Assembly (NCBI GenBank): GCA_028719205.1
Contig: JAQUKH010000001.1
Coordinates: 80,603-144,602 of the forward strand
From: a bacterium
GTDB lineage: Bacteria; JACRDZ01; JAQUKH01
DNA: 64,000 nt
Reading direction: 5' to 3'
Part shown: piece after piece, positions 1-64,000 of the stretch
Position numbering within the stretch: the first letter of the stretch is position 1
Layout: each line of letters opens with the position of its first letter
Program-made: the position numbers and the translations under genes
The notes under the pieces: generated by a model
What the model was told of the DNA's origin: nothing
Database searches by the model: none
What the model saw: only the letters and a program-made list of their open reading frames with translations

Positions 1-729
1 CATTATAGTCTGCTATACCTGTGCTTAACGCCTCAAGAAAAGTTCCTGTAAACGCGGAATGGTTCTTATAACCGCCATCACTTACCGGCTCCTTGCCACC
101 GGCTGTCAGGGCCTGCCTTGCTTTGCGTTTGGTAATTTCCTGTAGGTAACGCGGATGGTCATCTTTCACCGCCGCCGCGCGCGTTGTAAAAAACATACCT
201 GAATAACAGGCATCCAGCACCATATAAATATGTTTAGCCTTTATGTCTTTTAAAATATCTTTAAGCTCCGTCATTGAGATCGCGGAGGATCTGTATTCTC
301 CCTGCCGGAAATCCACCGGTATGAGGTATCCATTGTCTAAACTGCTCTCCCCATGTCCGGCAAAATAAACCAGCAATCTATCCCTTTCGCCTATTTTATA
401 AGGCAATTCATCCCCAAGCATTTGTAAAATTCCGCTTTTTGTGGCTTTGTTATCATACAGAGTAAAAATATGGTCTTCCGCAAAGCCATATTTGTCCTGT
501 AACATTTGTTTTACCGCCTTAGCATCATTTACGGCATACTTAAGCTTCCCAACCTTCTGATAATCATCAATTCCCACCACGACAGCCCAGCTTTGTCCAA
601 ACGGTTCAAGCACTTCACCGTCTTTGGCAACAATTTTTATACTGCGCAAACCTTCAATTGCAAAATTTAAAGTAGTATTAAATAGAATTATAAGTATGGA
701 TAAAGCGATAATTTGTGTGCGTTTCATTA
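1..729 (-). CDS. peptidase C14 caspase-domain protein; N-terminal about 243 aa present, 3' end runs off the window. Fourth paralogue.
   Basis: Reverse translation from ATG at 729 gives MKRTQIIALSILIILFNTTLNFAIEGLRSIKIVAKDGEVLEPFGQSWAVVVGIDDYQ..., a signal peptide followed by a caspase domain. About 92% nt identity to 14610..16070 over nt 1-100. Confidence 0.7.
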
Positions 730-751
730 TTTATACCCCCCATTAATTCGG

Positions 752-937
752 CTAATCCGGATTCGCAATAGATACAAAACCACCCCAGTAAAAAGGATTG
801 GGATTTTTTTCTTTTATTTTAAGTTTTGCTTCTCTTAAGGCTTCAGCTTTACTTTTGCCATCTGCCATGCGTTTATAAAATTCTATCATCAGGTCTTTTG
901 TTTCCTCGTCAGGCACTTTCCACAGGCTCATTACCAA
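752..937 (-). pseudogene. 61-aa ORF resembling only the C-terminal end of a CHAT (caspase HetF-associated) domain; possible gene remnant
   Basis: ...DEETKDLMIEFYKRMADGKSKAEALREAKLKIKEKNPNPFYWGGFVSIANPD matches the typical CHAT C-terminus (D-x-T...FY...G-S-x-AEALR-AQ...P-YYW-A-F). No upstream CHAT body exists in the 108-nt spacer. Confidence 0.3.
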
Positions 938-1045
938 TGTTTTTGCTCCCGCGAGGATAAAGGGCCTTTAAGGCCGAACACTCCCTCTCCTTTTTTAACT
1001 TCTTATAATTATAATAAAAATATATAAACAAAAGGAAGGTTGCTA

Positions 1046-2500
1046 CTACTCAAATTTCCATACTTGATCCGGGTGTTTGACCGCTTGACAAATTCTACCA
1101 CCATCATCTTTATTGCCGTTATAAACATCCAGATATAGCCCACTGATTCTTGATTGGATATAATAATATCCCGGATATTTTTCAGATGGTTCTAATCGCC
1201 ATACTTGATCTGGGTGTTTGACGGCTTGACAAATTCTACCACCAACATCTTTATTGCCGTTATAAACATCCAGGTATAGCCCACTGATTCTTGATTGGAT
1301 ATAATAATATCCCGGATATTTTTCAGATGGTTCTAATCGCCATACTTGATCTGGGTGTTTGACGGCTTGACAAATTTTACCACCAACCTCTTTATTTGCC
1401 TGATATACATCCAGATACAAACCACTGTTTTGTGATTGGATGTAATAACCACGATTCCCGCTTTCATCATTCGCGTTTCCGTTAAATGGATAATAGGCTA
1501 CTAATGCACTGTTGATATTTTCCCCTTGCGTTTCTCCTTGTGTAGGTTTTATAATATCAATTATTTTGGGCGGGACATGAGGTTTAGCTTCTATAACATC
1601 AGGTTTATCCGCCCGGGGTTTGTTTCCCATAGCATAAACCGAAGGCTGCACAAATACAAACTCGCCTCCCTCGGATCCCGGCAAATTGCCGAATTCAGGG
1701 ATTTGATCTGCCAGTTCAGCTACCTTTGGCTGTATATAGGTGTTTATTTCCGAAGCTGTAATAATACCATCGCCGTTATAGTCAGCCATACCTGTGATTA
1801 ACGCATCCAGAAAAGTTCCGGTGAAAGCGGAATGATTTTTATAACCGCCATCGCTTACAGGCTCCTTGCCGCCGGCAGTCAGGGCTTGCCTTGCTTTGCG
1901 TTTGGTTATTTCCTGCAAATATCGCGGATGATCATCTTTAACCGCCGCCGCACGCGTTGTAAAAAACATACCTGAATAACAGGCGTCCAGCACCATATAG
2001 ATATGTTTAGCCTTAATATCCTTTAAAATATCTTTCAGCTCTGTCATTGAAATCGCTGAAGCTCTGTATTCTCCCTGACGATAGTCCACCGGTATGAGAT
2101 AACCATTATCTTTGCTGCTTTCTCCATGGCCCGCGAAATAAATTAACAATCTATCTCTATCTCCTATTTTATCAGGCAAATCATCTCCTATCTTCTTCAA
2201 AATATCATTTTTTGTAGCTTTATTATCATATAGGGTAAAAATGTGATCTTCCACAAATCCATATTTATCCTGAAGCATTTGTTTTACCGCCTCAGCATCG
2301 CTAACCGCGAATTTAAGCTTCCCAACATTTTGATAATTATCAATTCCTATCACAACAGCCCAACTTTGCCCAAACGGTTCAAGCACTTCTCCGTCTTTGG
2401 CGACAATTTTGATACTGCGTAAACCATCATTAGCAAAATCCATAGTTGTAGTCATTAGGAATGCCAGTATAACTAAAATGACGATCAGTTTGGTTCGCAT
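1046..2500 (-). CDS. secreted peptidase C14 (caspase/orthocaspase) with C-terminal ricin-B-type beta-trefoil lectin (three QxW repeats)
   Basis: Signal peptide; His/Cys dyad motifs YFAGHG and LDACYSG; C-terminal 3x47-aa repeats containing Q-V-W. Confidence 0.85.
   Translation of the reverse strand: MRTKLIVILVILAFLMTTTMDFANDGLRSIKIVAKDGEVLEPFGQSWAVVIGIDNYQNVGKLKFAVSDAEAVKQMLQDKYGFVEDHIFTLYDNKATKNDILKKIGDDLPDKIGDRDRLLIYFAGHGESSKDNGYLIPVDYRQGEYRASAISMTELKDILKDIKAKHIYMVLDACYSGMFFTTRAAAVKDDHPRYLQEITKRKARQALTAGGKEPVSDGGYKNHSAFTGTFLDALITGMADYNGDGIITASEINTYIQPKVAELADQIPEFGNLPGSEGGEFVFVQPSVYAMGNKPRADKPDVIEAKPHVPPKIIDIIKPTQGETQGENINSALVAYYPFNGNANDESGNRGYYIQSQNSGLYLDVYQANKEVGGKICQAVKHPDQVWRLEPSEKYPGYYYIQSRISGLYLDVYNGNKDVGGRICQAVKHPDQVWRLEPSEKYPGYYYIQSRISGLYLDVYNGNKDDGGRICQAVKHPDQVWKFE
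1058..1480. repeat. three tandem 141-nt repeats encoding the three beta-trefoil subdomains (1058-1198, 1199-1339, 1340-1480). Copies 1 and 2 are nearly identical; copy 3 is diverged.
   Basis: Direct comparison of the nucleotide blocks starting ccatacttgatc... Confidence 0.85.
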
Positions 2501-2606
2501 AATTTATATTTCTCCCCCATTTTTATCAATCCGAACTCCCCTAATCCCCTATTTAAAAAAAGAGGGGAAAATAACAGTAAAATTATATTTATCTTTTCCC
2601 TCTTAC

Positions 2607-2632
2607 TCCTCCTCTTTTTTTAAAGAGGAGGA
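2607..2632. other. perfect 11-bp inverted repeat tcctcctcttt-tttt-aaagaggagga (GA/CT-rich hairpin) in the intergenic spacer. A second hairpin tcccct-N12-agggga lies about 60 nt upstream.
   Basis: Seen directly; no flanking U-run, so not a canonical intrinsic terminator. Confidence 0.4.
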
Positions 2633-2660
2633 TGGGAGGAGTTCTCTTAATGTTATTCTT

Positions 2661-2709
2661 TCAGCTTTTGAATGAATTTAGCTGATAGCTGAGTGCTGAA
2701 TTCTGACAA
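2661..2709. repeat. family-1 TCAGC-heptad element, right-arm-only (half) copy
   Basis: tcagcttttgaatgaatttagctgatagctgagtgctgaattctgacaa matches the right arms at 7001-7031 and 8307-8337. Confidence 0.6.
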
Positions 2710-2710
2710 C

Positions 2711-4477
2711 TTATTTATTATCCTTTCTCTCTTCTTTTTTGTTACCCTTATCTCCCTTAGTTTCCGTGCTGTCCCACACCTCCTCCGTCCCCGCGGATGG
2801 AATTGGTTTTGACATCGATTGGCCCTCCTCTTCAGTCAGCCCCCTTGAGCCTGTAAATCTATTTATGTCTTTTCCATAGATCTTAAATTCATAAATTGTT
2901 TCTGACCATATAGTTTTATCTAATTTTTCCCGTACTACGCCGATATTTTTTATACCTCTTGTATTTATCTCGTAGAACGGTTTTTTAAAATCCATTCCGA
3001 ATATATTTTCAATTGGGTCAGGTTTTATTGAAGCAATCGCTTTTACCCTTTCTATTCCGGCAGGCCCTTCTATTTTCATCTTAAATCCGTAATTATCACC
3101 CGGGATTCTGTAAGTCTGGCCTGCCCTGATAAAATTGTCCTGTGAAAATTGATTAGGGAAAAGAACATATGTTTCACCGCTTGTCGCTATATCAACTAAA
3201 GTCAGATAACAGTCACGGCTTGCTTTAAAATAGAAGTTTACATATTCATCTATTTTGTAACTTTCTTTATCAGTAGCGATATTAATATCAAACTCTTTTT
3301 TCTCTTGTTTTATTCCAATTATATTTTCTATACCTTTATTCTCTAAAAATACAAAATATTGCGCTTTCTTTACAACTTTCTCATCACTTAGCAACCCAAA
3401 TTCAACAGGGAAACTGCCTTCTTTATCAACAGGAATCCCCTGGCCGTCAAATTTTACTTTACCTGACATGTCAGTAAACTCATCTCTAACCCTTTTATCT
3501 AAATTGGGAAGAAACATAAAAACAGGCGAGTTTTTTATTGGAATATTTTTATCACCGGCCATATAACTAAATTCAATTTCAAACGGCTCCTTAATTTTTC
3601 CCCCGACTAAGATCTTCTGGTTATCGCCGGAAATTTTTTTCATTATGATCCCATTAAGTATTTTATCTTTTAAATGTTCAATGTCCTGCATCGATGGAAG
3701 ATTATTAGAATTATTATTTCCGGAAATTTGGGCTGATAAATATACTTTGTCAAATACGGTTTTCCTTTCTTCCGATAAATCCCAAAGTATTTTTAATGCT
3801 AAAACAACCTCCCCGTTTTTTTCATGCTCCAATGCTGTATTATAACCTTTTGTAATGCCTTCGATTTTTTCCTGCAGCAATTTGATCTCCATCTGTTCTT
3901 TTTTATTTTCTTCTTTTTCTTTATTTTCTGCGGCTTTATCTCTTCTTTTTTCCGCATATTCTCTTATACTTCTAATTTCTTCCTGAGGCACCGAAATTAA
4001 AAGCGCGGACACCCAATAAATTTTAGAGTTTTTATTTTCATAATATTTATATTTGCAATCATACCATTCTGATGGTTTTGTCCCGCGAATGAACGCTTCA
4101 GCAGCAGCACTGCTCGCATTTTTTCCAATTGACGCTATAGTTTCTTCATTATCTTTTCTGACTACTTTATTAATATATTCTTCTATAACTTCTATATTGA
4201 CTCCGCAATACTTAATAAATTCAATATCCGCGCCCCGCTTTGCTTCATCACGGGCAAATTTTCGCTCTTCTTTTTTTGATGACATACTGACAAAATACGC
4301 GTATTTTTCATCATGTTCAGGAGGTTTTATAAACCAGGCGGGCTGGATCGGGGAGGAAGATTCAAGTAATACCTCATTAACTTCCACAGTCTTTTGAGAT
4401 TCATCTCTAACTTGCATTCCTGTGCAGCTGCAAAACATAGAAATTACAATTATAATTATAAAATATTTTTTACCCAC
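2711..4477 (-). CDS. lipoprotein with N-terminal LPP20/FlgP-like domain and C-terminal DUF4384-like domain; K/E-rich tail
   Basis: Lipobox-like FCSC; PAWFIKPP...YAYFVS pattern of the LPP20 family; the C-terminal block YVNFYFKASRDCYLTLVDIATSGETYVLFPNQ...YRIPGDNYGFKMKIEGPAGIERVKAIAS resembles the caspase-associated DUF4384. Confidence 0.55.
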   Translation of the reverse strand: MGKKYFIIIIVISMFCSCTGMQVRDESQKTVEVNEVLLESSSPIQPAWFIKPPEHDEKYAYFVSMSSKKEERKFARDEAKRGADIEFIKYCGVNIEVIEEYINKVVRKDNEETIASIGKNASSAAAEAFIRGTKPSEWYDCKYKYYENKNSKIYWVSALLISVPQEEIRSIREYAEKRRDKAAENKEKEENKKEQMEIKLLQEKIEGITKGYNTALEHEKNGEVVLALKILWDLSEERKTVFDKVYLSAQISGNNNSNNLPSMQDIEHLKDKILNGIIMKKISGDNQKILVGGKIKEPFEIEFSYMAGDKNIPIKNSPVFMFLPNLDKRVRDEFTDMSGKVKFDGQGIPVDKEGSFPVEFGLLSDEKVVKKAQYFVFLENKGIENIIGIKQEKKEFDINIATDKESYKIDEYVNFYFKASRDCYLTLVDIATSGETYVLFPNQFSQDNFIRAGQTYRIPGDNYGFKMKIEGPAGIERVKAIASIKPDPIENIFGMDFKKPFYEINTRGIKNIGVVREKLDKTIWSETIYEFKIYGKDINRFTGSRGLTEEEGQSMSKPIPSAGTEEVWDSTETKGDKGNKKEERKDNK

Positions 4478-4497
4478 TATCCCCCCTATTTAAAAAA

Positions 4498-4921
4498 TAG
4501 CATTCAGCAATCAGCTGTCAGCATTCAGCTTTTTAATGAAAGACGTAATCATGCGCTTAATTTCTATTACCTTTTCAGTAAGACACTGGAAATCAGAATG
4601 GCTCAGCAACTCAAGATCATGAGTAAGCAGAAGATGATATTCTAACTCACATGCAGAACCCATCGCAATCTGAAAGAAACGCGATAACTCAGCTTCTCCC
4701 TTTCTTCCGCAGCCTTCTGCAATGTTAGCTGGAATAGAAGCACACGAACGCCGAATTTGGCTTGTCAGACCAAACAACTCATTTTTTGGAAAACTTGAAG
4801 TAGCTTTGTATACAGCCAAAGTTAATTCATGAGACTTCTCCCAAACTTTCAGTTCTCTAAAATTCTTCAATTGTATCGCTCCTTATTTTGCTGACAGCTG
4901 ATCGCTGAGTGCTGACAGCTC
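4498..4921. mobile_element. family-1 palindromic element carrying a gene. Left arm 4498-4529 and right arm 4890-4920 bracket the four-helix-bundle protein gene.
   Basis: The arms gcattcagcaatcagctgtcagcattcagc and gctgacagctgatcgctgagtgctgacagct are inverted TCAGC-heptad arrays as in the empty copies. The gene's last 7 codons lie inside the left arm. Confidence 0.4.
4511..4870 (-). CDS. four-helix-bundle protein (23S rRNA intervening-sequence protein family, PF05635/TIGR02436)
   Basis: ...LAVYKATSSFPKNELFGLTSQIRRSCASIPANIAEGCGRKGEAELSRFFQIAMGSACELEYHLLL... TTG start preceded by AAGGAG. Confidence 0.85.
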   Translation of the reverse strand: MKNFRELKVWEKSHELTLAVYKATSSFPKNELFGLTSQIRRSCASIPANIAEGCGRKGEAELSRFFQIAMGSACELEYHLLLTHDLELLSHSDFQCLTEKVIEIKRMITSFIKKLNADS

Positions 4922-6127
4922 TTATATGGCTTTATACGCTTCCTTCCTCTTCAGTATCCTTTGTAAATAATCTATTGTTTCCTGTTTTGGTAATTTTTTT
5001 ATTAACGTTTCATAGACAACTTTTGAAGTCATACTATTTATAATGGCATCTGCTTTTTTGATATCTTTCACGCCTGCAAATGTTTGCGCGAGATTTCCTA
5101 TCCCCGTATTATAAGCGGCAATAACGCAGTAAAGCCTGCTTTCTACATCTTTTATATTTTTGCAGTAACCATAAAATAATAATCCAAGATAAGCAGTTCC
5201 AATATTTATGTTGTTTTCATCATTATATAAATAAGAAGGGCTCAATAAATATGACTTCCCATATAAAATTTTCGTAACATCTTTACCGGCTGTTCCAGGG
5301 ACCACCTGCATAAGCCCATAGGCGGGAATCGGAGACTTTGCCATCGGATTAAAAGCGCTTTCTGTATGTATTACTGCCAATGCCAGAGACAGATCTAATT
5401 TATTTTTATCCGTGTATTTGCTGACTGACGCTTTATATTGTTTTGCTCTTTTAAGTAAACTATCAGATGGCAGGTCTATTTTTATGCTAATTACAATCGT
5501 TTTCTCAACTTTTGACGGCGCTTCCTGAATTTTAGCTTTTGCTACTATCTTTTTTACTTCTTTAGAAACTTCTTCTTTTTTAGGCGTGGGAGTATTAAAA
5601 AATACAGGCGCCAGGATCGGATCGCTTTTCACCTCATCTTTTTTTATATTCTTTACTTCTTTAATTACCTTTTTTTCTATGTTCTGTGAAAGCTTATCTT
5701 TTTCAAAGGCCGTTTTTTTGTCTTCAACCATTAAATCTTCCAGTGCCTTTTTAATTTTATTCTCTTTTTCCTCTTTTTTTTCATTCTGGCCTACGATTAT
5801 ATCTATTTTTATATTATTATTCTCAAAATCCACAATTTTTTTTGTTTGATAATCAGGAGAGTACTCAACCCATTTTTTATTATCAGAAATTTCAGGTTTA
5901 TCCCAGTTTGCTAATATCTCTTTTTTGTAATTCTCATATTCTTCTTCTACTATATTTTTATATTGTTCAAATTCTTTTTCTATTTCCGCTTGATATTCCT
6001 CAAATTCCTGCTGTTCCTGAGCAACTCCATTTTCCTGCTGTTTAACAAAGTCTTCAAAAGATTCAGCGGATACAAATGAAAAGTTAAAAAATATCATTAC
6101 ACCGGCCAAAACAATTACTTTTTTCAT
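4922..6127 (-). CDS. MltC-like membrane-bound lytic murein transglycosylase (SLT domain) with E/K-rich coiled N-terminal region
   Basis: HTESAFNPMAKSPIPAYGLMQVVPGTAG catalytic motif. Start chosen at ATG 6127 (MKKVIVLAGVMIFFNFSFVSA signal peptide, GGAAGGAA RBS). The longer ORF to 6160 would start with TTG inside the repeat. Confidence 0.75.
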   Translation of the reverse strand: MKKVIVLAGVMIFFNFSFVSAESFEDFVKQQENGVAQEQQEFEEYQAEIEKEFEQYKNIVEEEYENYKKEILANWDKPEISDNKKWVEYSPDYQTKKIVDFENNNIKIDIIVGQNEKKEEKENKIKKALEDLMVEDKKTAFEKDKLSQNIEKKVIKEVKNIKKDEVKSDPILAPVFFNTPTPKKEEVSKEVKKIVAKAKIQEAPSKVEKTIVISIKIDLPSDSLLKRAKQYKASVSKYTDKNKLDLSLALAVIHTESAFNPMAKSPIPAYGLMQVVPGTAGKDVTKILYGKSYLLSPSYLYNDENNINIGTAYLGLLFYGYCKNIKDVESRLYCVIAAYNTGIGNLAQTFAGVKDIKKADAIINSMTSKVVYETLIKKLPKQETIDYLQRILKRKEAYKAI

Positions 6128-6148
6128 TTTTTGTTTTTCCTTCCAATT

Positions 6149-6227
6149 AGCTATCAGCAATCAGCGCTCAGATATCAGCTAATTCAAATAAAAGCTGAAT
6201 GCTGACAGCTGATAGCTGAACGCTTAG
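6149..6227. repeat. family-1 TCAGC-heptad palindromic element (complete, empty)
   Basis: agctatcagcaatcagcgctcagatatcagct - aattcaaataaa - agctgaatgctgacagctgatagctgaacgct. Confidence 0.7.
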
Positions 6228-6898
6228 TATTTCTTAAACTTCTTGATAATCCAAATAACAACATATATTGCCACACAAAACCCTACAAAAAACGCAAGTA
6301 TAAGTTCATTGGTTCCTAAACTAAAACCGCTTTTTTCAGATATGGAAGATTCCGATAACGGTTCCACTTTTGCTTCAGATTTAGCTTCTTCCTTGACTTC
6401 TTCTTTTACCGCTTCTTTCACTTCTTCTTTTTGTATTTCTTTTGGTTTTTCTACTGCTATTTTTTCAACCTGTTTAATTTCAACTGTTTCAGCTTTTATA
6501 TCCGCTAAAATCAAATTTTCTTTTTTATTTTCAACCGCAGCCCCTTTACGAAGCTCTTCTAATTTATCTATTTCCTTATCTAGCTCATCCTGCCCATTTT
6601 TTGCTTTATTCTCCTGCCATAATGCTTCTTCGTTTATTTTTTTTTCTTTTTCGGGAGCAGCTTTTCCTTCGGTTTTAGCCTCATTTGAAATACTAATTGA
6701 TTTTTTGTCTTCTGAAATTTCTTTTTTAAACTTATTAAAATCCTCTAAATTTTCTTTCTTGTGCTCCTGAAAATCCTCTTTCATCTTTTGACTGGTTTCT
6801 CCCTCAAGCTCATTTTCAACGTCATCATATGTTTCAGCAAATAAAAACGTACTATTTAATAACATTATTATTCCGATAAAAATAAGTAATTTTTTCAT
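6224..6898 (-). CDS. secreted E/K-rich low-complexity protein with C-terminal transmembrane anchor
   Basis: Signal peptide MKKLLIFIGIIMLLNSTFLFA (ATG 6898, AAGGAG RBS); C-terminal LILAFFVGFCVAIYVVIWII; contains the ALWQENKAKNGQDELDKE motif shared with 7562..8164. Confidence 0.5.
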   Translation of the reverse strand: MKKLLIFIGIIMLLNSTFLFAETYDDVENELEGETSQKMKEDFQEHKKENLEDFNKFKKEISEDKKSISISNEAKTEGKAAPEKEKKINEEALWQENKAKNGQDELDKEIDKLEELRKGAAVENKKENLILADIKAETVEIKQVEKIAVEKPKEIQKEEVKEAVKEEVKEEAKSEAKVEPLSESSISEKSGFSLGTNELILAFFVGFCVAIYVVIWIIKKFKKY

Positions 6899-6924
6899 TC
6901 TATTATTTCTCCTTTGAAGTTTAA

Positions 6925-7031
6925 GCATTCAGCTCTCAGCTATCAGCACTCAGCTTTTTAATAGCATTCATCCATCTGCATTCAGTTTTTGAATGGATTT
7001 AGCTGATAGCTAGTAGCTGACCGCTGAACGC
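6925..7031. repeat. family-1 TCAGC-heptad palindromic element (complete, empty)
   Basis: gcattcagctctcagctatcagcactcagc ... agctgatagctagtagctgaccgctgaacgc. Confidence 0.7.
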
Positions 7032-7037
7032 TTCTTT

Positions 7038-7496
7038 TCATTGCAACACCATCCATACATGAATTTCCCCTGATTTTTCATCTTTCCAGATCTCTTCAAT
7101 ATTCGCTTTTACACTTTTACTATCAGACGTCTGAACGCTATAAGTACCCATATATGTCTTTGCGTCATTCTGTGTACCGGTTGTCGCGGTTACAAGATAA
7201 CTATTAACCTTTACCCCTAACTGCCTTGCTATATCATCCAAGGCCCTTTCTATAGCCAATTTTCTCTGTTCATTTTCACTTTTTATATGTATTCCGGATG
7301 TCCCAACACCGCCAATATTGCCTTTCATTCCCGGATTCCAATACCATTCCGGTTTACCATTTACTATTTTTGTCCCTTTTGATGTAACGTTCGTAATTAT
7401 TGATCCGCTATTATCCGCTTTTTTTACGCAGGATGACGCGGTAAACGCCAATATAACTACAGGTATTAGTAATAACCGGCTAAAAATATTTTTCAA
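7038..7496 (-). CDS. LPP20/FlgP-like lipoprotein
   Basis: Lipobox TASSC; PEWYWNP...GGVG...A..A..LA pattern. TTG start. Confidence 0.55.
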   Translation of the reverse strand: MKNIFSRLLLIPVVILAFTASSCVKKADNSGSIITNVTSKGTKIVNGKPEWYWNPGMKGNIGGVGTSGIHIKSENEQRKLAIERALDDIARQLGVKVNSYLVTATTGTQNDAKTYMGTYSVQTSDSKSVKANIEEIWKDEKSGEIHVWMVLQ

Positions 7497-7561
7497 ATTA
7501 ATACCCCCATTTTATTGGAGGAAAAGCATAAGATCTGCTTTCCCTCCAACTCTAATATTTA

Positions 7562-8164
7562 CTATTTTTTAGATTCAACTAATTTATTTACTTCTTTGTC
7601 CAGTTCATCCTGCCCATTTTTCGCTTTAAACTCCTGCCATAAAGCCTGTTCGTTCTTAAAACTGGTTTCAACCTGGTCTTTTATGGATTTCTTAGCTAAT
7701 TCATTATCAATAACAATCAAAACATATAAATTATCTTTTGGGGATGCCCAACTATCCCTAAGTGTTGTACCATTTAAAGTTTGGCTTGCAACTTGTTTTG
7801 ATACATCCGCTGATACCCTGTCAACCATTTCGCCATTACCAACCCCTGTAACATTCATAAAAGATTTAACCATATTTTTTACTTTTAACTCCATCATTCT
7901 GGCAAGTTCATTTCTTCCGTTGGCCAAAGCCTCTGTTCTTGCAAAGGACATACCGGCTTTACCTACTTTAGCAATACCAACTGCCGCGATCCCGCCTTCT
8001 ACCTGAGAGGTGGTTACCCATTTTGGAGCATCTTTAAATTCACTTTGTACAGTTGTATCCTGTTGAGTGTCTGTTTGCTTTGTTACGGCCTTAGTTGTTC
8101 CACAACCGGCAGAAAACACCACTGCAATAGCCAAAATACTTAACGAAATCATTTTCTTTTTCAT
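7562..8164 (-). CDS. LPP20/FlgP-like lipoprotein
   Basis: Lipobox FSAGC; APKWV...GGIAAVGIAKVG...ARTEALANGRNELA; strong AAGGAGGAT RBS. Confidence 0.65.
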   Translation of the reverse strand: MKKKMISLSILAIAVVFSAGCGTTKAVTKQTDTQQDTTVQSEFKDAPKWVTTSQVEGGIAAVGIAKVGKAGMSFARTEALANGRNELARMMELKVKNMVKSFMNVTGVGNGEMVDRVSADVSKQVASQTLNGTTLRDSWASPKDNLYVLIVIDNELAKKSIKDQVETSFKNEQALWQEFKAKNGQDELDKEVNKLVESKK

Positions 8165-8230
8165 TGTGTATCCTCCTTTTTATTTACATTGTGAATTTTT
8201 TTTTATTTAACTACAATGCTAGCTTATTAA

Positions 8231-8337
8231 GCAATCAGCAGTCAGCTTTCAGCTTTTTAATAGCTTTCTGCGTTCAGTTATCATTAGTCAGCTTTTGAAT
8301 AAAATTAGCTGATAGCTGAATGCTGAAATCTGATTGC
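8231..8337. repeat. family-1 TCAGC-heptad palindromic element (complete, empty), located in the 5' leader of 7562..8164
   Basis: gcaatcagcagtcagctttcagc ... agctgatagctgaatgctgaaatctgattgc. Confidence 0.7.
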
Positions 8338-8414
8338 TAAAGATTTAATCACCTCCCTGGCTTTAAGATGCTATTTTTTAGTAATAAACTTTTTTATATC
8401 TAACTCTAATATAA

Positions 8415-8431
8415 TGCAAGAACCATGCCAA
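8415..8431 (-). promoter_or_regulatory. sigma-54 (-24/-12) promoter. Minus-strand sense TTGGCATGGTTCTTGCA.
   Basis: TGGCAT-N5-TTGCA with correct spacing; 16/18 identical to the promoter at 16190-16206. Confidence 0.6.
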
Positions 8432-8576
8432 AAGTCGTTAAACAGTAAAAATAAATTCATTTTTATTAAAAAAACCCGATTTTTTCAGTCTTTTCCCCGT
8501 TTTTTTTAATCCAAATCCAAAATTACTAATATTAGCATATCAAAAACAGCCTGTTCCTATATCAAATAACGTATGG

Positions 8577-8591
8577 ATGCATGGAATTCCA
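8577..8591. promoter_or_regulatory. putative EBP enhancer (UAS) palindrome ATGCATGGAATTCCA, about 155 bp upstream of the sigma-54 promoter
   Basis: Same 15-mer as in the 16342-16359 palindrome, with the same spacing to the promoter. Confidence 0.45.
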
Positions 8592-8626
8592 CACAAGATA
8601 TGTTAAATGTTTTAGAATCTATCACC

Positions 8627-8670
8627 GTCAGCATTCAACTTTTGCATAAAATTAGCTGATAGCTGAAAGC
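8627..8670. repeat. family-1 element, half copy
   Basis: gtcagcattcaacttttgcataaaattagctgatagctgaaagc. Confidence 0.55.
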
Positions 8671-8673
8671 TCC

Positions 8674-10176
8674 TTATACAATATGCCCCCCTTTGTCAGG
8701 TTTATTAATATACTTTCGTCCTTTTGCCGTAATTTTGTACTTTTGGAGACGGCTGTTGGGCTTTTCCAGAATGGTTCTTTCAATAAGCCCTTCTGACAAA
8801 AGATCTTGAACCAACCGTTTAAGTGCCCCTGTAACTTGCTTCCTTCCAACTTGCACAGATATCTCAGACATAGAAAGCGGTTTATCCTTTAATGCTATTA
8901 TAACTGACTCGGCCCCTGACTCGGCCCCTGACTCGGCCCCTACAACCGGTTTTAATTTCACTAAAATTTTACGCCATACTGTTAAAATAAAGAACCCATT
9001 TTCTAAATGGAATTCCGGTGGTTTCATGCCTGCTTTTCGGCAATTATCAAACATATCAACAGTTCCGGTTCCAGCCTTTTCGATATATTTTGTCAGAAAA
9101 AGCGGTTCGGCAATCAGCGGATTTCCAGGGTGAGACGAATGAGGCATCGATAAACTCTCAATTGTCAGTGACGGCGGCAAAGTTCCAGGATTCCATACCT
9201 CAAGGCGATCTGCAAAAAGCATAATTTCAACGCTGGCATTGCTTATATAATCACGATGAGCTACTGCATTTACAATTCCCTCCGCGACCACTTCTTGCGG
9301 AATATCATATTCAACAGGAGCTTGCGGCCCTTGCGCCCGTGTTCCAACAAAACGGTTAAGTTTTGACATCACGAAATCAACCGACTGATCGACCATATCA
9401 AAAACCGTTCCCTTGTAAATTTGATATGATGGAATCGGCTTGAGTTTCTGTGTACCGTGAAAATGCATACATTTCACTTCGGAAGTAATCAGAAACCGCT
9501 GTGGTTTGACTCCAAATAATAAAATTGCCGCATGATTCGGTTTCCCTTTATCAAGCAGATCCAGATGGGTCAAAACATCAACAACAGGTGTTGTTTCTGC
9601 TAAAGCGTAATCACGGGCGTTGTGCGCGCGTGAAAGAAACCAGCGAATCTTATCGTCCGAAATATCGGCGACCTCCGCATTAAGACACATCGTCGCGTCA
9701 AATGGCCCGGTGTGGATCCGCCCGGAACCAAGAAGATAATGTACCAGGCTTGCGTAGACAGCTGAATGCAATTCTGGCAATGTATTAAAACGCCGTCGAA
9801 TCAACTGTGCTCCTGCTAAATTGATCAAAGAAATCATCTTTGGATGCCGGGATGCATCGCTATCGCCTTTGACAAAGATATAGCGAGGTTTACTACCCTG
9901 CGATGCCAAAAGAAATTCTTTATGCGTCGCGGACATTCCGTCGGAATCTTCAATGCCATACTTATTACCAAACAGGCCAATATAAATATCGCTCCGTTTA
10001 ACTTCTTCCAAGTACACCTCATCAGCACGGCGATCAGTAGCAGGAATATCCTCAAACAGAAACACATTAAAAAACCTGTTTAATAACGCGTCTCCCTGTA
10101 TATAATCTTTCAGAGCACGGCGTTCTTCGCTAAATTCTTTTTGAACACTGCTGATAAATATTTTATATTTTGTCAT
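8674..10176 (-). CDS. DUF4062-like N-terminal domain + AlbA_2 (Schlafen-like) + HATPase_c_4 + C-terminal winged HTH (RecG-like transcriptional regulator architecture, COG2865)
   Basis: KIFISSVQKEFSEERRALKDYI...SDIYIGLFGNKYG (DUF4062 pattern); ...NAVAHRDY...GTGTVDM... (HATPase_c_4); C-terminal wHTH. Confidence 0.55.
   Translation of the reverse strand: MTKYKIFISSVQKEFSEERRALKDYIQGDALLNRFFNVFLFEDIPATDRRADEVYLEEVKRSDIYIGLFGNKYGIEDSDGMSATHKEFLLASQGSKPRYIFVKGDSDASRHPKMISLINLAGAQLIRRRFNTLPELHSAVYASLVHYLLGSGRIHTGPFDATMCLNAEVADISDDKIRWFLSRAHNARDYALAETTPVVDVLTHLDLLDKGKPNHAAILLFGVKPQRFLITSEVKCMHFHGTQKLKPIPSYQIYKGTVFDMVDQSVDFVMSKLNRFVGTRAQGPQAPVEYDIPQEVVAEGIVNAVAHRDYISNASVEIMLFADRLEVWNPGTLPPSLTIESLSMPHSSHPGNPLIAEPLFLTKYIEKAGTGTVDMFDNCRKAGMKPPEFHLENGFFILTVWRKILVKLKPVVGAESGAESGAESVIIALKDKPLSMSEISVQVGRKQVTGALKRLVQDLLSEGLIERTILEKPNSRLQKYKITAKGRKYINKPDKGGHIV
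8906..8941. repeat. 3x12-nt perfect tandem repeat (gactcggcccct) encoding an (AESG)3 linker
   Basis: Seen directly. Confidence 0.9.
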
Positions 10177-10195
10177 TTTGTTTTGCTAATTTCTT

Positions 10196-12466
10196 TTATT
10201 TATATTCACTGCCACGAACAGGCCAAACAGAATAAAAATAGTTATCATTAAACAAACGAAGCTCTTGACCGTTAGAAAAATCAACAATTCGGCCATCAAT
10301 ATTTATCCAATAGCCCTGACTTTCAGGCACTAAATTAACAAAAGGATGTTGCTCTTGTTTATTATAAACAGTTTTCATTCTTATCAACTCTTTATATGTT
10401 GGCAATCTCCATCCAAAATATTTTTCATAATTTAAATTATTACATGCTAATTCAGCATTTTCCCAAATCACTTTGTTTTTTAAATAATTTGCGTCCTTTA
10501 ACCACAATAGTTTTGTAACATTATCATAAATAACACCATTCCCTAAATCTATGAATTTTGAAGGAAATAAAGCATATTTATTAATTAGTTTGGACCCAGT
10601 TAAATCCATAAATCTTGAAGAAAATTCATATTTTTTATTTAACGCATCATCAATAACATATGCTTCATTAATACTAAAATCTTTTGTCGTTGGAAAATTC
10701 ACTTTGATTTCAGCCCTTAGCAAATTATTTTCAAAATGCTGTTTCAACACTTTTGCCTCTTCTCTTGGAATTAGTATATTTTGTTTACATGTTACTTGAA
10801 TTCCTTTGATTGGTTGTTTTATTCTTATGGTAACGGGGTAAAAATTAAACTCGGAATTGTACTGTCGAAGTTCTAATATTAAATCATTGTATGTTAAAAC
10901 AAATTCATTTTCCGAAAGCTGTTTTAGCCTTTCAATAAATGGCGTGATTTGTTTATAATATTCAGATTCAATTTTACTCGATAATGCCTCAAATTCAGGC
11001 GTTTGCTCTTTATCTAAATTTTCTTTTTCCTTTAATATTTCAATTGACAATCTGTTCTTAAATTCAATTTCTGACTCAAACTCATCTTTATTAGAGTTTA
11101 ATATTTTCCCAAATTTCTCATTAATTCTTATACATATCTGGTTTATTCCATTAGTCAATTCTTTTCTATAATTTTTCTGAATGTCTTTTAATTGTGCGTC
11201 TATTTCCTCCATCTCGTTTATTGTAGCTTCAGGAGAAATTGATCTTAATGTTGCACCTTCCAGCGATTTCCTTTTACCTTCAACTTCCTGTTTAAGCATT
11301 GCTAATCTGGTTTCTTCTTCCTTCTTTTTTTGGATCAATTCATTTTCTTTTTTTAATCGTTCCTTTTCTTCGTCTTCCCTTTTTTTACGGTTTTCTTCCA
11401 ATGCATCTTGTTTTAATTGTTCCGCCCTTAATTTTGCTTCAATTTTTATTTTTTCGATCTCTGCCTGATATTTTGCACTTTCATCATTTGCCTTTAAAGC
11501 AGATTCTTCCAATAATTTTAACCGATCAAGTTCTTTTTGCAGGTTTACAACTTCCGCTTGATTATCTTCCAGTTTGCGTTCAATTGAAGGGATAAAAACA
11601 TAATCTCCTAATCCATATAACTCTCCATATTTTGGTGTTTGTATATGGTTTCTCGCGTTTGCGTCTGAGAATACTTTTTCTTTAAGCGCAGTGCTTATTT
11701 CAGTGGCTGTTATAAAATCATCTGTATTTTCCAGAAGTTCAATAAACCTGCCGGTAAAAACCGAATGGCCTTTAGGCCCGCCGTCTAATACCTGCTGGTC
11801 TTTATCCCCCGCGGTTAACACTTGTCTGACCCGCTCTTTAGAAATTTCTTTCAAATAGTTAAAATCCCTTGCTGTTTCTCTATTTGCCCCTCTTTTTGTT
11901 ACAAGAATTCCGCCATAGCACGCATCAACAATATAGAAAATATGTTTTGCCGGTATTCGTTTTGAAATATCATCTCTAATCATTGTCATAGAAAAATTTT
12001 TATATAATTCTTCTTTTTTGAATGTTCCGTCAAATGGTATAAGATAACCCAAATCCCCTTCCGCTGTTTTTTCCGTATATCCATGCCCTGCCCAGAAAAC
12101 AAAAATCGCGTCTTCTTCTGTAACCTGGCTAAGATTACCTAAAAGAATTTTAGTAATATTTTCTTTTGTAGCATCTTTATTGTATAAGGTAATGATCTTA
12201 TCAAATTTAAAATTCTTCCTGATAGCGTCTTCAACCCCTTTAGCGTCCTTTACCGCATAAGCCAATTGCATGTCATATGGCAAATTTTCATATTGGTCAA
12301 TTCCAATAATAACCGCGTAAGATTTGTTATATAACTTAAGTTCTTTTTTCTCTCCCGATGTTTTATCAACGGCAATGATTTTTATACCGCGGGTATCATT
12401 AATTGCGTATATTCCGCTTGATATAAAACAAGCAATAATTATTAAAAATAATAATTTTAATTTCAT
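10196..12466 (-). CDS. secreted peptidase C14 caspase-domain protein + long coiled coil + C-terminal DUF1566 (Lcl C-terminal-like) domain
   Basis: Signal peptide; FWAGHGY and VDACYGG dyad motifs; E/K/R-rich coiled coil; C-terminal WRLPTYKEL...WPVRG, characteristic of DUF1566. Confidence 0.8.
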   Translation of the reverse strand: MKLKLLFLIIIACFISSGIYAINDTRGIKIIAVDKTSGEKKELKLYNKSYAVIIGIDQYENLPYDMQLAYAVKDAKGVEDAIRKNFKFDKIITLYNKDATKENITKILLGNLSQVTEEDAIFVFWAGHGYTEKTAEGDLGYLIPFDGTFKKEELYKNFSMTMIRDDISKRIPAKHIFYIVDACYGGILVTKRGANRETARDFNYLKEISKERVRQVLTAGDKDQQVLDGGPKGHSVFTGRFIELLENTDDFITATEISTALKEKVFSDANARNHIQTPKYGELYGLGDYVFIPSIERKLEDNQAEVVNLQKELDRLKLLEESALKANDESAKYQAEIEKIKIEAKLRAEQLKQDALEENRKKREDEEKERLKKENELIQKKKEEETRLAMLKQEVEGKRKSLEGATLRSISPEATINEMEEIDAQLKDIQKNYRKELTNGINQICIRINEKFGKILNSNKDEFESEIEFKNRLSIEILKEKENLDKEQTPEFEALSSKIESEYYKQITPFIERLKQLSENEFVLTYNDLILELRQYNSEFNFYPVTIRIKQPIKGIQVTCKQNILIPREEAKVLKQHFENNLLRAEIKVNFPTTKDFSINEAYVIDDALNKKYEFSSRFMDLTGSKLINKYALFPSKFIDLGNGVIYDNVTKLLWLKDANYLKNKVIWENAELACNNLNYEKYFGWRLPTYKELIRMKTVYNKQEQHPFVNLVPESQGYWINIDGRIVDFSNGQELRLFNDNYFYSVWPVRGSEYK

Positions 12467-12470
12467 AATA

Positions 12471-13544
12471 CTATCTTTGACCTACATTATGTCTTTTGAC
12501 ATCATAAAAAGCCACACTTGATGCTTTTATATTATCTTTATTTTTATCTTTAATGTTTGAATCAATATAATATGGCAATGAGAATGAAAAATAATTACCA
12601 ATATCTTCTATTTTAATATTATTATCTTCGGGATTAAAACTGAGAGTAATATCAATGCCGCTTTTTACATTTAGCTTAAGAGCACCACTTAACACGTCAT
12701 CCCATTTTAAAAAATTTAAATTATTAGTATTAAAATTACTATATTGACTAGATTTGACAAATCCACTAACATATTTAAAAATATTCCCTTTTTCATCAGA
12801 TAAAGTTGGGTTAATTTCATAAACTCCTATTATTAAAATCTCTTTATCCAATTGATTAACAACATTTAATAACACTTCAGCTCTTCCCTTTGATAAAACT
12901 TTTACTTGTTTTACAGTAAAAAGTAAATCTCCAACTTTCTTTGAGTTTGAATTTCCGACTGAAGGGACATAGGAAGGAGTATTTTCAGAACTTTGCTGTT
13001 CAAAGGGCTGATTTGATTCAACTATTCCTCTCTCCAGAAGTTCATTTATCGCCTGGGTCTTTGCGATATTTCCTGAAGAAGCGCCAATCACCTTGGCGGT
13101 ACTTATATCTATAATTTTAACTGAAAGCCTTACATTGTCGCCAAACGGGGTAATACTTCCTGTGATAATTGCTTCTACTCCGGCTATCTGCCCCAGCTTT
13201 TTGGCTGATTCAGGGTTTACTAAATCAGATAGTGAAAGTTTATGTTCCCGTAAAAGAGCTTTAAGGTGAATTCTATCCACCACTTCAAATCCTTTCCCTG
13301 CAGAGGTAAGAGTTACTGAAAACTCCTCTGCTAAAAATCTCCCTAATTCGGTTACATTACCCTGAAGGTCTGTGAAATCAACCACAGCTATTGACTTCTT
13401 CCCCGCTTGTGATATATTTTCTGCCATTGTGGCAGACAGGGCGCTTATTTCTTTTTCATAAGCCTTCGATAAATTTGAACCAGACAGTAAAAATACTGTT
13501 GATAAAAGGCAAACAAGAAAAAACTTCTTAATGATACTTTCCAT
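12471..13544 (-). CDS. FlgO/CsgG/LpoB-like fold periplasmic protein (paralogue B)
   Basis: Signal peptide; IAVVDFTDLQGNVTELGRFLAEEF...VVDR..L..LL.E..L pattern. The N-terminal 190 aa are near-identical to 13601..14590. Confidence 0.5.
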   Translation of the reverse strand: MESIIKKFFLVCLLSTVFLLSGSNLSKAYEKEISALSATMAENISQAGKKSIAVVDFTDLQGNVTELGRFLAEEFSVTLTSAGKGFEVVDRIHLKALLREHKLSLSDLVNPESAKKLGQIAGVEAIITGSITPFGDNVRLSVKIIDISTAKVIGASSGNIAKTQAINELLERGIVESNQPFEQQSSENTPSYVPSVGNSNSKKVGDLLFTVKQVKVLSKGRAEVLLNVVNQLDKEILIIGVYEINPTLSDEKGNIFKYVSGFVKSSQYSNFNTNNLNFLKWDDVLSGALKLNVKSGIDITLSFNPEDNNIKIEDIGNYFSFSLPYYIDSNIKDKNKDNIKASSVAFYDVKRHNVGQR

Positions 13545-13600
13545 TATATTAATCCTCCCTTTTTGTAAAAATCTTTATTTCTTATTTCTATCGTTTATCA

Positions 13601-14590
13601 TCATTTTGTTATTGGAATATTGCGAAGCTGGGCAATAATCCATTTGTTGTCTCTATAGCATGGGATTTCTAGCAACGATAGTTTGCTAACATTTTTTGAA
13701 ACTGTTTCAATTTTAAATGTTAATCTCGTTGGCACATCAGAAACAAGCAAATTTCTAGCACATCTGTCCTTATGATTTCCAAGCTCAATACCTTCCGGAC
13801 AATATTCATTCCCAAAATCATCAAAAATTCTTGATGATTTTGTCCAATCAGTACTACCAGTACAACCACAAATCATTATTTCCCTATCGTTTTTATCTTT
13901 ATTAGTAATTATTAAATTACAGGTTATTGTCGTATTAGAAATTTTACACTCTTTTACCTCAAAAAGAAAATCATCCACTTCCACACTTTGCTGTGCTTTT
14001 GTTGGTTTCTGTGATGATATTGTTTGTATTGGTTTACTTACATCTTGTGCTTGAACTTCTGCTTCTATCCCCCTCGCCAAAAGTTCATTAATAGCTTGTG
14101 TTTTAGGAATATTTCCAGCAGTGGCGCCAATAACCTTGGCAGTACTTACATCTAATATTTTAATGGTAAGCCTTACACTTTCACCAAAAGGGGTAAGGCT
14201 TCCTGTAATAATCGCTTCTACTCCGGCTATCTGCCCCAGCTTTTTGGCTGATTCAGGGTTCACTAAATCGGAAAAGGCAAGTTTATGTTCCTTTAAAAGG
14301 GCTTTAAGATGGGTTCTATCTATTACTTCAAATCCTTTTCCAGCCCCGGCAAGAGCAACCGAAAACTCCTCTGCTAAAAATCTTCCAAGCTCGGTTACAT
14401 TACCCTGAAGGTCTGTAAAATCAACTACGGCTATTGTCTTCCTGCCAGCCTGTGTAATATTTTCTGCCATCGTAGCAGACAAAGCGCTTATTTCTTTTTC
14501 ATAAGCCATAGAGAAACCAGAGCCTGACAGCGAAAATATTATTGATAAAAAACAAATAAAATAAAACTTCTTCCATGCATCTTTTTTCAT
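13601..14590 (-). CDS. FlgO/CsgG/LpoB-like fold periplasmic protein (paralogue A) with Cys-rich C-terminal domain
   Basis: Same N-terminal domain. Start at ATG 14590 with AGGAGG RBS; the longer ORF to 14620 would overlap the upstream stop. The C-terminal 120 aa contain 8 Cys. Confidence 0.5.
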   Translation of the reverse strand: MKKDAWKKFYFICFLSIIFSLSGSGFSMAYEKEISALSATMAENITQAGRKTIAVVDFTDLQGNVTELGRFLAEEFSVALAGAGKGFEVIDRTHLKALLKEHKLAFSDLVNPESAKKLGQIAGVEAIITGSLTPFGESVRLTIKILDVSTAKVIGATAGNIPKTQAINELLARGIEAEVQAQDVSKPIQTISSQKPTKAQQSVEVDDFLFEVKECKISNTTITCNLIITNKDKNDREIMICGCTGSTDWTKSSRIFDDFGNEYCPEGIELGNHKDRCARNLLVSDVPTRLTFKIETVSKNVSKLSLLEIPCYRDNKWIIAQLRNIPITK

Positions 14591-14609
14591 TAAATCATTC
14601 CTCCTGTAT

Positions 14610-16070
14610 TTATTTCCCAAATATTAAAGTTAATTTGTTAATAAATTCATCAATTAACGGTTCAGCTAATTTTTTAGTAAACTGATCATCTCTTTTTCCA
14701 TTAATCGCCTGTTTCTGATCCAATCCGAATATCTTTTCTGTTCTATTAATTGAAACAACTTTTTCTTTATTAGAAACTTTGTTTAGGGTTAGAATAGCCT
14801 TAGCTATATAAGATTTTAAACCCATGTTATCCTGAGAAAATTCAATCGAGGTTTCTATAGCTAAATTTAAATCGGGAGTAACATCCTCTAATTTTTCTGT
14901 TTTTTTCTTGTAATCATCTGCTTCTTCATTATTACCTCTATTACGGGCAACTTTTTCTTTAGCAGTAAAAATGTTTTTTTGGCCTGTGATTTCATCCAAT
15001 TTTTGTGAATTATAAATATGCCAACCAGCTTCTGTAAGTTTTTGATCCAATAATGTCTCTAAAATATCACTACCTTCTCCTTTTATTTCCATAATTACAT
15101 TTTTAGGAACAAGTTTTATCTGTTTTTCTTTTGATTCTACAACAGGAGCTGATACTTCCTCTTTTTGAGTTACAGGTTGTGGAGCAGTAACCTGTTTCGG
15201 TGAAGAATCAGACGGCACAATAAATACAAACTCGCCTCCCTCAGATCCCGGCAAATTGCCAAATTCCGGTGTCTGTTCTGCAAGCTCCGCTACTTTTGGC
15301 TGAATATAAGAGTTTATTTCTGAGGCAGTGATAATACCATCGCCATTATAGTCGGCCATACCTGTACTTAACGCCTCTAGGAAAGTTCCTGTAAAGGCGG
15401 AATGGTTCTTATAACCGCCATCACTTACCGGCTCCTTGCCTCCGGCGGTTAGGGCCTGCCGGGCTTTCCGTTTTGTGATTTCCTGTAAGTATCGCGGATG
15501 TTCCTTATCCACCGCCGCTGCGCGCGTGGTAAAGAACATACCTGAATAACAGGCATCAAGCACCATATAGATTTGTTTAGCCTTGATATCTTTTAAAATA
15601 TCTTTTAGCTCGGTCATGGAAATCGCGGTGACTCTGTATTCCCCCTGCCGAAAATCAACCGGTATGAGGTAACCATTATCTAAACTACTTTCCCCATGCC
15701 CGGCAAAATAGACTAATAATCTATCTCTATCACCTATTTTATAGGGCAATTCGTCCCCAAGTATTTGCAAAATTCCGCTTTTTGTGGCTTTATTATCATA
15801 CAGGGTAAAAATATGATCCTCCGCGAATCCATATTTATCCTGAAGCATTTGTTTTACCGCCTTAGCATCATTTACAGCATACTTGAGCTTTCCAACCTTT
15901 TGATAATCATCAATTCCTACCACCACCGCCCAGCTTTGTCCAAAGGGCTCCAGAACTTCCCCGTCTTTAGCGACAATCTTAATACTACGTAATCCCTCTG
16001 CGGCATAACCCAAAGTTGTATTAAATATAACCGATATTATGAATAAAACTATAATACGTCTGATATGCAT
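14610..16070 (-). CDS. secreted peptidase C14 caspase-domain protein with uncharacterised C-terminal domain
   Basis: About 85% aa identity to 1046..2500 over the caspase domain (YFAGHG, LDACYSG); the C-terminal 200 aa have no recognisable motif. Confidence 0.85.
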   Translation of the reverse strand: MHIRRIIVLFIISVIFNTTLGYAAEGLRSIKIVAKDGEVLEPFGQSWAVVVGIDDYQKVGKLKYAVNDAKAVKQMLQDKYGFAEDHIFTLYDNKATKSGILQILGDELPYKIGDRDRLLVYFAGHGESSLDNGYLIPVDFRQGEYRVTAISMTELKDILKDIKAKQIYMVLDACYSGMFFTTRAAAVDKEHPRYLQEITKRKARQALTAGGKEPVSDGGYKNHSAFTGTFLEALSTGMADYNGDGIITASEINSYIQPKVAELAEQTPEFGNLPGSEGGEFVFIVPSDSSPKQVTAPQPVTQKEEVSAPVVESKEKQIKLVPKNVIMEIKGEGSDILETLLDQKLTEAGWHIYNSQKLDEITGQKNIFTAKEKVARNRGNNEEADDYKKKTEKLEDVTPDLNLAIETSIEFSQDNMGLKSYIAKAILTLNKVSNKEKVVSINRTEKIFGLDQKQAINGKRDDQFTKKLAEPLIDEFINKLTLIFGK

Positions 16071-16189
16071 AAGTTGTGCCCCCCTATATCAACTTCCACT
16101 ATAAACCAAATAATCAACAATCTTTAGTCTGTATCTTTCCTTTATATTGGTGTATTTTATTTTCAAACTTATACTTCATACTTAATATA

Positions 16190-16206
16190 TGCAATTACCG
16201 TGCCAA
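16190..16206 (-). promoter_or_regulatory. sigma-54 (-24/-12) promoter. Minus-strand sense TTGGCACGGTAATTGCA; about 120 nt upstream of the caspase start at 16070.
   Basis: Consensus TGGCAC-N5-TTGCA. Confidence 0.65.
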
Positions 16207-16341
16207 AGTGTTCATTTGTACAAAAATAAATAAAAATAATCTGTTTCTCTCAATTTTGTTCCGGATTCCCGATAAAAACATTCGTAAATTACGGCATACG
16301 TTAAAAAAAATGACCTATTCCTCAAAAGCCTCAATTATGAA

Positions 16342-16359
16342 TGCATGGAATTCCATGCA
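16342..16359. promoter_or_regulatory. perfect 18-bp palindrome TGCATGGAATTCCATGCA, putative EBP enhancer (UAS) about 146 bp upstream of the sigma-54 promoter, abutting the EBP stop codon
   Basis: Seen directly; its core recurs at 8577-8591 with equivalent spacing to the second sigma-54 promoter. Confidence 0.5.
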
Positions 16360-19146
16360 TCAATTCTCTTTTAGAACTATACCAATTAATTCTTCAATAT
16401 ATTTATGATATTTTTTTGGTAAATTTTTAAAACGCCGCTGACATTCTTTAGTTGCTGACTCTTTATTTTGATATTCTTTTATCACATCAACAACATTTTG
16501 GTAATACTCATTTAAACGCTGAACAAGTAATTCACTCTGCTCAGGGTCATTTGTAAGTTTCGAGGCTGTTGATTTGATATCCCATACATTTTCGGAAAGT
16601 TTCTGGAAACAAATTCCTTTAAACCTTGAACCTACAGTTCCTCTGGCCTGATTAAGCATACTTGCTGTATTTTCTATTACAAAATTATTGCTTCTCATAA
16701 TTTTCAGAAATTCCTCATCTTCAACATTTTCAAATATTTCCATATGTTCTTTTAATGATATATTATTCTCAATACCAGCTGTCTTTGGCAAACAGATATC
16801 TTCCTCTCTGATAACAGCTTTTTCCGATAAAGCTATGGCATTGAGCACTACGCTTCTCAAATCCCTTACATTCCCAGGCCAGGAATAGGAATTAAGTTTT
16901 ATCTTAGCTTCATCATTAAATTCTTTTCCAGGAGCGTTGGATATTTTTACAAAATATTCCGCCAATAATAAAATATCGTCTTTTCTTTCTCTTAAAGGCA
17001 CCAATTCTATAGTATGAACTTTTAACCTGTAATATAAGTCTTCTCTAAATCTTTTATTTGCTATCTCATCTTCAATATTTTTATTGGTAGCGGCAATAAT
17101 TCTAATATCTACTTTTATCGGGATAGTGTCCGTTCTTCCGACTTTATCAATAGTTTTCTGTTCCAAAACCCTTAATATCTTCGCCTGCAAATCATACTTC
17201 ATATCTCCTATTTCATCTAAAAACACAGTACTCTTATCTGCCAGTTCAAATAATCCTTTTTTATCACTAATCGCGCCTGAAAATGCTCCTTTTTTATGCC
17301 CGAACATCTCGCTTTCTAAAAGCGTTTCAGGCACAGAAGGTACATTAATCTCTATCATTGTTTTATCACTTCTTGAACTCATTTTATGTATTGCCTCGGC
17401 AAATAATTGTTTACCTGTACCTGTTTCTCCCAGAATAATAACCGGCTCTTCGCTCATCGCGAACTTTTTAGCGGTTTGAAATAATTCAAGCATTTGCTTG
17501 TTCTGAGTTACAATACCAAAAGACCTGCATTCATCTATAAGTTTTCTCATCTCTTTGGCAGGTTTTTCATAAATATTGATAAATGGCTTTGTGGTTTTTT
17601 TTGATAATTTTATAATCTTCTCTAAAAGATCATTACGTTCCTTTTCTAATTTATTAATATTATTTTTGTCCGTTTTTATGCTATCTTCCAACTGCTTGAC
17701 TTTGTTTTGAAAATCTTTTTTTTCTTCATTAATATATGCTTCATAATCCAATAATTTATCCTGCATATCTTCCAGTATTTCTTTTTTCCGGAACAGATCA
17801 TTATTAATATTTTTAAGGTTTTGCATAAGCTGTTCAATTTCTTTTCCTCTTATCAAATAATCTCCCAGCAAATTCACGCTCCCAAAAATAAAAAGTCCCA
17901 TAAGCGGATAAAGATCAGCCAGCGATATTCCTGAAATTATAAAAAGTGAGTATGATAAAACAAGATATATTGGGATCCCGATAATAGACGACAAGAAAAC
18001 TATTATTCCATTAGCTCTCACAGATAATAATCCAATTATAGATATCAGAATGATCATTATGACAAAGCTGTAAAATATGGGGACTTCCCTGATAAAATTA
18101 CCGCTTAGTATAGTATAAAGAATATGAGAATGGATACCTATCCCCGGGTAATTAGTATCTATTGGAACATTATGAACGTCCTTATTAACCGAAGAAGCGT
18201 TTCCGACAAGGCATATTTTGTCTTTTAATCTTTCAGAAAGTTCCTTTTCCCGTTCAGGTTTCCCTTCCGGGTTAAGAACAGTAACATACCAGAATGGTTC
18301 TAAATAATCATGTTCATTCACATTCCATGGCTTTATGTAATTGATCCACATCTCGCCCTTATCGTTAATAGGAATAACAAGATCCATTATTTTTCCATCA
18401 GGGTATTTTGCCTCCGGAAGAATTATTGAATGCCCGGGTTTAACTATGATTTTATCTTTTGGTACCTGAAGATAATCACAGGCCAGTAAAAGATTCACTG
18501 AAGGGAAAAGATTACCGTCAATATCAATTAAAAGAGCTGCCTTACGGAAAACATCATTTTTCTCATTTTCTTCATTTCCTGTGCTAATGTGACCAATACC
18601 TTTTGCCGCTTTTGCAAGGTCATCATTTAGTAATGAACCATTTCCGGAAAACCAGAAACTTTCCGGTATACTATTTATTGTTAAAAAATTCTTTTTTATT
18701 ATTTCTATGAAGGGTAGCGGGTATTTGTCTAAAGTAAATGCCTCGTTTTTATTTTTAACTAAATTAAAACTTACCGGCCAATAGACATTTCCTGCCTCGT
18801 TAGTCGCGTTGATCAATGAAAGCGGGATATCACCTCTCAGTATGAAATCATAAAAGATTTCTTTAACGCCATAACTTTTCAATTTATTGATCATTTTAGC
18901 GTGTAGATCAGGGGTAGGATAACCAATTTGCGGGATTGTTTTTACGTCGTCCACTGAAATAGTAACTATTTGTTTTTTTATTTTGAATGGGTCGGAACGA
19001 AGATTCCCGCAGATTTTAAGTTTAAGATCATAAAGTTTATTATTTAACGATTGAATAGGTGGGATAAAGATACCTATAAAAACTAATAGTAAACACAGGA
19101 ATAGAATATAAAATCTAGTGTTAATACCGGAAATTTTATTCTCCAT
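16360..19146 (-). CDS. sigma-54-dependent transcriptional activator (bacterial enhancer-binding protein) with N-terminal CHASE2 extracytoplasmic sensor, TM segments, coiled coil, AAA+ sigma-54 interaction domain and Fis-type HTH
   Basis: GETGTGKQLFAEAIH Walker A; GAFSGA (GAFTGA variant); ESEMFGH; C-terminal NTASMLNQARGTVGSRFKGI HTH. Confidence 0.8.
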   Translation of the reverse strand: MENKISGINTRFYILFLCLLLVFIGIFIPPIQSLNNKLYDLKLKICGNLRSDPFKIKKQIVTISVDDVKTIPQIGYPTPDLHAKMINKLKSYGVKEIFYDFILRGDIPLSLINATNEAGNVYWPVSFNLVKNKNEAFTLDKYPLPFIEIIKKNFLTINSIPESFWFSGNGSLLNDDLAKAAKGIGHISTGNEENEKNDVFRKAALLIDIDGNLFPSVNLLLACDYLQVPKDKIIVKPGHSIILPEAKYPDGKIMDLVIPINDKGEMWINYIKPWNVNEHDYLEPFWYVTVLNPEGKPEREKELSERLKDKICLVGNASSVNKDVHNVPIDTNYPGIGIHSHILYTILSGNFIREVPIFYSFVIMIILISIIGLLSVRANGIIVFLSSIIGIPIYLVLSYSLFIISGISLADLYPLMGLFIFGSVNLLGDYLIRGKEIEQLMQNLKNINNDLFRKKEILEDMQDKLLDYEAYINEEKKDFQNKVKQLEDSIKTDKNNINKLEKERNDLLEKIIKLSKKTTKPFINIYEKPAKEMRKLIDECRSFGIVTQNKQMLELFQTAKKFAMSEEPVIILGETGTGKQLFAEAIHKMSSRSDKTMIEINVPSVPETLLESEMFGHKKGAFSGAISDKKGLFELADKSTVFLDEIGDMKYDLQAKILRVLEQKTIDKVGRTDTIPIKVDIRIIAATNKNIEDEIANKRFREDLYYRLKVHTIELVPLRERKDDILLLAEYFVKISNAPGKEFNDEAKIKLNSYSWPGNVRDLRSVVLNAIALSEKAVIREEDICLPKTAGIENNISLKEHMEIFENVEDEEFLKIMRSNNFVIENTASMLNQARGTVGSRFKGICFQKLSENVWDIKSTASKLTNDPEQSELLVQRLNEYYQNVVDVIKEYQNKESATKECQRRFKNLPKKYHKYIEELIGIVLKEN

Positions 19147-19406
19147 ATTTAATTTTTAAGAATAATATTATGGTGCAAAATTTTATTAATTATACTTTAT
19201 ATTTTTTTGCCTGTAAAGCGCTCTTTTGAACAACTTTTGTTAAATACAATTTTTGTGGATTTTGCTAACATAAAAAAACACTGTAAATTTAAAGATACAT
19301 CTTCAAATTCGCAGTGTTCTAATATTTCCAGCGTCCGTTTTTTGAACTTTTTTCCAATTTCAGGCCTAATGCAAACAAAATCCTATCACTACAAGCCCTT
19401 TTTATT

Positions 19407-19433
19407 CTATGCTCTTTGCGCCATGCTCTATGC
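19407..19433. repeat. family-2 heptad repeat (CYWTGCN)n immediately 3' of tRNA-Val
   Basis: ctatgctctttgcgccatgctctatgc; related copies at 25111-25144 and 48259-48301. Confidence 0.6.
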
Positions 19434-19439
19434 TTTTAT

Positions 19440-19516
19440 TGGTGGGCGATACTGGACTTGAACCAGTGACCTCCCCGATGTGAACGGGGCACTCTAACCA
19501 GCTGAGCTAATCGCCC
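19440..19516 (-). tRNA. tRNA-Val (anticodon CAC), 77 nt, CCA encoded
   Basis: Manual cloverleaf: acceptor GGGCGAT/ATCGCCC, anticodon stem CCCCG/CGGGG, loop TTCACAT, T-loop TTCAAGT. Confidence 0.85.
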
Positions 19517-19545
19517 ATTTTCAAATTTATAAGTTGAAAACTATT

Positions 19546-20307
19546 CTACTTTACAGCGCCGGAATGATAATCAACCATATAATCTTTTTCATAAGCGGAC
19601 TCATTATAAATCCACCAGGGCGCAGATTCAACCCAGATCTGCTTGATCCTTTTTGTTATATCGTCGACTGTTTTTGTTTCACCGTATATTTGTAATATAT
19701 AACCGTCTTTTTTAATTTTATTTATATAATCTTCGGATTTATGGCTATAAGTTAATATATCATTTTTAAAAATATTATCAGTCTCCTGCCATATTAATTC
19801 AGAAATTGCAGTATCACCCCTTGAAAAATAGTGTCTTCTAAAACTTTTTCTGATCCTTTTTTTACCGTTAGGCAAAATGTCGACATTCTCTTTTTCTGTA
19901 TTTGGATCCTTTAACGGAAATGCCGGGAGATCATATAACCGCGCGAAAATATTTTTATCCATCACAGGCGCAATTACCTCTTCCATATTAACTAATGTAA
20001 CTTTATTTTTATCTGTACAGGTAATTTCTTTTAAAATAAATTTATCTTTATTAACGATTATTTTAATATTGCCATTCACATCCTTTGATGAAGCGAAAAT
20101 TACTAAATATTCTTCTTTGTTAAATTCAATTTTATTAATAACTTCATATTTCCAATATTGGATTTTACTTGAATTACTTTCTAAATCATCAATTGCGGTT
20201 ATTTCTCTTCGCACTGTCCAATTATCACCAACTTCCATCGATGGAACAAATTCTTCAGCGGATGAAACAGAAAATAACATTAATAGAAATATAATTATTT
20301 TTTTCAT
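19546..20307 (-). CDS. hypothetical secreted protein
   Basis: Signal peptide MKKIIIFLLMLFSVSSA (internal start chosen to avoid overlap with pyrG); no recognisable domain. Confidence 0.45.
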   Translation of the reverse strand: MKKIIIFLLMLFSVSSAEEFVPSMEVGDNWTVRREITAIDDLESNSSKIQYWKYEVINKIEFNKEEYLVIFASSKDVNGNIKIIVNKDKFILKEITCTDKNKVTLVNMEEVIAPVMDKNIFARLYDLPAFPLKDPNTEKENVDILPNGKKRIRKSFRRHYFSRGDTAISELIWQETDNIFKNDILTYSHKSEDYINKIKKDGYILQIYGETKTVDDITKRIKQIWVESAPWWIYNESAYEKDYMVDYHSGAVK

Positions 20308-20311
20308 TATT

Positions 20312-22658
<2,347 letters not shown>

Positions 22659-22662
<4 letters not shown>

Positions 22663-23141
22663 TTATTTTTATATCTTTCTCTAATTATTTTTATTATTTC
22701 GCTTGTTCCTAAACCTTTTTCCAAACGTATTCTTCTAACTTTTCCTCCGCCTTTTATCACAATATCCGAGCCCGCGATCTCTGAAACTTCATAATCAGCA
22801 CCTTTTACCAGTATATCGGGCTTTAATAATTTAATTAAATTATAAGGAGTACTTTCAGAAAATAACACTACATAATCAACCATATCTAAAGATGCCATTA
22901 TTTCCGCGCGGTCTTTTTCAGGAATGATCGGCCTGTCCGGCCCTTTTATAGTTTTAACAGAGGAATCGGTATTCAGGCCGATTACAAGGATATCTCCGCA
23001 TTTTTTCGCCTTTTTTAAATAACGGATGTGGCCGCGATGTAAAATATCAAAACACCCGTTAGTAAAAACAATAATTTTATTCTTTTTTTTCTCTTTATCT
23101 AATATGCTTTTTAAAATATTTTTAGAAATTATTTTTCCCAT
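22659..23141 (-). CDS. hldC: D-glycero-beta-D-manno-heptose 1-phosphate adenylyltransferase (RfaE domain II-like cytidylyltransferase)
   Basis: FTNGCFDILHRGHIRYL. Confidence 0.8.
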
Positions 23142-24142
23142 CCAACCCTTTCAATTTCTATTTCATGAAGTATTTCTTTTGTTGTTAAAGTGGCTGTCCC
23201 AACTTTTCCAATTACGATACTCGCGGCCAAATTTCCAATGTACGCTGATTCAAACGTACTGGCGCCTGATGCCAGCGATAAACTTAACGCGCTGATCACC
23301 GTGTCACCCGCGCCCGTTACATCAAATACTTCTTTTGCCATAGCAGGAATATGAAAATACTCCTTATCGTTACCGAAATAACTCATCCCATCTTCACCCT
23401 GCGTTATTAAAATACCTTTGCAATTCAACTCTGTAAGGAGTTTATTCGCGGCTAATTTTAGTGTTATTTTATCTACTATAGGGATACCCGCCGCGAAACC
23501 TGCTTCATGATGATTTGGTGTCAGGCAGGTTACTTCCTGATATGAATGGAAATGGTCGACCTGAGGGTCAACCAGAATATTTTTATTATGTTTTTTGCCC
23601 AAAGCTATTATATCTTTGATCAATTCAGGAGTAACGACTCCTTTCGCGTAATCAGAAATAATAATAATATCTATTGTTTTTACCGCGTTATTAATATAAA
23701 AAAGCAATTTATCCCTGATATTATCTTTAACTTTATCTTTTTTTTCTCTGTCTAAACGGACAACCTGTTGATTATGCGCGATAATTCTTGTTTTTAATGT
23801 TGTAGGCCTTTCATTATCTATTATTATGCCGTCAGTATTAATATCCTTTTTCCCCATTTCTGAAAAAACAGTTTTACCGATATCATCATTGCCAACCACT
23901 CCTGATAAATAAACTTTGCCTCCAAGGGCGTGTATATTATTGACTACATTTGTTGCCCCGCCTAAAGTATATGATTCCCTTGAAATATTTACGATCGGGA
24001 CAGGAGCTTCAGGAGAAATACGGTTCACGGATCCCCAAATATATTTATCTACCATAATATCACCAAAAACTAAAACTTTTTTACCGCTGAATGAATTTAG
24101 TATTTTTTTAATTCTCTCTGTATCTATTTTATTTTTATTCAT
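23129..24142 (-). CDS. hldA: D-glycero-beta-D-manno-heptose-7-phosphate kinase (PfkB family, RfaE domain I)
   Basis: PfkB sugar-kinase motifs; GAGD near C-terminus. Confidence 0.8.
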   Translation of the reverse strand: MNKNKIDTERIKKILNSFSGKKVLVFGDIMVDKYIWGSVNRISPEAPVPIVNISRESYTLGGATNVVNNIHALGGKVYLSGVVGNDDIGKTVFSEMGKKDINTDGIIIDNERPTTLKTRIIAHNQQVVRLDREKKDKVKDNIRDKLLFYINNAVKTIDIIIISDYAKGVVTPELIKDIIALGKKHNKNILVDPQVDHFHSYQEVTCLTPNHHEAGFAAGIPIVDKITLKLAANKLLTELNCKGILITQGEDGMSYFGNDKEYFHIPAMAKEVFDVTGAGDTVISALSLSLASGASTFESAYIGNLAASIVIGKVGTATLTTKEILHEIEIERVGWEK

Positions 24143-25092
24143 TTTTTTGCCTTTTTTAATTCAGATTTTATACTTGCCGCTAAAAGCGGAAGCATAAACT
24201 CATGATGGCCTGTAAAACTATATCCTTTTCCCCCGTTCATTGTCGGCCTTTCAATAATATTCTTATTTGGCCGGTAATGCTGGATCTGATCAAAATTAAC
24301 CGCTGTAAAATTTTCAACTTTATTATTAAGGTTTCTCGCGATCGTTAAAGCCTTCAGGAACACCTCTGGCAATATAACCGCTGAACCAAAATTACAAACT
24401 ACCCCGTTTTCCATATTTGAAACAATCCCGCAAAAAAGCTTAAAATCCAAAAAGCTACCTTGCCCAATTGCTTTTCCGTCAGCCTCAGGATGCTGATGAA
24501 TAATATCTGTGCCAATGGCGACATGAACAGTAACCGGAATATCTAATCGCTTACCCCAATACAAAATGCTGTTTTTACGATTTGGAAGTTTTATTTTTTC
24601 TATTTCACTGCCTAAAGAATATCCAATCCCGGAATTATTTTTATATCCATTATTAATCGCGGTATTCATCAGGTATCCGGTTTCTTCTACCATTCCGAAA
24701 CTCCCGTTTTTCAGATTTTCAGAAACATCCTCCGATGTACCCCCGCCAAAAGCAATCTCAAAATCATGGATACTGCCCGCGCCGTTTAAGGCTACCCCGC
24801 TTATAATACCATTCTTCATCAGATCTATGATTAATGGTGACAGCCCGCATTTTATTACGTGCCCTCCGAGAAGAAAAACAATTGTTTTCTTTTGTTTAAA
24901 TGCTTTCACAAAAGATTTTATCACTTCTCTAAAATTGTGTCCAGCGTGAATATCAGGCAATGAATTATAAAAGCTGTTAAATGACCCGTTATTAACAAAA
25001 GGTTTTGCAAAATTACTGTCTGAAACCAGATTTTTTCTTTCTTTTATTGAATATGTTTTTACTTTTTTTAAATCTACTGCCTTATATTTCAT
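24139..25092 (-). CDS. conserved hypothetical protein (Rossmann-like; family not confidently assigned)
   Basis: ORF with GGHVIKCGLSPLIIDL...NGAGSIHDFE; no confident family call. Confidence 0.4.
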   Translation of the reverse strand: MKYKAVDLKKVKTYSIKERKNLVSDSNFAKPFVNNGSFNSFYNSLPDIHAGHNFREVIKSFVKAFKQKKTIVFLLGGHVIKCGLSPLIIDLMKNGIISGVALNGAGSIHDFEIAFGGGTSEDVSENLKNGSFGMVEETGYLMNTAINNGYKNNSGIGYSLGSEIEKIKLPNRKNSILYWGKRLDIPVTVHVAIGTDIIHQHPEADGKAIGQGSFLDFKLFCGIVSNMENGVVCNFGSAVILPEVFLKALTIARNLNNKVENFTAVNFDQIQHYRPNKNIIERPTMNGGKGYSFTGHHEFMLPLLAASIKSELKKAKK

Positions 25093-25110
25093 CTATCTAT
25101 TCCCTTCCTT

Positions 25111-25144
25111 CCTTGCCCCATGCTCCATGCCCTATGCTCTTTGC
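25111..25144. repeat. family-2 heptad repeat
   Basis: ccttgccccatgctccatgccctatgctctttgc. Confidence 0.6.
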
Positions 25145-25148
25145 TTGT

Positions 25149-25901
25149 TTACTCCCCTTCAACATAATCGATCAAGGTTCCTGTTATATTTCCATACGTT
25201 GTGCTGCACTTGATAAAAACAGGTATTTTCCTGTCATCATCCGTAAACCAGATCCATAAATTAACCTTATTTTTTAAGTAGTTACGTTCCTTCTTCCCGA
25301 CTGATAAAGTTACAACATTTGTATTAAAATCGCCTACCGGTGTTTTTATCAATTCTTTTCTTATAACACTTACTTTTAGAATATCTACTTCTGTTCCAGA
25401 AAAATATTTTATTTCGATTATATCATTTAACTTAATATCTAAAGTACGAAAATATCCCAGAATAGAAAGAGGATCCTGAACACCTTTTGATATCTCATAA
25501 CGCTCTGATAGTGTATTTACAATTCCATTATTTTGATCAAATTCATAATCAGCTTTTTTATGGTACTTACCTTCATTTATATCTTTTTTATAAAGCATTG
25601 GTAAAAGAGTTTCAGTATCTATATATGTTTCCACCCGGTCTTTAACTGAAAAAATAGCATTAACTACCCCCTGGGTAAAAGTTTGTGAAACAACACGATA
25701 CGCGTTTTGTGACCGTATCTTTGTAATTTCGTCTAATTCAACAATATCAACTCCTATCCTGATACCATTCCATTTTATAGCGTAAATCATCCGCTCGCCG
25801 ACCTTATAATTATTTTTAGCGCAAACACATTCAGTTAATGTATTGTTCCCGATAAATAAATATAACGCTAAAATAATAATTATAGGATTTTTTAATGGCA
25901 T
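25149..25901 (-). CDS. secreted hypothetical protein (possibly DUF3108-like)
   Basis: Signal peptide; weak resemblance only. Confidence 0.4.
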   Translation of the reverse strand: MPLKNPIIIILALYLFIGNNTLTECVCAKNNYKVGERMIYAIKWNGIRIGVDIVELDEITKIRSQNAYRVVSQTFTQGVVNAIFSVKDRVETYIDTETLLPMLYKKDINEGKYHKKADYEFDQNNGIVNTLSERYEISKGVQDPLSILGYFRTLDIKLNDIIEIKYFSGTEVDILKVSVIRKELIKTPVGDFNTNVVTLSVGKKERNYLKNKVNLWIWFTDDDRKIPVFIKCSTTYGNITGTLIDYVEGE

Positions 25902-25912
25902 CTTTTATTTCT

Positions 25913-26773
25913 TTATTCTGTTTTATATTTAAAAAATCCTTCCCCTGTTTTTACGCCTAATTTATTTTCTTTAACCATCTTACGGATGGTCTCAACCGCG
26001 TGGTACCGTTCGTTCTTATATTCATCATGAACAATATCCGCGACTTTCAGGCATAGATCCAATCCAAGATTATCCATTAAAGCCAGAGGACCCATTGGCA
26101 GTCCCATTCCCAACTGCGCGGCCCGGTCAATCTCTTCTTTTGTCGCGATCCCTTCATCTAAAAGTATTATCGCTTCATTTAGAAAAGGGACAAGCAGCCT
26201 GTTTACTATAAATCCGGCGCCGTCTTTTGAAGTAACTATTTTCTTTTTTAAACCGGCTGTAAAAAAATTTGTTACTGTATTAATTGTTACGCTTGATGTT
26301 CCTGAAATAGGCACTACCTCTATAAGACGGGAAAGGAATACCGGATTAAAAAAATGAGAACCTAATATTTTATCCTTTCTTTTAACTGCCGCAGCTATTT
26401 TTGTAATAGGAATGGCAGATGTATTTGAAGCAAATATTACGTTTTCCGGACAGATATTATCAAGTATGTAAAACACTTCTCTTTTAATATCCAGATCTTC
26501 TTTAACCGATTCTATGATCATATCGCAATCCCTGACATCTTTATAATCAAGCGTTGCTTTCACCTTGGATAAAATTTTATCAGCCTCATCTCCGGTCATA
26601 CGCCCTTTATTTTTTCTATCCTGAATAAAATTAGTAATATTAGTAAGCCCTTTTTCCAGATTTTCCTTATAAACATCTTTCAAAACAACTTCAAAGCCAT
26701 GGTAAGCAATATAAAGAGCAATTTCCGATCCCATCTTACCTGCGCCAATTATGCCAACTTTTTTTATCTCCAT
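25913..26773 (-). CDS. 3-hydroxyacyl-CoA dehydrogenase family protein (3-hydroxybutyryl-CoA dehydrogenase-like)
   Basis: VGIIGAGKMGSEIA Rossmann motif; 3HCDH N- and C-terminal regions. Confidence 0.85.
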   Translation of the reverse strand: MEIKKVGIIGAGKMGSEIALYIAYHGFEVVLKDVYKENLEKGLTNITNFIQDRKNKGRMTGDEADKILSKVKATLDYKDVRDCDMIIESVKEDLDIKREVFYILDNICPENVIFASNTSAIPITKIAAAVKRKDKILGSHFFNPVFLSRLIEVVPISGTSSVTINTVTNFFTAGLKKKIVTSKDGAGFIVNRLLVPFLNEAIILLDEGIATKEEIDRAAQLGMGLPMGPLALMDNLGLDLCLKVADIVHDEYKNERYHAVETIRKMVKENKLGVKTGEGFFKYKTE

Positions 26774-26788
26774 TGCTATCCTTTCTTT

Positions 26789-27688
26789 TTAATCTTCTTT
26801 TTTTTGCTGTCCCTCGGTTTTACCAGTTCTCCAGCGGTTATGCAGCCAAAAATATTGTTCAGGATAAAGTCTTACATATTTTTCAAGAAGTTTATTAAAT
26901 TGATATAAATATTTATCATCATCCAGTGAACCAACTGTTATAGGTTTTTCAAAGATCATCTTGTGGCTGATCTTATCACTTTGGCGTACAATAAAACAAG
27001 GGATAAGCGGTGATCCGAATTTTCTCGCGAAAACCACAGGGCCTCGCGCGGTTAGCGCCTCTTTACCCATAAAATCTACCCATAACCCATGAAGCCTTGC
27101 TTCCTGGTCGTCAGCAATACCCACAATACCATTTTGTTTTAAAATATGAATTATCTCCCTTACTTCCATTTTAACACCAATTACATTAATATTTTTACTT
27201 TCCCTGTACTTTAATACAACATTGTTTAAATAATAATTGTGAAGGTTCTTAGATACCTGGCTTATAGGATAACCTCTAAGCCCGACAGCGGCCGCGGAAA
27301 ACTCCCAATTTCCGAAATGGCCCGCAATAATTATTACACCATGGCCTTGAGCAAGTGAATCTTTGAGATATTCTTCATTTTCAATTTTTATATATTTAAA
27401 AAGGTTTTCTTTATTATATCTGGGATATCTTAGAAATTCTATTAAGGACATACCCAGATTTCTATAGCAGCCTTTACATATCTTTTTAATTTCCGCGGGA
27501 TCTTTTTCATTTTTGAACGCGATCAAAAGATTATTCATGGCAACTTTTTTTCTTATCGGCAGGCAATAATAAACAAATATGCCTAACGAGTCTCCTAGAA
27601 ATATAGCTGTTTTTATGGGAAGCATTTGTACTATCAGTCCGATAAAATATACAATGGAATATTCCAGGAAATAACGTATTTTTTTCAT
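26789..27688 (-). CDS. lpxL: lipid A biosynthesis lauroyl/myristoyl acyltransferase (LpxL/HtrB family)
   Basis: HFGNWE motif region, family length. Confidence 0.75.
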   Translation of the reverse strand: MKKIRYFLEYSIVYFIGLIVQMLPIKTAIFLGDSLGIFVYYCLPIRKKVAMNNLLIAFKNEKDPAEIKKICKGCYRNLGMSLIEFLRYPRYNKENLFKYIKIENEEYLKDSLAQGHGVIIIAGHFGNWEFSAAAVGLRGYPISQVSKNLHNYYLNNVVLKYRESKNINVIGVKMEVREIIHILKQNGIVGIADDQEARLHGLWVDFMGKEALTARGPVVFARKFGSPLIPCFIVRQSDKISHKMIFEKPITVGSLDDDKYLYQFNKLLEKYVRLYPEQYFWLHNRWRTGKTEGQQKKED

Positions 27689-28788
27689 TTTAATATTTTT
27701 TTTATTCTTTCCTTCAGGATCTCTTCTCCGGAAATTATCTTTAATTTTATTGAGAGAAATAGAATATCATCTTCAAATTTTATATTATAAAGCCTGATGC
27801 TGTCCTTTTCAGTCGTTATAATAATATCAGAATTCAATGATACTTTTCGTTTAATGATATCGTTTATATCTTTTTCACTGAAAGAATAATGGTCAGGATA
27901 AATTAAATGATCTAAAAGTAAAACATTAATATTTTTCAGCGTTCTCGCAAAACTATCGGGATTTCCAATACCGGAAAAAGCTATACATTTATTTTTTGAA
28001 ACATATTCAATCGAATATTCGTTTTTTGTTTTTAAACTGATAAATTTATCAGCCAGAAAGATTCCTTCAATAATAACCGCGTGATCAACTATTGATTTTA
28101 TTATATCAATAATTTTATTTTTTTCCGTAAAAGATATCAGATCCACTTTGGTAATAAGAAAAATATCCGCCCTTTTTAGGCTATCGATCTTTTCCCTTAA
28201 AATACCGGCGGGAAACACCTTATAATTACCAAAAGGATTCAACGCGTCAATTACCGCGATATTTAAATCTCTTTTGAGTGAAATATGCTGGAACCCGTCA
28301 TCTAAAAGAATAACATCAGTATCAAATTTATCATATAACAAAGAACCTGATTTTGCCCTGTTTGATCCGATAATTACAGGAATCCTCCCGTTAATATTAT
28401 TTTTTATGAGCAGTGGTTCATCTCCGGTAATATTATAATCCGTAATATCGTTTTTATTTAACAGAACTATGGTATTATTTTTATTTTCTCTGCCATAACC
28501 TCTGGTCAAGATCCCGGTTTTATATCTTTCCTTGTATAAATATTCCGCCAGCCAGATAATAAACGGCGTTTTACCTGTTCCACCTAATGTTACGTTCCCC
28601 ACGCTTATTACCGGTACATACAGCTTATTTGTTTTAAATAATCCTATTGAATAAAAAATATTTCTTATTTTAAAAGAAAAAATATATATTACTGATAATA
28701 TAAATAAAATACCCCTAATAAAAAAGGAGATAAGACCTCTCCTTTTCCCTGAAATAATATCAAAATAATAGCTTATTACTCTGTTCAT
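27685..28788 (-). CDS. lpxK: tetraacyldisaccharide 4'-kinase
   Basis: VISVGNVTLGGTGKTP P-loop. Confidence 0.85.
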   Translation of the reverse strand: MNRVISYYFDIISGKRRGLISFFIRGILFILSVIYIFSFKIRNIFYSIGLFKTNKLYVPVISVGNVTLGGTGKTPFIIWLAEYLYKERYKTGILTRGYGRENKNNTIVLLNKNDITDYNITGDEPLLIKNNINGRIPVIIGSNRAKSGSLLYDKFDTDVILLDDGFQHISLKRDLNIAVIDALNPFGNYKVFPAGILREKIDSLKRADIFLITKVDLISFTEKNKIIDIIKSIVDHAVIIEGIFLADKFISLKTKNEYSIEYVSKNKCIAFSGIGNPDSFARTLKNINVLLLDHLIYPDHYSFSEKDINDIIKRKVSLNSDIIITTEKDSIRLYNIKFEDDILFLSIKLKIISGEEILKERIKKILK

Positions 28789-28893
28789 TAATGTTATGTA
28801 ATATAACTTAATTATTAATTTATGTCAAGAGTCAGAAAAAATATGTTAAAATACCGTTAATTATCAGTATTAAAACATCCGATAAAAAATTTT

Positions 28894-29844
28894 ATGGCAA
28901 ATATAAATCAAACAAAAATCCTTGTAGTTGATGATGATCCGGATATAAGGGAGGCTATCAGGCTTACCCTGGATTCCGTGGCTTATAATATTGTGGAAGC
29001 CGAAAATGGAACTAAGGCGATAGAACAGGTAATCGCGGAAGATCCTGACCTTATTATTTTAGATCTTATGATGCCCGGAATAAGCGGTTTAGAAGTCTGT
29101 AAAAGATTGAAAGAAAGCGCTCTTACGTCACATTTGCCCATATTAATGCTTACAGCCAAAAATCAGATAGATGATAAGATAAAAGGTTTAGCTATCGGCG
29201 CGGACGAATATTTATCAAAACCGTTTGAGCCCCTGGAATTAGAGGCAAGAGTTAAAGCCCTGATACGTCAGGTAAGAAGAGATCTATACGCGAATCCGAT
29301 GACTAAACTGCCGGGGAATGTTGCCATTGAAAGAGAGCTTCAAACCCTGATCGAGGTTAAAAAACAATTCGCGTTTGCCTACGTGGATATAGATAATTTT
29401 AAAGCTTTTAATGACACTTACGGATATGCCGCGGGAGACTCAGCGATAAAACTTACCGCGAGGGCTATTATAGATAATGTAAAAAGTTTTGGAAATGCTG
29501 ATGATTTTGTCGGGCATATCGGCGGAGATGATTTTGTTTTTATTACTTCAGTTGACAAGGTTGAGAACATATGCCAGAAATTAATTCAAACGTTTGACGG
29601 ATTGGCACCTTTACAATATAACGCTGAAGACAGAAAAAACGGTTTTATTATTACTAAGGACCGCCAGGGGAATACGAGGCAATTCCCGTTCATCACGATC
29701 TCTATCGCTATTATTACAAACGAAAATAATGATATTACCCATCATGTTCAGGTTAGTGAACGTGCCGCTGAACTGAAAAAATATTTAAAATCCCTTCAGG
29801 GCAGTAATTATCTTAAAGAACGCCGCAAAGATAAAAAGGAATAA
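28894..29844 (+). CDS. response regulator: receiver + GGDEF-type domain with variant motif GGDDF
   Basis: VVDDDPDIREAI...D...LMMPG receiver; HIGGDDFVFI. Confidence 0.75.
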   Translation: MANINQTKILVVDDDPDIREAIRLTLDSVAYNIVEAENGTKAIEQVIAEDPDLIILDLMMPGISGLEVCKRLKESALTSHLPILMLTAKNQIDDKIKGLAIGADEYLSKPFEPLELEARVKALIRQVRRDLYANPMTKLPGNVAIERELQTLIEVKKQFAFAYVDIDNFKAFNDTYGYAAGDSAIKLTARAIIDNVKSFGNADDFVGHIGGDDFVFITSVDKVENICQKLIQTFDGLAPLQYNAEDRKNGFIITKDRQGNTRQFPFITISIAIITNENNDITHHVQVSERAAELKKYLKSLQGSNYLKERRKDKKE

Positions 29845-29848
29845 CTGA

Positions 29849-31507
29849 GTGAAACTTAATATTGTCCAAAAATTGACTGTCGGCTTTTTAGCGGTTGTGT
29901 TCATTACAAGTATTGTCGGAAGTATCGCGTATTTCAGCCTTTCTGTGGTTAGCGACCGCCTTGCGATTAATTCTAAAGAAGAAAAGATCTTATTAAAAGG
30001 AAATAATGATATAACGCCAAATATCCAGCAAAAAATCATTCTGCAATCTGAATCCGCGATCAAATTTGCCAATAATGCTAAAACTATTTTATTCTGGTTT
30101 ATCATTTTAAGCCTTGTTGCCAGTGTCATTATTTCTTTTTATCTTGCCAATAAACTGACTGACCCGATCATTATCTTAACCAAAAAAGCTTTTGAAATAG
30201 GTAAGGGTGAATATGGGAAAGAAATATTCATAGAATCTAAAGACGAAATCGGGGAATTGGCGAATACATTTAACATTATGTCTAAACTTGTAAAATTAAG
30301 AGAAGGAGAACTTCAATCCGCTAACCTTACGCTTCAAAAACAAAATAAGGAACTCGAAATTTTAAGTAACGCTAAAAGTGAATTTGTTTCCATGGTTTCT
30401 CATGAATTACGTACACCCCTTACCGCTATTAAGGCTCATATCTCACTCCTGAAAAGCGGGAAAATGGGCGTTTTAAATGATACCCAATTCCATAGCCTTG
30501 ATGTAGCGGATAGAAAAACTGACTTTTTAAACAATCTTATAGGCGATCTTCTTGACCTGGCCAGAATTGAATCTAAAAAATACGGATTACGACAGCAAAA
30601 TACAAATATAGTTGAGCTTGTAAACGTGACCCAGGTTACTTTAGAGCCCCTTTTCCAGAAAAAAAATATGAAATTCAGTATTAATTTAAACCCGGATATT
30701 CCCCTCTTAAATATCGATCAGGATAAAATTATTCAGGTTTTAACCAATCTAATAGGAAATTCCATTAAATATACACAGGCAGGCGGGGAAATCAATCTTA
30801 CCGCAAGGAAGATCAGCCAGGAATTTGTTGAAATAGCGGTTATTGATAATGGGATCGGTATCGCCGGCGATGATATCACTAAAGTATTCGATCAATTTTA
30901 TAGAGTCAATACAAGTAAAGAATATCAGGGAACAGGCTTGGGATTATCAATTGTTAAAAGGATCATTGATCTTCACGGCGGGTCTATTTGGGTTGAAAGT
31001 CAATTAGGCAAAGGCAGTAAATTCTATTTTACTCTTCCGATAAGCAGGGAATTATCTTCAGCTCCAACAAAATCTAAAGACTTAGTATTACAGCTTCCTA
31101 AAGAAACAAAATCTGAAAATTTACCGCCTAAGACCGGTGATAAAAGAACAATAATGGTTGTTGATGATGACCAGGAATTGAGAGATATTACTAAAAGTAT
31201 CCTTGAATTCGAAAAAAAATGGGAGATCATAACCGCAAATAACGGACAAGAAGCTGTTGAAAAAGCGCTTAAGGAACAAATTGACCTTATACTTTTAGAT
31301 CTGCGTATGCCAAAACTGGACGGTTTTGGAGTTATTCAAACCTTAAAAAACAATCCAAAAACAAAAGATATTTCCATTATCATTTTATCCGCTTCAGGAC
31401 AAAAACAGGAAAAAGAACAGGGATTTAGCATGGGTATAGAGGATTATATCGCTAAACCTTATCAACCTGATTTTCTGCTTAATAAAGTAAAAGAATTGCT
31501 CCGTTAA
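29849..31507 (+). CDS. hybrid sensor histidine kinase (TM, HAMP-like, HisKA, HATPase_c, C-terminal receiver)
   Basis: [12 protein letters not shown]-box; [16 protein letters not shown]; receiver with DLRMP. Confidence 0.85.
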
Positions 31508-31534
31508 TAGCATTCTTATGATATAATCATTCCC

Positions 31535-32425
31535 ATGAAAAATATGAATCAAATTGAGCAATTTTATAATTTCAGCAGCCAGGATAGCCAAAATTTACAG
31601 CGGCTTATCCCGATTATGGAACAGTACAAAGATCAACTTACTGAAGTTTATTATAATTCACTGCTGAGATCTGAGGATACCGCTAAATTTCTGCCTAATG
31701 AAGAGTCAATTAATAAACAGAAAAAAACTCTTGCCGTATGGTTTATGGCCCTGTTTAACGGGATTTATGACAATCGTTATTTGCAAAACATCCAGCAGAT
31801 AGGCTCTGAACACGTTAAAATTGGAATGGAATCTCATTTTATAAACTCATCGGTTTATATGGTACGTGAGTTTGTGAATGATATTATAAATAAACATTTT
31901 ATAGATCCCGAAGAACGTTATGAATTATCTAAATCTTTCGGGAAAATATTAGATATTAATTTAGATATCATGTCCTCTTCCTATCATCAGGAAGAACTTA
32001 AAAAGGCATTTCTTTCCTACAGGTTAGAACACAGCCTGATTCGCCTTGCTGAGCGTTTCAGCTATGGATTAAATCTCTTTTTAGTAATCGCCCTTATGGG
32101 ACTTTCCTTTGGAATAATGGGAATATTTACTCTGGATATATGGAAATTAGTCACCGAAACTCAACATGGCATAATCAATGTATTAGGTACTCTTCTGATG
32201 TTGTGGGTAATGATCGAACTTATGAATACGGAGATAAAACATCTTAAAAAAGGTAAATTTTCAATTACTATTTTTGTGGAAGTAGCGCTAGTCGCTTTTA
32301 TCCGTGACGCTCTTGTATCTTCCCTGGAACACGGTGAGATCTTGAAACAAGTCTTCCTGGTATCTACTATACTTGTATTGGGAATCGTATATTGGCTTAT
32401 CTCAAAAGCTGACGAAAAAAAATAA
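31535..32425 (+). CDS. protoglobin/globin-coupled-sensor-like domain fused to PsiE-like 4-TM membrane domain
   Basis: QQIGSEHVKIGMESHFINSSVYMVREF (GCS proximal-His region); C-terminal TM helices similar to the PsiE family. Confidence 0.45.
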   Translation: MKNMNQIEQFYNFSSQDSQNLQRLIPIMEQYKDQLTEVYYNSLLRSEDTAKFLPNEESINKQKKTLAVWFMALFNGIYDNRYLQNIQQIGSEHVKIGMESHFINSSVYMVREFVNDIINKHFIDPEERYELSKSFGKILDINLDIMSSSYHQEELKKAFLSYRLEHSLIRLAERFSYGLNLFLVIALMGLSFGIMGIFTLDIWKLVTETQHGIINVLGTLLMLWVMIELMNTEIKHLKKGKFSITIFVEVALVAFIRDALVSSLEHGEILKQVFLVSTILVLGIVYWLISKADEKK

Positions 32426-32427
32426 TA

Positions 32428-33465
32428 TTAATTATTTTTATTTATCATTTTATAAACAGCTGTTTCAACTTCATCAACTGTTATCAGATCCATACATTTC
32501 ATATCCGGACAATCTTCTTTTTTCGCGCAACCAACACAAGGAACATCTTTATAAATAGCCAAATGCATATCATTTGCCGGAGGATTCCAGCAAGGCACCT
32601 CACTGGGTTCACATAAACCTATCGTCGGTGTTCCAACAGCCACAGCCAAATGCATGCTCCCGTTAAAATTTGTAACTAAAACCCGGCACTTTTTCAAGAT
32701 TCCGGCAGTTTCTTTGACCGTAGTTTCAAAGGAAACAAGCGGTTTTTGCTTCATTAAGCTTATAATCAGGTCAATATATTCTTTTTCTCCGGGCCCCCAG
32801 ATAAAAATGACTTTATAACCCGAATTAATTAATCTGTCGCCAAGCTCAGCGAATCGTTCAGGGAACCACCTTCTTGATTTTCTTCTGCTGGTTGGGCTAA
32901 AACCTACAAGTTTTGTAAAATCGTCTATGTTATTGGTTAAGAAATATTCCTGAATTTTATCTGTTACTTCAGGAGGAATAAACAAATCAAGTTTTTCACT
33001 TTCAGGGGATACCCCTATTTTTCTTAAAAGATCAAATTTTACCTGGACCACATAACGGTTGTTCGCGTTAACCGGAACTCTGATATTATATAAATATTTT
33101 CTGACCCTGTAATTAAATCCTAACCGGTACCTCGCGCCTGTAATGAAACTGATCAAACTACTTCTGGGGTTTCCATAAAAATCAATCACCAGATCGTATT
33201 TTTTCCCATGTATCATTTTTAAAAACTTTATATATTTATTAAAATTATTTTTTTCTTCCTGCTTGAGTAAAACAATATCATCCAAATAAGGATTACCGCA
33301 TAAAACATCATAAAAAGGTTCTTCAGTTAAAAAAGTGATCTCTGAATCCGGATATCGCTCTCTAATTTCCCGTATTGATGGAGTACATAATAAAATATCA
33401 CCTATTCTCCTTAGATGTATAATAAGTATTTTTTTAATTTCAGAACTTATTAGTTGTTTTTCCAT
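32428..33465 (-). CDS. glycosyltransferase family 9 (LPS heptosyltransferase)
   Basis: ILIIHLRRIGDILLCTPSIREI. Confidence 0.8.
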   Translation of the reverse strand: MEKQLISSEIKKILIIHLRRIGDILLCTPSIREIRERYPDSEITFLTEEPFYDVLCGNPYLDDIVLLKQEEKNNFNKYIKFLKMIHGKKYDLVIDFYGNPRSSLISFITGARYRLGFNYRVRKYLYNIRVPVNANNRYVVQVKFDLLRKIGVSPESEKLDLFIPPEVTDKIQEYFLTNNIDDFTKLVGFSPTSRRKSRRWFPERFAELGDRLINSGYKVIFIWGPGEKEYIDLIISLMKQKPLVSFETTVKETAGILKKCRVLVTNFNGSMHLAVAVGTPTIGLCEPSEVPCWNPPANDMHLAIYKDVPCVGCAKKEDCPDMKCMDLITVDEVETAVYKMINKNN

Positions 33466-33472
33466 ATAATTA

Positions 33473-34993
33473 TCAGACTTTATTTTTAGATGATAAATAA
33501 TTTACTTTTTCAAAAATAATTTTCGCGACATCATCATTTATTTCATGATAATTTATTATTTCATCACAAAATTTTTTCATTATACCTGGTTTTTGGAATT
33601 TTGGTCCCATTAAAACACCATATAACCGTAAATTGTATTTCTTTTTAGTTAAATTAAAATGCTGTAAGAATTCATTACTTAAGGTACAAATATCATCAGT
33701 AATAAATACGAGATCGGCATCATTGAATTCAGTCTTTTTCCTGAATGATATCGCAGTGTTTAACGGAGTTTCAAAATCAGTCCCGCCCCCCATAAATGTC
33801 ACGGTAAATTCAAAAAGACCGTCTAAAAACCCGAGTTTTATATTTTCATTATCTTTTATTACTTCAACATCTTCATTATTAAAAACAAATGTTTGAACTT
33901 TGCCTTTTCTCCCGAATAATATGCCGATAAAATTTCTTTTTTCAACTCTGGCTATTTCCAGCAGCCCGATAGCGATAGCTTTCGAATATATTTCATTCTT
34001 GCCGCACATAGACAAACTGGTATCGATACAAGCAATAATACTGCCTTTTCTTTTTTTTTCTGAAATTGGCTCTTTAAATTCATATTGCAATATTTTTTTA
34101 TTGATCAATCTTTGATAAAAATCATATTGGAAGCTCGGATGAGACAAATTAGCCATTTCAACCGGATGCATCTTTAAAAGATCATCTCCCATAATTACAT
34201 TATAAACTTCCTGCGATAATTCATAAATTTTTGAATAATGGGAAAATAAAGCCATCTGGCGCATCTGGCCGATTATTTTTGCCAGTTCCTGCAAACGCGG
34301 GCTATTTTTTATTTTATCAGCTAACTCAATTTTTTTATGATATGATAATCTTTCAATTGAATTTTCTTCCAGTTCCCAGCCGTTACAAATGCCAACTGCT
34401 TTATTAATTGTATTAATGTTTTTTAATATTTTATTTGTTTCTTTTGCCGCCATTTTTGAAACATTATTTTTTATAACTTTAACAGCTCTTTCCTTTCGTC
34501 CCTGTTTATTAAACAAATTTTTAATAAAGGAGACTAAATTAAAGAAAAATCCCGTCTTTTTTTCCTCCAATGACCTTTTGATTATTTCTTTATCCAGATC
34601 CTTATTCAGTTTATTAAAACGCTTAAAATCATTTTTTTTCTTATTCAGCGATTTCAATAATTTGTCTACGAACATTTCTGTCGCCCATAGCGCGGCGGCT
34701 TTACTGAATTTTGTTTTTTCTCTAATACTTTCAAATGACGGATTGACGATCAAACCGTCCAAAATTGTTAAATTAATGAAATTTTTCGGGTCGATCTCAT
34801 CTATTGTCTTTACTTTAGGATTGGCCATATACAAACTGCAGTATATGTCACAAACTAAATTGGAAAATCCGGGCAGTATAAGTGATCCTTCTTTTTCTTT
34901 CTCTTTTATATACTTTGATATTTGCCTCAGCTGATAATATATTTTACGGATTTCCTGATTGCTGTTAATAACATAATATATTTCTTTTTTCAT
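33473..34993 (-). CDS. von Willebrand factor A domain protein (partner of the MoxR-type ATPase)
   Basis: IIACIDTSLSM MIDAS-like motif. Confidence 0.65.
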   Translation of the reverse strand: MKKEIYYVINSNQEIRKIYYQLRQISKYIKEKEKEGSLILPGFSNLVCDIYCSLYMANPKVKTIDEIDPKNFINLTILDGLIVNPSFESIREKTKFSKAAALWATEMFVDKLLKSLNKKKNDFKRFNKLNKDLDKEIIKRSLEEKKTGFFFNLVSFIKNLFNKQGRKERAVKVIKNNVSKMAAKETNKILKNINTINKAVGICNGWELEENSIERLSYHKKIELADKIKNSPRLQELAKIIGQMRQMALFSHYSKIYELSQEVYNVIMGDDLLKMHPVEMANLSHPSFQYDFYQRLINKKILQYEFKEPISEKKRKGSIIACIDTSLSMCGKNEIYSKAIAIGLLEIARVEKRNFIGILFGRKGKVQTFVFNNEDVEVIKDNENIKLGFLDGLFEFTVTFMGGGTDFETPLNTAISFRKKTEFNDADLVFITDDICTLSNEFLQHFNLTKKKYNLRLYGVLMGPKFQKPGIMKKFCDEIINYHEINDDVAKIIFEKVNYLSSKNKV

Positions 34994-35007
34994 TAAATCC
35001 GTTCTAT

Positions 35008-36270
35008 TTATTGTCCGGAATGTGTACTTTCACTCCAAAATTCGCGGTAAGCATTTGTAGAGAATTTAGATAATAAATTATTAGGCATTGTTTCCATTTT
35101 CTTTATATAATTTTCTATTATATTTTTCCCGGCGTTATTACTGCAATTTTTTAATAATTCTTTTGGCTCGATTAAAAGTTTATGGAGTTCATTTTCCGCT
35201 AATTTCAATTTCGCGTGTAATATTTCAAATTCTTTATAATCTTTGTCATGCCCTGTATTTTTATGCATATTAATTTCAATTGACCTGACGGTATCGTTAT
35301 AAATTTTACTCGCGAGTTTAAATATTTCCGCGACACGCATAACTTCCTTACTTCCGATCGATTTATAAATTATTTTCTGTATATTTTCCTTTTCCAGCGG
35401 ATTTTTTGTCTGCCAGTATATATTTTCTAAAATACACAGATCTTCAGGCTCCACTTCTTCAAAATGGTGATTTAAATAAGCGTAGGCTTTTACTGCTTTA
35501 ACAGATTCTTTATATCTTCTGTCTGACGGCTGGATATTATAATTTGTTTTCAGGTCAGACCGTATATTATTAATTATTTTATATATGATCGGAGGTATAT
35601 TAATTTTTAACACTTCCTCCTGAAAACTGCTTAATTCATCCAGTGTGATCGTCGTTTGAGGCTTTAATACTTCATTTGAGATCATGGAAACAAACGGGGA
35701 ATCATCATTATTATTTATTGACAGATAGTCCACTAAATATCTCAGAAGGAACCTGTCATTTAATCCCATTAATTCTTCCTGGTCTTTTCCCGGAAGCTCA
35801 TTGCTCGCGCCGATCAAAGTAACAAGAGGAGAATCTATTTCTTCACCCGGATTAATTGTACATTTACGTTCATGTATTAACCTGAGTAAAGCGTTAAGTG
35901 TAACCGCGCTGCATTTAAATATTTCATCAAGAAAGGCTATATGGGCCTGAGGCAGTTTTTTTTCAGAGCGGTTAACAAACCTGATAAGTTTGCCTTTTTG
36001 ATCCATCTCCTCTTCAACCATAACCTCGCTGACTAATAGATCTTTATCGGTTGTGAATTTTGTCAATAAATGAAAGAAATATTTAGTACCTGTAATACTT
36101 TTGCATAAGGTTTCAATTAAATTTGTTTTAGCCGTCCCGGGCGGGCCAATAAGAAGAAGATGTTGTTTAGACAAAAGAGCTGTTAAGGCGCCATCAACTA
36201 CTTCACTGCGCTCTTTAAAATAGTCTTTTAATTCCGATCTGAGTTTTTGAAATCGTTCATATGTCAGCAT
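35008..36270 (-). CDS. MoxR-like AAA+ ATPase (AAA_5)
   Basis: LLLIGPPGTAKTNL; DEIFKCS. Confidence 0.75.
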   Translation of the reverse strand: MLTYERFQKLRSELKDYFKERSEVVDGALTALLSKQHLLLIGPPGTAKTNLIETLCKSITGTKYFFHLLTKFTTDKDLLVSEVMVEEEMDQKGKLIRFVNRSEKKLPQAHIAFLDEIFKCSAVTLNALLRLIHERKCTINPGEEIDSPLVTLIGASNELPGKDQEELMGLNDRFLLRYLVDYLSINNNDDSPFVSMISNEVLKPQTTITLDELSSFQEEVLKINIPPIIYKIINNIRSDLKTNYNIQPSDRRYKESVKAVKAYAYLNHHFEEVEPEDLCILENIYWQTKNPLEKENIQKIIYKSIGSKEVMRVAEIFKLASKIYNDTVRSIEINMHKNTGHDKDYKEFEILHAKLKLAENELHKLLIEPKELLKNCSNNAGKNIIENYIKKMETMPNNLLSKFSTNAYREFWSESTHSGQ

Positions 36271-36282
36271 TTTTGAATCCTT

Positions 36283-37293
36283 TCAAACTTTTAGCATTCC
36301 GGATATTTTATCATAAACGGTATTAACTGTAATTTTCTCCATACAATTATAATACAAACACTTATTTTTGTGGCATTTATATTTTTCTTTGCAATTTACT
36401 GCCGGGTCAATAACTACATGCCCTTTACCATATGGCCCCCATCGTTTTTTGCTTTGGACTAAAATAGGCGAAAATATAGATACAGTCCTCGTTTTAACCG
36501 CCACTGCTAAATGAAGAATTCCGGTACTTGGGCAAAATAATATGTCAGCCTCAGATATAAATCCGGCTAAAAGAGAAAGATCTATGGTTTTATCTATCAC
36601 AAAAGGTGTTTCTTTCATTAATTTTACCAGATCCTTTATTATATTCTCTTCTCCCGGCCCGTAACTTAATAACACTTTTGCTTTCTTATCACATATTAAT
36701 TTATCCGCCAATTCAGCGTAATATCCCAACGGCCAATTTAAAGCCGAACCTTTCATCCCCGGATGTATAATAACAAACCGGTCGTTTGCAGAAATATTAT
36801 TTTTTATTTTCCAGTCTTTTACAAATCTTTTTGCGTCTTCCGGAATCACATAATAAGTTTCAGTATCTTCAGGTTTTATACCAAGGGGTTTCAACAAGTC
36901 CAGATTATAATCAGCTTCATGCTTTTCCACCCGTGAACGATGCTGGAATACCGGTTTATTTAAAAATATGGGTACAAACCATTTATTAGCAGGGCCGATA
37001 CGTAATGGTATATTTGATAAATATACTGTTTTACATACCTTGAATTCCGGGAATAGAACAAGAGCTAAATCGAATTTTCTTTTCTTCAATTCCAACAGCA
37101 GGTTATTATCCTCTATATAAAATATTTCTTTAAGAAATGGATTATTTTTAAGGACAACAGCAGCATACCTGCTTGTCAAAAATGAAATAGCGGCAGAAGG
37201 ATATTGTTTCCGTAAAGCGCTAATAACAGGCGTTGATAATAAAACGTCACCGATACGATCGGTCCGGCATATTAATATATTTTTAAATTTCAT
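36283..37293 (-). CDS. glycosyltransferase family 9 (heptosyltransferase II-like)
   Basis: ILICRTDRIGDVLLSTPVISAL. Internal ATG 37293 chosen; the listed ORF has a 63-aa non-conserved N-terminal extension. Confidence 0.75.
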   Translation of the reverse strand: MKFKNILICRTDRIGDVLLSTPVISALRKQYPSAAISFLTSRYAAVVLKNNPFLKEIFYIEDNNLLLELKKRKFDLALVLFPEFKVCKTVYLSNIPLRIGPANKWFVPIFLNKPVFQHRSRVEKHEADYNLDLLKPLGIKPEDTETYYVIPEDAKRFVKDWKIKNNISANDRFVIIHPGMKGSALNWPLGYYAELADKLICDKKAKVLLSYGPGEENIIKDLVKLMKETPFVIDKTIDLSLLAGFISEADILFCPSTGILHLAVAVKTRTVSIFSPILVQSKKRWGPYGKGHVVIDPAVNCKEKYKCHKNKCLYYNCMEKITVNTVYDKISGMLKV

Positions 37294-37509
37294 ATTTATC
37301 CTACGCTGCGAATTTTTAATTTCAGAATCTTTTTTTGCGTCTATAGAAACGCTTTTTGTAATAAATCTTGGCGAAATTTTGAAATTCCGATTTTCACGAA
37401 CCCAGATTTGCTCCCCTATAGGATTGTGAAAATCGTTCAAAATGAGCCTTAGATTTATCAAAAACGTTTCGGGTTTAAGCAAAAATAGATTCTGAAATGA
37501 AAAATTTGC

Positions 37510-38613
37510 TTATCTATTTACAAATTCGTTATAAACTTTTAAAGTCTCCCTCGCAGCCTTTTCCCATGAAAATATTCTTGCGCGTTCCAGTCCCTTTTCG
37601 CTCAGCATTTTTCTTAAATTATCATCTTCAGCCAGAACAGATAAATTCTTCGCGATATCAGAAACATCCAGAGGGTCAACCATACACGCCGCGCCACCTG
37701 TAATTTCCGGCATTGAAGACATATTCGATGTTAAAACCGGCGTTCCGCATGCCATGGCTTCGATCGCCGGCAAGCCAAAGCCTTCATACAATGAAGCAAA
37801 TATCAGAGCCTTCGCCCCGCTATATAATGACGCTAATTCTTCATTCTTCATGTAGCCGATTAATTTTACGCGGCTTTCTAATTTTAGCTTATATATTTTA
37901 TCCAATATTTCCTGATGTCCATAAGATAAATTTCCTGTCAAAACTAAATTGGCCATTTTATTATTCTCTGAAAATATTTTAAAAGCTTCAAGGATCCTTA
38001 AAATATTTTTTCTTAAATTGATCGCTCCAACATATAAAAAATAATCACTGTTTATGCCATATTTCTCTTTTGTAATTCTTATATTTTGCTCGCTTTGAGG
38101 GCTGAACATTTTTCTGACACCATGATATATAACCCTTATTTTTTCCTCAGGATATGCGAAATTATTTAATATTTCTCTTTTTGTAAATTCAGACACAGTA
38201 ATAACCAGGTCCGCCTGTTTTTTATTCAACATATTATCATATCTTTTTATCATCATCTCTTTAAAATGTTTTGACGCGTAATTATCTCCCAATACCGCCG
38301 CGCCTATATCATGTATGGTTACTATATTTCTTGATCTGTATGACCATGGGAGCCTGTCTGCCATACCATGAAAGATATCAAGCTTTAACTGAAAAATAAA
38401 GTTTAACGGCTCCTGAATTATTTTTGTTCTAAAATTATCCTGATCGATCTTTAATATTTGCGCTTTATTTTTTATATGAGAAAAACGGTAGCATAGATAA
38501 TATTTATTTTCTTTATCGATTTTTGAGATGTCATTGATCAAATTAATAATATAGTTTCCAACACCTGTCCAGTTTCCATCCGCAATAGGAGAAACATCCA
38601 ATCCTATATTCAT
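37510..38613 (-). CDS. glycosyltransferase family 4 (GT-B, group 1)
   Basis: EGFGLPAIEAMACGTPV; ATGA overlap with the upstream gene and AGGAGG RBS at ATG 38613. Confidence 0.8.
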   Translation of the reverse strand: MNIGLDVSPIADGNWTGVGNYIINLINDISKIDKENKYYLCYRFSHIKNKAQILKIDQDNFRTKIIQEPLNFIFQLKLDIFHGMADRLPWSYRSRNIVTIHDIGAAVLGDNYASKHFKEMMIKRYDNMLNKKQADLVITVSEFTKREILNNFAYPEEKIRVIYHGVRKMFSPQSEQNIRITKEKYGINSDYFLYVGAINLRKNILRILEAFKIFSENNKMANLVLTGNLSYGHQEILDKIYKLKLESRVKLIGYMKNEELASLYSGAKALIFASLYEGFGLPAIEAMACGTPVLTSNMSSMPEITGGAACMVDPLDVSDIAKNLSVLAEDDNLRKMLSEKGLERARIFSWEKAARETLKVYNEFVNR

Positions 38614-39620
38614 TTCAATAACCTCCTGCACGCATCAAATACTTCGTCAACTGTAATTTCCCTCATGCATTTAAAATGTTCCTTTGGACATACCTTATGC
38701 CCATGCCTGCCGCACGGCCGGCATGACAATATTTTCTCAACGACAATATTTTTCATACTATATGGCCCAAAACCAAGCCCGGTGGTTGTCGGCCCGAATA
38801 TTGCGACAGTCGGTACCTGAAATGCTGAAGCCAGATGCAGCGGCGCGGTATCGTTGGTAATGAACAGATCACATTTTGATATTACTGACGCGGATTCTCC
38901 CAAGGATAATGCCCCCGCGGCAATAATGATCTCTTTACCGGTTATTTTTTTAATTTCATTACATAACTCTTCATCTTCTTTCCCGCCTATAAGTATGATC
39001 TTCGAGCCATAAACATCTATTAATCTTTCTGACAATTCCGCAAAGCGTTCTTTGATCCACCTTTTTGTTGCCCAAACTGAACCTGGCGCAAGGCCAATTA
39101 TAAGATCTTTTTTTATTACCCCCTGCTCTTTTAAAAAAATACCTGCTTTTTTAATATCTCCTGTTCCAAGAAATATTGGTATATGCCTTGAACCATTTTT
39201 CTCATCTATCAAACTTAAATTACGCTCAACCTCATGTTTATCCCAGGAATATTTTACGAGCTTAGTTAAAAATATCTTTGCGGCGCTTCTATCAAAACCG
39301 ATCCGTTCGGGAATCCCGCCTGAATAAGCCAGCATAACGGAACGCACAGACCTGTGAGGCAGGATAGCCATGTCATATTTTTGATTTTTTATCTTTCTAT
39401 CAAATTTTACAAAATTTTTAAATCCCTTATCCATACCATTTTTATCATAAACGATAACTTCATTTATATATGGATTCGCTTTTACCAGATCATAAGCTTT
39501 TGGTGTGATCATTATCGATATATGACTTCCCGGATATTTCCTGTGCACCGCTTCGATCAAAGGAAGCGTCAAGATCACATCGCCGATAAAGGCTGTCTGT
39601 ATAATAAGTATTTTTTTCAT
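38610..39620 (-). CDS. glycosyltransferase family 9 (heptosyltransferase)
   Basis: ILIIQTAFIGDVILTLPLIEAV. Confidence 0.8.
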   Translation of the reverse strand: MKKILIIQTAFIGDVILTLPLIEAVHRKYPGSHISIMITPKAYDLVKANPYINEVIVYDKNGMDKGFKNFVKFDRKIKNQKYDMAILPHRSVRSVMLAYSGGIPERIGFDRSAAKIFLTKLVKYSWDKHEVERNLSLIDEKNGSRHIPIFLGTGDIKKAGIFLKEQGVIKKDLIIGLAPGSVWATKRWIKERFAELSERLIDVYGSKIILIGGKEDEELCNEIKKITGKEIIIAAGALSLGESASVISKCDLFITNDTAPLHLASAFQVPTVAIFGPTTTGLGFGPYSMKNIVVEKILSCRPCGRHGHKVCPKEHFKCMREITVDEVFDACRRLLK

Positions 39621-39633
39621 ATATCTTTATTTT

Positions 39634-40644
39634 TTATTTCCATAGCTTTTTTATAATTATATCCGTTACATCTTCAGGCTTAATTGCCTTTAAACATTCC
39701 AGGGTCCCCTTGGGGCAACTATTGGAACCATGTAAACTGCATGGCCTGCACTTAAGATCGCGGCTCAGAACAACCGAGTTTTTCCCCACAGGGGCAAACC
39801 CGAATTCCTTAACTGTTGGCCCGAAAAATGTGATCAACGGGATACCGGCTGCGTCCGCGATATGCATCAAACCGGTATCATTGCCGATAAAATACTGGCA
39901 TTTTTTTATTAAGGCCGCTTGTGCCATCAGCCCCAGCTCATTTATGGCTATAATTGGTTTATTTTTTAAATCTTCAAATGTGCTTCCAAGTTTTTCAATA
40001 TCACCCGGCCCGCCGAATATTATAAACCTGCATTCTATTTTTTTGCTTAGATCATTCACTAATTTTTTATAATGATCCATTGGCCAACACTTTGTCTCCC
40101 AGTGCGCGAAAGGCGCAAGCCCGATCATTAGAATATCTTTACCGGCATACTTTTTTTGAAATTCTTCCGCTATTTCCTCATCACGCTTACTTATCCATAT
40201 TTCCAGCCCTTTATTATCATTTTCAATATTAAGAGGCTTTAACGCGTTAAAATAGCTGTTAATTACACTTGTATTTTCATCCAATAATTTAAGATGTAAA
40301 TTTAATAACAACCAGCGTTTTAAAATATTTTTTTTATATATCAACCTCTTTTCAACACTTAAAGTATAATCTAAATAAATGCTCCTTAAGTTACGATGAA
40401 TATCAATTATTACATCATATTTATTTTCTTTTAACTTATTTGCTAAATCTTTTATAGGCTCATTTGTTTTTAAAATTATCACTTCATTCAGATATGGGCA
40501 GTCTGCTATTAGCGGCGCAAATTCTTCTTTTACCAGCATTGAAATATGGCTTTCAGGATATTTATTGCGGACCGCGCGAATAACAGGGCTTGTTAAAACA
40601 ATATCGCCGATCGAACTAAAGCGGATTATTAATATTTTTTTCAT
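39634..40644 (-). CDS. glycosyltransferase family 9 (heptosyltransferase)
   Basis: ILIIRFSSIGDIVLTSPVIRAV. Confidence 0.8.
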   Translation of the reverse strand: MKKILIIRFSSIGDIVLTSPVIRAVRNKYPESHISMLVKEEFAPLIADCPYLNEVIILKTNEPIKDLANKLKENKYDVIIDIHRNLRSIYLDYTLSVEKRLIYKKNILKRWLLLNLHLKLLDENTSVINSYFNALKPLNIENDNKGLEIWISKRDEEIAEEFQKKYAGKDILMIGLAPFAHWETKCWPMDHYKKLVNDLSKKIECRFIIFGGPGDIEKLGSTFEDLKNKPIIAINELGLMAQAALIKKCQYFIGNDTGLMHIADAAGIPLITFFGPTVKEFGFAPVGKNSVVLSRDLKCRPCSLHGSNSCPKGTLECLKAIKPEDVTDIIIKKLWK

Positions 40645-40705
40645 AAAATTCTACATACAAGACTTAAGCGGAAGGTTCTGGCTGAAAGCCAGGTTCTTTC
40701 CGCTT

Positions 40706-41974
40706 CTAGTCCTTGTTGTCCTCTGTGAGGATAATATCAGCCTGTTTTACCGCTGACTGTTTATGTTTTTTAAAGACAAAAAACGCTTTTTCACCCATCG
40801 TCCTGTTTTTACTCTTATCCGAAAGAATTTCATTAAATGCCTGTTCCAATTCCTTCGCGTTATATACTTTTCTTCCTCCACCGCTTTTTATAAGGTCTTC
40901 CGCGACATCTTTAACATTATTGACATATGGGCCGAATAATACCGGCTTGTTAAAAGCGGCCGGTTCTAAGATATTATGCCCGTCAAACGGCTTCAGCGTG
41001 CCTCCGACAAATGAAAGATCTGATAATTTGTAAAAAGAGCTTAACTCACCCAGTGAATCAAGAATAAGTATCTTGAACTGTGGTTCGCCATTATTAGCAT
41101 TATATCTACTTCTTAACATGTAAGAAATTCCTGTTTTTTGAACCAGCTTTTCGACTTCCGGAATTCTTTCCAGATGCCTTGGGGCGAGCACAAGCATTGC
41201 ATTAGTAAATTTCACCTGGAAGTTTTTAAAGGCTTCCAATACGACCTCTTCTTCGCCGGGGCGGGTACTCCCCGCTACAATGACCGGACTTCCCATAATT
41301 ATTGAAATATCTTTATCGGTAACAGGCATAAATGAATATTTGGCATTTCCAGTAACCTCGGCTTTTTTTGATGATAGCCCAAGCGATATAATGCGGTTTT
41401 TATCAATATCCGTCTGCGCGCAGTAAAAATCTATTTTATTAACAAATTTCTTGAAAAAGAACCTGAAACTTAAATATTTGGGCCATGAGCTGTCTGATAT
41501 CCTTCCATTAACAATAATGGCCTTAATTCCCATCTGTTCAGCCTGATGTATCATGTTTGCCCATAATTCAGTTTCAGAAACAACTATGATCTTAGGATCT
41601 ATTTTTTTAATAAAGCTTTTAATAATAAAACTGAGATCTATTGGAAGAAGAGAAAAATATACCACAGGGTATCCTGCAAATATTTCTTTCGCCCTTTTCA
41701 GCCCGGTAGAGGTATAAGTGGTAACAACAAATTCAAGATCCTTATTTTTCTGGAAAAGGCTGTCCAGGATCGGATAAATCCCGCTAATTTCCCCAACCGA
41801 CGCCGCATGGAACCATATTGGTTTTTTTGATGATTTTGATTTAACCGGCGACATTATCCCTAGCCGCTGTTTCCACAAAGATAATTCGTTTTTTTTGAAT
41901 AATTTAACAATTAAATACGGGCTGGAAATGATTATAAATACTAATAATAATAGATCATAAATGAAAAATAACAT
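40706..41974 (-). CDS. waaA: 3-deoxy-D-manno-octulosonic acid (Kdo) transferase
   Basis: WFHAASVGE motif. Confidence 0.85.
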   Translation of the reverse strand: MLFFIYDLLLLVFIIISSPYLIVKLFKKNELSLWKQRLGIMSPVKSKSSKKPIWFHAASVGEISGIYPILDSLFQKNKDLEFVVTTYTSTGLKRAKEIFAGYPVVYFSLLPIDLSFIIKSFIKKIDPKIIVVSETELWANMIHQAEQMGIKAIIVNGRISDSSWPKYLSFRFFFKKFVNKIDFYCAQTDIDKNRIISLGLSSKKAEVTGNAKYSFMPVTDKDISIIMGSPVIVAGSTRPGEEEVVLEAFKNFQVKFTNAMLVLAPRHLERIPEVEKLVQKTGISYMLRSRYNANNGEPQFKILILDSLGELSSFYKLSDLSFVGGTLKPFDGHNILEPAAFNKPVLFGPYVNNVKDVAEDLIKSGGGRKVYNAKELEQAFNEILSDKSKNRTMGEKAFFVFKKHKQSAVKQADIILTEDNKD

Positions 41975-42032
41975 AGTAAGTAATTATATCTACATAATTT
42001 ATACTGGTCAAGGGTTATTAATGGGCAGGGTA

Positions 42033-43538
42033 CTATTCCATCCCTATAAGGATTCCCACCACATACTTATGCGACCTCTTTGGATTGTCCACCGCTTTTT
42101 GAGAAACTATACTAATTGCTTCCCTGTATTTCTCGATCCCATATTCATCGATCAATGAAATTATATCTTCAACGGTCACAGGATCATTTTCTTCAAATAC
42201 GACCTTAGCGAATTCTCTCGCCTGGTTCACCCTGTCCGCGCCGTATTGCTTATTCAAACTCTCCCATTTTTCTGCCTGCTTCACAGGATCATACAGGTCA
42301 AATACTTTATATTTTGAAGGTTCTCGATTTTCATAGCCTTCTTTAACATCAGAATATTCTATATCAATAATTTCGTATTTTTTTAATTCCGACATCCCTT
42401 CGCTTAAAGTAGTCCTGTGTAAATGGAAATAATTACTAAGCACATCCAGCGCATGGCTCCACCATTGGTCATTATCGCTCAGGGTTACTTCATAACGATT
42501 GACCAAATAACAGAATTTCGCCCTGAAGGAAAGCTTCTTGCTCCAGCCATAACTGAAATACTCCCCGGGAACAGTAAAATATTTCCCTTCAGGATATTTG
42601 TACGGTTTCTCACTATTTTCCGGATCAAGTAATGTTACCTTCGCATTCTCACCGATCCGCGTTTCATAATTTATAACATGATATATTTCATTTAACTTCT
42701 TTAATATTCTGTTGATCTCGCCTCTAAAAGCGGTTTTATCCATAACTTTATCCATCTCCAGATCAACCGCCATCTTGTTATAATCCAAGTCAATTAAGGC
42801 ATCCCTTTTAAATTCCCTCAGCAACAAAAGATAAATATCAAACGCCCTTTCATCACTACTGGTTATCATCCTGCCGGCCAGATTCTCATTATCCAGAAAA
42901 TATCTATACAAGGCTAATGAAGGTTCTTTTTCGCTTACATCCTTTCCCGCCTCATTATCGATAACGATCTCAGAAAAATCCTTAAGCAAAGATCGCGCCA
43001 ATTCACCTGACCTTATTAAAACCGACACCTCGTTATTTTTATTAAGTGAAGACCCGGACCAGTTGGTACTCCCCAGGACAACAACATTTTCGTCAATAAT
43101 TATCGTTTTGCTATGCGTAAATACGCTTTTAGTATCATAAAACACTTCAATACCATTCTCTTTAAAATACCTGAAAGCATTTTGATTTTTTCCCTCAATA
43201 CGCCCTCTTTCACCATCCTCCGATCTGTCATAATCAACGCTCTGATCCAGAATTACTTTAACCTGAACACCACGTTTTTTTGCGTTAACCAGGCTTTCAC
43301 AGAGTTGATATACTTCTGACTGCGTATTTTTTCCGTCCAGGCTCACGATATACATAGCCATGGATATGGATTTTTGGGATTTATCAAGGACTTCTTTGAC
43401 GGCGGGATAATATTTTCTACTGCTGATATTGGTAATTTCCGGTTCCCATAGGGGCTCAACATTTTGAGCCCTTATTATATTGGATTCGATTATTGATATA
43501 AATAAGATTAAAATAAAATATAATTGTTTGTATCTCAT
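42033..43538 (-). CDS. secreted phospholipase D-family (HKD) protein
   Basis: FTHSKTIIIDENVVVLGSTNWS HKD motif; signal peptide. Confidence 0.7.
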   Translation of the reverse strand: MRYKQLYFILILFISIIESNIIRAQNVEPLWEPEITNISSRKYYPAVKEVLDKSQKSISMAMYIVSLDGKNTQSEVYQLCESLVNAKKRGVQVKVILDQSVDYDRSEDGERGRIEGKNQNAFRYFKENGIEVFYDTKSVFTHSKTIIIDENVVVLGSTNWSGSSLNKNNEVSVLIRSGELARSLLKDFSEIVIDNEAGKDVSEKEPSLALYRYFLDNENLAGRMITSSDERAFDIYLLLLREFKRDALIDLDYNKMAVDLEMDKVMDKTAFRGEINRILKKLNEIYHVINYETRIGENAKVTLLDPENSEKPYKYPEGKYFTVPGEYFSYGWSKKLSFRAKFCYLVNRYEVTLSDNDQWWSHALDVLSNYFHLHRTTLSEGMSELKKYEIIDIEYSDVKEGYENREPSKYKVFDLYDPVKQAEKWESLNKQYGADRVNQAREFAKVVFEENDPVTVEDIISLIDEYGIEKYREAISIVSQKAVDNPKRSHKYVVGILIGME

Positions 43539-43547
43539 TATTTAATT

Positions 43548-43847
43548 TTATATTTTCTTATTTCTATTAATCCAATATTTTGGTTCACGATGCATATGGA
43601 CAACGGCAATAACATAGATATGGTCTATTTCATTTGAGTATAATATTTTGTAGGGAAATTTGTGGAGGAGGTATCTCTTAACATTTTCACTTTCAGGAGA
43701 ACCTATTTTTGGCATTTTCTTAATTATTCTAAGCACTCTTCTGGTTTCTTCTTTAAATTTTGCACCCAGGCCTTTTATTTCAATTTCGTAATATTCGATT
43801 GCGTCAGTCAATTCCTCTCTTGCCAGCTTATCAAATATTACTTTCAT
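43548..43847 (-). CDS. type II toxin RelE/ParE family
   Basis: Size, YVIAVVHMHREP C-terminal pattern, 4-nt overlap with the upstream antitoxin gene. Confidence 0.75.
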   Translation of the reverse strand: MKVIFDKLAREELTDAIEYYEIEIKGLGAKFKEETRRVLRIIKKMPKIGSPESENVKRYLLHKFPYKILYSNEIDHIYVIAVVHMHREPKYWINRNKKI

Positions 43848-44056
43848 AAACCCTCTTTGAATATTTCCTCAGCCGGTATTCCTTTACTTTTTCCTTCCCT
43901 GTAAGATTTAAGACGAGCTTCAGCCTCTTGTAACCATATTTTTGCTATTTCAGGGTCAGGTTTATCTAAACTTGAAACCAGAGCTTCAATTAAAACAATT
44001 TTTTCTTGAGGTTTTAATTCTAACGCTTTTTCTACTAATAAATTATTAATTGACAT
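43844..44056 (-). CDS. antitoxin, putative addiction module component (TIGR02574-like)
   Basis: ALELKPQEKIVLIEALVSSLD pattern. Confidence 0.7.
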   Translation of the reverse strand: MSINNLLVEKALELKPQEKIVLIEALVSSLDKPDPEIAKIWLQEAEARLKSYREGKSKGIPAEEIFKEGL

Positions 44057-44242
44057 GGCTATTCCTTTCTTTCATTCTTTGATAAATACATTACTATTAT
44101 ATTACTTTTTGATGTTTAATGGCAAGGTTATTTATTTTTTACCATTTATAAAAAGTCAATACTTTTAATCTTTTAACTACATCCCCATATTTTCCCTAGG
44201 CAACAACGTCACGGATATTTTTTATATAATTTTAAGCAAAAG

Positions 44243-44434
44243 TTATCTTTCCTCCGGAATAACTTCAATTTTAGACAGCGGGGGGAAATGCTTCGGATTA
44301 TCATTATTCAGCTTATAAGTCCACTCGTCAAATTTAAACGAACATTCATAACAACGATGTTCCTCCGCCTTACCCTTAGCATTTAAAAATCTAACCAAAA
44401 ATCCTCCGTTGGCCATGATACAAGCTCCTTTCAT
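44243..44434 (-). CDS. small hypothetical Cys/His-containing protein
   Basis: ORF only; flanked by direct repeats (see findings). Confidence 0.25.
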   Translation of the reverse strand: MKGACIMANGGFLVRFLNAKGKAEEHRCYECSFKFDEWTYKLNNDNPKHFPPLSKIEVIPEER

Positions 44435-44695
44435 TTTTTAAAAAGGGATATTTAATTCCACGGACACACCAATAACATCCCACATTCTTCTCGCCCCAGA
44501 CCTTGGAGCTAAAAGCCATCACCTATTCTTGCTGTGGAAATTGTTTGCGACTAGACAGCGCCGAACCTGAAATCAACTTCGCGTATTCCCAGAATATCAA
44601 ATCCCTGATTGTTTTAACTGCTGGTGGCGGCATAGTATTCTCTTTAATATTTCTATTTTATTAATAAGTAATGCCGAGAAACAACGTCCAGGATA

Positions 44696-45478
44696 TTAAA
44701 ATATTTCCTTTGGGACTAGTTTATAATCAGTTTTAGACAGAATCATTTTATAAATTTTTAAGTGATTATATTCTTCCCTCTGCTTTATAGATTTAGCAAT
44801 AATCTCTACTTTCTCATCAGATCTCAAGCCCAGATAAATTTCCTTTATTGATGTAATCGGTATTGTATAATAATAATTGCCATCTGAATCCACATCATCC
44901 AACTTCCAAAGAATTCTGACCTCAGTCTCATATCCCCATTTTGTTTCTTTTCTTTTTAACACATCAATAAAATCTTTCTTAAATCTCTCGCGCAATCTCC
45001 CAATTGGCAATGGCAAGGATATCATATCATCTTTGTAGTTTACTTCAATTAATGCTTCATTATCTCTTATAAATTCGCTTTCATCTATCCCGATAACTAT
45101 TCCCTTGTGATTTTCAGCATAATGCGCCCACATTTGAATTATATCCGATTTTCGGGAAAAACACGTTATTCCCATTTTCCCACAATATTCATCCCATATT
45201 TTATAAAATATTTTTTTGTCGTGTAAAATGCCTTTCAATAAAACATCGATAGAAGAATTTTCATCATAATCTATTTTAAGATCTTTCAACAATTTTTTAA
45301 AACCGTTTATTAAATCTGGATCATTTTCATGGAGCCATCGCAATTCTTCTAGCGTAGATTTTTCGTCGAAGCTAAATAGTAATTCAAAAGGATCGTTAAA
45401 GTCTTTTCTTAAGGATAACCTCAACCTTGCCTTTAAAAGAATATCAAATCCGTCTATTTTGCAATATTTATATAGCAT
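44696..45478 (-). CDS. DUF2971-family protein
   Basis: MLYKYCKIDGFDILLK...FNDPFE N-terminal signature. Confidence 0.55.
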   Translation of the reverse strand: MLYKYCKIDGFDILLKARLRLSLRKDFNDPFELLFSFDEKSTLEELRWLHENDPDLINGFKKLLKDLKIDYDENSSIDVLLKGILHDKKIFYKIWDEYCGKMGITCFSRKSDIIQMWAHYAENHKGIVIGIDESEFIRDNEALIEVNYKDDMISLPLPIGRLRERFKKDFIDVLKRKETKWGYETEVRILWKLDDVDSDGNYYYTIPITSIKEIYLGLRSDEKVEIIAKSIKQREEYNHLKIYKMILSKTDYKLVPKEIF

Positions 45479-45631
45479 TTTTACTCGCTAAATTTTATGT
45501 TTGGACACACCACAACTTTAACAAATTAGTTTTTTCAAACAATGTTTTTTAAATCTTACAATGATATTTCCCTCTAGAGAATAATGTTCAGAAAACTATT
45601 TTAGGACTTAAACAATTTTGTCACAAAACTT

Positions 45632-46525
45632 TTAGCCTGTCCTCTTAAATTTCATGTATCTTCTCTCTAACAATTCCTGATTTGGCCAAAACGAATTATT
45701 TGTCGGCAATATTATACGCTTTGAATTTAAATTCACTAATCCATGCTCCAGCATAGGACCGTCTTTTTCTATCAAAATATCTTTCCTGACCTCTATTTTA
45801 TAATCCGGAGTTATTCCTAAAATAAAACTGTCGAAGGCCGCATGATGCAGTTTGCACAATGCTATACCATTGTCAATCCGTGGATCGCCTTCCGGTTCAT
45901 TATCGGGAATAATATGCGCTGCATCTAATAATTCAGAATGTTTTAATTTACAGAATGAACACTGGCAACTATAAGCGTCTAATACTTTCTCCCTAAAAAT
46001 TCTTTGGTGAAGTCTTTGTTTTACGGTACCTGTAATGTAAGCTCTAACAGCCTGGGAATCTTCAGCAATACCGATATGTTCATTATTAACTGCAGAAATC
46101 TCACCAACAACAACATTAAATGTCAGATTTTCAGGATTATCTGAAATTATATAAACTGGCCATACTGGTGAATATTTTCCAACGGCAATTCCATGGAAAT
46201 AGATTAATGGCAATCTATTTTCAAAAGCTTTTCTTAATCCTACATTATCTCGATGATTTATGTCTGTCCCTCTGTATCGATATGAAAGAAAGCCCTCTTT
46301 GCTGTAACTGTCATTATATGGACTTTTAGGAGAAGTAGTTATTGATAATGGATAATTAAGTATTTGAGGTTTAAATATTCCTTGAGGTCCTACTAAACGT
46401 ATAGTGGAACCTTGAAAATCAAAACCTTTTTCTAATAAATTACGTGGCAGAACATCACCATGTAAGCTTGTCTGTTCTGATAACCATTGAAAGGCAGCTA
46501 TTCGGACTTTTTTATCGAGATCCAT
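45632..46525 (-). CDS. HNH endonuclease-domain protein with uncharacterised N-terminal domain
   Basis: CQCSFCKL...AAHIIP...NGIALCKLHHAAFD HNH motif. Confidence 0.65.
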   Translation of the reverse strand: MDLDKKVRIAAFQWLSEQTSLHGDVLPRNLLEKGFDFQGSTIRLVGPQGIFKPQILNYPLSITTSPKSPYNDSYSKEGFLSYRYRGTDINHRDNVGLRKAFENRLPLIYFHGIAVGKYSPVWPVYIISDNPENLTFNVVVGEISAVNNEHIGIAEDSQAVRAYITGTVKQRLHQRIFREKVLDAYSCQCSFCKLKHSELLDAAHIIPDNEPEGDPRIDNGIALCKLHHAAFDSFILGITPDYKIEVRKDILIEKDGPMLEHGLVNLNSKRIILPTNNSFWPNQELLERRYMKFKRTG

Positions 46526-46543
46526 GTTAAATATTTTATATTT

Positions 46544-47317
46544 TTATAAATGTTCATCTTTTTTAATAATATCTGGCGTCAAAAAACGTGTATCACTATT
46601 ATTAATTAAAACATTCAACGAAGACTTTCCTTCTTTTATCTTCATAGAATCACCATAAATATATATTACATTTCCATCATTAAGTAAAACACCTATATCA
46701 ACATCGCTACTAACATAAGAGGATTTTTCACTTATTTCATGAAAATAGCTAGCTATTAATTTCACAGTACAATTTATATGATTTATTAGATTATTTAAGA
46801 AAATCTCATTATCACAACTATTTGTATTTACATTATCTTGGAATTCAGTTAGTTTTTCTCGTATACAGCTCCTATATTCTTCAGATTTTTCTATAGTAAA
46901 ATTTGTTGGCAAAATTACAGCAACATCATCATACAACTCTAATTCATAATTCCATTTTGCATGCATCACAGCCAATCGTATCAATCCCTCATTATTTCTA
47001 TATGAAATCAAAAAACAAGTGTTATCTTCCGTTCCCGGATTAATCTTTTTTAGTTCTTCAATTTTTGGTTTTACACATCTCTGAATGATATCCGTAAATT
47101 CATTAGTATTAGATATTGTCTTTTGTAGAAGCTCTTTTTTAACTGCATCTAAAGCATCGACATAACCTGAGCCAGTAACAAGGCCAAAAGAACATGCTGC
47201 AATTTTATGATCACCATCCTTATGTTGTTTTCCCAAAAAAGGAATTTCCCAGGAAGCTCTCGTATCAGCAGCGATAATCGAATAAGATTTTAAATTTGCT
47301 CCAATTAGTAATGTCAT
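46544..47317 (-). CDS. hypothetical protein; N-terminus resembles an Ntn-hydrolase / HslV (proteasome beta)-like fold
   Basis: MTLLIGANLKSYSIIAADTRAS compared with HslV [22 protein letters not shown]; downstream GSG. Confidence 0.3.
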   Translation of the reverse strand: MTLLIGANLKSYSIIAADTRASWEIPFLGKQHKDGDHKIAACSFGLVTGSGYVDALDAVKKELLQKTISNTNEFTDIIQRCVKPKIEELKKINPGTEDNTCFLISYRNNEGLIRLAVMHAKWNYELELYDDVAVILPTNFTIEKSEEYRSCIREKLTEFQDNVNTNSCDNEIFLNNLINHINCTVKLIASYFHEISEKSSYVSSDVDIGVLLNDGNVIYIYGDSMKIKEGKSSLNVLINNSDTRFLTPDIIKKDEHL

Positions 47318-47500
47318 ATTAATACTGTTTCCGTTTCCGGGACGTTAGTTCCTAGTGATACATGTTTATTTAAATTCACAATTTCTTTTTGCATTTTACC
47401 ACTAAAACCCATAATATTTATTATATTTTTATAAGGATTTGGACAGGCGCTCCTGAGGCGGACAGACACAAGACCTGCTCCTACAAATACAAATATAAAT

Positions 47501-47528
47501 GTAAAAAAGGGCGTATGCCATACGCCCC
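47501..47528 (-). terminator. rho-independent terminator for the msbA-DUF374 operon
   Basis: GGGCGTAT-GGC-ATACGCCC hairpin followed by TTTTTTAC on the minus strand. Confidence 0.7.
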
Positions 47529-47540
47529 TACAAATAAAAA

Positions 47541-48218
47541 TTATTTATTGAAATATTCTTCAGCCTTAACAACAATCGCATCAAGGCTTTGTTTTAATTT
47601 ATTCTGGATTTCTCTGATTTCTTCGCCGCGGGCACTTTCGGGAACAAAAATCGGGCGGCCGTAAACGAATACGGCGTGATTGAATGGAAGAGGCAAGATA
47701 AAATTGTCCCAGCTTTTAAATACCTTTTTTTTCTTTACGTCATATATTAGAGGCAATATTGCGGCGCCCGTTTTTTTGGCTAGAAGGACCACTCCCGGCT
47801 GGACTTCATATTTCGGGCCTCGTGGGCCGTCAGGCGTGAAGCCCGTGTCATGGCCTTCTCTGACAGCTTCGATCATCTGGTTGAGCGCCCTGCGGCCGTC
47901 CGTAAAACTTGAACCTCGTATAGTTTTATATCCTACAGCCTCAATAATCCTGGTTGTGTATTCTCCATCGCGACTTGGGCTTACAAGAACCCTTATTCCC
48001 CGGTGCCTGTAATAAAAACAGGTAAAAAATATCCTGTTATGCCAGAAGGTATAAATTATTCGCGTGCCATTTCTTTTTAATTCTTCTTCGTAATGCTTAT
48101 CAACAAAATCAATTTTTGTGGTCCAGCCGATAAACTTAACAAACATGGAACCTAATACAGGGCTGATAAAAACTAATATTTTTCGATAAATATGTTTAAA
48201 CGTCCGTTTTATGCTCAT
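47541..48218 (-). CDS. DUF374 lysophospholipid-acyltransferase-like protein (commonly linked to waaA/msbA)
   Basis: TFWHNRIFF...GFTPDGPRGP pattern. Confidence 0.7.
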   Translation of the reverse strand: MSIKRTFKHIYRKILVFISPVLGSMFVKFIGWTTKIDFVDKHYEEELKRNGTRIIYTFWHNRIFFTCFYYRHRGIRVLVSPSRDGEYTTRIIEAVGYKTIRGSSFTDGRRALNQMIEAVREGHDTGFTPDGPRGPKYEVQPGVVLLAKKTGAAILPLIYDVKKKKVFKSWDNFILPLPFNHAVFVYGRPIFVPESARGEEIREIQNKLKQSLDAIVVKAEEYFNK

Positions 48219-48258
48219 AACCTAATCAAAAGCTAATAAATGAAATATTTATATGTAT

Positions 48259-48301
48259 TTTGCCCTATGCGCCATGCTCCATGCACTATGCTTTACTCTT
48301 T
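48259..48301. repeat. family-2 heptad repeat overlapping the msbA stop codon
   Basis: ttgccctatgcgccatgctccatgcactatgctttactctttg. Confidence 0.6.
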
Positions 48302-50014
48302 GAACTGCATCTCATAGAGATGTTTATACAAAGCGCATTTTTGGAGTAATTCCTCGTGTTTTCCGATATCCACGATCCTGCCTTTTTCCAAAACAACTAT
48401 ACGATCCGCGTTTACTATTGTAGACAATCTGTGAGCGATGGCGAAGGTTGTCCTGTTTTCCATTAAATTTTTAATTGCTGATTGAACCTGGCGTTCAGAC
48501 TCAGTATCAAGCGAGGATGTCGCTTCATCCAAAATCAATATCGGCGGATTTTTAAGTATTGCCCTGGCGATTGCCAGTCTTTGTCTCTGCCCGCCGGATA
48601 ATTGAACTCCGCGCTCCCCTATAATCGTGTCATATTTTTTAGGAAGCATCTCAATAAAATCCTCCGCATTGGCGCGTTTTGCAGCATCCATAACTGATTT
48701 TAATTCAGCTTCCTGATGGCCATAAGCAATATTATTCCTGACAGTATCATAAAAAAGTATAGTATCCTGTGTTACTATTCCTATCTTATCTCTTAAGGAC
48801 CTGATCTTAACATCTTTTATATCTATTCCATCAATTGTAATACGTCCCATATCAGGATCGTAAAAACGCATCAGCAGATTTACGATCGTAGTCTTCCCGG
48901 CCCCGCTTGGCCCTACTAACGCGATCATTTGTCCGGGTTTAACATCAAGATTTATATTCTGCAAAATATTCTCTTTATTTTCATAAGAAAAGCTTACGTT
49001 ATCATATTTAATACTGTTTTTTACCGCCGGCAGGTCTATTGACCCGTCTTTTTCAATAATTTGCGGTTTAACATCAAGAAGCGTAAAAATGCGTGAACTT
49101 GCGGCCTCAGCCTGCTGTATATTGTTATTTATCTGGGTTATACTTCTTACAGGCTTGTAAAAAGCCAATACCGCGGCAGTAAAACTTATAAAATCCCCTG
49201 TAGATAATTTTCCATTAGTAATTTCTTTTGCTCCATAATAAACAGCGAAACCAAAGCCGATTGATCCGAATAATTCCATCAGGGAAGGTATAGCTAAATT
49301 TATTTTTATTGTTTTCATAACCAGTTTAAAGAATCTATTATTTTCTTCCTTAAACTTTTTAATTTCATAATTTTCCATTGAAAACGCTTTCACAATACTA
49401 ATGCTTGAAAACACCTCCTGCAATAAGGCTGTAATATCAGAAAGTTTCTCCTGGACTCCCGCGTTTATCCGCCTTAATTTTTTACTATATTCAACTATCG
49501 GCCAGATTGCCAGGGGATAAATTACCACGCATAGAAACGCTAGTTTCCAGTGAAGATAAAATATATAACATCCTAATCCCAGAATAACTAAAGGTTGAAG
49601 AAACACATCAGAGAAGAGTATTGTAATTGTGTTTTGAATGGTTGAAATATCATTAAGCAGGTGTGACATCAGTTCGCCCGTACGTTTTTTATTAAAGAAA
49701 CTCAACGACATCGAATGCAAATGCGCGTAAACCTCGTCGCGGATATTCCTTATTACGCTAAGCCCTATATAATTCATTAAATACGAGTGAACGTATTGAG
49801 AAACTATTTTAAAGAAAATAACCAGAAACGCGGCCGAAATAATATACGGTAATATCGAAATATTTTTAGCAATGAAGCTTTCATCTATAATTTTTTTAAA
49901 TATCCAGAATTGCAGTGTATTCAGCAGAGCGTAGCATACCATAAAAACAAACGCGACTGACACTTTACGCCAATGGGGGGTAATGTATTTATAAAGCCTT
50001 TTAAAATTAGACAT
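48293..50014 (-). CDS. msbA: lipid A export ABC transporter permease/ATPase
   Basis: Six-TM domain + LSGGQRQRLAIARA, ILILDEATSSLD. Confidence 0.85.
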   Translation of the reverse strand: MSNFKRLYKYITPHWRKVSVAFVFMVCYALLNTLQFWIFKKIIDESFIAKNISILPYIISAAFLVIFFKIVSQYVHSYLMNYIGLSVIRNIRDEVYAHLHSMSLSFFNKKRTGELMSHLLNDISTIQNTITILFSDVFLQPLVILGLGCYIFYLHWKLAFLCVVIYPLAIWPIVEYSKKLRRINAGVQEKLSDITALLQEVFSSISIVKAFSMENYEIKKFKEENNRFFKLVMKTIKINLAIPSLMELFGSIGFGFAVYYGAKEITNGKLSTGDFISFTAAVLAFYKPVRSITQINNNIQQAEAASSRIFTLLDVKPQIIEKDGSIDLPAVKNSIKYDNVSFSYENKENILQNINLDVKPGQMIALVGPSGAGKTTIVNLLMRFYDPDMGRITIDGIDIKDVKIRSLRDKIGIVTQDTILFYDTVRNNIAYGHQEAELKSVMDAAKRANAEDFIEMLPKKYDTIIGERGVQLSGGQRQRLAIARAILKNPPILILDEATSSLDTESERQVQSAIKNLMENRTTFAIAHRLSTIVNADRIVVLEKGRIVDIGKHEELLQKCALYKHLYEMQFKE

Positions 50015-51149
50015 TATTTTTTAACTCCTTTAGGATTGATAAAGCCGCTCGATTGGCCGCCCCGGACACCCCCAGTTTCCCGCGAATTTCTATCAAATTA
50101 TTCTTCATTTCCTTCCGCGTATTTTCATCCCTTATTATTTCAGACACAACAGGAAATATTTTTTTTGTCTTCGCGTTACCCTGAAGGAGCTCAGGCACTA
50201 TCATCTTTTGCGCTAAAACATTCGGCAGGCCCAGATAAGGAATCTTAATCAAAATCCTGGCCAGAATTGACGTAAAGAAACTTACCTTCCCTAAAATTAC
50301 CATTGGTGTTTCTAATATAGCCGTTTCCAATGTAGCAGTACCGGAGGCAACCATGACAAGGGTGGAAATAGATATAAGTTCATAATTCCACCCGCTTATA
50401 ATCGATATGGGAAAATCCAATTTCTTTAGTTTGTCTTCAATTATTTTAATATTCAGATTATTGGCCCAGCAAATGAAAAACTGGCTTTCAGGTATATTTT
50501 TTTTGACTTTCGTGCAGACATCAACCATAATAGGAAGTAATTTATCTATTTCATCAGACCGGCTTCCCGGCAAAAGGCCTATTATAGGGTTATTCGCGTT
50601 AAACCCGAATTTTTTCATTGTTTCTTCTTTTGATAGTTTAGATTTAACCAAATCTAAAAGCGGATGGCCGACAAATTCAACATTTACTCCCGCGTTTTTA
50701 TATATGTCCTCCTCAAAGGGAAAAACTACTATCATTTTTGTTACTAATTTCTTTAAAACATTTATTCGCCCTTTGTTCCAGGCCCATATTTGCGGGCTAA
50801 TGTAATAAATAACCGGTATCCTCTGTTCATTTATAAAACGTGCCAACCGGATATTAAAACCGGGATAATCTATCAGAACAACCAGGGACGGTTTTTCTTT
50901 ATAAATAAATTTTTTAATTTCATCAAAGGCTTTTCTTATTAACCCCAGGCGTGAAAATATTTCCGTGAAACCGAATATTGCCAATTGTGTTGATTCAAAT
51001 ATGATCTTTGCGCCTGAAGCCTCCATTTTTTTGCTTCCAACAGCATAAATTTCAAGATCCGGATCCAATTTTTTTAGTTCCTGAGTTAATAACCCGCCAT
51101 GCAGGTCACCTGATGCCTCACCTGTTACAATTAATATTTTATTTGACAA
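50007..51149 (-). CDS. lpxB: lipid-A-disaccharide synthase
   Basis: IVTGEASGDLHGG N-terminal motif. Confidence 0.9.
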   Translation of the reverse strand: MSNKILIVTGEASGDLHGGLLTQELKKLDPDLEIYAVGSKKMEASGAKIIFESTQLAIFGFTEIFSRLGLIRKAFDEIKKFIYKEKPSLVVLIDYPGFNIRLARFINEQRIPVIYYISPQIWAWNKGRINVLKKLVTKMIVVFPFEEDIYKNAGVNVEFVGHPLLDLVKSKLSKEETMKKFGFNANNPIIGLLPGSRSDEIDKLLPIMVDVCTKVKKNIPESQFFICWANNLNIKIIEDKLKKLDFPISIISGWNYELISISTLVMVASGTATLETAILETPMVILGKVSFFTSILARILIKIPYLGLPNVLAQKMIVPELLQGNAKTKKIFPVVSEIIRDENTRKEMKNNLIEIRGKLGVSGAANRAALSILKELKNNV

Positions 51150-51170
51150 ATTACTCCTTCAACTACTTGC

Positions 51171-51977
51171 CTATTCCACAACCACTATTGATATTCCGGC
51201 CTTATCAGCCATTTCAACTGTTTCATCTTTATCGACTAAAAAGGTTCTGCCTGCTTTTATTGCCAAACAACTTGCTTTTGTTTCGATCATAACTTTTATT
51301 GTTTCAATTCCAACGGTCGCTATATCAAAACGCGGATCCTGATTTTTTTTGCTGGTTTTAGCTATAATCGCTTCTTTACTTATGGACGCTCCTCTTCTTA
51401 CCGCCTCTGTAGTGCCTTCTATTGCCTCAATAGCCATAATTGCCTTATTTTTTATAACAATGGTCTGGCTTATATCCAATTCAGCGATCTTTTCAATTAT
51501 TTGCATCCCGAATTTAATATCCTGATATTCTCTTTCATTCGGTTTTTTCTTTGTTAATACAGACGGAGGAAAAAGTAAATGCGATAAAAAAGCGGTCTGA
51601 GGCAAAACGGTTATGCCTTCTTTATCCAATTCTTTAACAATAGCTGTAAGAATAGTTGAGTCTTGCCGGTCTTTTAGCGTAGCCAGCAATTTAATTGACC
51701 TTAGATCGAATTTCAAATTATGATAAAGCAAGTCTTTCTCTACTTTACCGACCATAACCAATTCATTAACTGATTCATCTTTTAAAGTAGAAATTATCTT
51801 GCCTAATTGTGTAGGGCTAATATCAAATATTTTAAAACAATATTTATTTAGTTCATTATCATTAGTTTTATCGATGGATATGGCTACTATATCAAGGCCT
51901 TTCTCTTTCATTGACCGGGCTAAAACTAAAGGTATTCTCCCTTTACCCGCAAACAATCCAATTTTTTTATTTTCCAA
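51171..51977 (-). CDS. lpxI: UDP-2,3-diacylglucosamine hydrolase LpxI (DUF1009)
   Basis: Position between lpxA-oxidoreductase and lpxB; family length and motifs. Confidence 0.7.
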   Translation of the reverse strand: MENKKIGLFAGKGRIPLVLARSMKEKGLDIVAISIDKTNDNELNKYCFKIFDISPTQLGKIISTLKDESVNELVMVGKVEKDLLYHNLKFDLRSIKLLATLKDRQDSTILTAIVKELDKEGITVLPQTAFLSHLLFPPSVLTKKKPNEREYQDIKFGMQIIEKIAELDISQTIVIKNKAIMAIEAIEGTTEAVRRGASISKEAIIAKTSKKNQDPRFDIATVGIETIKVMIETKASCLAIKAGRTFLVDKDETVEMADKAGISIVVVE

Positions 51978-52129
51978 AATATTCTCTCCAATGAGCCCCG
52001 ATATTAATCGGGACGAATTGGACCCCGATATAGCATCGGGGCCAATTCATTTAAAAAAAAGCCCGTGCTAAAAAGCTCGGGCAATTATATTTTTTATTTT
52101 GTTTAAGCACTGCGCGCCGTGCCCTGACG

Positions 52130-53104
52130 TTAGCTCGCGTTTTTGATCATTTTCTGTTTTTTTAGCATTTCAACAACATCCAGCGCCATTGCCAGGGATC
52201 TTAAATCTTCCATTTCTGAATTTGATTTTTTCTTTTTTATAACATTATTAATAAAATATAATATTTCTAATTTCAAAGGATTATCTTTATGTACAAATAT
52301 ACGCTCAATGAAAGACTCCTGCTTATATCTTAGCGCTTCTTTAGTAAGTCGGTACTCGCTCGCGGCCTGCCGGTGTATATGAAGATCCTGATCCGTATAA
52401 TCAAGAAAAATATAAGCGTCTTTTTGTGTTACCGCGAGTGTCCGTATTTTATGTTCTGTCACGCGGCTCGCGGTGATATTTGCCAGACATCCTGATTTAA
52501 ATACCATTTGGATATTAGCAAGGTCTTCATGCTCTGAATAAACTGAATTCCCGATAACATTAATTTTTTCAACTTCGGAATTTACGAGATTAAGAATAAT
52601 GTCGATATCGTGGATCATCAGATCCATAACTACGCCTATATCCTTAACCCTTGGATTGTACGGCCCAAGCCTTCTTGTTTCTATAAGCATAGGATTTTCA
52701 ACTATATTTTTTAATTCCTGCACTGCCGCGTTAAACCGTTCTACATGCCCGACATGCAAAACTACACCTTTTGCTTTTGCAATCCTGAATAATTCTTTAC
52801 CTTCCTCAATGGTCCTCGTCATAGGTTTTTCCAACAGGACCGGAATTCCGGCGGATAAAAAATCCTTAGCAACTTTGTAATGGAGACTGGTAGGAACCGC
52901 TATACTTACAAAATCAACCTTGCCGAATAATTGTCTATAATCATCATAAGCTATTGTATTATATTGATTGGCTACTTCATTTGCTCTTTCTTTATTAATA
53001 TCGCATACCGCGGCAAGTTTAATTCCCATCAACTCGGCGTAAATCCGAACATGATATTTACCCATTTGCCCGGTTCCAATTACACCAGCCCTCAATTCTC
53101 TCAT
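52130..53104 (-). CDS. Gfo/Idh/MocA-family oxidoreductase (typical companion of lpxI)
   Basis: GVIGTGQMGKYH N-terminal Rossmann. Confidence 0.8.
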   Translation of the reverse strand: MRELRAGVIGTGQMGKYHVRIYAELMGIKLAAVCDINKERANEVANQYNTIAYDDYRQLFGKVDFVSIAVPTSLHYKVAKDFLSAGIPVLLEKPMTRTIEEGKELFRIAKAKGVVLHVGHVERFNAAVQELKNIVENPMLIETRRLGPYNPRVKDIGVVMDLMIHDIDIILNLVNSEVEKINVIGNSVYSEHEDLANIQMVFKSGCLANITASRVTEHKIRTLAVTQKDAYIFLDYTDQDLHIHRQAASEYRLTKEALRYKQESFIERIFVHKDNPLKLEILYFINNVIKKKKSNSEMEDLRSLAMALDVVEMLKKQKMIKNAS

Positions 53105-53892
53105 AACATATCTCCTCTTTTACAAATACCTCTTTTAGAAATTTCAACAAATTCTACAAAATGTTTTATTTCAGGTATAGATAAATCAAGATCGTTCTTA
53201 ATCATATTAATTGCTTTGTCTATAGCTATGTTCTGACTATAAAGAATCTTATAAGCTTTCTTTAATTCCGCCCTTGCTTCCTGTGAAACTTTATTTCTTA
53301 CCATTCCAACTTTGTTTAGACCATACGGTTTTGCCGGGTGGCCATCCACCATAACATATGGCGGCACATCCTGAGTAATCTTAGACATTCCTCCGATCAT
53401 AGCCATTGTGCCTATGCGTACAAATTGATGAATTCCCACCATTCCGGAAATAAACGCTTTATCTTCAATAATAACATGCCCTGTTGCCGCGCTGAAATTT
53501 ACAATTACAACTTTATTACCGATCCTGCAATCATGCGCTATATGCACTGAACCCATAAAAAAATTTTCGTTTCCAATACTTGTTATACCATCTTTATGTT
53601 TAGATCTGTGGATCGTAACGTATTCCCTGATAATATTATCATCACCGATTACAACGACGCTTTGATCTCCTTTGTAGCTTACATCCTGAGGAGCAGTTCC
53701 AATTACGGCGCCGCAAAACACATGGCATTTTTTACCTATTTTAGTCTTTCCCTCAATATATACATGAGCATCAATGATTGTTCCGTCTCCAATTTCAACA
53801 TTACCTTTTAAAATAGCATAAGGCCCTATTTCGACATTTTTACCCAGCTTTACTTTTTTATCAATTATTGCCGTTTGATGGATTTTCATCAT
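53101..53892 (-). CDS. lpxA: acyl-ACP--UDP-N-acetylglucosamine O-acyltransferase
   Basis: Hexapeptide repeats; LpxA length. Confidence 0.9.
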   Translation of the reverse strand: MMKIHQTAIIDKKVKLGKNVEIGPYAILKGNVEIGDGTIIDAHVYIEGKTKIGKKCHVFCGAVIGTAPQDVSYKGDQSVVVIGDDNIIREYVTIHRSKHKDGITSIGNENFFMGSVHIAHDCRIGNKVVIVNFSAATGHVIIEDKAFISGMVGIHQFVRIGTMAMIGGMSKITQDVPPYVMVDGHPAKPYGLNKVGMVRNKVSQEARAELKKAYKILYSQNIAIDKAINMIKNDLDLSIPEIKHFVEFVEISKRGICKRGDML

Positions 53893-54328
53893 TTTCTCCC
53901 TTTTCAGAACCTATAGTTGCCATTAACTCTGCCTCAGCAACTAATTTATCTTCCACAAAGGCTTCTCCCCGCATTTTACAAACTCTCCCTTTTCTCTTTA
54001 AAATGGAAACTTCCAATCTTAGTTGATCTCCCGGCACTACTGGTTTACGGAATTTAACTCCATCAATAGCCATAAAATAAACCAGGCCGCCTTGTTTTTG
54101 CGCCTCTTTCAGAATAAGTATGCCGCCAGCCTGTGCCATAGCTTCAACGATTAACACCCCGGGCATAATCGGGTGTCCCGGAAAATGTCCATTAAAAAAT
54201 TGATCATTTATCGTAACATTTTTAATACCAATAATTTTTTCTCCGCTTTTTATTTCAATAATCCGGTCTACAAGTAAAAACGGATACCGGTGAGGTAATA
54301 TTTTTTGAATCTCAGATATTTCCAGCAT
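53861..54328 (-). CDS. fabZ: 3-hydroxyacyl-ACP dehydratase
   Basis: LPHRYPFLLVDRI...HFPGHPIMPGVL. Confidence 0.95.
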   Translation of the reverse strand: MLEISEIQKILPHRYPFLLVDRIIEIKSGEKIIGIKNVTINDQFFNGHFPGHPIMPGVLIVEAMAQAGGILILKEAQKQGGLVYFMAIDGVKFRKPVVPGDQLRLEVSILKRKGRVCKMRGEAFVEDKLVAEAELMATIGSEKGENDENPSNGNN

Positions 54329-54330
54329 AT

Positions 54331-55194
54331 CTAATCTCCTTTTATATGAACTTTGTTATTTTTATTATCATTAATAAAATTTTTGATTTTCCGGACCAAT
54401 TCTATATTTAATGAATGGCCTGACTTTATGGCAATAATATGAGCTAAAATAGGTTTCTCCAGCAAATACAGATCACCTATCAGATCTAATATTTTATGCC
54501 TTACACATTCATTTTCAAAACGTAAACTATCATTGAGAATACCTGTGTCCCCAATAACTATGGCATTTTCTAAACTTCCGCCATGCGCCAGGTCATTTTT
54601 CCTGAGTTCTGATACTTCATTTAAAAAACCGAAAGTTCTCGCCGAAGCAATTTCTTTCCTGAATATTTCAGGATTTATCTTAAAACTTGCGTATTGAGTC
54701 TTAATAACCGGATGGGCAAAATCAATTGTAAAACTTATTTTCATTTCATCAGACGGCAAGGCCACAAGATATCTGTCATCTGAACTTGCCCATATTGGTT
54801 CATCAACAATAATAAATTTTCTATTTTGATCCTGCTCTTCCAAACCGACTTCCATTAATAAATCAACAAATAACCTGGAACTGCCGTCAACTACAGGAGG
54901 CTCATCCGCGTCCATTTCAATAATAGCGTTATCTATTTCCAAACCGGAAAAAGCTGCTAATAAATGCTCCACCGTATGTATAGCCATATCAGCACGGCCT
55001 AAAGTTACTTCTCTTTTACTATTAATTACACTATCAATATTCCCATTTATTATTTCATGTTTTAACTTGTCTATTCGTTTGAATCTAATGCCTGTATTCA
55101 CTTTAGCGGGCAATATTTTAATACTGATTTTACTGCCTGTATGTAATCCTGTACCGGAAACATATATTTCTTTTTTTAACGTTTTCTGCTTCAT
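54331..55194 (-). CDS. lpxC: UDP-3-O-acyl-N-acetylglucosamine deacetylase
   Basis: VSGTGLHTGSKISIKILPA. Confidence 0.9.
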   Translation of the reverse strand: MKQKTLKKEIYVSGTGLHTGSKISIKILPAKVNTGIRFKRIDKLKHEIINGNIDSVINSKREVTLGRADMAIHTVEHLLAAFSGLEIDNAIIEMDADEPPVVDGSSRLFVDLLMEVGLEEQDQNRKFIIVDEPIWASSDDRYLVALPSDEMKISFTIDFAHPVIKTQYASFKINPEIFRKEIASARTFGFLNEVSELRKNDLAHGGSLENAIVIGDTGILNDSLRFENECVRHKILDLIGDLYLLEKPILAHIIAIKSGHSLNIELVRKIKNFINDNKNNKVHIKGD

Positions 55195-55195
55195 T

Positions 55196-56218
55196 TTATT
55201 TTTTATTATCCATATTGATCTTTTTTTCTAAATTAGAGATCTTCTTTTTCATATCTTTAAGTTGATTCATTAAAACTAATTGCTCTTTAGTTTCACTTAA
55301 AGGCCTCGCGGGTGTTCCCCAAAACACACCGGACGAAGGAAGGGATTTCGTAACACCTGATTGGGCCGCGATAATAGTTCTATCACCAACTTCAATTCCA
55401 TTTGTTATTCCAACTTGTCCTGCAATTATAACTTCTTTTCCGATCTTACTGCTTCCGCCTAATGCCGCTTGAGCTACAATTAAACAATTCTCGCCGACAG
55501 TAACATTATGTCCGATATGCACTAAATTATCGATCTTCGTGCCTTTCCCGATATTTGTGTTCTTAAATTTTCCTCTATCAATCGCCGTATTTGCGCCTAT
55601 TTCCACATCATCTTCAATATTTACAGCACCTAAATGCGGAATTTTAATATGTTTACACTGGCGTTGTATATAACCAAATCCATCACAGCCAATTACAACA
55701 CCCGAATGAATTATGACTCTTTTTCCTATACATATATCATCATAAACAGCTACATTAGAATGTATCCTGGTATTTTCACCTATCTTCGAATTGTTTCCGA
55801 TATAACATTGCCCGATAATGACCGACTTATCACCTATTTCTGTGTTATCTCCAATAATCGAATATGGCCCGATAAATACATCTTTTCCTATTTTGACATT
55901 TTTACCTATTATAGCGCTTGGATGAATACCGGATTTAAATGTTTTATCCGGTATTACTTTATTTATTAATAAGATATAAGAAAAACAGGGATCATTTACA
56001 TATATCACAGTCTTTTTTTGTATCCTGTTTTTTAAATTAAAAGGAGCAATAACACACATTGATAAACTTTTTTCTAAAAGAGGTAAATATTTCTCTTCCT
56101 GAATAAAAGTAATTTCATTTTCTGCCGAGTCTTCCAAACCCGCAAAACCTTTTATTTGAAAGTCAGCATCACCCTGTAATTCACCTGAAATTATATTAGC
56201 AACTTCTCCTGCCTTCAT
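55196..56218 (-). CDS. lpxD: UDP-3-O-(3-hydroxyacyl)glucosamine N-acyltransferase
   Basis: Hexapeptide repeats; N-terminal LpxD domain. Confidence 0.9.
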   Translation of the reverse strand: MKAGEVANIISGELQGDADFQIKGFAGLEDSAENEITFIQEEKYLPLLEKSLSMCVIAPFNLKNRIQKKTVIYVNDPCFSYILLINKVIPDKTFKSGIHPSAIIGKNVKIGKDVFIGPYSIIGDNTEIGDKSVIIGQCYIGNNSKIGENTRIHSNVAVYDDICIGKRVIIHSGVVIGCDGFGYIQRQCKHIKIPHLGAVNIEDDVEIGANTAIDRGKFKNTNIGKGTKIDNLVHIGHNVTVGENCLIVAQAALGGSSKIGKEVIIAGQVGITNGIEVGDRTIIAAQSGVTKSLPSSGVFWGTPARPLSETKEQLVLMNQLKDMKKKISNLEKKINMDNKK

Positions 56219-56235
56219 TAATGATTTCCCTTTAA

Positions 56236-56754
56236 TTATTTCTGTTCATTCAATTCTTTTATAACCTGGCTTGTAATATCGATCTCCGGGGAGCCATAAA
56301 GTACAGAACTATAATTTTTTTCCAATATCAAACTATATCCTTTTTCTTTCCCGATTTTATCAATAATATCTCTTATTTTTTTTATAAGCGGTTCTGTAAC
56401 TTCAGATTCTTTTTTTGATATTTCTTTTTTTGCCGATAAAGCCATTCTTTGATATACTTCCATTTTTTCATTTATAACATTTTCCTTTTCTTTCTTCTTT
56501 TCCGCGCTTAACATAACCTGTTCCTCTAATGCCTTTTGCAGGCTCTCGATCTCCGCGCTTAATTTATCTATGTCAATCTGTTTTTTTTCTACAACTCCCT
56601 GGAGATCTTCTTTCGCTTTTTTGCCAACATCACATTCCTCAAGTGTTTTTTGAATATCAACAAAACCAACTTTAACTACCTGAGCGGCATTTATTTTATA
56701 AGGTAACATACATACTAATCCCAATATCGTTAAAACTCCGATTATCTTTTTCAT
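56236..56754 (-). CDS. skp: periplasmic chaperone Skp (OmpH)
   Basis: Signal peptide, size, position between lpxD and bamA. Confidence 0.8.
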   Translation of the reverse strand: MKKIIGVLTILGLVCMLPYKINAAQVVKVGFVDIQKTLEECDVGKKAKEDLQGVVEKKQIDIDKLSAEIESLQKALEEQVMLSAEKKKEKENVINEKMEVYQRMALSAKKEISKKESEVTEPLIKKIRDIIDKIGKEKGYSLILEKNYSSVLYGSPEIDITSQVIKELNEQK

Positions 56755-56829
56755 TTATTTTCTCCTTTTTTGTATTTCAAAAGTGTTAGTATATCAAATT
56801 TTTATAATTTCCGCAATTATATATGAAAG

Positions 56830-59205
56830 TTAGAATAAAAGGCCCAGATTAAAATGAAATAGCCCTCTAATCTCCCCGCCTTCATCAAAACCCCATCCAT
56901 AATCGAGCATTATTGGAAAAACTGGTGTTTCGATCCTTAGCCCAATGCCTGCGCCCCTCTTCAATTTTGATATTTTAACTTCTTTTACCTCATCCCACGC
57001 GTTGCCGGCGTCATAAAAAATAAGTCCGCGAAGCTGGTCTGATAACGGGTACATATATTCTATATTTGTCACTAACATGGTTTTTTTCCCGTCCGCAATC
57101 CTTCTTTCATCATAACCCCTGACAGTATACGCGCCTCCGACATCAAACCTTTCGATCCTCGGTACCTCTGCTGATCCGTCAAAAGGACTTACATAACCGG
57201 CACGCCCTCTAAGAACCAAGACAAAATCCGAGAATGTTCTAAAGTGCCATCTTGTTTCTAACGTATTTTTTACAAAATTACCTGTTCCGCCCAAAGGCCC
57301 TCCCGCGTATGTTACAGACCATGTGTTATAAGAACCTTTTGTCGGGAAAAAATAATTATCCCTGGTATCACAAGTTAAGGTTAATCCTAAACTGCGTGTA
57401 ATTACATTTTCTTCAATAACATCTGACGGTAATGGATAACTTCCTATTATACGATATCGTCCTTTTTCATTATTATAACGTAAACCTGCCTTGACATATT
57501 CACTGAGCGGCCTTCCTAATCTTATAGCCCATCCTTTTTTCCTATAGTTATAAGCAGTTTTTTCTAAATTGCCGTCACCATTAACATCTTCTTCTCCGAA
57601 AATTTCCCTGTCAGTGCTGAATAGATCAAAACCAAATAAGGTCTTAGTGTCTAAAAAGTAAGGATCAGTAAAACTAAATTCATATTTATTTGATATTTTT
57701 CCGACCTGCGCGCTTAAATCAATCTCCTGGCCATTTCCAAACAGATTTGTTTTATTTAAGGAAATAGTTCCGACTAATTTATCTACTGAACTGTATCCCA
57801 CGCCTGCCATAAATCTTCCTGTAGATTTTTCTTTAACTTTTGCCAAAAGGTTTAATCTCTCTCTGAAGGATGTCGGTTGAGTATCTATTTGGATATCCTC
57901 AAAATATCCGAGATTATACAACTTCTGTACACTTCTGCGGACTTTTGTTCCATTGAAAATATCGCCCGGGTTTATAACGAATTCGCGCCTTATAACTTTA
58001 TCTTTAGTAACCTTATTGCCGCTTATTTTTATTTTTTCCAAGAAGACCTGAATGCCTTCCTCTATCTCGAATAGAACAGTAACTGTCTTTTTTTCTTCAT
58101 CAAATACCTGCCGCGGGTTTACCTGACAATAAATATATCCCAGTTCGGAATAACTGGAACGGATATTTTCAATGATCTCTTTTACTCGAAAATTACTAAA
58201 AATATCGCCGTTTTTCACTTCTCTTTTAAAGACCCTGCCGATCATGATATTTTTCCATTCAGTTTCCTTATTTTCCGGAAATTTTGTCCTGCCGCTAAAA
58301 CTTACATTATTAAAGTAATATTTATTGCCTTCTTCGATGTCAATAGATATATCTAACCACGTTTTATTAATCGTAAACCTTCTCCATTTATAACTTTCTT
58401 TTATTTCATCAACAGAATGCCTGATTACTTTTGCTTTGACATAGCCTTTACGGTCGTATATTTCCACGATTTTCACCAAATCCTGGTCAAAATCCTCTTT
58501 TTTGAAAACCCTGTCATGAAAAAAAATGAAAGACCTGCTCCAGGTCTTTATTTTATTTAAAATCTCATTTTCAGGTATTACCGTGTTCCCTGATATTTTT
58601 ACTTTTCTAATTTGCGTGGAACTGCCTTCTTCAATATTAAATTTAATAGTTACATACGCGCTATCGTTAGAATATGTCTCTTTCGCGGTAACTTCTGTGA
58701 AATAATATCCTTTCTCATTATAAAAACTTTTTATTTTTGCCAGATTATCAGACAGATTTTCCTGATTATAAGGTTTCCCGCGTTTAAATTGCTGTTTTAC
58801 CGGAAGTTCCTTAAGAGCTTCCTGTATTTCCTTACTCTTAATATTATCATCACCGGAAAATTTAATATCTTTTATCAGTGTATTTTCCTCGACAATAAAT
58901 ATTAATTTTATGCCTTCTTTTTCTTCCTGAAGATCAATTTTTATATCTTTAAAAAGTCCGGTTTCATATATTCTTTTAAAATCACTTTTAAGAACCTCTT
59001 GTGAAAATTCACTGCCTTTGGTTAACCTGATTTTATGCAGAATAATATTCTTACTGCTTGCAAGTTTATTCCCGATAACAGAAATATCTATTATCGGTTT
59101 GCCAAAAGAATCACCGGCTTCAGCTCTATTCTCCACTTCAGTTAAAATGAAAAAAAAGAGGCTTAGTATAACTATTTTAAAAATTTTATTTAATGCCTCT
59201 TTCAT
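56830..59205 (-). CDS. bamA: outer membrane protein assembly factor BamA (POTRA repeats + Omp85 barrel)
   Basis: Length; C-terminal barrel ending ...GLLF. Confidence 0.9.
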   Translation of the reverse strand: MKEALNKIFKIVILSLFFFILTEVENRAEAGDSFGKPIIDISVIGNKLASSKNIILHKIRLTKGSEFSQEVLKSDFKRIYETGLFKDIKIDLQEEKEGIKLIFIVEENTLIKDIKFSGDDNIKSKEIQEALKELPVKQQFKRGKPYNQENLSDNLAKIKSFYNEKGYYFTEVTAKETYSNDSAYVTIKFNIEEGSSTQIRKVKISGNTVIPENEILNKIKTWSRSFIFFHDRVFKKEDFDQDLVKIVEIYDRKGYVKAKVIRHSVDEIKESYKWRRFTINKTWLDISIDIEEGNKYYFNNVSFSGRTKFPENKETEWKNIMIGRVFKREVKNGDIFSNFRVKEIIENIRSSYSELGYIYCQVNPRQVFDEEKKTVTVLFEIEEGIQVFLEKIKISGNKVTKDKVIRREFVINPGDIFNGTKVRRSVQKLYNLGYFEDIQIDTQPTSFRERLNLLAKVKEKSTGRFMAGVGYSSVDKLVGTISLNKTNLFGNGQEIDLSAQVGKISNKYEFSFTDPYFLDTKTLFGFDLFSTDREIFGEEDVNGDGNLEKTAYNYRKKGWAIRLGRPLSEYVKAGLRYNNEKGRYRIIGSYPLPSDVIEENVITRSLGLTLTCDTRDNYFFPTKGSYNTWSVTYAGGPLGGTGNFVKNTLETRWHFRTFSDFVLVLRGRAGYVSPFDGSAEVPRIERFDVGGAYTVRGYDERRIADGKKTMLVTNIEYMYPLSDQLRGLIFYDAGNAWDEVKEVKISKLKRGAGIGLRIETPVFPIMLDYGWGFDEGGEIRGLFHFNLGLLF

Positions 59206-61628
59206 AATTTAGCTTTCTCAAAAACTATTGATTCATCCTTCTGCATAAGGGAAACTATGTCTCCTTCTTTTATGCGCCCGCTCAACAATTCACCGGCTAA
59301 AAGGTCTTCAATATATTGTTGAATAACACGGCGGAGCGGACGAGCCCCCAAATTCTCATCGTATCCTTTTTTGATCAGAAAATCTTTTGATTCAGCTGAA
59401 AGGACCAGTTTTATCTTTTTTTCCTCCAGCCTTTTCAAGACATCGCTCAATAAAAGATCGATTATCTTCTCTAATTCTTTTTTACCCAGTGAATGAAAAA
59501 CAATAACTTCATCTACACGATTAAGAAATTCAGGCCTGAATGTCTTTTTCAATTCCTGTATGAGTTTATCTTTCATATCAGAATAATTTTTTATTTTATT
59601 ATCTTTTGTAAAACCGACTTTCTGCATCTTATTTTCAATTTCACGCGCTCCCACATTAGAGGTCATGATCATAACTGTATTTCTGAAATCCACCGTATGA
59701 CCGAGATTATCGGTTAAATGTCCGTCTTCCAGAACCTGAAGCAGTATATTAAAAACATCCGGATGAGCCTTTTCAATTTCATCTAAAAGTACAACTGAAT
59801 ACGGTTTACGGCGCACACGTTCCGTTAACTGGCCGCCTTCATCATAACCTACATATCCGGGAGGAGCTCCGATCAAACGTGAAACTGAAAATTTCTCCAT
59901 ATATTCAGACATATCGATTTGGATTAACGCGTCTTCATTTCCGAATAGGAAATCCGCTAAAACCTTAGCAAGTTCAGTTTTCCCAACACCGCTTGGCCCA
60001 AGAAAAATAAATGACCCGATTGGCCTTTCGGGATCCCGCAACCCCGCTCTTGCCCGGCGAATAGCCTGGGATATAATATGGATTGCCTCGTCCTGCCCGA
60101 CTATTTTCTTCTTTAACTCATCTTCCATTCGTAAAAGCCTGACTGTTTCTTCTTCTTTTAATTCTGTTACAGGAATACCCGTCCAACGGGAAACAATAAA
60201 AGCTATATCCTCCTGGGTTATCTCAGGTTCATTTTGTTTTTGGGATTCATCCCATTCTTTTTTTTTGTCTTCAACGCTCTGCTTAAGCCTCCATTCTTTA
60301 TCCCTTAACATAGCTGCCTTTTCAAATTCCTGCGCTTTTATTGAGTTATCCTTTTCTTTTCTAACAATTTTAATTTCTTCCTCAATGTCCTTAGTATCCG
60401 GCAATACATTAATTTTTTTAAGTTTAACGCGCGCGCTGGCTTCATCTATAAGATCGATTGCCTTATCAGGAAGAAATCTGTCAGAAACATACTTATCCGA
60501 CATCTTTGCGGCGGCAATTATTGCCTCTATACTGATCTTTACGTGATGATGAGTTTCATATTTTTCACGCAAGCCTTTTAAGATCTCGATCGTTTCCTCA
60601 ACATTTGTAGGCTCTATCAGAACAGATTGAAACCTTCGTTCTAACGCGCCGTCTTTTTCTATATATTTTCTATATTCATCCAGTGTTGTTGCTCCTATAC
60701 ACTGAAGTTCTCCCCTGGATAACGGCGGTTTCAGCATATTTGAGGCGTCTATCGCGCCCTCAGCGCCGCCGGCGCCGATCAGGCTGTGTATTTCATCAAT
60801 AAAAACAATTATATTTTTAGCACTGCGTATTTCATTAATAATTGCTTTCATTCTTTCTTCAAACTGCCCGCGATATTTTGTTCCTGCCACGATCCCAGGC
60901 AGATCCAAAGTTAAAACACGTTTATTTAATAAGATATCAGGCACATTTTTTTCTACTATTCTTTGCGCCAGCCCTTCAACAATGGCTGTTTTTCCGACAC
61001 CCGCTTCACCTATCAGGATAGGATTATTTTTAGTCCTGCGGCTTAAGATCTGAATAACCCTATCGATCTCGTTATTCCGGCCAATTACAGGATCAAGTTT
61101 TTTCTCACGCGACATTATAGTCAAATCACGGCAAAATTCATCAATAACCGGTGTTTTACTTTTTGCTTTTTGTTTTACGCCGGGGACAGCACCGCCATTG
61201 AGAAGTTTTATTGTTTCTTCCCTTACTTTTTGATATGAAATTCCCAGTTTCCCCAAAACTTGTGCCGCTATGCTTTCCTCTTCTTTAATAAGCCCCAATA
61301 AAATATGTTCAGTACCTACGTAAGTATGGTTAAAAGCACGGGCTTCTTCAATAGCTAATTCTAAAACTTTTTTTGCGCGCGAACTGAAAGGAATTTCTCC
61401 CAGCGTCAACATCCCCCCTCCGGATTTTACTAATTCCTCTATCATGAAAATAATATTTTCTATATCAGCGCCCAAATTCTGCAAAATTACCGCGCCAACC
61501 CCCTGTCCTTCACGTATAAGGCCCAAAAGAATATGTTCAGTGCCTATATAATCATGATTAAGCCTGCCAGCCTCTTCCCTTGCCAATATAATAACCTTTC
61601 TCGCTCTTTCAGTAAATTTATCAAACAT
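59202..61628 (-). CDS. clpC: ATP-dependent Clp protease ATP-binding subunit ClpC (double Clp-N, two AAA+ modules, UVR motif)
   Basis: [20 protein letters not shown]...; two Walker A sites. Confidence 0.9.
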
Positions 61629-61641
61629 GATGTCTCCCCAA

Positions 61642-62697
61642 TTAATTTAGCATTTTTCTAATCAGATCAGCTCTTAAAATATCGCGATTTTTAATATCCA
61701 AACGTCTTTTTTCAATATTTTGCAGATGCCCGGGCTGGATCAACAGCATCATCCGGTTTAAAAAATTAAAATCAATATCGCTTTTAGGCATAATTTTAAG
61801 ATCCACTCCTAATCTTAAAAAAGAAATTAAACTCAGTGATTCTGCTGATGAAATAGTCCTGCAATGTTTAAGTATGCCATACGCCCGCCATATCTTGTCT
61901 TCAATGACCTGCCTGGATTCTTTTAATAAATATTCTCTTGCTGTTTTTTCGCATTCAACTATATATTTTGCTATTTCCTCGATTTTTTTAACAATATCCT
62001 CTTCTTTAAAGCCAAACGCGCCCTGATTCGAAATCTGGAAGATGTCCCCCAACACTTTACTTCCCTCGCCGTATAAACCACGCACTATTACATCCATCTT
62101 GCTGACAGACGCAATGATCTTATTGATCTGCTTTGTAAGTATCAACGCGGGAAGATGCAGCATTACGGAAGCCCTCATTCCCGTTCCTAAATTTGTAGGA
62201 CATGCTGTTAAATATCCAAATAACGGAGAAAAAGCATAATTTACTTCCTTACTTAATTTCTCATCTATTTCATCGATTAATTTCCATGAAGAAAATAATT
62301 GCAATCCAGAATGTAACGCCTGCAGACGGAAATGGTCTTCTTCATTGATCATAATGCTTATCGTTTCCGTATCATTAATAACTACCCCGTAATTTTCTCC
62401 GCCTTTAGAATGTTCCTGGCTTACTAAATGCCGTTCAACTAAAAAAAGGCGTTCAATCTGAGTATAATCTCCAAGATCAATGAACACAGAATCTTTTATT
62501 ATATCTTTTGAATCAAAAATATCTTTAGCTAAATTAAATATTTTCTTACGATCATCCTTATTAGAATTTGAAGTAAACGGTATTTCCTCAATATTCCTTG
62601 CTAAACGGATACGGGAACTTATAACAATATTATCTAATAAGCTATTTATATTTAGCGAATTATTTGTCCTGTCAATTAATTTCTGGATGATCTGCAT
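61642..62697 (-). CDS. mcsB: protein-arginine kinase (ATP:guanido phosphotransferase)
   Basis: CPTNLGTGMRASV. Confidence 0.85.
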   Translation of the reverse strand: MQIIQKLIDRTNNSLNINSLLDNIVISSRIRLARNIEEIPFTSNSNKDDRKKIFNLAKDIFDSKDIIKDSVFIDLGDYTQIERLFLVERHLVSQEHSKGGENYGVVINDTETISIMINEEDHFRLQALHSGLQLFSSWKLIDEIDEKLSKEVNYAFSPLFGYLTACPTNLGTGMRASVMLHLPALILTKQINKIIASVSKMDVIVRGLYGEGSKVLGDIFQISNQGAFGFKEEDIVKKIEEIAKYIVECEKTAREYLLKESRQVIEDKIWRAYGILKHCRTISSAESLSLISFLRLGVDLKIMPKSDIDFNFLNRMMLLIQPGHLQNIEKRRLDIKNRDILRADLIRKMLN

Positions 62698-62698
62698 A

Positions 62699-63205
62699 TT
62701 ATTTTTCTACTTTTTCCAACAGATTTATCTGATCTCGCGCGGCCGCTGCATCTTCATACTTTTCTTCAACAATTAACTTTTTTAATTTGCGTTTCAGGTC
62801 CAAAAGTTCTTTTCGCCTGAAAACTTCTGCCTTTTTATATTCAGGAACTTTTCCAATATGCTGTGTCCGCCCGTGTATACGCCTTATCAATGGAATTAAT
62901 TCCTTTGAGAATGATTCATAACACCCGGAACAACCCAACCGTCCTATCTCCCTGAAATCTTCATATGATAATCCGCAATATTTGCAGCATTTTTTATTTT
63001 CCTCTGTTTTTAAAAGTATTTTTTCTGTATTTACAAAACCGCTTATTAATGAGGAAATATTAAATTGCTTTTCAGTAAAATCAATATTCACTATCCCTTT
63101 TTTTTCAGCGCAAATAGAACAGTAATGCATTTCCCTGGTTTTATTGTTATAAATTTCCGTATAATGGATATTAGCTTCTTTTTTCTTGCAATTCTCGCAT
63201 AACAT
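62699..63205 (-). CDS. mcsA: McsA-like activator of protein-arginine kinase (Cys-rich N-terminus + UVR motif)
   Basis: CxxC pairs; C-terminal UVR-like EKYEDAAAARDQI. Confidence 0.7.
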   Translation of the reverse strand: MLCENCKKKEANIHYTEIYNNKTREMHYCSICAEKKGIVNIDFTEKQFNISSLISGFVNTEKILLKTEENKKCCKYCGLSYEDFREIGRLGCSGCYESFSKELIPLIRRIHGRTQHIGKVPEYKKAEVFRRKELLDLKRKLKKLIVEEKYEDAAAARDQINLLEKVEK

Positions 63206-63239
63206 CTTTAAACCCTTTCTTCAATTCACCATTTCCGGT

Positions 63240-64000
63240 TTATTTTACTAACGTCAGCCATTTTTCAAACTTTTTATTTTTTCCGTTAACTGTATTATAG
63301 AACATTTCTTCGATAGTTTTTGTAATAGGGCCGGTTTTACCGATACCGATCTGGCGTTGATCAACTTCTCTAACCGGGGTAATTTCCGCCGCTGTTCCGG
63401 TTAAAAACACTTCATCAGCAATGTAGAGGTCATCACGGCTGAAGCGTTTTTCCTCTATTTCATACTTGCCTTCAGTCATTTTAAAAATCGTGTCACGGGT
63501 TATTCCGCATAAAGAATTATCCGTAGGCGGAGTTTTTAATTTTCCATTTTTAACGATAAATATATTTTCACCCGTCCCTTCAGCGACAAAGCCTTCAGGA
63601 TCTAAAAGGATCGCTTCATCATAACCATTATTCAAGGCTTCGCATTTAGCTAAAATAGAGTTGACATAACCGCCGCACACTTTTGCCTTTGTCATGAAAA
63701 TATTACTGTGTAATCTTGTATATGATGAAATTATAGTCCTTATCCCGTCTTGTCCTTCTCCTAAATATTTCCCCCAGGGCCAAACAGCTATCGAAACCCT
63801 GACAGGAGAATTTTTTGGATTAAGGCCCATCTGTCCATAACCAAGATAAATAAGCGGCCGGATATACCCGGATTTTAATTCATTTATTTTGATAGTATCG
63901 ACTATTGCCTGAAAAATTTCTTCCTGTTTAAAAGGAACTTTCATTTGCATAATATGCGCGGATTCAAAAAGACGCTGGACATGCTCTTTTAATCTGAAAA
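63240..64000 (-). CDS. ilvE: branched-chain amino acid aminotransferase (class IV), C-terminal part; N-terminus beyond the window
   Basis: VFLTGTAAEITPVREVD. Confidence 0.8.
   Translation of the reverse strand, partial: FRLKEHVQRLFESAHIMQMKVPFKQEEIFQAIVDTIKINELKSGYIRPLIYLGYGQMGLNPKNSPVRVSIAVWPWGKYLGEGQDGIRTIISSYTRLHSNIFMTKAKVCGGYVNSILAKCEALNNGYDEAILLDPEGFVAEGTGENIFIVKNGKLKTPPTDNSLCGITRDTIFKMTEGKYEIEEKRFSRDDLYIADEVFLTGTAAEITPVREVDQRQIGIGKTGPITKTIEEMFYNTVNGKNKKFEKWLTLVK

Follow-up and report, generated by a model that had tools for sequence, protein, structure and literature searches.

Exported caspase-fold proteases with exchanged tails in a putative extracytoplasmic module beside a membrane-bound sigma-54 activator

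The window (the whole stretch of DNA analysed, 64 kb) carries at one end a series of co-oriented genes, with all those named in the earlier note present at the stated positions, beside the gene for a membrane-embedded sigma-54 enhancer-binding protein (16360..19146; CHASE2, E 5e-30; Sigma54_activat, E 2e-63). All the genes and promoters of the module lie on the minus strand. This activator, with its TM helices and motifs read directly off the sequence, comprises an N-terminal TM helix, a periplasmic CHASE2 domain, three TM helices, a coiled coil, an AAA+ domain with the Walker A motif GETGTGKQ, a lid and a conserved C-terminal region. It scores under all curated NCBIfam cut-offs. Two features count against the interpretation proposed below: the GAFTGA loop is GAFSGA, and Pfam detects no HTH in the C-terminal region, for which no solved relative was found. 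The best sigma-70-like promoter of the activator region, TTTACA-17-TATAAT, is at 19217-19189, and a tRNA-Val gene (19440-19516) is located directly upstream of the module.

Four exported Peptidase_C14 paralogs are encoded here: CaspA (14610..16070; E 9e-18), CaspB (10196..12466), CaspC (1046..2500) and CaspD (1..727). As claimed previously, all four carry signal peptides (these and lipoboxes were called by eye throughout) and, in the alignment, retain an intact dyad, with His (FAGHG) and Cys (DACYSG or DACYGG) present in 4/4. Only the 5' part of the CaspD gene, starting at 727, is contained in the window, the gene running past its edge; the full form (P0123, 794 aa, same 197-kb contig) consists of C14, a coiled coil and two Laminin_G_3 domains. 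CaspA, CaspC and CaspD are 83-95% identical to the end of the catalytic domain (GSEGGEFVF), with 94.7% identity over 227 aa between CaspD and CaspA, and are unrelated beyond it; CaspB is divergent, with about 40% identity to the other three. The three C-terminal modules described in the earlier note are confirmed, namely, RicinB_lectin_2 (E 2e-24; three ricin-B repeats) in CaspC, Lcl_C (=DUF1566, E 5e-11) following a long coiled coil in CaspB, and a domain of about 190 aa in CaspA, to which LamG is now added as a further tail. The CaspA domain belongs to no Pfam family, had no homologs in the caspase homolog search, and matched none of the FlgO, LPP20 and partner profiles in hhalign comparisons. 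CaspC is chimeric, retaining the first ~20 aa of a LamG module, and its gene contains 141-nt tandem repeats (D5). In the Legionella adhesin Lcl, Lcl_C forms the head that binds glycosaminoglycans (PMC11162425). Homologs of these caspases carry FGE-sulfatase, PEGA, TPR, deacetylase, LamG or PKD tails. The alignments and domain matches confirm the swapping of putative glycan-binding tails.

Two FlgO/CsgG-like periplasmic proteins (13601..14620 and 12471..13544), also noted earlier, match Pfam CsgG/FlgO with E values of 1e-9 to 1e-12; the first, which probably begins at the ATG at 14590 (the start of P0043), matches the family HMM with E 4e-117. In the second, a signal peptide and helix precede an LpoB/GNA1162-fold domain (51-172), which a linker connects to an Ig-like beta-sandwich (200-352). 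For its AlphaFold2 model (pLDDT 85), the best Foldseek match is LpoB (4q6l, E 2.6e-7), with GNA1162 (4hrv) also retrieved, and further matches include FlgT (3w1e), the LPHT ring (8z5n), CsgG (4uv2) and PelC (5t11). Unlike CsgG itself, these proteins match only the N-terminal half of the profile (positions 6-106 of 210), so that the 120-residue domain has no room for the channel-forming part, and neither has a lipobox. As modelled, they are periplasmic LpoB/GNA1162-fold proteins without the CsgG channel part. Relatives of these genes lie near a caspase in 3/80 metagenome loci (~4%), the usual partner being an unrelated, unannotated membrane protein, behind which the FlgO-like gene is found in 36/85 relatives; in P0244, FlgO is fused to PEGA and DUF4384.

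Three genes downstream encode LPP20-like lipoproteins according to the earlier note, and the evidence differs among them. The first (7562..8164, lipobox SAGC) is a clear LPP20-family member (Pfam, 41.8 bits, above the cut-off), whereas the second (7038..7496, lipobox ASSC) is a probable one, with an LPP20 score of 17.5 bits against a cut-off of 25.9 and an 18-bit match to the DUF4384-family N-domain profile. The third (2711..4477) combines an LPP20-like N-domain, a coiled coil, a beta-rich middle region and DUF4384 (E 2e-26); Pfam does not see LPP20 in its N-domain, but hhalign comparison of the N-domain profile with the LPP20 alignment gives a probability of 84% (E 7e-6; controls <1%). The AlphaFold2 model of this protein (pLDDT 52) is too poor for use. 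Its ortholog P0242 shares 37-40% identity with it along the entire protein, and P0243, alike in the DUF4384 part, has DUF4384 and a weak LPP20 match. The previously stated association of DUF4384 with caspases is borne out in 6/7 contexts, with a caspase at most 10 kb away; the seventh contains a subtilisin.

The same operon encodes a secreted Glu/Lys-rich protein of 234 aa with a C-terminal TM anchor (6224..6928), which belongs to no family in Pfam or NCBIfam and has a 30-aa motif (ALWQExKAKNGQDELDKE) in common with the C-terminus of the first LPP20 protein. The putative lytic transglycosylase (4922..6160) has a signal peptide but no lipobox; its description as MltC-like fits the matches to Pfam SLT (E 2e-23) and NCBIfam MltC (E 6e-48), although Mltc_N is sub-threshold and the MltC score, 164 bits, is below the equivalog cut-off of 375. 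The four-helix-bundle protein (4511..4870) is indeed such a protein, a member of 23S_rRNA_IVP (Pfam; TIGR02436); its gene is flanked by inverted heptamer arrays (inverted repeat I8), and an IVP gene also lies within L168/L169.

Several elements of the region were not mentioned in the earlier note: the 234-aa protein, the tRNA-Val, a remnant of a CHAT (caspase-fold) protease and a DUF4062 gene. The remnant (752..931) consists of the last 59 aa (Pfam CHAT, E 9.7e-15, profile positions 229-287 of 289). The DUF4062 gene (8674..10176; GC 0.40), 19 nt downstream of CaspB, encodes a cytoplasmic protein with DUF4062, HATPase_c_4 and Fic-like_C domains (Pfam) and weak PADLOC pAgo/SIR2-PNTD matches; a homolog also follows a FlgO-like gene in L119. 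It can be assigned to the module only tentatively and may represent an insertion; a cytoplasmic product within operon 1 counts against the interpretation proposed below. GC content over the region is uneven, 0.32-0.41.

A motif scan recovered both sigma-54 promoters predicted earlier. Promoter 1, TGGCACGGTAATTGC (16191..16205), has perfect -24/-12 elements (TGGCAC-N5-TTGC) and is located about 120 nt ahead of the CaspA start; promoter 2, TGGCATGGTTCTTGC (8416..8430), has one mismatch and is followed by a leader of about 240 nt with a long hairpin. Sites with at most one mismatch number only three across the 64 kb, and sigma-54-like sites occur at about 4 per Mb in the comparison loci (2.04 Mb). 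A candidate enhancer (UAS) is a perfect 20-bp palindrome, ATGCATGGAATTCCATGCAT (16341..16360), that abuts the activator stop codon about 149 bp upstream of the promoter 1 -24 element; a second candidate copy, the repeat TGGAATTCCATGCAT (8577..8591), represents three-quarters of the palindrome and lies about 160 bp upstream of the promoter 2 -24 element. The palindrome 15-mer has 3 exact matches in the 64 kb versus 0.24 expected (0/100 shuffles). It is a candidate binding site for the activator, common to both operons, and these two adjoining operons are very probably switched on by this protein.

Comparison with other genomes delineates the conserved part of the locus. In L170 (a MAG with 29% GC), the activator is 55% identical over 897 aa, and the palindrome, ATGCATGGATTCCATGCAT, is located 72 bp upstream of a sigma-54 site, TGGCATTCAAATTGC, followed downstream by a DUF4384 lipoprotein (37% identical, full length) and a C14+PEGA protein. 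In L171 (a Nitrospirae MAG), which encodes an ortholog of the CHASE2 activator (E 8e-137), GTGGAATTCCATGCATGG lies 133 bp upstream of a perfect sigma-54 site, and the operon begins with LPP20, continuing with LPP20-DUF4384, the activator itself and a WD40+C14 protein. The palindrome is conserved only in these two loci and is absent from the other 170 (2.04 Mb fetched). The activator, palindrome, promoter, LPP20/DUF4384 lipoprotein and exported or lipid-anchored caspase occur as a set in no fewer than three genomes, each of a different lineage. These three, counting the present one, are all the activator-bearing genomes examined, and the small number counts against the interpretation proposed below. 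The control by a CHASE2-sigma-54 activator suggested in the earlier note is well supported, given the palindrome at both promoters and the recurrence of the set in two other genomes. The conservation of gene neighborhood that it proposed to check is seen for the core in L170 and L171 but not for the FlgO-like genes, which are absent from both. The 80 caspase-anchored genome loci contain none of the other module genes (FlgO-like, LPP20 and DUF4384 in 0/80), so most caspases of this family do not belong to such a module; this, too, counts against the interpretation proposed below. Elsewhere, caspase, DUF4384 and FlgO-like genes recur together in L105, L124 and L168, the latter two with ECF sigma/anti-sigma (zf-HC2) regulators, and L136 has a caspase and a FlgO-like gene. 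In the related loci, a signal peptide or lipobox is present on all module proteins.

We estimate at roughly 55% the probability that a conserved extracytoplasmic caspase module, governed by a membrane-bound sigma-54 activator dedicated to it, is present here in a form expanded in this genome. The comparisons support a putative core consisting of the activator, its candidate binding site and promoter, the LPP20/DUF4384 lipoprotein, whose gene is conserved more consistently than any other structural gene of the module, and an exported caspase; the FlgO-like, transglycosylase and four-helix-bundle genes are accessory. Given that core genes, regulator and DNA site recur in unrelated bacteria, the locus appears to represent a genuine envelope system not described before; no description of the module was found in the literature open to search. 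Under this scheme, an envelope or external cue would act on CHASE2, and the activator, while still held in the membrane (ToxR likewise acts on DNA from the membrane), would oligomerize on the palindrome and open both sigma-54 promoters. Operon 1 would yield CaspA, the two LpoB-fold periplasmic proteins and CaspB, and operon 2 the LPP20 lipoproteins, the anchored acidic protein, the MltC-like transglycosylase, the LPP20-DUF4384 lipoprotein, CaspC and, probably, CaspD. The caspases would work outside the cytoplasm, where interchangeable tails (ricin, LamG, Lcl_C and other) could aim one catalytic domain at different glycan-bearing targets, possibly the envelope or matrix of the cell itself or else foreign surfaces, with the lipoproteins probably holding or regulating the proteases at the outer membrane.

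An alternative that we consider rather unlikely is a proteolytic signaling loop, with the caspases part of the sensor and not, or not only, the output: an exported caspase would cleave the LPP20-DUF4384 lipoprotein or a similar bait, and CHASE2 would sense the product or the loss, resulting in feed-forward control, with the periplasmic TPR domain of an anti-sigma factor serving as the sensor in other genomes. In L171, the sigma-54 operon includes the activator gene itself, with the DUF4384 gene on one side and the caspase gene on the other, which implies autoregulation. The pairing of the caspase/DUF4384/FlgO-like set with ECF sigma and zf-HC2 anti-sigma genes in L124 and L168 also favors such a loop. 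Regulated proteolysis is a common mode of control in this class. Precedents exist in operons of a caspase and a sigma-70-type factor in Myxococcus and others (PMC3501461) and in type III-E CRISPR, where Csx30, the substrate of a caspase-like protease, can bear a C-terminal DUF4384 domain and controls an ECF sigma factor (bioRxiv 10.1101/2022.08.17.504292). However, four paralogs with lectin-type tails resemble effectors for varied external targets rather than one signaling protease, and the activator gene in the window, lying outside the sigma-54 operons, is preceded by a sigma-70-like promoter of its own. The earlier model, in which the caspases are exported or displayed by a ring or channel that FlgO-like and LPP20-like proteins form in the outer membrane, by analogy with the Vibrio H-ring, Campylobacter basal disk and CsgG, is improbable. 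It draws on the Pfam FlgO/CsgG and LPP20 matches, the ring and channel proteins among the Foldseek matches, a FlgT_N-like gene in L168, and a transglycosylase in operon 2 that could make room in the peptidoglycan; but the CsgG match covers half the profile, the best folds are the non-channel LpoB and GNA1162, the lipobox is missing, the FlgO-like neighborhoods rarely include a caspase, and no flagellar genes were found near the locus.

Marginally less probable still is a mosaic island, that is, a variable region beside tRNA-Val in which unrelated envelope genes, duplicated caspases and selfish elements have accumulated without sharing one function. The adjacent tRNA, uneven GC, CHAT remnant, DUF4062 and IVP genes and repeat arrays are all compatible with this explanation, as are the different neighbors of the CaspD ortholog in a closer relative (L087; caspase domain 82% identical), which encode beta-barrel-like and HEAT-repeat proteins and also count against the main interpretation. 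Against it, two distant genomes retain the palindrome, promoter, activator, DUF4384 lipoprotein and caspase, the same enhancer is present at both operons, and neither an integrase nor an att repeat was found in the window. Programmed cell death or anti-phage defense, with the caspases as executioners, is the least probable explanation. The caspases match the PADLOC 'caspase' model (E 1e-16 to 1e-18) and, below threshold, the NCBIfam 'caspase, EACC1-associated type' model, and the adjoining DUF4062/HATPase_c_4 gene has its weak defense-related matches. Yet the module contains no STAND/NTPase sensor, EACC1, CRISPR or nuclease partner; the signal peptides or lipoboxes on all caspases, here and in related loci, indicate that they act outside the cytoplasm; and the PADLOC matches span only the generic catalytic domain.

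To our knowledge, a role has been established for almost none of the abundant bacterial caspase homologues, and most discussion of these proteins assumes cytoplasmic functions in cell death or defence. The region 1-19,146, in which all genes are co-oriented on the minus strand, encodes four apparently exported members of this family and, judging from sequence comparison, is a real, conserved module. The gene and domain assignments that the earlier note had made by eye were nearly all recovered by profile searches against Pfam and NCBIfam. The locus opens with an activator of 928 aa that combines CHASE2 and Sigma54_activat domains (16360-19146), followed by CaspA (14610-16070; Peptidase_C14 and ~190 aa without a known family), two FlgO/CsgG-like proteins (13601-14620 and 12471-13544), CaspB (10196-12466; C14, a coiled coil and Lcl_C/DUF1566) and a cytoplasmic DUF4062/HATPase_c_4 protein (8674-10176) that was absent from the original list. 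Then come an LPP20 lipoprotein (7562-8164), an LPP20-like lipoprotein with a sub-threshold score (7038-7496), a secreted, C-terminally anchored acidic protein of 234 aa (6224-6928), an MltC-like SLT transglycosylase (4922-6160), a 23S_rRNA_IVP four-helix bundle (4511-4870), a DUF4384 lipoprotein (2711-4477), CaspC (1046-2500; C14 and ricin-B), a CHAT remnant (752-931) and CaspD (727-1), which extends past the window edge. Upstream of the activator lie tRNA-Val (19440-19516), a gene for a small secreted protein and pyrG and, beyond these, a 40-kb lipid A/LPS/BamA/Skp cluster; the organism is therefore a diderm. The SLT protein contains the catalytic domain (82 bits) and a signal peptide. It does not qualify as MltC proper, given the absence of a lipobox, a score of 164 bits against a cut-off of 375 for the NCBIfam model PRK11671, and 20.5 against 22.6 for Mltc_N.

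All four caspases match Peptidase_C14 at 57.8-65.2 bits (Pfam cut-off 21.4), and the intact His/Cys dyad previously noticed in each of them was confirmed by alignment: the His in (F/W)AGHG and the Cys in DACY(S/G)G are kept in four of four, and both columns are invariant in a 14-sequence alignment (A1). By inspection, each protein starts with a signal sequence in which a basic stretch is followed by a hydrophobic one and an A-x-A type motif. CaspA, CaspC and CaspD are 83-95% identical in protein sequence up to GSEGGEFVF and unrelated beyond it, with DNA identity of 88-89% over the 300-nt repeats compared. CaspC keeps the first ~20 residues of a LamG module, followed by three 141-nt ricin repeats; in the full-length CaspD (P0123, on the same 197-kb MAG contig), the C14 domain is followed by a coiled coil and two LamG domains. 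A near-identical catalytic part joined to unrelated tails therefore points to one catalytic cassette that was re-targeted by tail exchange, a cassette-like swap of glycan-binding tails within one locus. Caspase homologues elsewhere carry FGE-sulfatase, PEGA, CarboxypepD_reg, TPR, polysaccharide deacetylase, PKD and WD40 tails, and Lcl_C, the tail of CaspB, binds glycosaminoglycan in Legionella (PMC11162425). The C-terminal domain of CaspA gives the impression of an LpoB-like beta-alpha-beta pattern; Pfam, HMM and hhalign comparisons found no relation to the FlgO and LPP20 families or to the 'partner' family of membrane proteins described below, and PDB sequence searches returned nothing informative besides a weak match of CaspA to metacaspase-4 (E 8e-4). 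In the 59-aa ORF between CaspC and CaspD (752-931, minus strand), Pfam recognizes the C-terminus of a CHAT (caspase-fold) protease (E 9.7e-15), of which it is a remnant. In a close relative (L087, 1-4360), a CaspD orthologue of 802 aa with an 82% identical caspase domain has as its neighbours a beta-barrel-like protein and a secreted protein with HEAT repeats, not those seen in the window; caspase genes thus move between contexts.

The activator matches Sigma54_activat (PF00158) at 213 bits and CHASE2 (PF05226) at 105 bits against a Pfam cut-off of 26.3. Its AAA+ module retains GETGTGKQ (Walker A) and FLDEIGD, and the GAFTGA loop reads GAFSGA, with one conservative change. Hydrophobic segments recognized by inspection at approximately residues 11-31, 355-376, 381-404 and 409-432 place one transmembrane segment before CHASE2 and three after it; the sigma-54 activator of this locus is an integral membrane sensor in its own right. 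The C-terminal region has no Pfam match to HTH_8 and no relative in a PDB sequence search; its ~120 aa are conserved in the orthologues from two other loci (L170 and L171), alongside the palindrome described next. The activator, the FlgO-like protein and the DUF4384 protein all lie outside the curated NCBIfam and PADLOC models.

Two sigma-54 transcripts had been predicted for the locus, and two -24/-12 sites are present: a perfect TGGCAC-N5-TTGC at 16191-16205 (minus strand) in the gap before CaspA, and a site with one mismatch at 8416-8430 (minus strand), within the 509-bp intergenic stretch ahead of the LPP20 gene. The 64 kb contain only one more site with at most one mismatch. A perfect 20-bp palindrome, ATGCATGGAATTCCATGCAT, at 16341-16360 and a second copy, TGGAATTCCATGCAT, at 8577-8591 constitute a candidate operator, written as the pattern ATGCATGG-N0-2-TTCCATGCAT; the operator 15-mer has three exact matches in the window, where 0.24 would be expected even at two mismatches, and no shuffle reached three. 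Counted from the GG of GGAATTCC to the first base of TGGCA, the copies precede the -24 elements by 149 and 160 bp, and their spacings differ by about one helical turn; approximately 150-160 bp upstream of -24 is the usual enhancer range. The activator gene itself has the best sigma-70-type promoter of the region. Cognate -24/-12 promoters with a candidate upstream enhancer thus appear to lie near the activator gene.

The first comparisons with related neighbourhoods were negative. The first FlgO-like contexts, three plus one closer (from Brocadia and others), contain no module genes, and in a caspase-anchored GTDB scan (80 loci, 42-51% identity), FlgO-like, LPP20, DUF4384 and SLT proteins were absent by phmmer/jackhmmer. 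The latter loci, from Acidobacteriota, Burkholderiales and Stenotrophomonas, contain different caspase subfamilies and are a poor test of the module, and antisense ORFs of their high-GC DNA overwhelmed the clustering of neighbours. A FlgO-anchored scan of metagenomes (80 loci, 547 kb, mostly short) yielded three loci with a same-strand upstream caspase, two of which also encode DUF4384. Homologues of the DUF4384 protein proved decisive. Among their loci, L170 (GC 29%) encodes an activator orthologue that is 55% identical over 897 aa and contains the palindrome ATGCATGGATTCCATGCAT 72 bp before TGGCATTCAAATTGC, followed by a full-length DUF4384 orthologue and a C14+PEGA protein. In L171 (Nitrospirae, GC 46%), a perfect sigma-54 site follows GTGGAATTCCATGCATGG at a distance of 133 bp, and the genes after this promoter encode LPP20, LPP20-DUF4384, the CHASE2 activator and a WD40+C14 lipoprotein. 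Among the 172 fetched loci (2.04 Mb), in which sigma-54-like sites occur at ~4 per Mb, the palindrome was found in L170 and L171 only.

The conservation of the neighbourhood, proposed as a check in the earlier note, was thus borne out for the activator, palindrome, promoter, DUF4384 lipoprotein and caspase; it did not extend to the FlgO-like genes, for which only 3 of the 80 FlgO-anchored metagenome loci include a caspase. Because the activator, palindrome, sigma-54 site, DUF4384 and caspase recur in L170 and L171, we conclude that, in the three activator-containing genomes inspected, the conserved core most likely comprises the activator with its operator and promoter, an LPP20/DUF4384 lipoprotein and an exported caspase. 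Other genomes combine this structural set with ECF sigma/anti-sigma pairs. Thus, L168 encodes caspases (one of them C14+PKD+FGE-sulfatase), ECF sigma and anti-sigma factors, a FlgO+PEGA+DUF4384 fusion, TPR proteins, a 23S_rRNA_IVP protein, a trypsin-like protease and a FlgT_N-like protein; in L172, a subtilisin gene adjoins DUF4384. All module proteins in the related loci have a signal peptide or a lipobox. The module, with its own regulator, two defined promoters, a small set of conserved partners (LPP20/DUF4384 lipoproteins) and a 20-bp candidate operator shared between lineages, provides a testable handle on exported caspases and is unusually tractable because the operator is conserved. We know of no ligand for CHASE2 in the whole family; if the regulatory link holds, palindrome-promoter reporter fusions could be used to screen for one.

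The LPP20 lipoprotein at 7562-8164 scores 41.8 bits against the Pfam cut-off of 25.9 and has the lipobox SAGC, and the protein at 7038-7496 reaches 17.5 bits, below the cut-off. The earlier suggestion that one LPP20 domain is fused to DUF4384 is probably right. The DUF4384 protein of the window has no Pfam match to LPP20, its L170 orthologue reaches 16.6 bits and a further homologue, P0243, matches weakly. A profile of the N-terminal domain, built from the window protein and 11 homologues, aligned with an LPP20 alignment of Pfam-supported and candidate members at an hhalign probability of 84% (E 7e-6) over the region of the P-x-W...FVG...A..A motif, with negative controls (FlgO and 'partner' profiles) below 1%. 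The DUF4384 family is large, with 3,337 representative clusters at E <= 1e-3, and fusions of DUF4384 to caspases and other proteases are described in the literature. AlphaFold2 prediction from six sequences gave a model with pLDDT 52, too poor for a fold search.

The two FlgO-like proteins match Pfam FlgO at 37.7 and 40.9 bits (cut-off 22.6), with equal or higher scores for the CsgG model, and belong to a family with >1,100 matches in which the N-domain is ~50% identical across phyla. In the AlphaFold2 model (pLDDT 85), a signal peptide and helix precede a 120-residue alpha/beta domain, a disordered linker and an Ig-like sandwich. The top Foldseek matches are LpoB, GNA1162, FlgT, the Vibrio LPHT ring, CsgG (pre-pore) and PelC, with E 2.6e-7 to 2e-5 and a TM-score of ~0.65 on the target for residues 51-172, and on this basis, we place the protein in the LpoB/GNA1162/PelC/CsgG superfamily. 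Only positions 6-106 of the 210 in the CsgG profile are matched; because the 120-residue domain covers only the first half of this profile, no channel-forming part is evident. A CsgG channel was rejected given this half-profile match, the LpoB-like domain and the absence of a lipobox and of curli genes, and a flagellar FlgO given the absence of flagellar genes from the 64-kb window and from the family contexts annotated gene by gene. The commonest neighbour of FlgO-like genes, absent from the window, is the 'partner', a strongly conserved membrane protein of ~320-460 aa encoded directly upstream in 36 of 85 loci (L001 8980-10011, L003 9004-9960, L088 1951-3258 and 33 others). It has no Pfam family where annotated (L001, L003); in Brocadia, Nitrospirota and others, its gene and the FlgO-like gene make up a so far uncharacterised unit of two genes. 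The FlgO-like genes are recruited accessories that do not define the module.

Several known systems resemble parts of this locus. Secreted or membrane caspase homologues with varied tails, multi-caspase operons and operons of caspases with sigma-70 have been described (PMC3501461; Asplund-Samuelsson et al. 2012). Like the caspases analysed here, these metacaspases and orthocaspases combine C14 with N-terminal signal or transmembrane segments and with FGE-sulfatase, deacetylase, TPR and peptidoglycan-binding tails, with up to three caspase genes per operon; their conserved operons with a sigma-70-family factor, in Myxococcus, Anaeromyxobacter and others, are of the kind seen in L124 and L168. 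In the present locus, by contrast, the regulator is a sigma-54 activator that bears CHASE2 and has a conserved candidate enhancer of its own, and LPP20/DUF4384 lipoproteins and LpoB-fold proteins, none of which that survey reports, make up the conserved partners. In Craspase (type III-E CRISPR), where Cas7-11/Csx29 cleaves Csx30, the protein that controls the ECF sigma factor RpoE, a caspase-fold protease is likewise genetically linked to a DUF4384-bearing protein and an alternative-sigma switch; however, Craspase is cytoplasmic and RNA-guided, with a CHAT protease and an ECF sigma factor, whereas the present system is predicted to be exported, has no CRISPR genes and relies on C14 and sigma-54. 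The Vibrio FlgO/FlgP/FlgT H-ring and the Campylobacter FlgP basal disk share with it the co-occurrence of FlgO-family and LPP20 (FlgP)-family proteins, a FlgT_N-like protein (in L168), sigma-54 control, a nearby lytic transglycosylase and fold matches to FlgT and the LPHT ring, but no flagellar genes are present in the window or the related loci, the best folds are LpoB and GNA1162, and the FlgO-like family is mostly found with a non-flagellar 'partner'. Compared with the LpoB/GNA1162/PelC/CsgG superfamily, whose fold residues 51-172 are modelled to adopt, the FlgO-like protein differs in lacking a lipid anchor and the CsgG transmembrane hairpins and in having a C-terminal Ig-like sandwich, and no PBP, pel or curli genes are nearby. 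In proteins of the ToxR/CadC type, a single polypeptide unites a periplasmic sensor, one or more transmembrane segments and a cytoplasmic DNA-dependent activator; the CHASE2 activator is analogous in layout, except that its output would be an AAA+ sigma-54 enhancer-binding module rather than a winged-helix sigma-70 activator. A known anti-phage defence system was rejected, the PADLOC matches being generic (a 'caspase' catalytic domain, an RtcR-type AAA+ and a weak pAgo-associated match of the DUF4062 gene). Sigma-54 is generally biased towards envelope functions (PMC3162934). Our literature search found no description of a CHASE2-sigma-54 activator, of its operator or of the caspase/DUF4384/LPP20/FlgO-like neighbourhood.

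The regulator architecture, promoters, operator, synteny and extracytoplasmic addressing are supported at the level of sequence and comparison. We infer that a cue would act on CHASE2, whereupon the membrane-bound activator would assemble on the palindrome and open both promoters; the caspases would be exported and delivered by their tails to glycan-bearing substrates, and the LPP20/DUF4384 lipoproteins may hold them in place or regulate them. The chief competing explanation is a proteolytic signalling loop, with the DUF4384 lipoprotein as a caspase substrate; it is favoured by the position of the activator gene inside the L171 operon, the existence of versions with ECF/anti-sigma and the Craspase-Csx30 precedent. 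The earlier note had envisaged an outer-membrane assembly of FlgO-like and LPP20 proteins that exports or displays the caspases; the module now appears less exotic. The FlgO-like proteins have neither a lipid anchor nor an evident channel part, and such an export ring is less likely than the signalling loop, as are a mosaic island and a function in cell death or defence. The boldest reading, which we consider unlikely (perhaps one chance in seven), is a widespread, so far undescribed envelope signalling and effector system, with the CHASE2-AAA+ activator and the exported caspases acting as a proteolytic circuit: caspase cleavage of the outer-membrane lipoprotein LPP20-DUF4384 would make or remove the CHASE2 cue, and a burst of lectin-targeted caspases would remodel the cell's own surface or attack neighbours. 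If true, bacteria would possess an extracytoplasmic equivalent of a caspase cascade.

Several other features of the sequence deserve mention. The DUF4062 gene (8674-10176, minus strand; DUF4062, HATPase_c_4 and Fic-like_C) lies 19 nt behind CaspB, has a higher GC content, encodes a cytoplasmic protein and matches pAgo/SIR2-associated domains weakly in PADLOC. A homologue also follows a FlgO-like gene in a metagenome locus (L119, 8555-8776); the location next to CaspB or a FlgO-like gene could be a coincidence or could mark another accessory. The 23S_rRNA_IVP gene is found inside two independent caspase/DUF4384 loci (4511-4870 in the window; 13176-13616 in L168 and 3742-4209 in L169), with no second copy elsewhere in the window. 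A diversity-generating retroelement comprising this Avd-like gene and Lcl_C was rejected: the Avd model scores 26.6 bits against 80 and Pfam bAvd 28.5 against 40, no reverse transcriptase is among the Pfam matches obtained for the ORFs of the window, and no TR/VR-like repeat involving Lcl_C occurs in 1-20.5 kb.

A 7-nt repeat, (NNNCAGC)n or its complement, forms seven arrays, at 2681-2701, 4502-4529, 4890-4917, 6194-6221, 6927-6954, 8233-8253 and 8308-8328, all intergenic in the second sigma-54 operon and nowhere else in the 64 kb; shuffled sequences contained none. Arranged as inverted pairs, the arrays flank the 23S_rRNA_IVP gene and the 234-aa gene; they also build a long hairpin in the LPP20 leader (z = -3.0) and could be RNA-processing or recombination sites. 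Apart from a spurious mir-80 match on a repeat hairpin, an Rfam scan detected the tRNA alone. A 76-nt segment is 84% identical between the C-terminus of the LPP20 lipoprotein (7579-7654) and the middle of the 234-aa anchored protein (6559-6634); it encodes ~30 aa, ALWQE(F/N)KAKNGQDELDKE, which may be a docking peptide.

The tRNA-Val(CAC) gene (19440-19516, minus strand) adjoins the activator gene upstream, with its 3' end facing the locus. The 3' end of a tRNA is a classic insertion point of islands; no att-type repeat of this one was found in the window. The rest of the window (20312-64000) is an outer-membrane biogenesis supercluster with pyrG, kdsB, rfaE-like genes, lpxL, lpxK, lpxC, lpxB, lpxI, fabZ, bamA, skp and kdtA, lpxA/D-type hexapeptide transferases, an msbA-like ABC exporter and four heptosyltransferases; the same stretch also encodes a ClpC-like ATPase with an McsB-like arginine kinase and a MoxR ATPase. 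The gene at 31535-32425 (plus strand) has an unusual sensor-like architecture, a fusion of protoglobin with a PsiE (phosphate-starvation-inducible) membrane domain; next to it on the same strand are genes for a hybrid histidine kinase and a GGDEF response regulator.

Follow-up and report, generated by a model that had tools for sequence, protein, structure and literature searches.

Caspase-like genes with a conserved catalytic cassette and unrelated C-terminal tails in a bacterial envelope gene cluster

Organization of the gene cluster

The window, by which we mean the whole 64-kb stretch of DNA analysed here, derives from an unclassified low-GC diderm bacterium and carries a chromosomal, envelope-related gene cluster (Table 1). 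Four genes, A, B, I and L, all on the minus strand, match Peptidase_C14 above the Pfam cut-off (E 1.7e-15 to 9e-18), and the PF00656 scores of B, L, I and P0003, the full product of A, range from 57.8 to 65.2 bits against a cut-off of 21.4. These are the four caspase paralogues that an earlier note had named, each lying where it had been placed; phmmer across the 64-kb window returned no fifth caspase copy. Matches to the solved metacaspases 6w8s and 4f6o are weak. The His-Cys dyad appears as YFAGHG and DACYSG in A, B and L and as WAGHG and DACYGG in I, with H125 and C174 invariant in an alignment of 11 family sequences, and signal peptides are visible by direct reading of the protein sequences. 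On sequence grounds, the four products are predicted to be Sec-exported caspase-like cysteine peptidases of MEROPS family C14, of the orthocaspase/metacaspase type.

Table 1. Genes, modules and candidate regulatory elements of the cluster, in window coordinates
Feature	Position	Strand	Description
A	1..727	-	Signal peptide and most of the caspase domain (first 242 codons); truncated by the window edge
B ricin-B beta-trefoil	1049..1472	-	Three 141-nt tandem repeats; RicinB_lectin_2 E 2e-24
B LamG-leader relic	1454..1513	-	20 aa, NSALVAYYPFNGNANDESGN; the leader opens every LamG module in P0003 and P0002
B linker	1514..1635	-	Pro/Lys-rich, unique; no similarity to A or L linkers
B conserved cassette	1636..2500	-	Signal peptide and Peptidase_C14 domain, PGSEGGEFVF at end; whole gene 1046-2500
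C	2711-4477	-	DUF4384 lipoprotein
D	4922-6160	-	SLT lytic transglycosylase
E	6224-6928	-	Coiled coil and C-terminal hydrophobic anchor
F	7038-7496	-	LPP20/FlgP-family lipoprotein
G	7562-8164	-	LPP20/FlgP-family lipoprotein
Sigma-54 -24/-12 element TGGCATGGTTCTTGC	8416..8430	-	One mismatch, GG/GC kept; H-G intergenic, upstream of G
15-nt motif TGGAATTCCATGCAT, second copy	8577..8591	-	About 150 nt upstream of the G promoter
I	10196..12466	-	Signal peptide, caspase domain, long coiled coil, Lcl_C (DUF1566)
J	12471..13544	-	Exported CsgG/FlgO-like protein
K	13601..14620	-	J paralogue, CsgG/FlgO-like; 11-nt overlap with the stop of L
L tail	14610..15198	-	Alpha/beta module homologous to FlgT-like middle domain, with helical-hairpin insertion
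L conserved cassette	15199..16070	-	Signal peptide and Peptidase_C14 domain; whole gene 14610-16070
Sigma-54 -24/-12 element TGGCACGGTAATTGC	16191..16205	-	Exact; ends 121 nt upstream of the L start codon
Palindrome ATGCATGGAATTCCATGCAT	16341..16360	.	20 nt, about 140 nt upstream of the L promoter; candidate activator-binding site
M	16360..19146	-	CHASE2 sensor and sigma-54 AAA+ activator; directly upstream of L

The envelope genes C to G (2711..8164, minus strand) separate caspase copies from one another, and the product of H is a DUF4062/HATPase_c_4 protein. In J and K, the N-terminal ~170 aa are about 85% identical and the C-terminal half of J has diverged, a pattern that parallels the caspases in pairing a conserved N-module with a different C-module. 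M is assigned by matches to CHASE2 (E 5e-30) and Sigma54_activat (E 2e-63).

A conserved cassette that ends with the catalytic domain

Over the signal peptide and catalytic domain, A, B and L are 82-87% identical in nucleotides and 89-95% in amino acids. A and L agree at 93.0% over window positions 1-100, at 84.9% over positions 1-727 and at 87.2% over the mature catalytic part; the 92% identity previously given for this pair thus holds over the first 100 nucleotides, but is a local high. The corresponding values for A and B are 86.0% (1-100) and 82.3% (1-727), and B and L share 82.6%, within the 80-85% claimed for B against both other copies. I, at 36-40% amino acid identity to the other copies, is the more distant paralogue that it had been taken for. 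Signal-peptide codons (nt 1-72) are just 60-64% identical. Homology reaches upstream to about 14 nt before the start codons, and no conserved flanking DNA was found between the caspase copies.

At the other end, past the invariant motif PGSEGGEFVF near codon 289-291, identity drops to the random level (about 26%) within a few codons. Maximum chi-square analysis of B and L places the breakpoint at CDS nt 865 (chi2 445; 82.5% identity to the left versus 25.9% to the right), beyond which B carries a different tail, as had been stated, and the breakpoint between L and its L003 homologue falls at CDS nt 872. These positions correspond to ~1636 (B) and ~15199-15206 (L) in the window; for A, whose DNA covers codons 1-242, breakpoint and tail are known at the protein level from P0003. 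In the 11-member family alignment, which spans at least six tail types, invariant columns run up to F283. Uniform decay of identity along the genes, set beforehand in the earlier note as the pattern that would speak against its reading, is not seen, and the break is abrupt instead. With nonhomologous tails and a sharp boundary at the domain end, the proposed conserved catalytic cassette joined to differing tails is supported.

Unrelated tails and footprints of their replacement

The four tails are mutually unrelated, comprising LamG in A, ricin-B in B, a FlgT-middle/CsgG/TolB-N-type module in L, and a coiled coil with Lcl_C in I. P0003 (794 aa), whose recorded 197,039-bp contig also carries L, consists of the caspase domain, a coiled-coil linker and two LamG_3 modules (Peptidase_C14, E 1e-16; Laminin_G_3, E 2e-49); as a query against the genome contigs, it matched unrelated LamG proteins. 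Among close relatives (54-75% amino acid identity in the catalytic domain), the tails are FGE-sulfatase, CarboxypepD_reg, PEGA or a coiled coil alone.

Two independent footprints of tail replacement were observed. The first is the LamG-leader relic of B, which is 90-100% identical in amino acids to the LamG leaders of P0003 and P0002, with 45 nt that are 91% identical to L003, and which is joined in frame to ricin repeat 1 in place of the first ~7 residues of that repeat. The other lies in the LamG arrangement, which differs between P0003 and P0002: A_LamG1 and O_LamG2 are 84% identical and the remaining LamG pairs 33-41%, so that the modules are differently ordered (a,b versus c,a') with the same delimiting motif. 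Neither orphan tail cassettes nor additional LamG-leader motifs were detected in the window by tblastn and motif scan. Within the ricin tail, repeats 2 and 3 are 95% identical in nucleotides, with repeat 1 matching them at 73-77%; the repeats are the sole truly recent duplication in the region.

For the L tail, an exhaustive HMMER search yielded six distant homologues, and a word-indexed search gave no matches, missing even L itself. Its hairpin insertion includes a patch 51% identical to the CsgG/GNA1162-like lipoprotein P0121. AlphaFold modelled whole L from a single sequence at pLDDT 39 and the tail with a 6-sequence alignment at pLDDT 80. Since the tail shares its fold class with the neighbouring J/K, and its homologues elsewhere are separate genes within the same kind of neighbourhood, local recruitment is suggested.

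As a separate matter, a diversity-generating retroelement target was considered and rejected, there being no TR/VR-like repeat pair at the caspase 3' ends and no RT among the annotated ORFs of the 64-kb window.

Age of the copies and tests for gene conversion

Synonymous divergence is high, with dS of 0.84 (A/L), 0.95 (A/B) and 1.21 (B/L), values that near 1 are imprecise and make the relative duplication ages rough. Any two copies disagree at half of their synonymous positions (pS 0.50-0.60), with dN/dS of 0.03-0.06. The distance from A to L is similar to that from A to the L003 gene of another organism or metagenome (dS 0.79), and within-genome copies are thus no closer than this cross-genome pair, as judged with one outgroup. 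The DNA identity of about 85% is accordingly attributed to strong protein-level constraint on old copies, not to recent duplication or conversion.

Recombination was assessed with home-made implementations of 3SEQ-like, GENECONV-like and maximum chi-square tests, which short or old conversion tracts could escape and for which a single gene (L003) served as outgroup with in-register DNA. The 3SEQ-like test gave p > 0.06 in all 12 triplets, p values for the three window pairs were 0.24, 0.39 and 0.07 in the GENECONV-like test, and maximum chi-square revealed no second breakpoint within the catalytic part (p = 0.18-0.31). Quartet-informative sites split evenly (14/13/12), and the longest identical tracts between copies measure 32-44 nt. 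Recent duplication and gene conversion among A, B and L, both advanced in the earlier note, therefore have no detectable signal and are not supported: dS is near saturation, flanking DNA is not conserved, the tests are non-significant, L003 is equally close, and the duplication is old.

An A/B patch at CDS nt ~450-570 (90-93% identity) is suggestive and non-significant. GC3 is 0.37-0.40 in the catalytic cassettes and 0.18-0.29 in the tails, with a window median of 0.30; the cassette excess, although genuine, is modest (about 1.5-2 SD) and might point to biased gene conversion or a foreign origin.

Putative co-regulation and recurrence of the neighbourhood

With TGGCAC-N5-TTGC as the -24/-12 consensus, TGGCACGGTAATTGC is the sole perfect match in the 64 kb, and both sigma-54 elements are intergenic and lie on the minus (coding) strand. 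The 15-mer TGGAATTCCATGCAT is confined to the palindrome site and 8577-8591, compared with a chance expectation of 0.24 even when two mismatches are allowed. Two putative transcription units, L-K-J-I-H and G-F-E-D-C-B-A, each have a predicted sigma-54 promoter preceded by the shared 15-nt motif, and the adjacent CHASE2 sigma-54 activator M probably switches on both units together.

L086 and L091 combine homologues of C, D, J/K and the L tail, and in unrelated metagenome contigs partner genes (FlgO/CsgG-like, DUF4384, SLT, FlgT-like) lie next to a protease, either a caspase or an S8 enzyme. Among 80 metagenome loci with caspase domains 41-50% identical, none has J/K, LPP20, DUF4384, SLT or M homologues, with one caspase ORF in almost every case; as none of these distant relatives shares the neighbours, the envelope-gene association is lineage-restricted and does not extend to the wider clade in general.

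Origin of the cassette copies and their tails

We favour an account of the whole cluster in which an old, constrained cassette was duplicated and acquired different tails, and assign it a probability of roughly 0.7. A, B and L would descend from old duplications of one unit that begins at the ribosome-binding site and ends with the final beta-strand of the catalytic domain (PGSEGGEFVF), and strong purifying selection would have kept the protein of this unit near constant as synonymous sites approached saturation. A different extracytoplasmic binding or docking module would have been joined downstream in each copy, presumably by in-frame, non-homologous or micro-homology recombination: two LamG lectin-type modules in A; a ricin-B trefoil in B, which would have displaced a LamG module and left its 20-aa leader in place; a FlgT-middle/CsgG-type module of the J/K fold class in L; and a coiled coil with Lcl_C in I. 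A single protease chemistry might in this way reach several targets in the envelope or outside the cell, be they glycans or a lipoprotein scaffold.

Concerted evolution, in which ongoing conversion would keep the catalytic halves alike and tracts would end at the domain boundary, fits the sharpness of that boundary, the A/L identity of 93-97% in some 60-100-nt windows, the A/B identity of 93% at CDS nt 481-540, the VKDD shared by A and B (VDKE/VEKE in L and O), and the raised cassette GC3 expected from GC-biased conversion. The synonymous divergence, the shortness of the identical tracts, the non-significance of all three tests for the window pairs, the equal distances of A to L and to L003, and the even quartet split nevertheless make it very improbable. 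Piecemeal horizontal transfer of ready-made caspase-tail fusions from related donors fits the star-like relation of A, L and the L003 gene, and it agrees with a cassette GC3 above the local background, with relatives in higher-GC genomes (L004 gene GC3 0.66), with a widespread family of many tail types, and with the lack of flanking homology between the cluster copies. We consider it unlikely, because the copies all lie within one co-oriented, putatively co-regulated cluster, tail GC3 is typical of the locality or lower, the L tail is of the J/K fold class with separate neighbourhood genes as homologues elsewhere, and B retains the relic of a LamG leader present in its neighbour A.

The earlier note had likened the copies to polymorphic toxins or adhesins, and diversification for inter-bacterial conflict, with tails as swappable targeting cassettes, would be compatible with export of the proteins, the lectin-type tails (ricin-B, LamG, Lcl_C) and the modular junction motif. 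This likeness does not hold up, since it is the enzyme that is conserved and the binding or docking parts that vary, none of which is a toxin. No copy is followed by a small immunity-like gene (the downstream genes are K, H and A), tblastn and motif scan located no silent or orphan tail cassettes in the window, components of secretion-system, Rhs, PT-domain or DGR type were not noticed, and the copies have envelope lipoproteins of a housekeeping type and a lytic transglycosylase as neighbours; such a diversification system is accordingly the most improbable of the readings weighed here.

Old duplication with acquired tails allows a further, speculative step that we regard as rather doubtful. 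The caspases might supply the proteolytic function of an uncharacterised envelope system under sigma-54/CHASE2 control, which would be built from FlgO/CsgG-like, LPP20/FlgP-like, FlgT-like, DUF4384 and SLT components, a set found again with a caspase or subtilisin in unrelated metagenome contigs. In such a system L would attach to a ring or scaffold of lipoproteins, the lectin-tailed copies would act on glycan-bearing targets, and the LamG leader would serve as a recombination junction for tail swaps.

Comparison with known systems

Like the cluster copies, prokaryotic caspase homologues have a p20-type catalytic domain with a His-Cys dyad, followed by diverse extra domains. The available portions of two surveys describe 112 architectures, with FGE-sulfatase, polysaccharide deacetylase and peptidoglycan-binding domains among them, as well as probable signal peptides in the form of N-terminal helices, genomes with many paralogues, operons of up to three copies, and cell-surface operon contexts (PMC3501461, PMC6426788). 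Variable C-terminal domains and multi-copy operons of these homologues are thus already documented, and relatives of the cluster caspases bear tail types covered in those portions. The same portions contain no ricin-B tail with a LamG-leader relic, double LamG tail or FlgT-middle/CsgG-type tail (PMC3501461, PMC6426788), and the word "ricin" does not occur in PMC3501461. Unlike the caspase homologues described there, the cluster displays a nucleotide-level footprint of tail replacement and holds all its copies in a putatively sigma-54/CHASE2-controlled envelope cluster.

Polymorphic toxins resemble the cluster copies in that one part is shared, the C-terminal part differs abruptly, and the products are exported. 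Their polarity is reversed, however, in that they combine a conserved N-terminal trafficking region with a variable C-terminal toxin and an immunity gene, and the cluster, in the window, is without immunity genes, orphan cassettes or a dedicated secretion apparatus.

Modular extracellular enzymes, for example glycoside hydrolases, carry shuffled carbohydrate-binding modules of the CBM13/ricin or LamG type, and thus, like the cluster copies, link a catalytic domain to lectin-type modules that differ among paralogues. Unlike in glycoside hydrolases, the catalytic domain of the cluster is a caspase-fold peptidase, and one tail is of lipoprotein-scaffold type rather than lectin. Similarity to the flagellar outer-ring proteins FlgO, FlgP (LPP20 family) and FlgT of Vibrio and Campylobacter is at family or fold level only. 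L, unlike FlgT, is without FlgT_N, and no flagellar genes were noticed among the annotated ORFs of the window; other metagenome loci with a FlgO/FlgP/FlgT-like set have kinases, proteases and SLT alongside, not flagellar genes.

Domain shuffling at this locus is real, but it is old and follows a familiar pattern that leaves current views standing. The cluster corrects the tempting equation of about 85% DNA identity with recent duplication or conversion. It offers leads on exported bacterial caspase homologues in the FlgT/CsgG-type fusion, the recurrence of the envelope-gene neighbourhood and the sigma-54 control elements common to both units. Above all, its fixed post-catalytic boundary, leftover LamG leader and LamG modules differently arranged between homologues make it a clean nucleotide-level example of C-terminal module gain by bacterial caspase homologues.

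The caspase-like genes and their tails

All genes at 1–19146 lie on the minus strand. Among them are four caspase-like genes (A, B, I and L), and a phmmer search detected no fifth copy in the 64-kb window. All four encode a Sec-type signal peptide at the N-terminus and keep the catalytic His (YFAGHG or WAGHG) and Cys (DACYSG or DACYGG). L, B and full-length A have exact protein-database matches (P0001, P0004 and P0003, the last of 794 aa), all from one 197,039-bp MAG contig. The remaining genes of the window encode BamA, MsbA, KdtA, PyrG, ClpB/ClpC-type and McsB-type proteins and therefore indicate an ordinary diderm chromosome of ~34% GC. One further ORF has a below-threshold match to DrmC (DISARM phospholipase-D-like; E 5e-19, 68.7 bits against a cut-off of 133), and by this similarity may encode a PLD-family nuclease.

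The tail of A, known from P0003, consists of a coiled-coil linker and two Laminin_G_3 modules; that of B of a unique Pro/Lys-rich linker, 20 residues (NSALVAYYPFNGNANDESGN) and three 47-aa ricin-B repeats; and that of I of a long coiled coil and an Lcl_C (DUF1566) domain. The ricin-B region of B, three 141-nt tandem repeats, forms a nearly symmetric, recently duplicated beta-trefoil. The only duplication that is truly recent is the one behind its repeats 2 and 3, which match at 95% across 141 nt.

Features of the window
Feature	Position	Strand	Description
A	1–727, truncated at window edge	minus	Peptidase_C14 above Pfam threshold
B	1046–2500	minus	Peptidase_C14 above Pfam threshold
Ricin-B trefoil of B	1049–1472		three tandem repeats
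C			DUF4384 lipoprotein; putative operon member
D			SLT lytic transglycosylase; putative operon member
F, G			LPP20/FlgP-family lipoproteins; putative operon members
E/G shared segment	6559–6634; 7579–7654 (3' end of G)		76 nt, 84% identical
-24/-12 element TGGCATGGTTCTTGC	8416–8430	minus	one mismatch; gap upstream of G
15-mer TGGAATTCCATGCAT	8577–8591; in the palindrome at 16341–16360		only two occurrences in 64 kb
H	8674–10176	minus	DUF4062 + HATPase_c_4 + Fic-like_C
12-nt tandem repeat of H	8904–8941		perfect, x3.2
I	10196–12466	minus	Peptidase_C14 above Pfam threshold
J	12471–13544	minus	FlgO/CsgG-like; putative operon member
K	13601–14620	minus	FlgO/CsgG-like; putative operon member
L	14610–16070	minus	Peptidase_C14 above Pfam threshold
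-24/-12 element TGGCACGGTAATTGC	16191–16205	minus	only perfect sigma-54 match in 64 kb
M	16360–19146	minus	CHASE2 sensor fused to sigma-54 activator
DrmC-like ORF	42033–43538		

A conserved cassette with exchanged tails

Nucleotide identities were counted in register from the start codon, without gaps. The earlier note had put A and L at ~92%, a value that holds over the first 100 nt but is a local maximum rather than the overall level; its 80–85% for B was right, as was its placement of I as a more distant paralogue (36–40% protein identity to the other copies).

Pairwise nucleotide identity and synonymous divergence (L003 gene, a homologue with A's tail type on a Logan contig)
Pair	Window 1–100	Window 1–727	Mature catalytic part	dS
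A/L	93.0%	84.9%	87.2%	0.84
A/B	86.0%	82.3%	84.6%	0.95
B/L	not applicable	not applicable	82.6%	1.21
A/L003 gene				0.79
L/L003 gene				0.83
B/L003 gene				1.07

Identity does not decay uniformly along the genes but drops where the catalytic part meets the tail. A maximum chi-square scan places the 3' boundary between B and L at CDS nt 865 (82.5% to 25.9%, chi2 445) and that between L and the L003 gene at nt 872, directly past the motif PGSEGGEFVF. When 11 family members are aligned, invariant columns likewise run no further than F283. At the other end, signal-peptide codons are only 60–64% identical among copies, and upstream similarity stops ~14 nt before the ATG. GC3 is 0.37–0.40 in the cassettes versus 0.18–0.29 in the tails, the window median being 0.30 (sd 0.045).

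The tails themselves carry traces of exchange. In B, NSALVAYYPFNGNANDESGN is the leader with which every LamG module of P0003 and of its LamG-tailed relative P0002 begins (90–100% aa identity; 45 nt at 91% identity to L003), and it is abruptly joined to ricin repeat 1 in place of that repeat's first seven residues. A LamG leader followed by a ricin repeat indicates that B formerly had a LamG-type module. The linkers of P0003 and P0002 are 92% identical, but the two proteins differ in module arrangement, the first module of A corresponding to the second of P0002 (84%) and all other pairs reaching 33–41%, a pattern compatible with modules having been gained or lost between repeated leader motifs. 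A patch in the helical insertion of L is 51% identical to the coiled coil of a CsgG/GNA1162-like lipoprotein that comes from a different metagenome. Relatives with 54–75% identical catalytic domains bear FGE-sulfatase, CarboxypepD_reg, PEGA or plain coiled-coil tails, and more distant ones TPR, polysaccharide deacetylase, Big_7, WD40 and other domains. The proposed cassette with swapped tails is thus real, given the sharp boundary, the leader remnant in B and the rearranged LamG modules.

Adjoining L, the tandem paralogues J and K are ~85% identical over their N-terminal ~170 aa (78–88% nt) and have diverged C-terminal halves, the same pattern of conserved module and different tail. The segment shared by E and G encodes ALWQExKAKNGQDELDKE in both of these otherwise different envelope genes.

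Age of the copies

Recent duplication with gene conversion between copies had also been suggested. The dS values within the window (Nei–Gojobori, codons 25–242) argue against recency: about half of the synonymous sites differ, yet the proteins are still 89–95% identical, with dN/dS of 0.03–0.06. Judged from these rates, the ~85% DNA identity is the product of strong purifying selection on old copies.

Gene conversion fared no better. A 3SEQ-like excursion test detected no mosaic tracts (p > 0.06 in all 12 parent/child triplets), and a GENECONV-like longest-fragment test no unusually long identical fragments in the three window pairs (p = 0.24, 0.39 and 0.07; longest identical tracts 32–44 nt). 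Maximum chi-square revealed no second breakpoint inside the catalytic part (p = 0.18–0.31), and quartet-informative sites split 14/13/12 with no favoured grouping. The L003 gene, from a different organism and with other neighbours, is as near A and L as A is to L; the paralogues have therefore not been homogenised within the genome. The gene upstream of the L003 gene is not a B homologue, so local gene order differs from that of the window; downstream (3005–4360) lies a gene for a signal-peptide-bearing HEAT/PBS-lyase-like repeat protein.

Putative sigma-54 control and neighbouring genes

L starts 121 nt downstream of the end of the perfect element, TGGCACGGTAATTGC. Each copy of TGGAATTCCATGCAT lies 140–150 nt upstream of one sigma-54 element, and the copy at L is part of a full palindrome; the expectation by chance is 0.24 with as many as two mismatches allowed. 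On these grounds, the four caspase genes appear to belong to two co-regulated sigma-54 operons, L-K-J-I-H and G-F-E-D-C-B-A. Beside M, the arrangement looks like a two-operon regulon with putative enhancer sites. Between I and the second promoter lies H, a cytoplasmic-looking protein whose gene has a higher GC (0.43) than its neighbours and whose tandem repeat encodes GAES repeats; H probably represents an insertion unrelated to the cluster.

Similar genes recur beside a protease and a Ser/Thr kinase on unrelated metagenome contigs. L086 (1–10146) encodes FlgT-like, kinase, GNA1162-like, FlgO/CsgG–DUF4384 fusion and caspase proteins; L091–L093 (L091 1–17320) encode an S8-kinase, GNA1162-like and FlgT-like proteins, an SLT similar to D over its full length and two CsgG-like proteins. 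Direct phmmer matches link these loci to J/K, C, D, the L tail and the caspase domain, and such neighbours are absent at 80 loci of more distant caspase relatives. This recurrence suggests an uncharacterised conserved envelope neighbourhood, and L looks like a protease fused to a partner from it. We infer that one protease chemistry could be sent to several extracytoplasmic sites under a common envelope signal, with ricin, LamG and Lcl_C tails directing it to glycans and the L tail to a lipoprotein scaffold.

Comparison with known systems

The earlier note's observation and its modular reading, with tails swapped on a common cassette, stand; recency and gene conversion do not. The likeness to polymorphic toxins is likewise not borne out, as the copies have neither a toxin tail nor an immunity gene behind them and the window holds no orphan cassette, features that define such systems, and a repeat search of the window found no DGR-type repeats. 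A survey of prokaryotic caspase homologues lists 112 domain architectures and reports probable signal peptides, genomes with many paralogues, operons with up to three copies, and operons in cell-surface contexts (PMC3501461); variable C-terminal domains are also described across orthocaspases (PMC6426788). The pattern of A, B, I and L is thus of a known kind.

Follow-up and report, generated by a model that had tools for sequence, protein, structure and literature searches.

The three subdomains (alpha, beta and gamma) of a single beta-trefoil, encoded at the 3' end of a bacterial gene for a caspase-like protease, are near-identical to each other, and this likeness most probably arose, with a chance of about three in four, through repeated homologous recombination among the tandem units in this lineage. 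The gene is part of a 64,000-nucleotide stretch of DNA, analysed as a whole and indicated below as the window; its features are collected in Table 1. We infer recombination as the mechanism behind the likeness of the units: one tandem unit would have been repeatedly overwritten by another, likely either by gene conversion or by unequal crossing-over followed by a return to three units. Selection would keep exactly three in-frame units, since the fold needs three, together with the same residues in each of them. The same process would have operated independently in related trefoil genes.

Table 1. Coordinates of the features in and next to the lectin-tailed protease gene, with the basis of each assignment or its position in the protein
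Feature	Position in the window	Strand	Basis or remark
5' part of the tandem paralog P0002 (caspase and two LamG), cut by the window edge	1-727	-	
61-aa ORF, C-terminal end of a CHAT protease domain only	752-937	-	Pfam CHAT 2.3e-15, profile positions 227-287 of 289
Whole gene: 484-aa caspase-like protease with C-terminal ricin-type lectin	1046-2500	-	ORF list, Pfam
Stop codon of the gene	1046-1048	-	
RicinB_lectin_2 trefoil at the C-terminus, three subdomains	1049-1453	-	Pfam 2.1e-24
Trefoil subdomain gamma	1049-1171	-	aa 444-484
102-nt exact direct repeat, downstream copy	1134-1235		beta C-half and gamma codons 1-12
Trefoil subdomain beta	1172-1312	-	aa 397-443
102-nt exact direct repeat, upstream copy	1275-1376		alpha C-half and beta codons 1-12
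Trefoil subdomain alpha	1313-1453	-	aa 350-396
Orphan LamG leader strand LVAYYPFNGNANDESGN	1454-1504	-	aa 333-349; adjoins alpha
Linker, Pro/Lys-rich, without family match	1505-1717	-	aa 262-332; Pfam, translation
Peptidase_C14 (caspase/orthocaspase)	1718-2365	-	aa 46-261; Pfam 2.5e-17
Predicted signal peptide MRTKLIVILVILAFLMTTTMDFA	2432-2500	-	about aa 1-23; read from the translation

The protease and its lectin tail

The 484-aa product is identical to NCBI MDD5771896.1, described as 'MAG: RICIN domain-containing protein [bacterium]', and its last 135 residues are encoded by the repeat array. The predicted signal peptide is hydrophobic and has no lipobox cysteine, which suggests that the protease is secreted. 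The Peptidase_C14 domain (PF00656; 63.8 bits, cutoff 21.4) retains both catalytic residues, His125 (in FAGHG) and Cys174 (in LDACYSG); such a His-Cys dyad is given as the defining trait of the C14 p20-like domain in PMC6426788. The trefoil may serve as the C-terminal targeting module of this secreted caspase-like cysteine protease.

The assignment of the tail to the ricin-type (CBM13-like) beta-trefoils, predicted from sequence and from a structural model, is sound. RicinB_lectin_2 (PF14200) is matched at 86.4 bits (cutoff 25.6; E-value in Table 1); Ricin_B_lectin (PF00652) gives 26.8 bits, slightly under its cutoff of 29. Members of the ricin-B family consist of alpha, beta and gamma subdomains, homologous to each other and arranged in tandem, with about 40-50 aa each (PMC11212257), and the three units of 47, 47 and 41 aa fit this layout. 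The best match among PDB sequences is ThreeFoil (3PG0, E 7.8e-11), followed by the Marasmius oreades agglutinin (MOA), SeviL and the CBM13 module of Clostridium thermocellum 1,3Gal43A. Structure prediction, proposed as a check in the initial annotation, gave a 12-strand beta-trefoil: AlphaFold2, run on an alignment of eight sequences, returned one confident model out of five (mean pLDDT 89.3, pTM 0.84), the other four having pLDDT values of 37-49. When this fold was compared to the PDB by Foldseek, 3PG0 ranked first again (TM 0.80, probability 1.00), ahead of the CBM13 module of 3VSF, MOA, Mitsuba, and many further lectins of trefoil fold and receptor-binding domains of toxins; 165 PDB structures, mostly trefoil lectins, were found at E<=1e-3. 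The ricin-B trefoil originally proposed for this region is thus borne out by the RicinB_lectin_2 match together with the similarity to ThreeFoil.

The state of the sugar site is less straightforward. A ricin-type sugar pocket comprises an Asp, a Gln or Asn, and a stacking aromatic. In the alignment with ThreeFoil, the Asp of the LDV motif and the Gln of CQA are conserved in all three units. The trefoil may bind glycan, and with the same residues kept in each of three units the domain would probably be trivalent. The Ala of CQA, invariant in all three units and in the close family, aligns with the stacking Tyr of the ThreeFoil motif IQY; with the stacking aromatic replaced by Ala, glycan binding and its specificity are not assured. 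Each unit contains one cysteine (C377, C424, C471). Many bacterial CBM13 modules do without the disulfides of the classical domain, and a single cysteine per unit is therefore compatible with the wider family. In classical ricin B each repeat has two cysteines, forming a disulfide (PMC11212257).

Anatomy of the repeat array

Tandem Repeats Finder reports the region 1058-1448 as a single array, with period 141, 2.8 copies, 92% matches, no indels and a score of 661; a repeat search of the window recovered the same 141-nt family. The repeat is real and far exceeds what chance would produce. The initial annotation had described near-identical 141-nt tandem repeats encoding 47-aa units, each with a QxW motif, and both statements hold: copies 1 and 2, in the register used there (starts at 1058, 1199 and 1340), agree at 137 of 141 nt, and QVW is found at aa 385, 432 and 479. 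The gene being on the minus strand, copy 1 of that register corresponds to gamma, the last subdomain, and copy 3 to alpha, the first. Two details need correction. The interval had been given as 1058-1480, and the repeat does extend to 1453, but the remaining bases, 1454-1480, belong to the LamG leader remnant, outside the repeat. Copy 3 had been estimated to be about 75% identical to the others, which is close to the value found in the same register (101/141 and 103/141, or 72-73%); in the protein register, however, alpha and beta are 86.5% identical (122/141 nt), the lower value resulting from the inclusion of those 27 non-repeat bases.

In the protein register the comparison of alpha and beta reveals a mosaic, where the 19 differences are unevenly placed: the C-terminal halves (codons 27-47) are identical at 63 nt out of 63, and the N-terminal halves (codons 1-26) are diverged, with 59 matches out of 78. 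Beta and gamma agree, over codons 1-38, at 110 of 114 nt, the four changes being three synonymous ones and one V to D replacement; the last three codons of gamma, before the stop, are unlike those of beta. The longest exact repeat measures 102 nt and runs across a subdomain boundary (Table 1). As read from the sequence, the array contains at least two layers of unequal age, the youngest tract being out of step with the subdomain boundaries; the downstream copy of the 102-nt repeat is likely the most recent conversion or duplication tract. In terms of recombination, this latest tract would begin midway through one subdomain and continue into its neighbour, the likeness of beta and gamma would be slightly older, and the N-terminal half of alpha would have escaped homogenization. 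The half-unit mosaic favours tracts of conversion or of unequal recombination over the duplication of whole units.

A different history, in which one or two discrete, recent, subdomain-sized duplications were accompanied by the loss of an older unit, with no continuing conversion, is unlikely; it would be 'modular' re-triplication as strictly meant by Broom et al. It would suit both the distance between beta and gamma, only 4 nt, and the offset of the 102-nt repeat, which, at a period of 141 nt, fits a slipped duplication of the C-half of one unit together with the N-half of the following one. At least two events of different age would be needed, however, to explain the number of differences in the two pairs (0/63 between the C-halves of alpha and beta, 4/114 between beta and gamma), and the number of units would have to come back to three every time. 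A related gene, discussed in the next section, adds a further difficulty.

No second copy of the trefoil, which might have acted as a conversion donor, is present in the window. The array was also considered as a possible target of a diversity-generating retroelement, on account of the 23S_rRNA_IVP/bAvd-like gene at 4511-4870 (-): this encodes a 23S rRNA intervening-sequence protein, a four-helix bundle with a weak, sub-cutoff bAvd-like match. The idea was rejected: the mismatches between beta and gamma (C/T, T/A, C/G, A/G) are not confined to adenines, each of the two copies is coding, and the ORFs tested, within about 20 kb to the right, include no reverse transcriptase.

Likeness of subdomains within and between genes

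To collect relatives of the trefoil, HMMER was run exhaustively against 1.84 billion cluster representatives, and yielded 2165 proteins at E<=1e-3, 22 of them at E<=1e-30. The closest ones are small, secreted, stand-alone trefoils with near-identical subdomains, such as P0121 (176 aa, 75-79% identity) and P0124 (178 aa, 66-71% identity); five members of the P0121 cluster have three units each. Scans of genome and metagenome contigs with a 151-aa C-terminal query gave nothing for the trefoil, the listed matches being swamped by those to the LamG leader, VAYYPFNGNANDESGN, which the query contained.

All trefoil matches were cut into units by an HMM of the 47-aa unit. For the 43 trefoils with three units, the median identity of the best subdomain pair is 56%; the best pair reaches at least 70% in 11 of them, and at least 90% in four, including the window protein. 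In the 12 closest proteins, 25 out of 36 subdomains have their nearest neighbour within their own protein; P0125 and P0038, instead, show a plain position-wise orthology of units. High internal symmetry is thus a trait of the clade, which has arisen repeatedly. In the initial annotation such near-identity had been regarded as unusual: this was overstated, given the 11 clade trefoils out of 43 at or above 70% and a process already described (Broom et al. 2012).

Other arrangements of the same unit were also observed. P0058, a protein of 350 aa found on six contigs, has a signal peptide and two trefoil units, 60% alike, followed by an unrelated domain; two giant proteins, P0122 (2401 aa) and P0123 (4650 aa), contain 14 and 23 stretches matching the trefoil query.

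Nucleotide sequences were compared for the genes of three relatives: P0121 (contig L165), P0124 (L166) and P0275 (L168). The C-terminal halves of alpha and beta are identical (63/63 nt) inside the window gene, and equally so inside the L165 gene; when the same half is compared between the two genes, only 56 of the 63 nt agree, and the seven differences are all common to both units of each gene. Synonymous distances point in the same direction: dS, calculated according to Nei-Gojobori over 36 codons per unit and therefore rough, is 0.15 for beta-gamma and 0.46 for alpha-beta inside the window gene, 0.19-0.32 inside L165, and 1.1-1.7 when the window gene is compared to L165 or L168 at matched positions. 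Together, the lower distances within genes and the pattern of identity in the C-halves argue for a lineage-specific homogenization, and indicate that the units became alike after the genes had separated, either by concerted evolution or by independent re-duplication, the two processes originally suggested for this array. An excess of likeness within genes is expected equally from conversion and from independent re-duplication: it is the mosaic tract alone that favours conversion. For the history of one or two discrete duplications, the L165 gene is the further difficulty mentioned above: it also features identical C-halves of alpha and beta, with seven lineage-specific bases of its own, so that the process recurs and amounts, in practice, to concerted evolution.

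The same data bear on the possibility that the units are old and are alike through purifying or convergent selection alone. That selection can hold units alike is illustrated by the L166 gene (L166:145-681): its alpha and beta are almost identical as protein, yet only 82.6% identical as DNA, with dS of about 1.8 and dN of 0.024. These two units are old duplicates kept identical by purifying selection, unlike those of the window gene, and purifying selection on each unit also adds to symmetry in the family. For the window gene itself, selection as the only cause is hardly credible and was rejected: identity there extends to synonymous sites, as seen in the 63 identical positions out of 63, in the 102-nt repeat, and in the beta-gamma dS of 0.15 as against 1.1-1.7 between genes, which selection acting on the protein is unable to bring about.

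Unit number was also considered in relatives. For the window gene, neither homology searches nor an exact-sequence look-up in a contig index retrieved a second strain or an independent assembly in which the variation of lectin valency between strains, put forward as a possibility in the initial annotation, might be seen; the same look-up gave no match for the tandem paralog P0002. Two proteins of the P0121 cluster contain a signal peptide and a single 47-aa unit: P0269, from contig L167 (ERZ795044, assembled by SPAdes, coverage 1.5), and P0273, from contig L169 (ERZ27257461, assembled by MEGAHIT). When L167:311-565 and L169:337-561 are aligned to L168:6001-6537, the flanking sequences agree at 98-99%, and both contigs lack exactly 282 nt. 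L167 and L169 are short contigs from different samples, and the three-unit L168 is a 28-kb contig. The single-unit form may derive either from assembly collapse or from a real deletion by unequal crossover, since the two look the same on the sequence. It is distinctly unlikely that the number of motifs varies in natural populations of the clade, P0269 and P0273 being genuine alleles with a deletion and their product forming a trefoil as a homotrimer; if true, these would represent a living case of the path from a peptide to a fold known as 'conserved architecture', and the window gene would be a three-unit stage of the same cycle.

The single-unit contigs also make collapse plausible in this family, and many metagenome assemblers work with k-mers shorter than the exact repeat of 102 nt. 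It is nevertheless very improbable that a short-read assembler expanded or collapsed the array of the window gene, whose true unit number would then be different. Reads of 150 nt can thread a 102-nt repeat, and each unit carries private differences (4 nt between beta and gamma, 19 nt between alpha and beta). The ORF is intact, with the three units needed by a trefoil, and its predicted fold is confident in one out of five AlphaFold2 models; moreover, the gene is located on a 197-kb contig, and three units of 141 or 138 nt are present in the independent assemblies of L165, L166 and L168. Recombination among tandem units, repeated in the lineage, is the preferred explanation.

Origin of the fusion and known systems

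The trefoil is preceded by an orphan LamG leader strand, and the same motif begins each of the two LamG domains in P0002, its tandem paralog. At the DNA level, 45 nt of the leader show 91% identity to the start of the second LamG domain in contig L005, and the similarity stops precisely where alpha begins; L005 carries a P0002-like gene with a different upstream neighbour, and is uninformative on the ricin gene beyond the LamG junction. The leader peptide is 100% conserved across many phyla, among the matches listed, and precedes Laminin_G_3 in all four genomes tested (4/4). The leader is taken to be a scar left when one domain replaced another: the orphan strand, and the end of the match at alpha, indicate that a trefoil cassette was joined onto a caspase-LamG paralog immediately past its leader strand.

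At the nucleotide level, the 5' part of P0002 and the caspase-encoding part of the ricin gene are 85% identical. The CHAT fragment at 752-937, which lies between these tandem genes, is a gene remnant and a further sign of rearrangement.

The first 20,000 nt of the window (1-20000) form a caspase island, with four Peptidase_C14 genes, at 1-727, 1046-2500, 10196-12466 (where the peptidase is combined with Lcl_C) and 14610-16070. In at least three of them (1-727, 1046-2500 and 14610-16070) the caspase parts are 83-89% identical in nucleotide sequence and the C-terminal modules are unlike. Other genes of the island encode a DUF4384 protein (2711-4477), an SLT transglycosylase (4922-6160), an LPP20 protein (7562-8164), CsgG/FlgO-like proteins (12471-13544 and 13601-14620) and a CHASE2-sigma54 activator (16360-19146). 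Between caspase genes, at 8674-10176 (-), lies the gene for a protein of 500 aa that combines DUF4062, HATPase_c_4 and Fic-like_C domains.

Two lessons for annotation follow: arrays of this type are prone to assembly collapse, and the caspase paralogs of this organism exchange C-terminal binding modules (ricin, LamG, Lcl_C), leaving a visible junction scar.

The finding is a further case of a described re-symmetrization of trefoils, and does not represent a new kind. Its value lies in providing a clean, natural example, at the nucleotide level, of a re-symmetrized fold, with a mosaic of putative conversion tracts inside one trefoil, along with sister genes which would have been homogenized independently and with the L166 units, apparently kept identical as protein by selection alone. 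Such genes could serve studies of the evolution and design of repeat folds, for instance as natural templates for symmetric lectins; the current picture is left unchanged.

Beta-propellers with near-identical blades were reportedly shown by Afanasieva et al. (2019, cited in PMC9062101) to derive from independent, recent amplification of single blades: the logic of recent re-amplification and the near-identical DNA repeats are the same as here, the fold and the repeat number are not. Among trefoils, the closest precedent is given by Broom et al. 2012 (Structure 20:161), according to whom, as cited in PMC9062101 and PMC8880906, beta-trefoil symmetry is regenerated by repeating single subdomain modules, in a recurring, ongoing process. 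Like the trefoils of that 'modular evolution', the window trefoil is ricin-type, or CBM13-like, and its subdomains resemble each other much more than is common. ThreeFoil, a designed protein, has perfect symmetry, whereas the window trefoil is natural and mosaic, with one half-unit not homogenized; in addition, unlike both ThreeFoil and the modular-evolution case, evidence is available here at the nucleotide level, and the canonical stacking aromatic is an Ala.

Actinohivin, a CBM13-type lectin from an actinomycete, also consists of three tandem repeats, with three near-equivalent sugar pockets and pseudo-threefold symmetry (PMC3498932). Both are small bacterial trefoils of three tandem repeats, but actinohivin stands alone and has an Asp/Tyr pocket for mannobiose, while the window trefoil is fused to a protease. 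Fusions of ricin-B/CBM13 modules to peptidases are a listed architecture (PMC11212257). MOA (PDB 2IHO/5MU9), a chimerolectin of known structure, similarly combines, in one chain, a ricin-B trefoil and a cysteine protease, which the lectin is able to target; it is, however, a fungal protein with an N-terminal lectin and a papain-like protease, while the window protein is bacterial, with its lectin at the C-terminus and, as protease, a caspase homolog of clan CD.

Follow-up and report, generated by a model that had tools for sequence, protein, structure and literature searches.

The locus raises the question of what the palindromic intergenic elements built of TCAGC heptads are and from what they derive. 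The window (the whole stretch of DNA analysed, 64 kb) was searched on both strands with the heptad-pair pattern TCAGCNNTCAGC, allowing up to one mismatch, and shuffled sequence served as the null. The pattern was matched 33 times, compared with 1.73 ± 1.21 times in the shuffles (maximum 6). Thirty of these matches lie within 2681-8666, and the other three are isolated one-mismatch hits. Exact in-phase chains of 2-4 pentamer units were present at the positions given in the original prediction, and the family of TCAGC-heptad elements claimed there is real. All strict period-7 arrays of the window (at least three exact units, scanned irrespective of the heptad) belong to the elements. The absence of copies from the core genome, also claimed, holds for TCAGC arrays but not for heptads in general. 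A second heptad type, nGCATrG in four units, is unpaired and occupies two spacers, one near 25.1 kb and the other near 48.27 kb. The elements were said to fill entire intergenic spacers, and this is borne out by the sequence, in which the element starts at the stop codon upstream and ends just short of the next Shine-Dalgarno sequence. RNA folding yielded long imperfect hairpins for the three long copies (z-scores -3.8 to -7.2) but was unremarkable for the two short ones (z -1.5 and -1.1).

Six copies had been counted. The family stands but the count does not, as a further element, with arms at 4497-4529 and 4890-4921 that enclose an ORF, had been missed. The elements were called seven in all, and those listed here comprise one complete element (E2) and five without the ORF (E1 and E3-E6). 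The complete element and its parts are as follows.

4497..4921, minus strand: E2, complete cassette, consisting of 5′ arm, Shine-Dalgarno sequence, four-helix-bundle ORF and 3′ arm
4890..4921, minus strand: 5′ arm of E2, GAGCTG then TCAGCAC TCAGCGA TCAGCTG TCAGC
4879..4884, minus strand: Shine-Dalgarno sequence AAGGAG, 8 nt 5′ of the TTG with which the four-helix-bundle ORF starts
4511..4870, minus strand: 119-aa ORF of the four-helix-bundle family PF05635 23S_rRNA_IVP / TIGR02436, by profile and structure matches
4497..4529, minus strand: 3′ arm of E2, GCTGAAT GCTGACA GCTGATT GCTGAAT GCTAT

E2 is located between a SLT transglycosylase gene (stop codon 4922-4924) and a DUF4384 gene (GTG start 4477). 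Its 5′ arm starts 1 nt past the SLT stop codon and contains four exact units and one degenerate outer unit, while the final six codons and the TGA stop of the ORF fall within the 3′ heptad array. The two arms pair as a stem of about 24 bp that closes round the gene. E2 is a promoterless gene with its own Shine-Dalgarno sequence, set between inverted arrays of 4-5 heptads in an intercistronic operon spacer, and each heptad is a conserved TCAGC pentamer followed by two variable bases. The encoded protein belongs to the “23S rRNA intervening-sequence” proteins (S23p), with 131.3 bits for the Pfam model (cut-off 33.8), 133.3 bits for TIGR02436 (cut-off 24) and a match to PDB 2GSC (E 1.3e-17). It is also a distant relative of Avd, a protein of diversity-generating retroelements (bAvd E 2.3e-6, DivGenRetAVD E 5.6e-6). 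The protein is near neutral (pI 7.7) and is the only member of PF05635/TIGR02436 in the window, which contains no rRNA. No recognisable transposase or reverse transcriptase is present in the cassette. The four-helix-bundle gene of this parent element is the key to the locus, as the remaining elements show.

2661..2707, minus strand: E1, ORF-less copy with a 4-unit 5′ arm (TCAGAAT TCAGCAC TCAGCTA TCAGCTA), the common junction and a relic of the ORF tail, ATTCAAAAGCTGA
6147..6226, plus strand: E3, ORF-less copy with the same module as the others, in the orientation opposite to the host genes
6922..7032, minus strand: E4, composite ORF-less copy with 5′ arm, junction, relic ATTCAAAAACTGA, about 20 nt, relic GCTATTAAAAAGCTGA and a 4-unit 3′ arm
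8228..8338, minus strand: E5, composite ORF-less copy laid out as E4, upstream of the first LPP20-like gene (7562-8164)
8626..8672, minus strand: E6, short ORF-less copy with a 2-unit 5′ arm, junction, a degenerate form of the relic (ATGCAAAAGTTGA) and a single GCTGA unit

E1 starts directly after the DUF4384 stop codon (2711), and a heptad palindrome is also found in the orthologous spacer of another locus (L202). E6 likewise starts directly after the stop of a DUF4062 gene (8674-8676). Counting the spacers, 33 of 35 positions in the 3′ arm of E3 agree with the 3′ arm of E2. The terminal TAAGC unit of E3 provides the TAA stop of a 234-aa gene. The lowest folding z-score (-7.2) belongs to E4. 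All six minus-strand occurrences of ATTAAAAAGCTGA or ATTCAAAAGCTGA fall within elements, and one of them is the true end of the ORF. What had been described as conserved cores of the elements are actually reverse complements of the last codons of the ORF (I-K/Q-K-L). Such relics are retained in four of the five short elements (E1, E4, E5 and E6). Likewise, the supposed half copies at 2661-2709 and 8627-8670 each show, on the sense (minus) strand, a 5′ arm, the shared junction and one or two units of the 3′ arm. Because a single deletion junction is common to all five short elements and both orientations are represented, these are ORF-less copies of the cassette. The tail relics, together with this one junction in both orientations, indicate descent from the cassette and not evolution of sites in place. 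The five short elements are therefore internal-deletion derivatives that retain the arms and the final ORF codons. Among the three possibilities raised originally, MITE-like mobile hairpins came closest, in that the copies are ORF-less, share the same arms and occur in both orientations, but the parent element and its gene had not been seen. The other two, arms acting as RNA processing or stability elements and arms acting as protein-binding arrays, are both plausible.

The same architecture was looked for in a set of 83 homologues of the cassette, drawn from metagenomes, MAGs and plasmids of cyanobacteria. TCAGC/GCTGA arrays were found in 36 of 73 upstream and 48 of 73 downstream flanks, compared with 8 of 1447 background windows. 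The median number of Watson-Crick pairs formed by the arms is 27, and in 60 of 72 cases the arms pair better than every shuffle. In-phase inverted pairs at period 7 were detected in 45 of the 83 cassettes and in 1 of 428 control ORFs, while periods 5, 6, 8 and 9 gave 0, 0, 1 and 0 of 83, respectively. At least one period-7 array is present in 73 of the 83, although only 45 pass the strict pair test. The heptad differs between protein lineages and includes TCGGC, TCAGG, TTAGC, GGTTG, AGGGAAC, TCAGGAG, ACAGGTG, AAAGGGA and GGGAAAA. Arms typically have 4-5 units, but the number varies and arrays are occasionally expanded to 9-17 units. A gene between inverted period-7 arrays is thus a property of the whole family, with a heptad specific to the protein lineage. 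This pairing of heptad and lineage could reflect simple co-inheritance and not recognition. The ORF has a dN/dS of 0.07-0.25 and identities of 0.70, 0.81 and 0.38 at codon positions 1, 2 and 3; judged by these substitutions, it is under purifying selection and would encode a functional protein. The arms do not demonstrate selection on an RNA stem in itself, since the variable spacers are scarcely complementary between arms (0.61 vs 0.54) and there is no G·U excess among arm mismatches in the family flanks (70 vs 80). Of 120 loci with TCAGC arrays in other genomes, 93 show no strict inverted partner, and some of the arrays lie in coding sequence or form long pure tandems.

The cassette is mobile across sites and phyla. 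About 70 gene contexts were counted among 88 loci, and cassettes from Actinobacteria, Deltaproteobacteria, Binatia, Methylomirabilia and Moorena share 69-78% identity, whereas the DUF4384 gene next to the cassette has an orthologue of only 37% identity. Where host flanks share 90-98% identity, replacement of one cassette by another was observed, with the old 3′ arm staying behind, and the pheS|pheT spacer occurs in empty, hairpin-only and full states. New copies adjoin or sit inside older arrays, and tandem 5′-truncated copies were seen, including three tandem 3′ fragments (L170/L172). Co-orientation with the upstream gene predominates (51 vs 15). No target-site duplication was found at the insertions (2.67 vs a null of 2.51 ± 0.12).

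Xanthomonas provided a case for advance prediction. X. campestris ATCC 33913 has about 186 copies of the GGGAATC heptamer dispersed over its genome, 70 inverted pairs included, and 83% of the arrays keep their gene context between two species (PMC4692102). As predicted, genes of the type of XCC0516 (PDB 2GSC family) lie between accB and accC and are flanked by GGGAATn x4 / nATTCCC x4; XCC0516 itself is from ATCC 33913, and the loci examined for the flanking heptads are those of other Xanthomonas assemblies. The cassette is fixed at accB-accC across the genus and related genera, and this gene looks more like a domesticated gene than an active selfish element. Wherever it could be checked, that is in the window and in Xanthomonas, the ORF-less arrays match the heptad of the resident cassette.

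We consider it probable that the locus is best explained as a complete cassette with ORF-less derivatives, following a family-wide design, with a putative mechanism that links heptad and protein. The most likely role of the arrays is that of cis-acting sites for the pentameric protein which the cassette itself encodes; the PDB relatives of this protein have five chains per entry. The homopentameric ring found in the crystals would bind one 7-nt unit (five specific and two spacer bases) per subunit, as TRAP does with GAG repeats. Recognition of the array would confer element identity for propagation or maintenance, and the protein would act in trans on ORF-less arrays. When co-transcribed with the host operon, the paired arms would form a long imperfect stem, which RNase III would cut, by analogy with the rRNA intervening sequences (IVS) of the same family, and the flanking cistrons may thereby be separated or destabilised.

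Three other explanations were weighed. The four-helix-bundle protein might instead be a global DNA or RNA regulator of the host, with the arrays as operators kept by selection, those at its own gene autoregulatory and the short elements functional. Authors working on Geobacter and on Nostoc each independently proposed that an unidentified protein binds paired or tandem heptamer arrays (PMC2700814; bioRxiv 10.1101/2022.06.06.494920). Such a regulon also agrees with the conserved gene context of the Xanthomonas arrays, the gene fixed at accB-accC in related genera, the strong purifying selection on the ORF and the heptad palindrome that follows DUF4384 in the window and, likewise, in a relative of only 37% identity. 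However, the tail relics and the one junction in both orientations point to cassette descent, and near-identical proteins in unrelated phyla, some 70 contexts, replacement and tandem truncations are the behaviour of a mobile element. We regard a host regulon on its own as rather unlikely, but the two are not exclusive, and a domesticated mobile regulon is possible.

A non-autonomous retroelement, in which the 3′ heptad array of the cassette RNA anneals to a DNA array in any register and is copied by a reverse transcriptase acting in trans with the protein as an Avd-like cofactor, is doubtful and clearly less probable than a regulon. Incomplete copying would yield 5′-truncated, ORF-less copies, and the truncated copies do always retain the 3′ end and arm (L170/L172; E1, E4, E5 and E6). 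New copies beside or within older arrays, the lack of target-site duplication, unit numbers that at times reach 9-17 and the distant homology to Avd fit as well. On the other hand, no reverse transcriptase lies beside any cassette examined, the Avd scores are far under the model cut-offs (28.5 vs 40 and 26.6 vs 80), deletion between repeats could equally give the truncations, and the 5′ and 3′ arms are equally regular, though a 3′-primed mechanism would not create the former. The least probable reading, and a very improbable one, is that of ordinary REP/MITE hairpins spread by an unrelated transposase (e.g. RAYT/IS200-like) or produced by polymerase slippage, with a gene in one of them by chance. 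The elements are intergenic, palindromic and multicopy between co-oriented genes, like REPs, and over-represented heptameric simple repeats, with slippage proposed, have been reported in prokaryotes. But gene and arrays are associated far above chance across lineages with unrelated heptads, period 7 is exclusive, and a conserved pentamer with a free 2-nt spacer is not predicted by slippage. By the published sequence signature the elements are not REPs, as their ends lack the GTAG or CGTC head that REPs carry on a palindrome of 20-40 bp.

The preferred reading, a mobile cassette with its derivatives, resembles several known systems. MITEs with autonomous partners, such as Correia/NEMIS and ERIC, likewise include short non-autonomous copies that share inverted arms with an ORF-bearing element and are multicopy, intergenic, in both orientations and able to form transcript hairpins. 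The cassette, however, lacks target-site duplication, its arms are tandem 7-nt arrays and not a unique inverted repeat, and the partner ORF encodes a 119-aa helical bundle and not a known transposase. TRAP is a homo-oligomeric ring whose RNA target consists of short motifs (GAG) with 2-3 free bases between them, the unit count being near the subunit count. Five subunits, arms of 4-5 units and a conserved pentamer with two free bases would be analogous, although there is no homology, the inverted array pairs are absent from TRAP sites, and binding is putative here. Avd shares distant homology and the pentameric four-helix-bundle architecture, but next to the cassette there is neither a reverse transcriptase nor a template or variable repeat. 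Avd is also strongly basic, unlike the window protein, which scores below the Avd cut-offs. The 23S rRNA IVS with an S23p ORF, described in Coxiella and cited also for Leptospira, Brucella and Xanthomonas (PMC4990558), contains the same protein family and complementary arms that enclose the ORF in a long stem. The 5′ arm of the Coxiella IVS contains GACAGAT x3 and a degenerate fourth repeat, with an RNase III cut at the first repeat, and rRNA IVSs were long ago proposed to be mobile or selfish (PMC4990558). In contrast to the IVS inside an rRNA helix, the cassette lies between protein genes of operons and is accompanied by ORF-less copies, and its ORF is, by its substitutions, under purifying selection and has a good Shine-Dalgarno sequence. 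The Coxiella ORF, in contrast, is in decay and is probably not translated (PMC4990558).

Heptamer arrays have been published for Xanthomonas (GGGAATC) and Nostoc (GGGGAYT) (PMC4692102; for Nostoc also bioRxiv 10.1101/2022.06.06.494920), for Geobacter metallireducens as paired “global regulator sites” (PMC2700814) and for Beggiatoaceae (TAACTGA; PMC4679880). These are like the present arrays in having about 4-5 units of 7 nt, often as convergent opposite-strand pairs, in spacers between co-oriented genes, and in a unit sequence that is species-specific. The cyanobacterial STRR are further intergenic heptamer arrays. In those reports the arrays were not tied to a PF05635 gene, whereas here the link is direct. 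The design of a gene with inverted heptad arrays, recurring across bacterial phyla, may account for the unexplained heptamer repeats of several bacteria.

The TCAGC heptad family of the original prediction was confirmed by an excess over shuffled sequence, by exact chains of units and by a heptad-agnostic scan. With at most one mismatch, TCAGCNNTCAGC has 33 matches on both strands of the 64-kb window, compared with 1.73 ± 1.21 in dinucleotide-preserving shuffles, and 30 of the 33 are located within 2681-8666. Two to four exact in-phase pentamers are chained at the predicted positions, and all strict period-7 arrays of the window are these elements. Six copies had been claimed, but a seventh is present, in which arrays at 4504-4529 and 4890-4915 surround an ORF. 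This complete cassette (E2, 4497-4921, minus strand) and its generality are the main result and go beyond the short elements first described. E2 consists of the following features:

4504-4529, array of four TCAGC units, read from the sequence
4511-4870, minus strand, ORF of 119 aa with matches to PF05635 and TIGR02436
4890-4915, array of four GCTGA units, read from the sequence

The ORF scores 131.3 bits against PF05635 (23S rRNA-intervening sequence protein; cut-off 33.8, residues 5-109) and 133.3 bits against TIGR02436 (four helix bundle protein; cut-off 24). Its structural relatives are 2GSC, which is XCC0516 of X. campestris ATCC 33913 (E 1.3e-17), and 2RLD (E 6.5e-6), with five chains per entry; XCC0516 is described as a homopentameric toroid (PMC4990558). 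Judged by its sequence, the 119-aa protein can clearly be assigned to the PF05635/TIGR02436 four-helix-bundle family. It is the sole ORF of the cassette and matched no transposase family. A basic charge as a hint of nucleic-acid binding was dropped because the window protein has a near-neutral pI of 7.7.

The SLT and DUF4384 genes border E2. Read in the sense direction (minus strand), the SLT stop codon is followed by 1 nt, the 5' arm (GAGCTG TCAGCAC TCAGCGA TCAGCTG TCAGC), AAGGAG, 8 nt, the TTG start codon and the ORF. The last six codons (K-L-N-A-D-S) and the TGA stop are encoded within the 3' arm (GCTGAAT GCTGACA GCTGATT GCTGAAT GCTAT), and the Shine-Dalgarno sequence of the DUF4384 gene lies about 9 nt beyond it. 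The arms contain 4 + 4 exact in-phase units of period 7, are mutual reverse complements and pair as a closing stem of 20 + 4 bp round the entire gene. The claim that the elements fill their spacers holds with corrected gene starts (ATG at 6127 in the SLT gene, ATG at 6898 in a 234-aa gene), as they extend from the upstream stop codon to a few nucleotides short of the next Shine-Dalgarno sequence; in E3, an ORF-less copy, the terminal TAAGC unit even supplies the TAA of the upstream stop. RNA folding, proposed as a check, gave long imperfect hairpins on either strand for the three long copies (z -3.8 to -7.2), whereas the two short ones were not significant. No T-run follows any element, and the terminator scan yielded only two weak inner mini-hairpins, with a site count within shuffle expectation. 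Furthermore, no promoters above shuffle expectation were detected at the elements, and Rfam at gathering threshold returned only one tRNA in the window and no family at the elements.

The conserved cores of the short copies, ATTAAAAAGCTGA / ATTCAAAAGCTGA on the minus strand, are present as predicted, but they represent the end of the ORF running into the 3' arm, i.e., the final codons I-K/Q-K-L plus the first unit of that arm. This tail motif has six minus-strand occurrences in the window, all inside elements, and one of them is the genuine ORF end. E1, E4, E5, and E6 are colinear from the 5' arm over the junction TCAGCTA-AnTyy to the tail relic, and E4 and E5 contain a second relic identical to the E2 tail. 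E3 aligns with these copies solely as its plus strand, and it therefore represents this module turned round with respect to the host genes; its 3' arm matches that of E2 at 33 of 35 positions, variable spacers included. The five ORF-less copies (47-111 bp) all have TCAGC arms like E2 and occur in both orientations. Based on the tail relics, the common junction and the match between the E3 and E2 arms, all five can be read with confidence as internal-deletion derivatives of an E2-type cassette, copied in both orientations.

A second heptad type, nGCATrG in four units (e.g., AGCATAG GGCATGG AGCATGG GGCAAGG in the minus-strand sense), was observed at two spacers of the window, and two tandem repeats were found inside genes:

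25107-25140, minus strand, nGCATrG array filling the 56-nt spacer of the co-oriented genes 25149-25901 and 24139-25092
48262-48292, minus strand, nGCATrG array beginning at the TAA stop of gene 48293-50014
8904-8941, perfect 12-nt tandem repeat of CTGACTCGGCCC, 3.2 copies, in the 3' part of the DUF4062/HATPase_c_4 gene 8674-10176 (minus strand)
1058-1448, 141-nt tandem repeat, 2.8 copies with 92% matches, inside the caspase/ricin-lectin gene 1046-2500

The inverted partner of the nGCATrG arrays is absent at both spacers, and a matching cassette was not seen within the window. The CTGACTCGGCCC repeat encodes a short peptide repeat, and the 141-nt repeat coincides with the region of ricin-type lectin domains. 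The gene cluster at 1046-12466 is conserved with a distant relative, GCA_964457585.1 (29% GC MAG; locus L202, 10001-13472). Its conserved core is a DUF4384 lipoprotein followed by a caspase-like Peptidase_C14 protein, and in the window it also contains two LPP20-like lipoproteins, the SLT transglycosylase and a second caspase protein with an Lcl C-terminal domain. It looks like a putative envelope-associated system. A heptad palindrome is located at the same spacer after DUF4384 in L202, the one locus compared (DUF4384 orthologue 37%), which indicates either a conserved function of the spacer or repeated insertion after stop codons.

The architecture was examined at no fewer than 80 metagenomic loci encoding relatives of the E2 protein (59-78% identical; at least 538 of 600 candidate stretches confirmed) and was defined as arrays of at least three in-phase units on either side of the gene that are reverse complements of each other. 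Among the 73 loci with full flanks, TCAGC arrays of at least three in-phase units were present upstream in 36 and GCTGA arrays downstream in 48, compared with 8 of 1447 background windows of the same contigs. A sequence-blind detector found in-phase inverted arrays at period 7 in 45 of 83 cassettes and at least one period-7 array in 73; the same detector returned 0, 0, 1, and 0 cassettes at periods 5, 6, 8, and 9, respectively, and 1 of 428 control ORFs. The arms mostly have 4-5 units, the 3' array begins at a fixed codon position, and the arms pair with a median of 27 Watson-Crick pairs across homologues (60 of 72 above every shuffle). Other lineages contain other heptads, always as an inverted pair (GGTTG/CAACC, AATC/GATT, TCAGG/CCTGA), and the few viral-contig copies have TCGGC/GCCGA arms. 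Inverted heptad pairs were also present in 9 of 9 cyanobacterial loci examined (eight on plasmids, one on the Moorena chromosome), namely AGGGAAC/CTGTTCC, TCAGGAG/CTCCTGn, ACAGGTG/CTGTCAC, AAAGGGA/CTTTTCC, GGGAAAA/TTTCCCn, AAGGCAG/TCTGCCn, and TTAGC/GCTAA. The Coxiella 23S rRNA IVS, with the same protein family, contains three GACAGAT units in its 5' arm and is cut by RNase III at the first repeat (PMC4990558). Inverted period-7 arrays bracket the gene in every lineage examined, which ties them to it. Since period, unit number and symmetry recur with differing heptads, the conserved features are the 7-nt period, the 4-5 units and the inverted symmetry, and not the TCAGC sequence. Exact palindromy of the arms was rejected, as spacer complementarity was only 0.61 vs. 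0.54 by chance; the arms are best described as inverted arrays of one pentamer and not as true palindromes.

Wherever the heptads are G/C-skewed, the G-rich form precedes the ORF in the sense direction and the C-rich form follows it, in every such lineage (diverged cassettes L211-L216, L218-L224, and L019; e.g., GGGAATC, AGGGAAC, TCAGGAG, AAAGGGA, GGGAAAA, ACAGGTG, AAGGCAG, GTGGGTn), and several upstream arrays double as Shine-Dalgarno-like sequences beside the start codon. The polarity is a hint of a strand-specific role at the RNA level, with lineages that are not independent. In species-representative genomes, TCAGC x4 occurs in many phyla among the matches listed. The 120 loci listed contain mostly ORF-less arrays, with some coding ones and some long pure tandem arrays; a strict inverted partner is present in 27 and a complete gene between the arms in 2, and single-sequence phmmer detected the gene in only 4. 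With 2 complete genes among these 120, ORF-less arrays greatly outnumber cassettes. At some loci (L003, L026, L033, L034, and L039), TCAGC arrays often adjoin other heptads (GGTATCA/GGTCAGG, GAGCAAT, GCGTGAT, CATAATT, GGTGTAG), which suggests that several cassette lineages left stacked relics in one spacer.

Heptanucleotide tandem repeats are reported to be the most over-represented long-unit simple repeats of prokaryotes, and dispersed, often inverted arrays of 4-5 heptamers are known from Xanthomonas, Geobacter, Nostoc, and Beggiatoaceae. According to Rehm et al. (PMC4692102), X. campestris ATCC 33913 contains 186 GGGAATC heptamer sites without an assigned function, mostly of four units and largely placed between co-oriented genes; 70 of them form convergent inverted pairs, and the authors saw no association with mobile elements. 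In operon spacers of G. metallireducens, 4-5 hepta- or octanucleotide repeats form arrays that are paired on opposite strands, and the genome paper lists these as "binding sites of unidentified global regulators" (PMC2700814). A four-helix-bundle gene is mentioned in neither the Xanthomonas nor the Geobacter heptamer papers, and no published link between heptad arrays and PF05635 was found in the literature searched, except for the Coxiella IVS. Our model predicts that inverted GGGAATC arrays should flank the gene of the XCC0516 type, and the prediction held. The gene is located between accB and accC in X. campestris, X. arboricola, and X. sacchari; upstream of it is CGGGAAT CGGGAGT GGAGAAT CGGGAAT CGG, and downstream is the inverted complement, nATTCCC x4 (CCCATTC CCCATTC TCGACTC CCTATTC CC). 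In the Xanthomonas loci, in which this placement was read, the gene (1501-1830/1890 in L218-L224) is fixed between accB and accC, and some annotations start its N-terminus inside the 5' heptad array. Its best 120 homologues belong to Xanthomonas, Stenotrophomonas, Pseudoxanthomonas, Lysobacter, Luteimonas, and other Xanthomonadales. The dispersed ORF-less arrays share the heptad of the resident cassette in both genomes that could be checked, i.e., TCAGC in the window and GGGAATC in Xanthomonas, the dispersed arrays of the latter being taken from PMC4692102.

The cassette gene can be regarded with confidence as functional and under purifying selection, with dN/dS of 0.07-0.25 in eight moderately close pairs and identities of 0.70, 0.81, and 0.38 at codon positions 1, 2, and 3, respectively. 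Comparison of loci also makes it evident that the cassette moves between sites and phyla. The best 120 database homologues of the window protein are 69-78% identical and come from Actinobacteria, Deltaproteobacteria, Binatia, Methylomirabilia, and the cultured cyanobacterium Moorena (as named by the sources). A single orthologue, 37% identical, was found for the adjacent DUF4384 gene, and the 88 cassette loci represent about 70 gene contexts. The pheS/pheT spacer was found in three states: empty (L083), hairpin-only (L082, filled by TCAGC x4, ~3 nt, and GCTGA x4) and with the full cassette (L188/L189). At one site (L145 vs. L162/L180), host flanks of 90-98% identity enclose cassettes of 50-80% identity with different heptads, and in L162 the GCTGA arm of the other lineage is still present downstream of its own arm. 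Concerted evolution of the arms was rejected for this site because the alignment shows a replacement with the old arm left behind, and the site is interpreted as cassette replacement or nested insertion. In L170 (1231-2260, = L172), three 5'-truncated gene fragments stand in tandem behind an intact cassette; they cover profile positions 66-118, 73-118, and 66-118, and each has a GCTGA array at its end. Relative to the upstream gene, the cassette has the same orientation in 51 cases and the opposite one in 15, which fits a promoterless cassette. No target-site duplication was detected in 39 cassettes (longest adjacent direct repeat 2.67 vs. 2.51 ± 0.12 for the null). Among 2.9 million viral contigs, only 6 matches were confirmed; these share a single site and TCGGC arms, and phages are therefore not the main vehicle.

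Cassettes were also observed between cas6 and cas4 of type I-D CRISPR-Cas operons on plasmids of Pseudanabaena galeata (L210, 1501-1860) and Anabaena sp. 90 (L214, 1495-1863), with long heptad arrays of up to ~17 units. A CRISPR clustering paper includes "23S rRNA IVP" among CRISPR-linked domains, and this placement may be a simple insertion of the cassette into cas operons.

The analysis has shown the anatomy of the cassette, the origin of the short copies, an architecture common to the family, purifying selection, movement between sites and phyla and the heptad match; the mechanism is proposed. The arrays would be cis sites of the cassette's own protein, because the heptad is lineage-specific and travels with the gene, because each unit has a conserved pentamer and two near-free bases, and because the 4-5 units match a pentameric ring; the unit count is likened to the subunit number, as with TRAP and its GAG repeats. 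The low spacer complementarity is more easily reconciled with repeated recognition than with a simple stem. Once transcribed, the arms would pair as a long stem of 5-bp helices; by analogy with the rRNA IVS, this stem might serve as a substrate of RNase III and so uncouple or destabilise the cistrons on either side. RNA-level selection on the stem was tried as an explanation and found no support, at 70 G·U vs. 80 A·C arm mismatches (scored blind to type). We hypothesize, tentatively and with the balance of probability somewhat against us, that PF05635 pentamers are the partners of bacterial heptamer repeats and that each subunit would bind one 7-nt unit (5 specific + 2 spacer bases). The heptads would coevolve with the lineage, and the cassette would be a site-bracketed mobile, self-marking regulon that seeds ORF-less arrays in operon spacers. 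The lack of a target-site duplication, of a transposase or reverse transcriptase in the cassette, of a G·U bias, of terminator tails and of an Rfam family, together with the pI of 7.7, argues against the proposed mechanism or limits it. A minority possibility is insertion by a reverse transcriptase in trans with an Avd-like cofactor; it is retained in view of the 3' ends that truncated copies preserve and of the arrival of new copies next to old arrays. No reverse-transcriptase family was matched among the genes scanned in window 1-12.5 kb, and, unlike a DGR Avd, the window protein is below the cut-offs of bAvd (28.5 bits vs. 40) and DivGenRetAVD (26.6 vs. 80).

The evidence physically ties heptamer arrays to the very large "four helix bundle / S23 ribosomal / 23S rRNA IVS" family, whose structures are solved and whose function was not previously assigned, and it nominates this specific family as the partner of unexplained bacterial heptamer repeats. 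If true, binding of the arrays by PF05635 pentamers would unify the 23S rRNA IVS, the Xanthomonas GGGAATC sites, the Geobacter "global regulator sites," the cyanobacterial STRR-type heptamers and the over-representation of heptanucleotides in prokaryotes, and it would be a new mode of sequence-specific nucleic-acid recognition by a helical-bundle ring. Moreover, the insertions in the accB-accC, pheS-pheT, and cas6-cas4 operons are now annotated as ordinary hypothetical genes.

Among known systems, the suggested REP identity does not fit the sequence definition in PMC3733652, by which a REP has a GTAG or CGTC head and a palindrome of 20-40 bp, whereas the elements are 47-111 bp long, are built of heptads and have ends that read (T/A)AGC...GCT(T/A). 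Unlike intrinsic terminators, they have no U-tract directly after the stem. The MITE-like guess pointed in the right direction, since the five short multicopy elements share inverted TCAGC arms with the ORF-bearing E2, but target-site duplications are absent (39 cassettes) and the partner ORF is not a transposase. With the 23S rRNA IVS, E2 shares complementary termini that form a long stem round the insert; however, it lies between the SLT and DUF4384 genes and not in a 23S rRNA helix, in a window without rRNA (Rfam). We regard the element as of the IVS type, living in mRNA operons and with ORF-less derivatives, and the rRNA IVS is reframed as a special case of a general intercistronic cassette.
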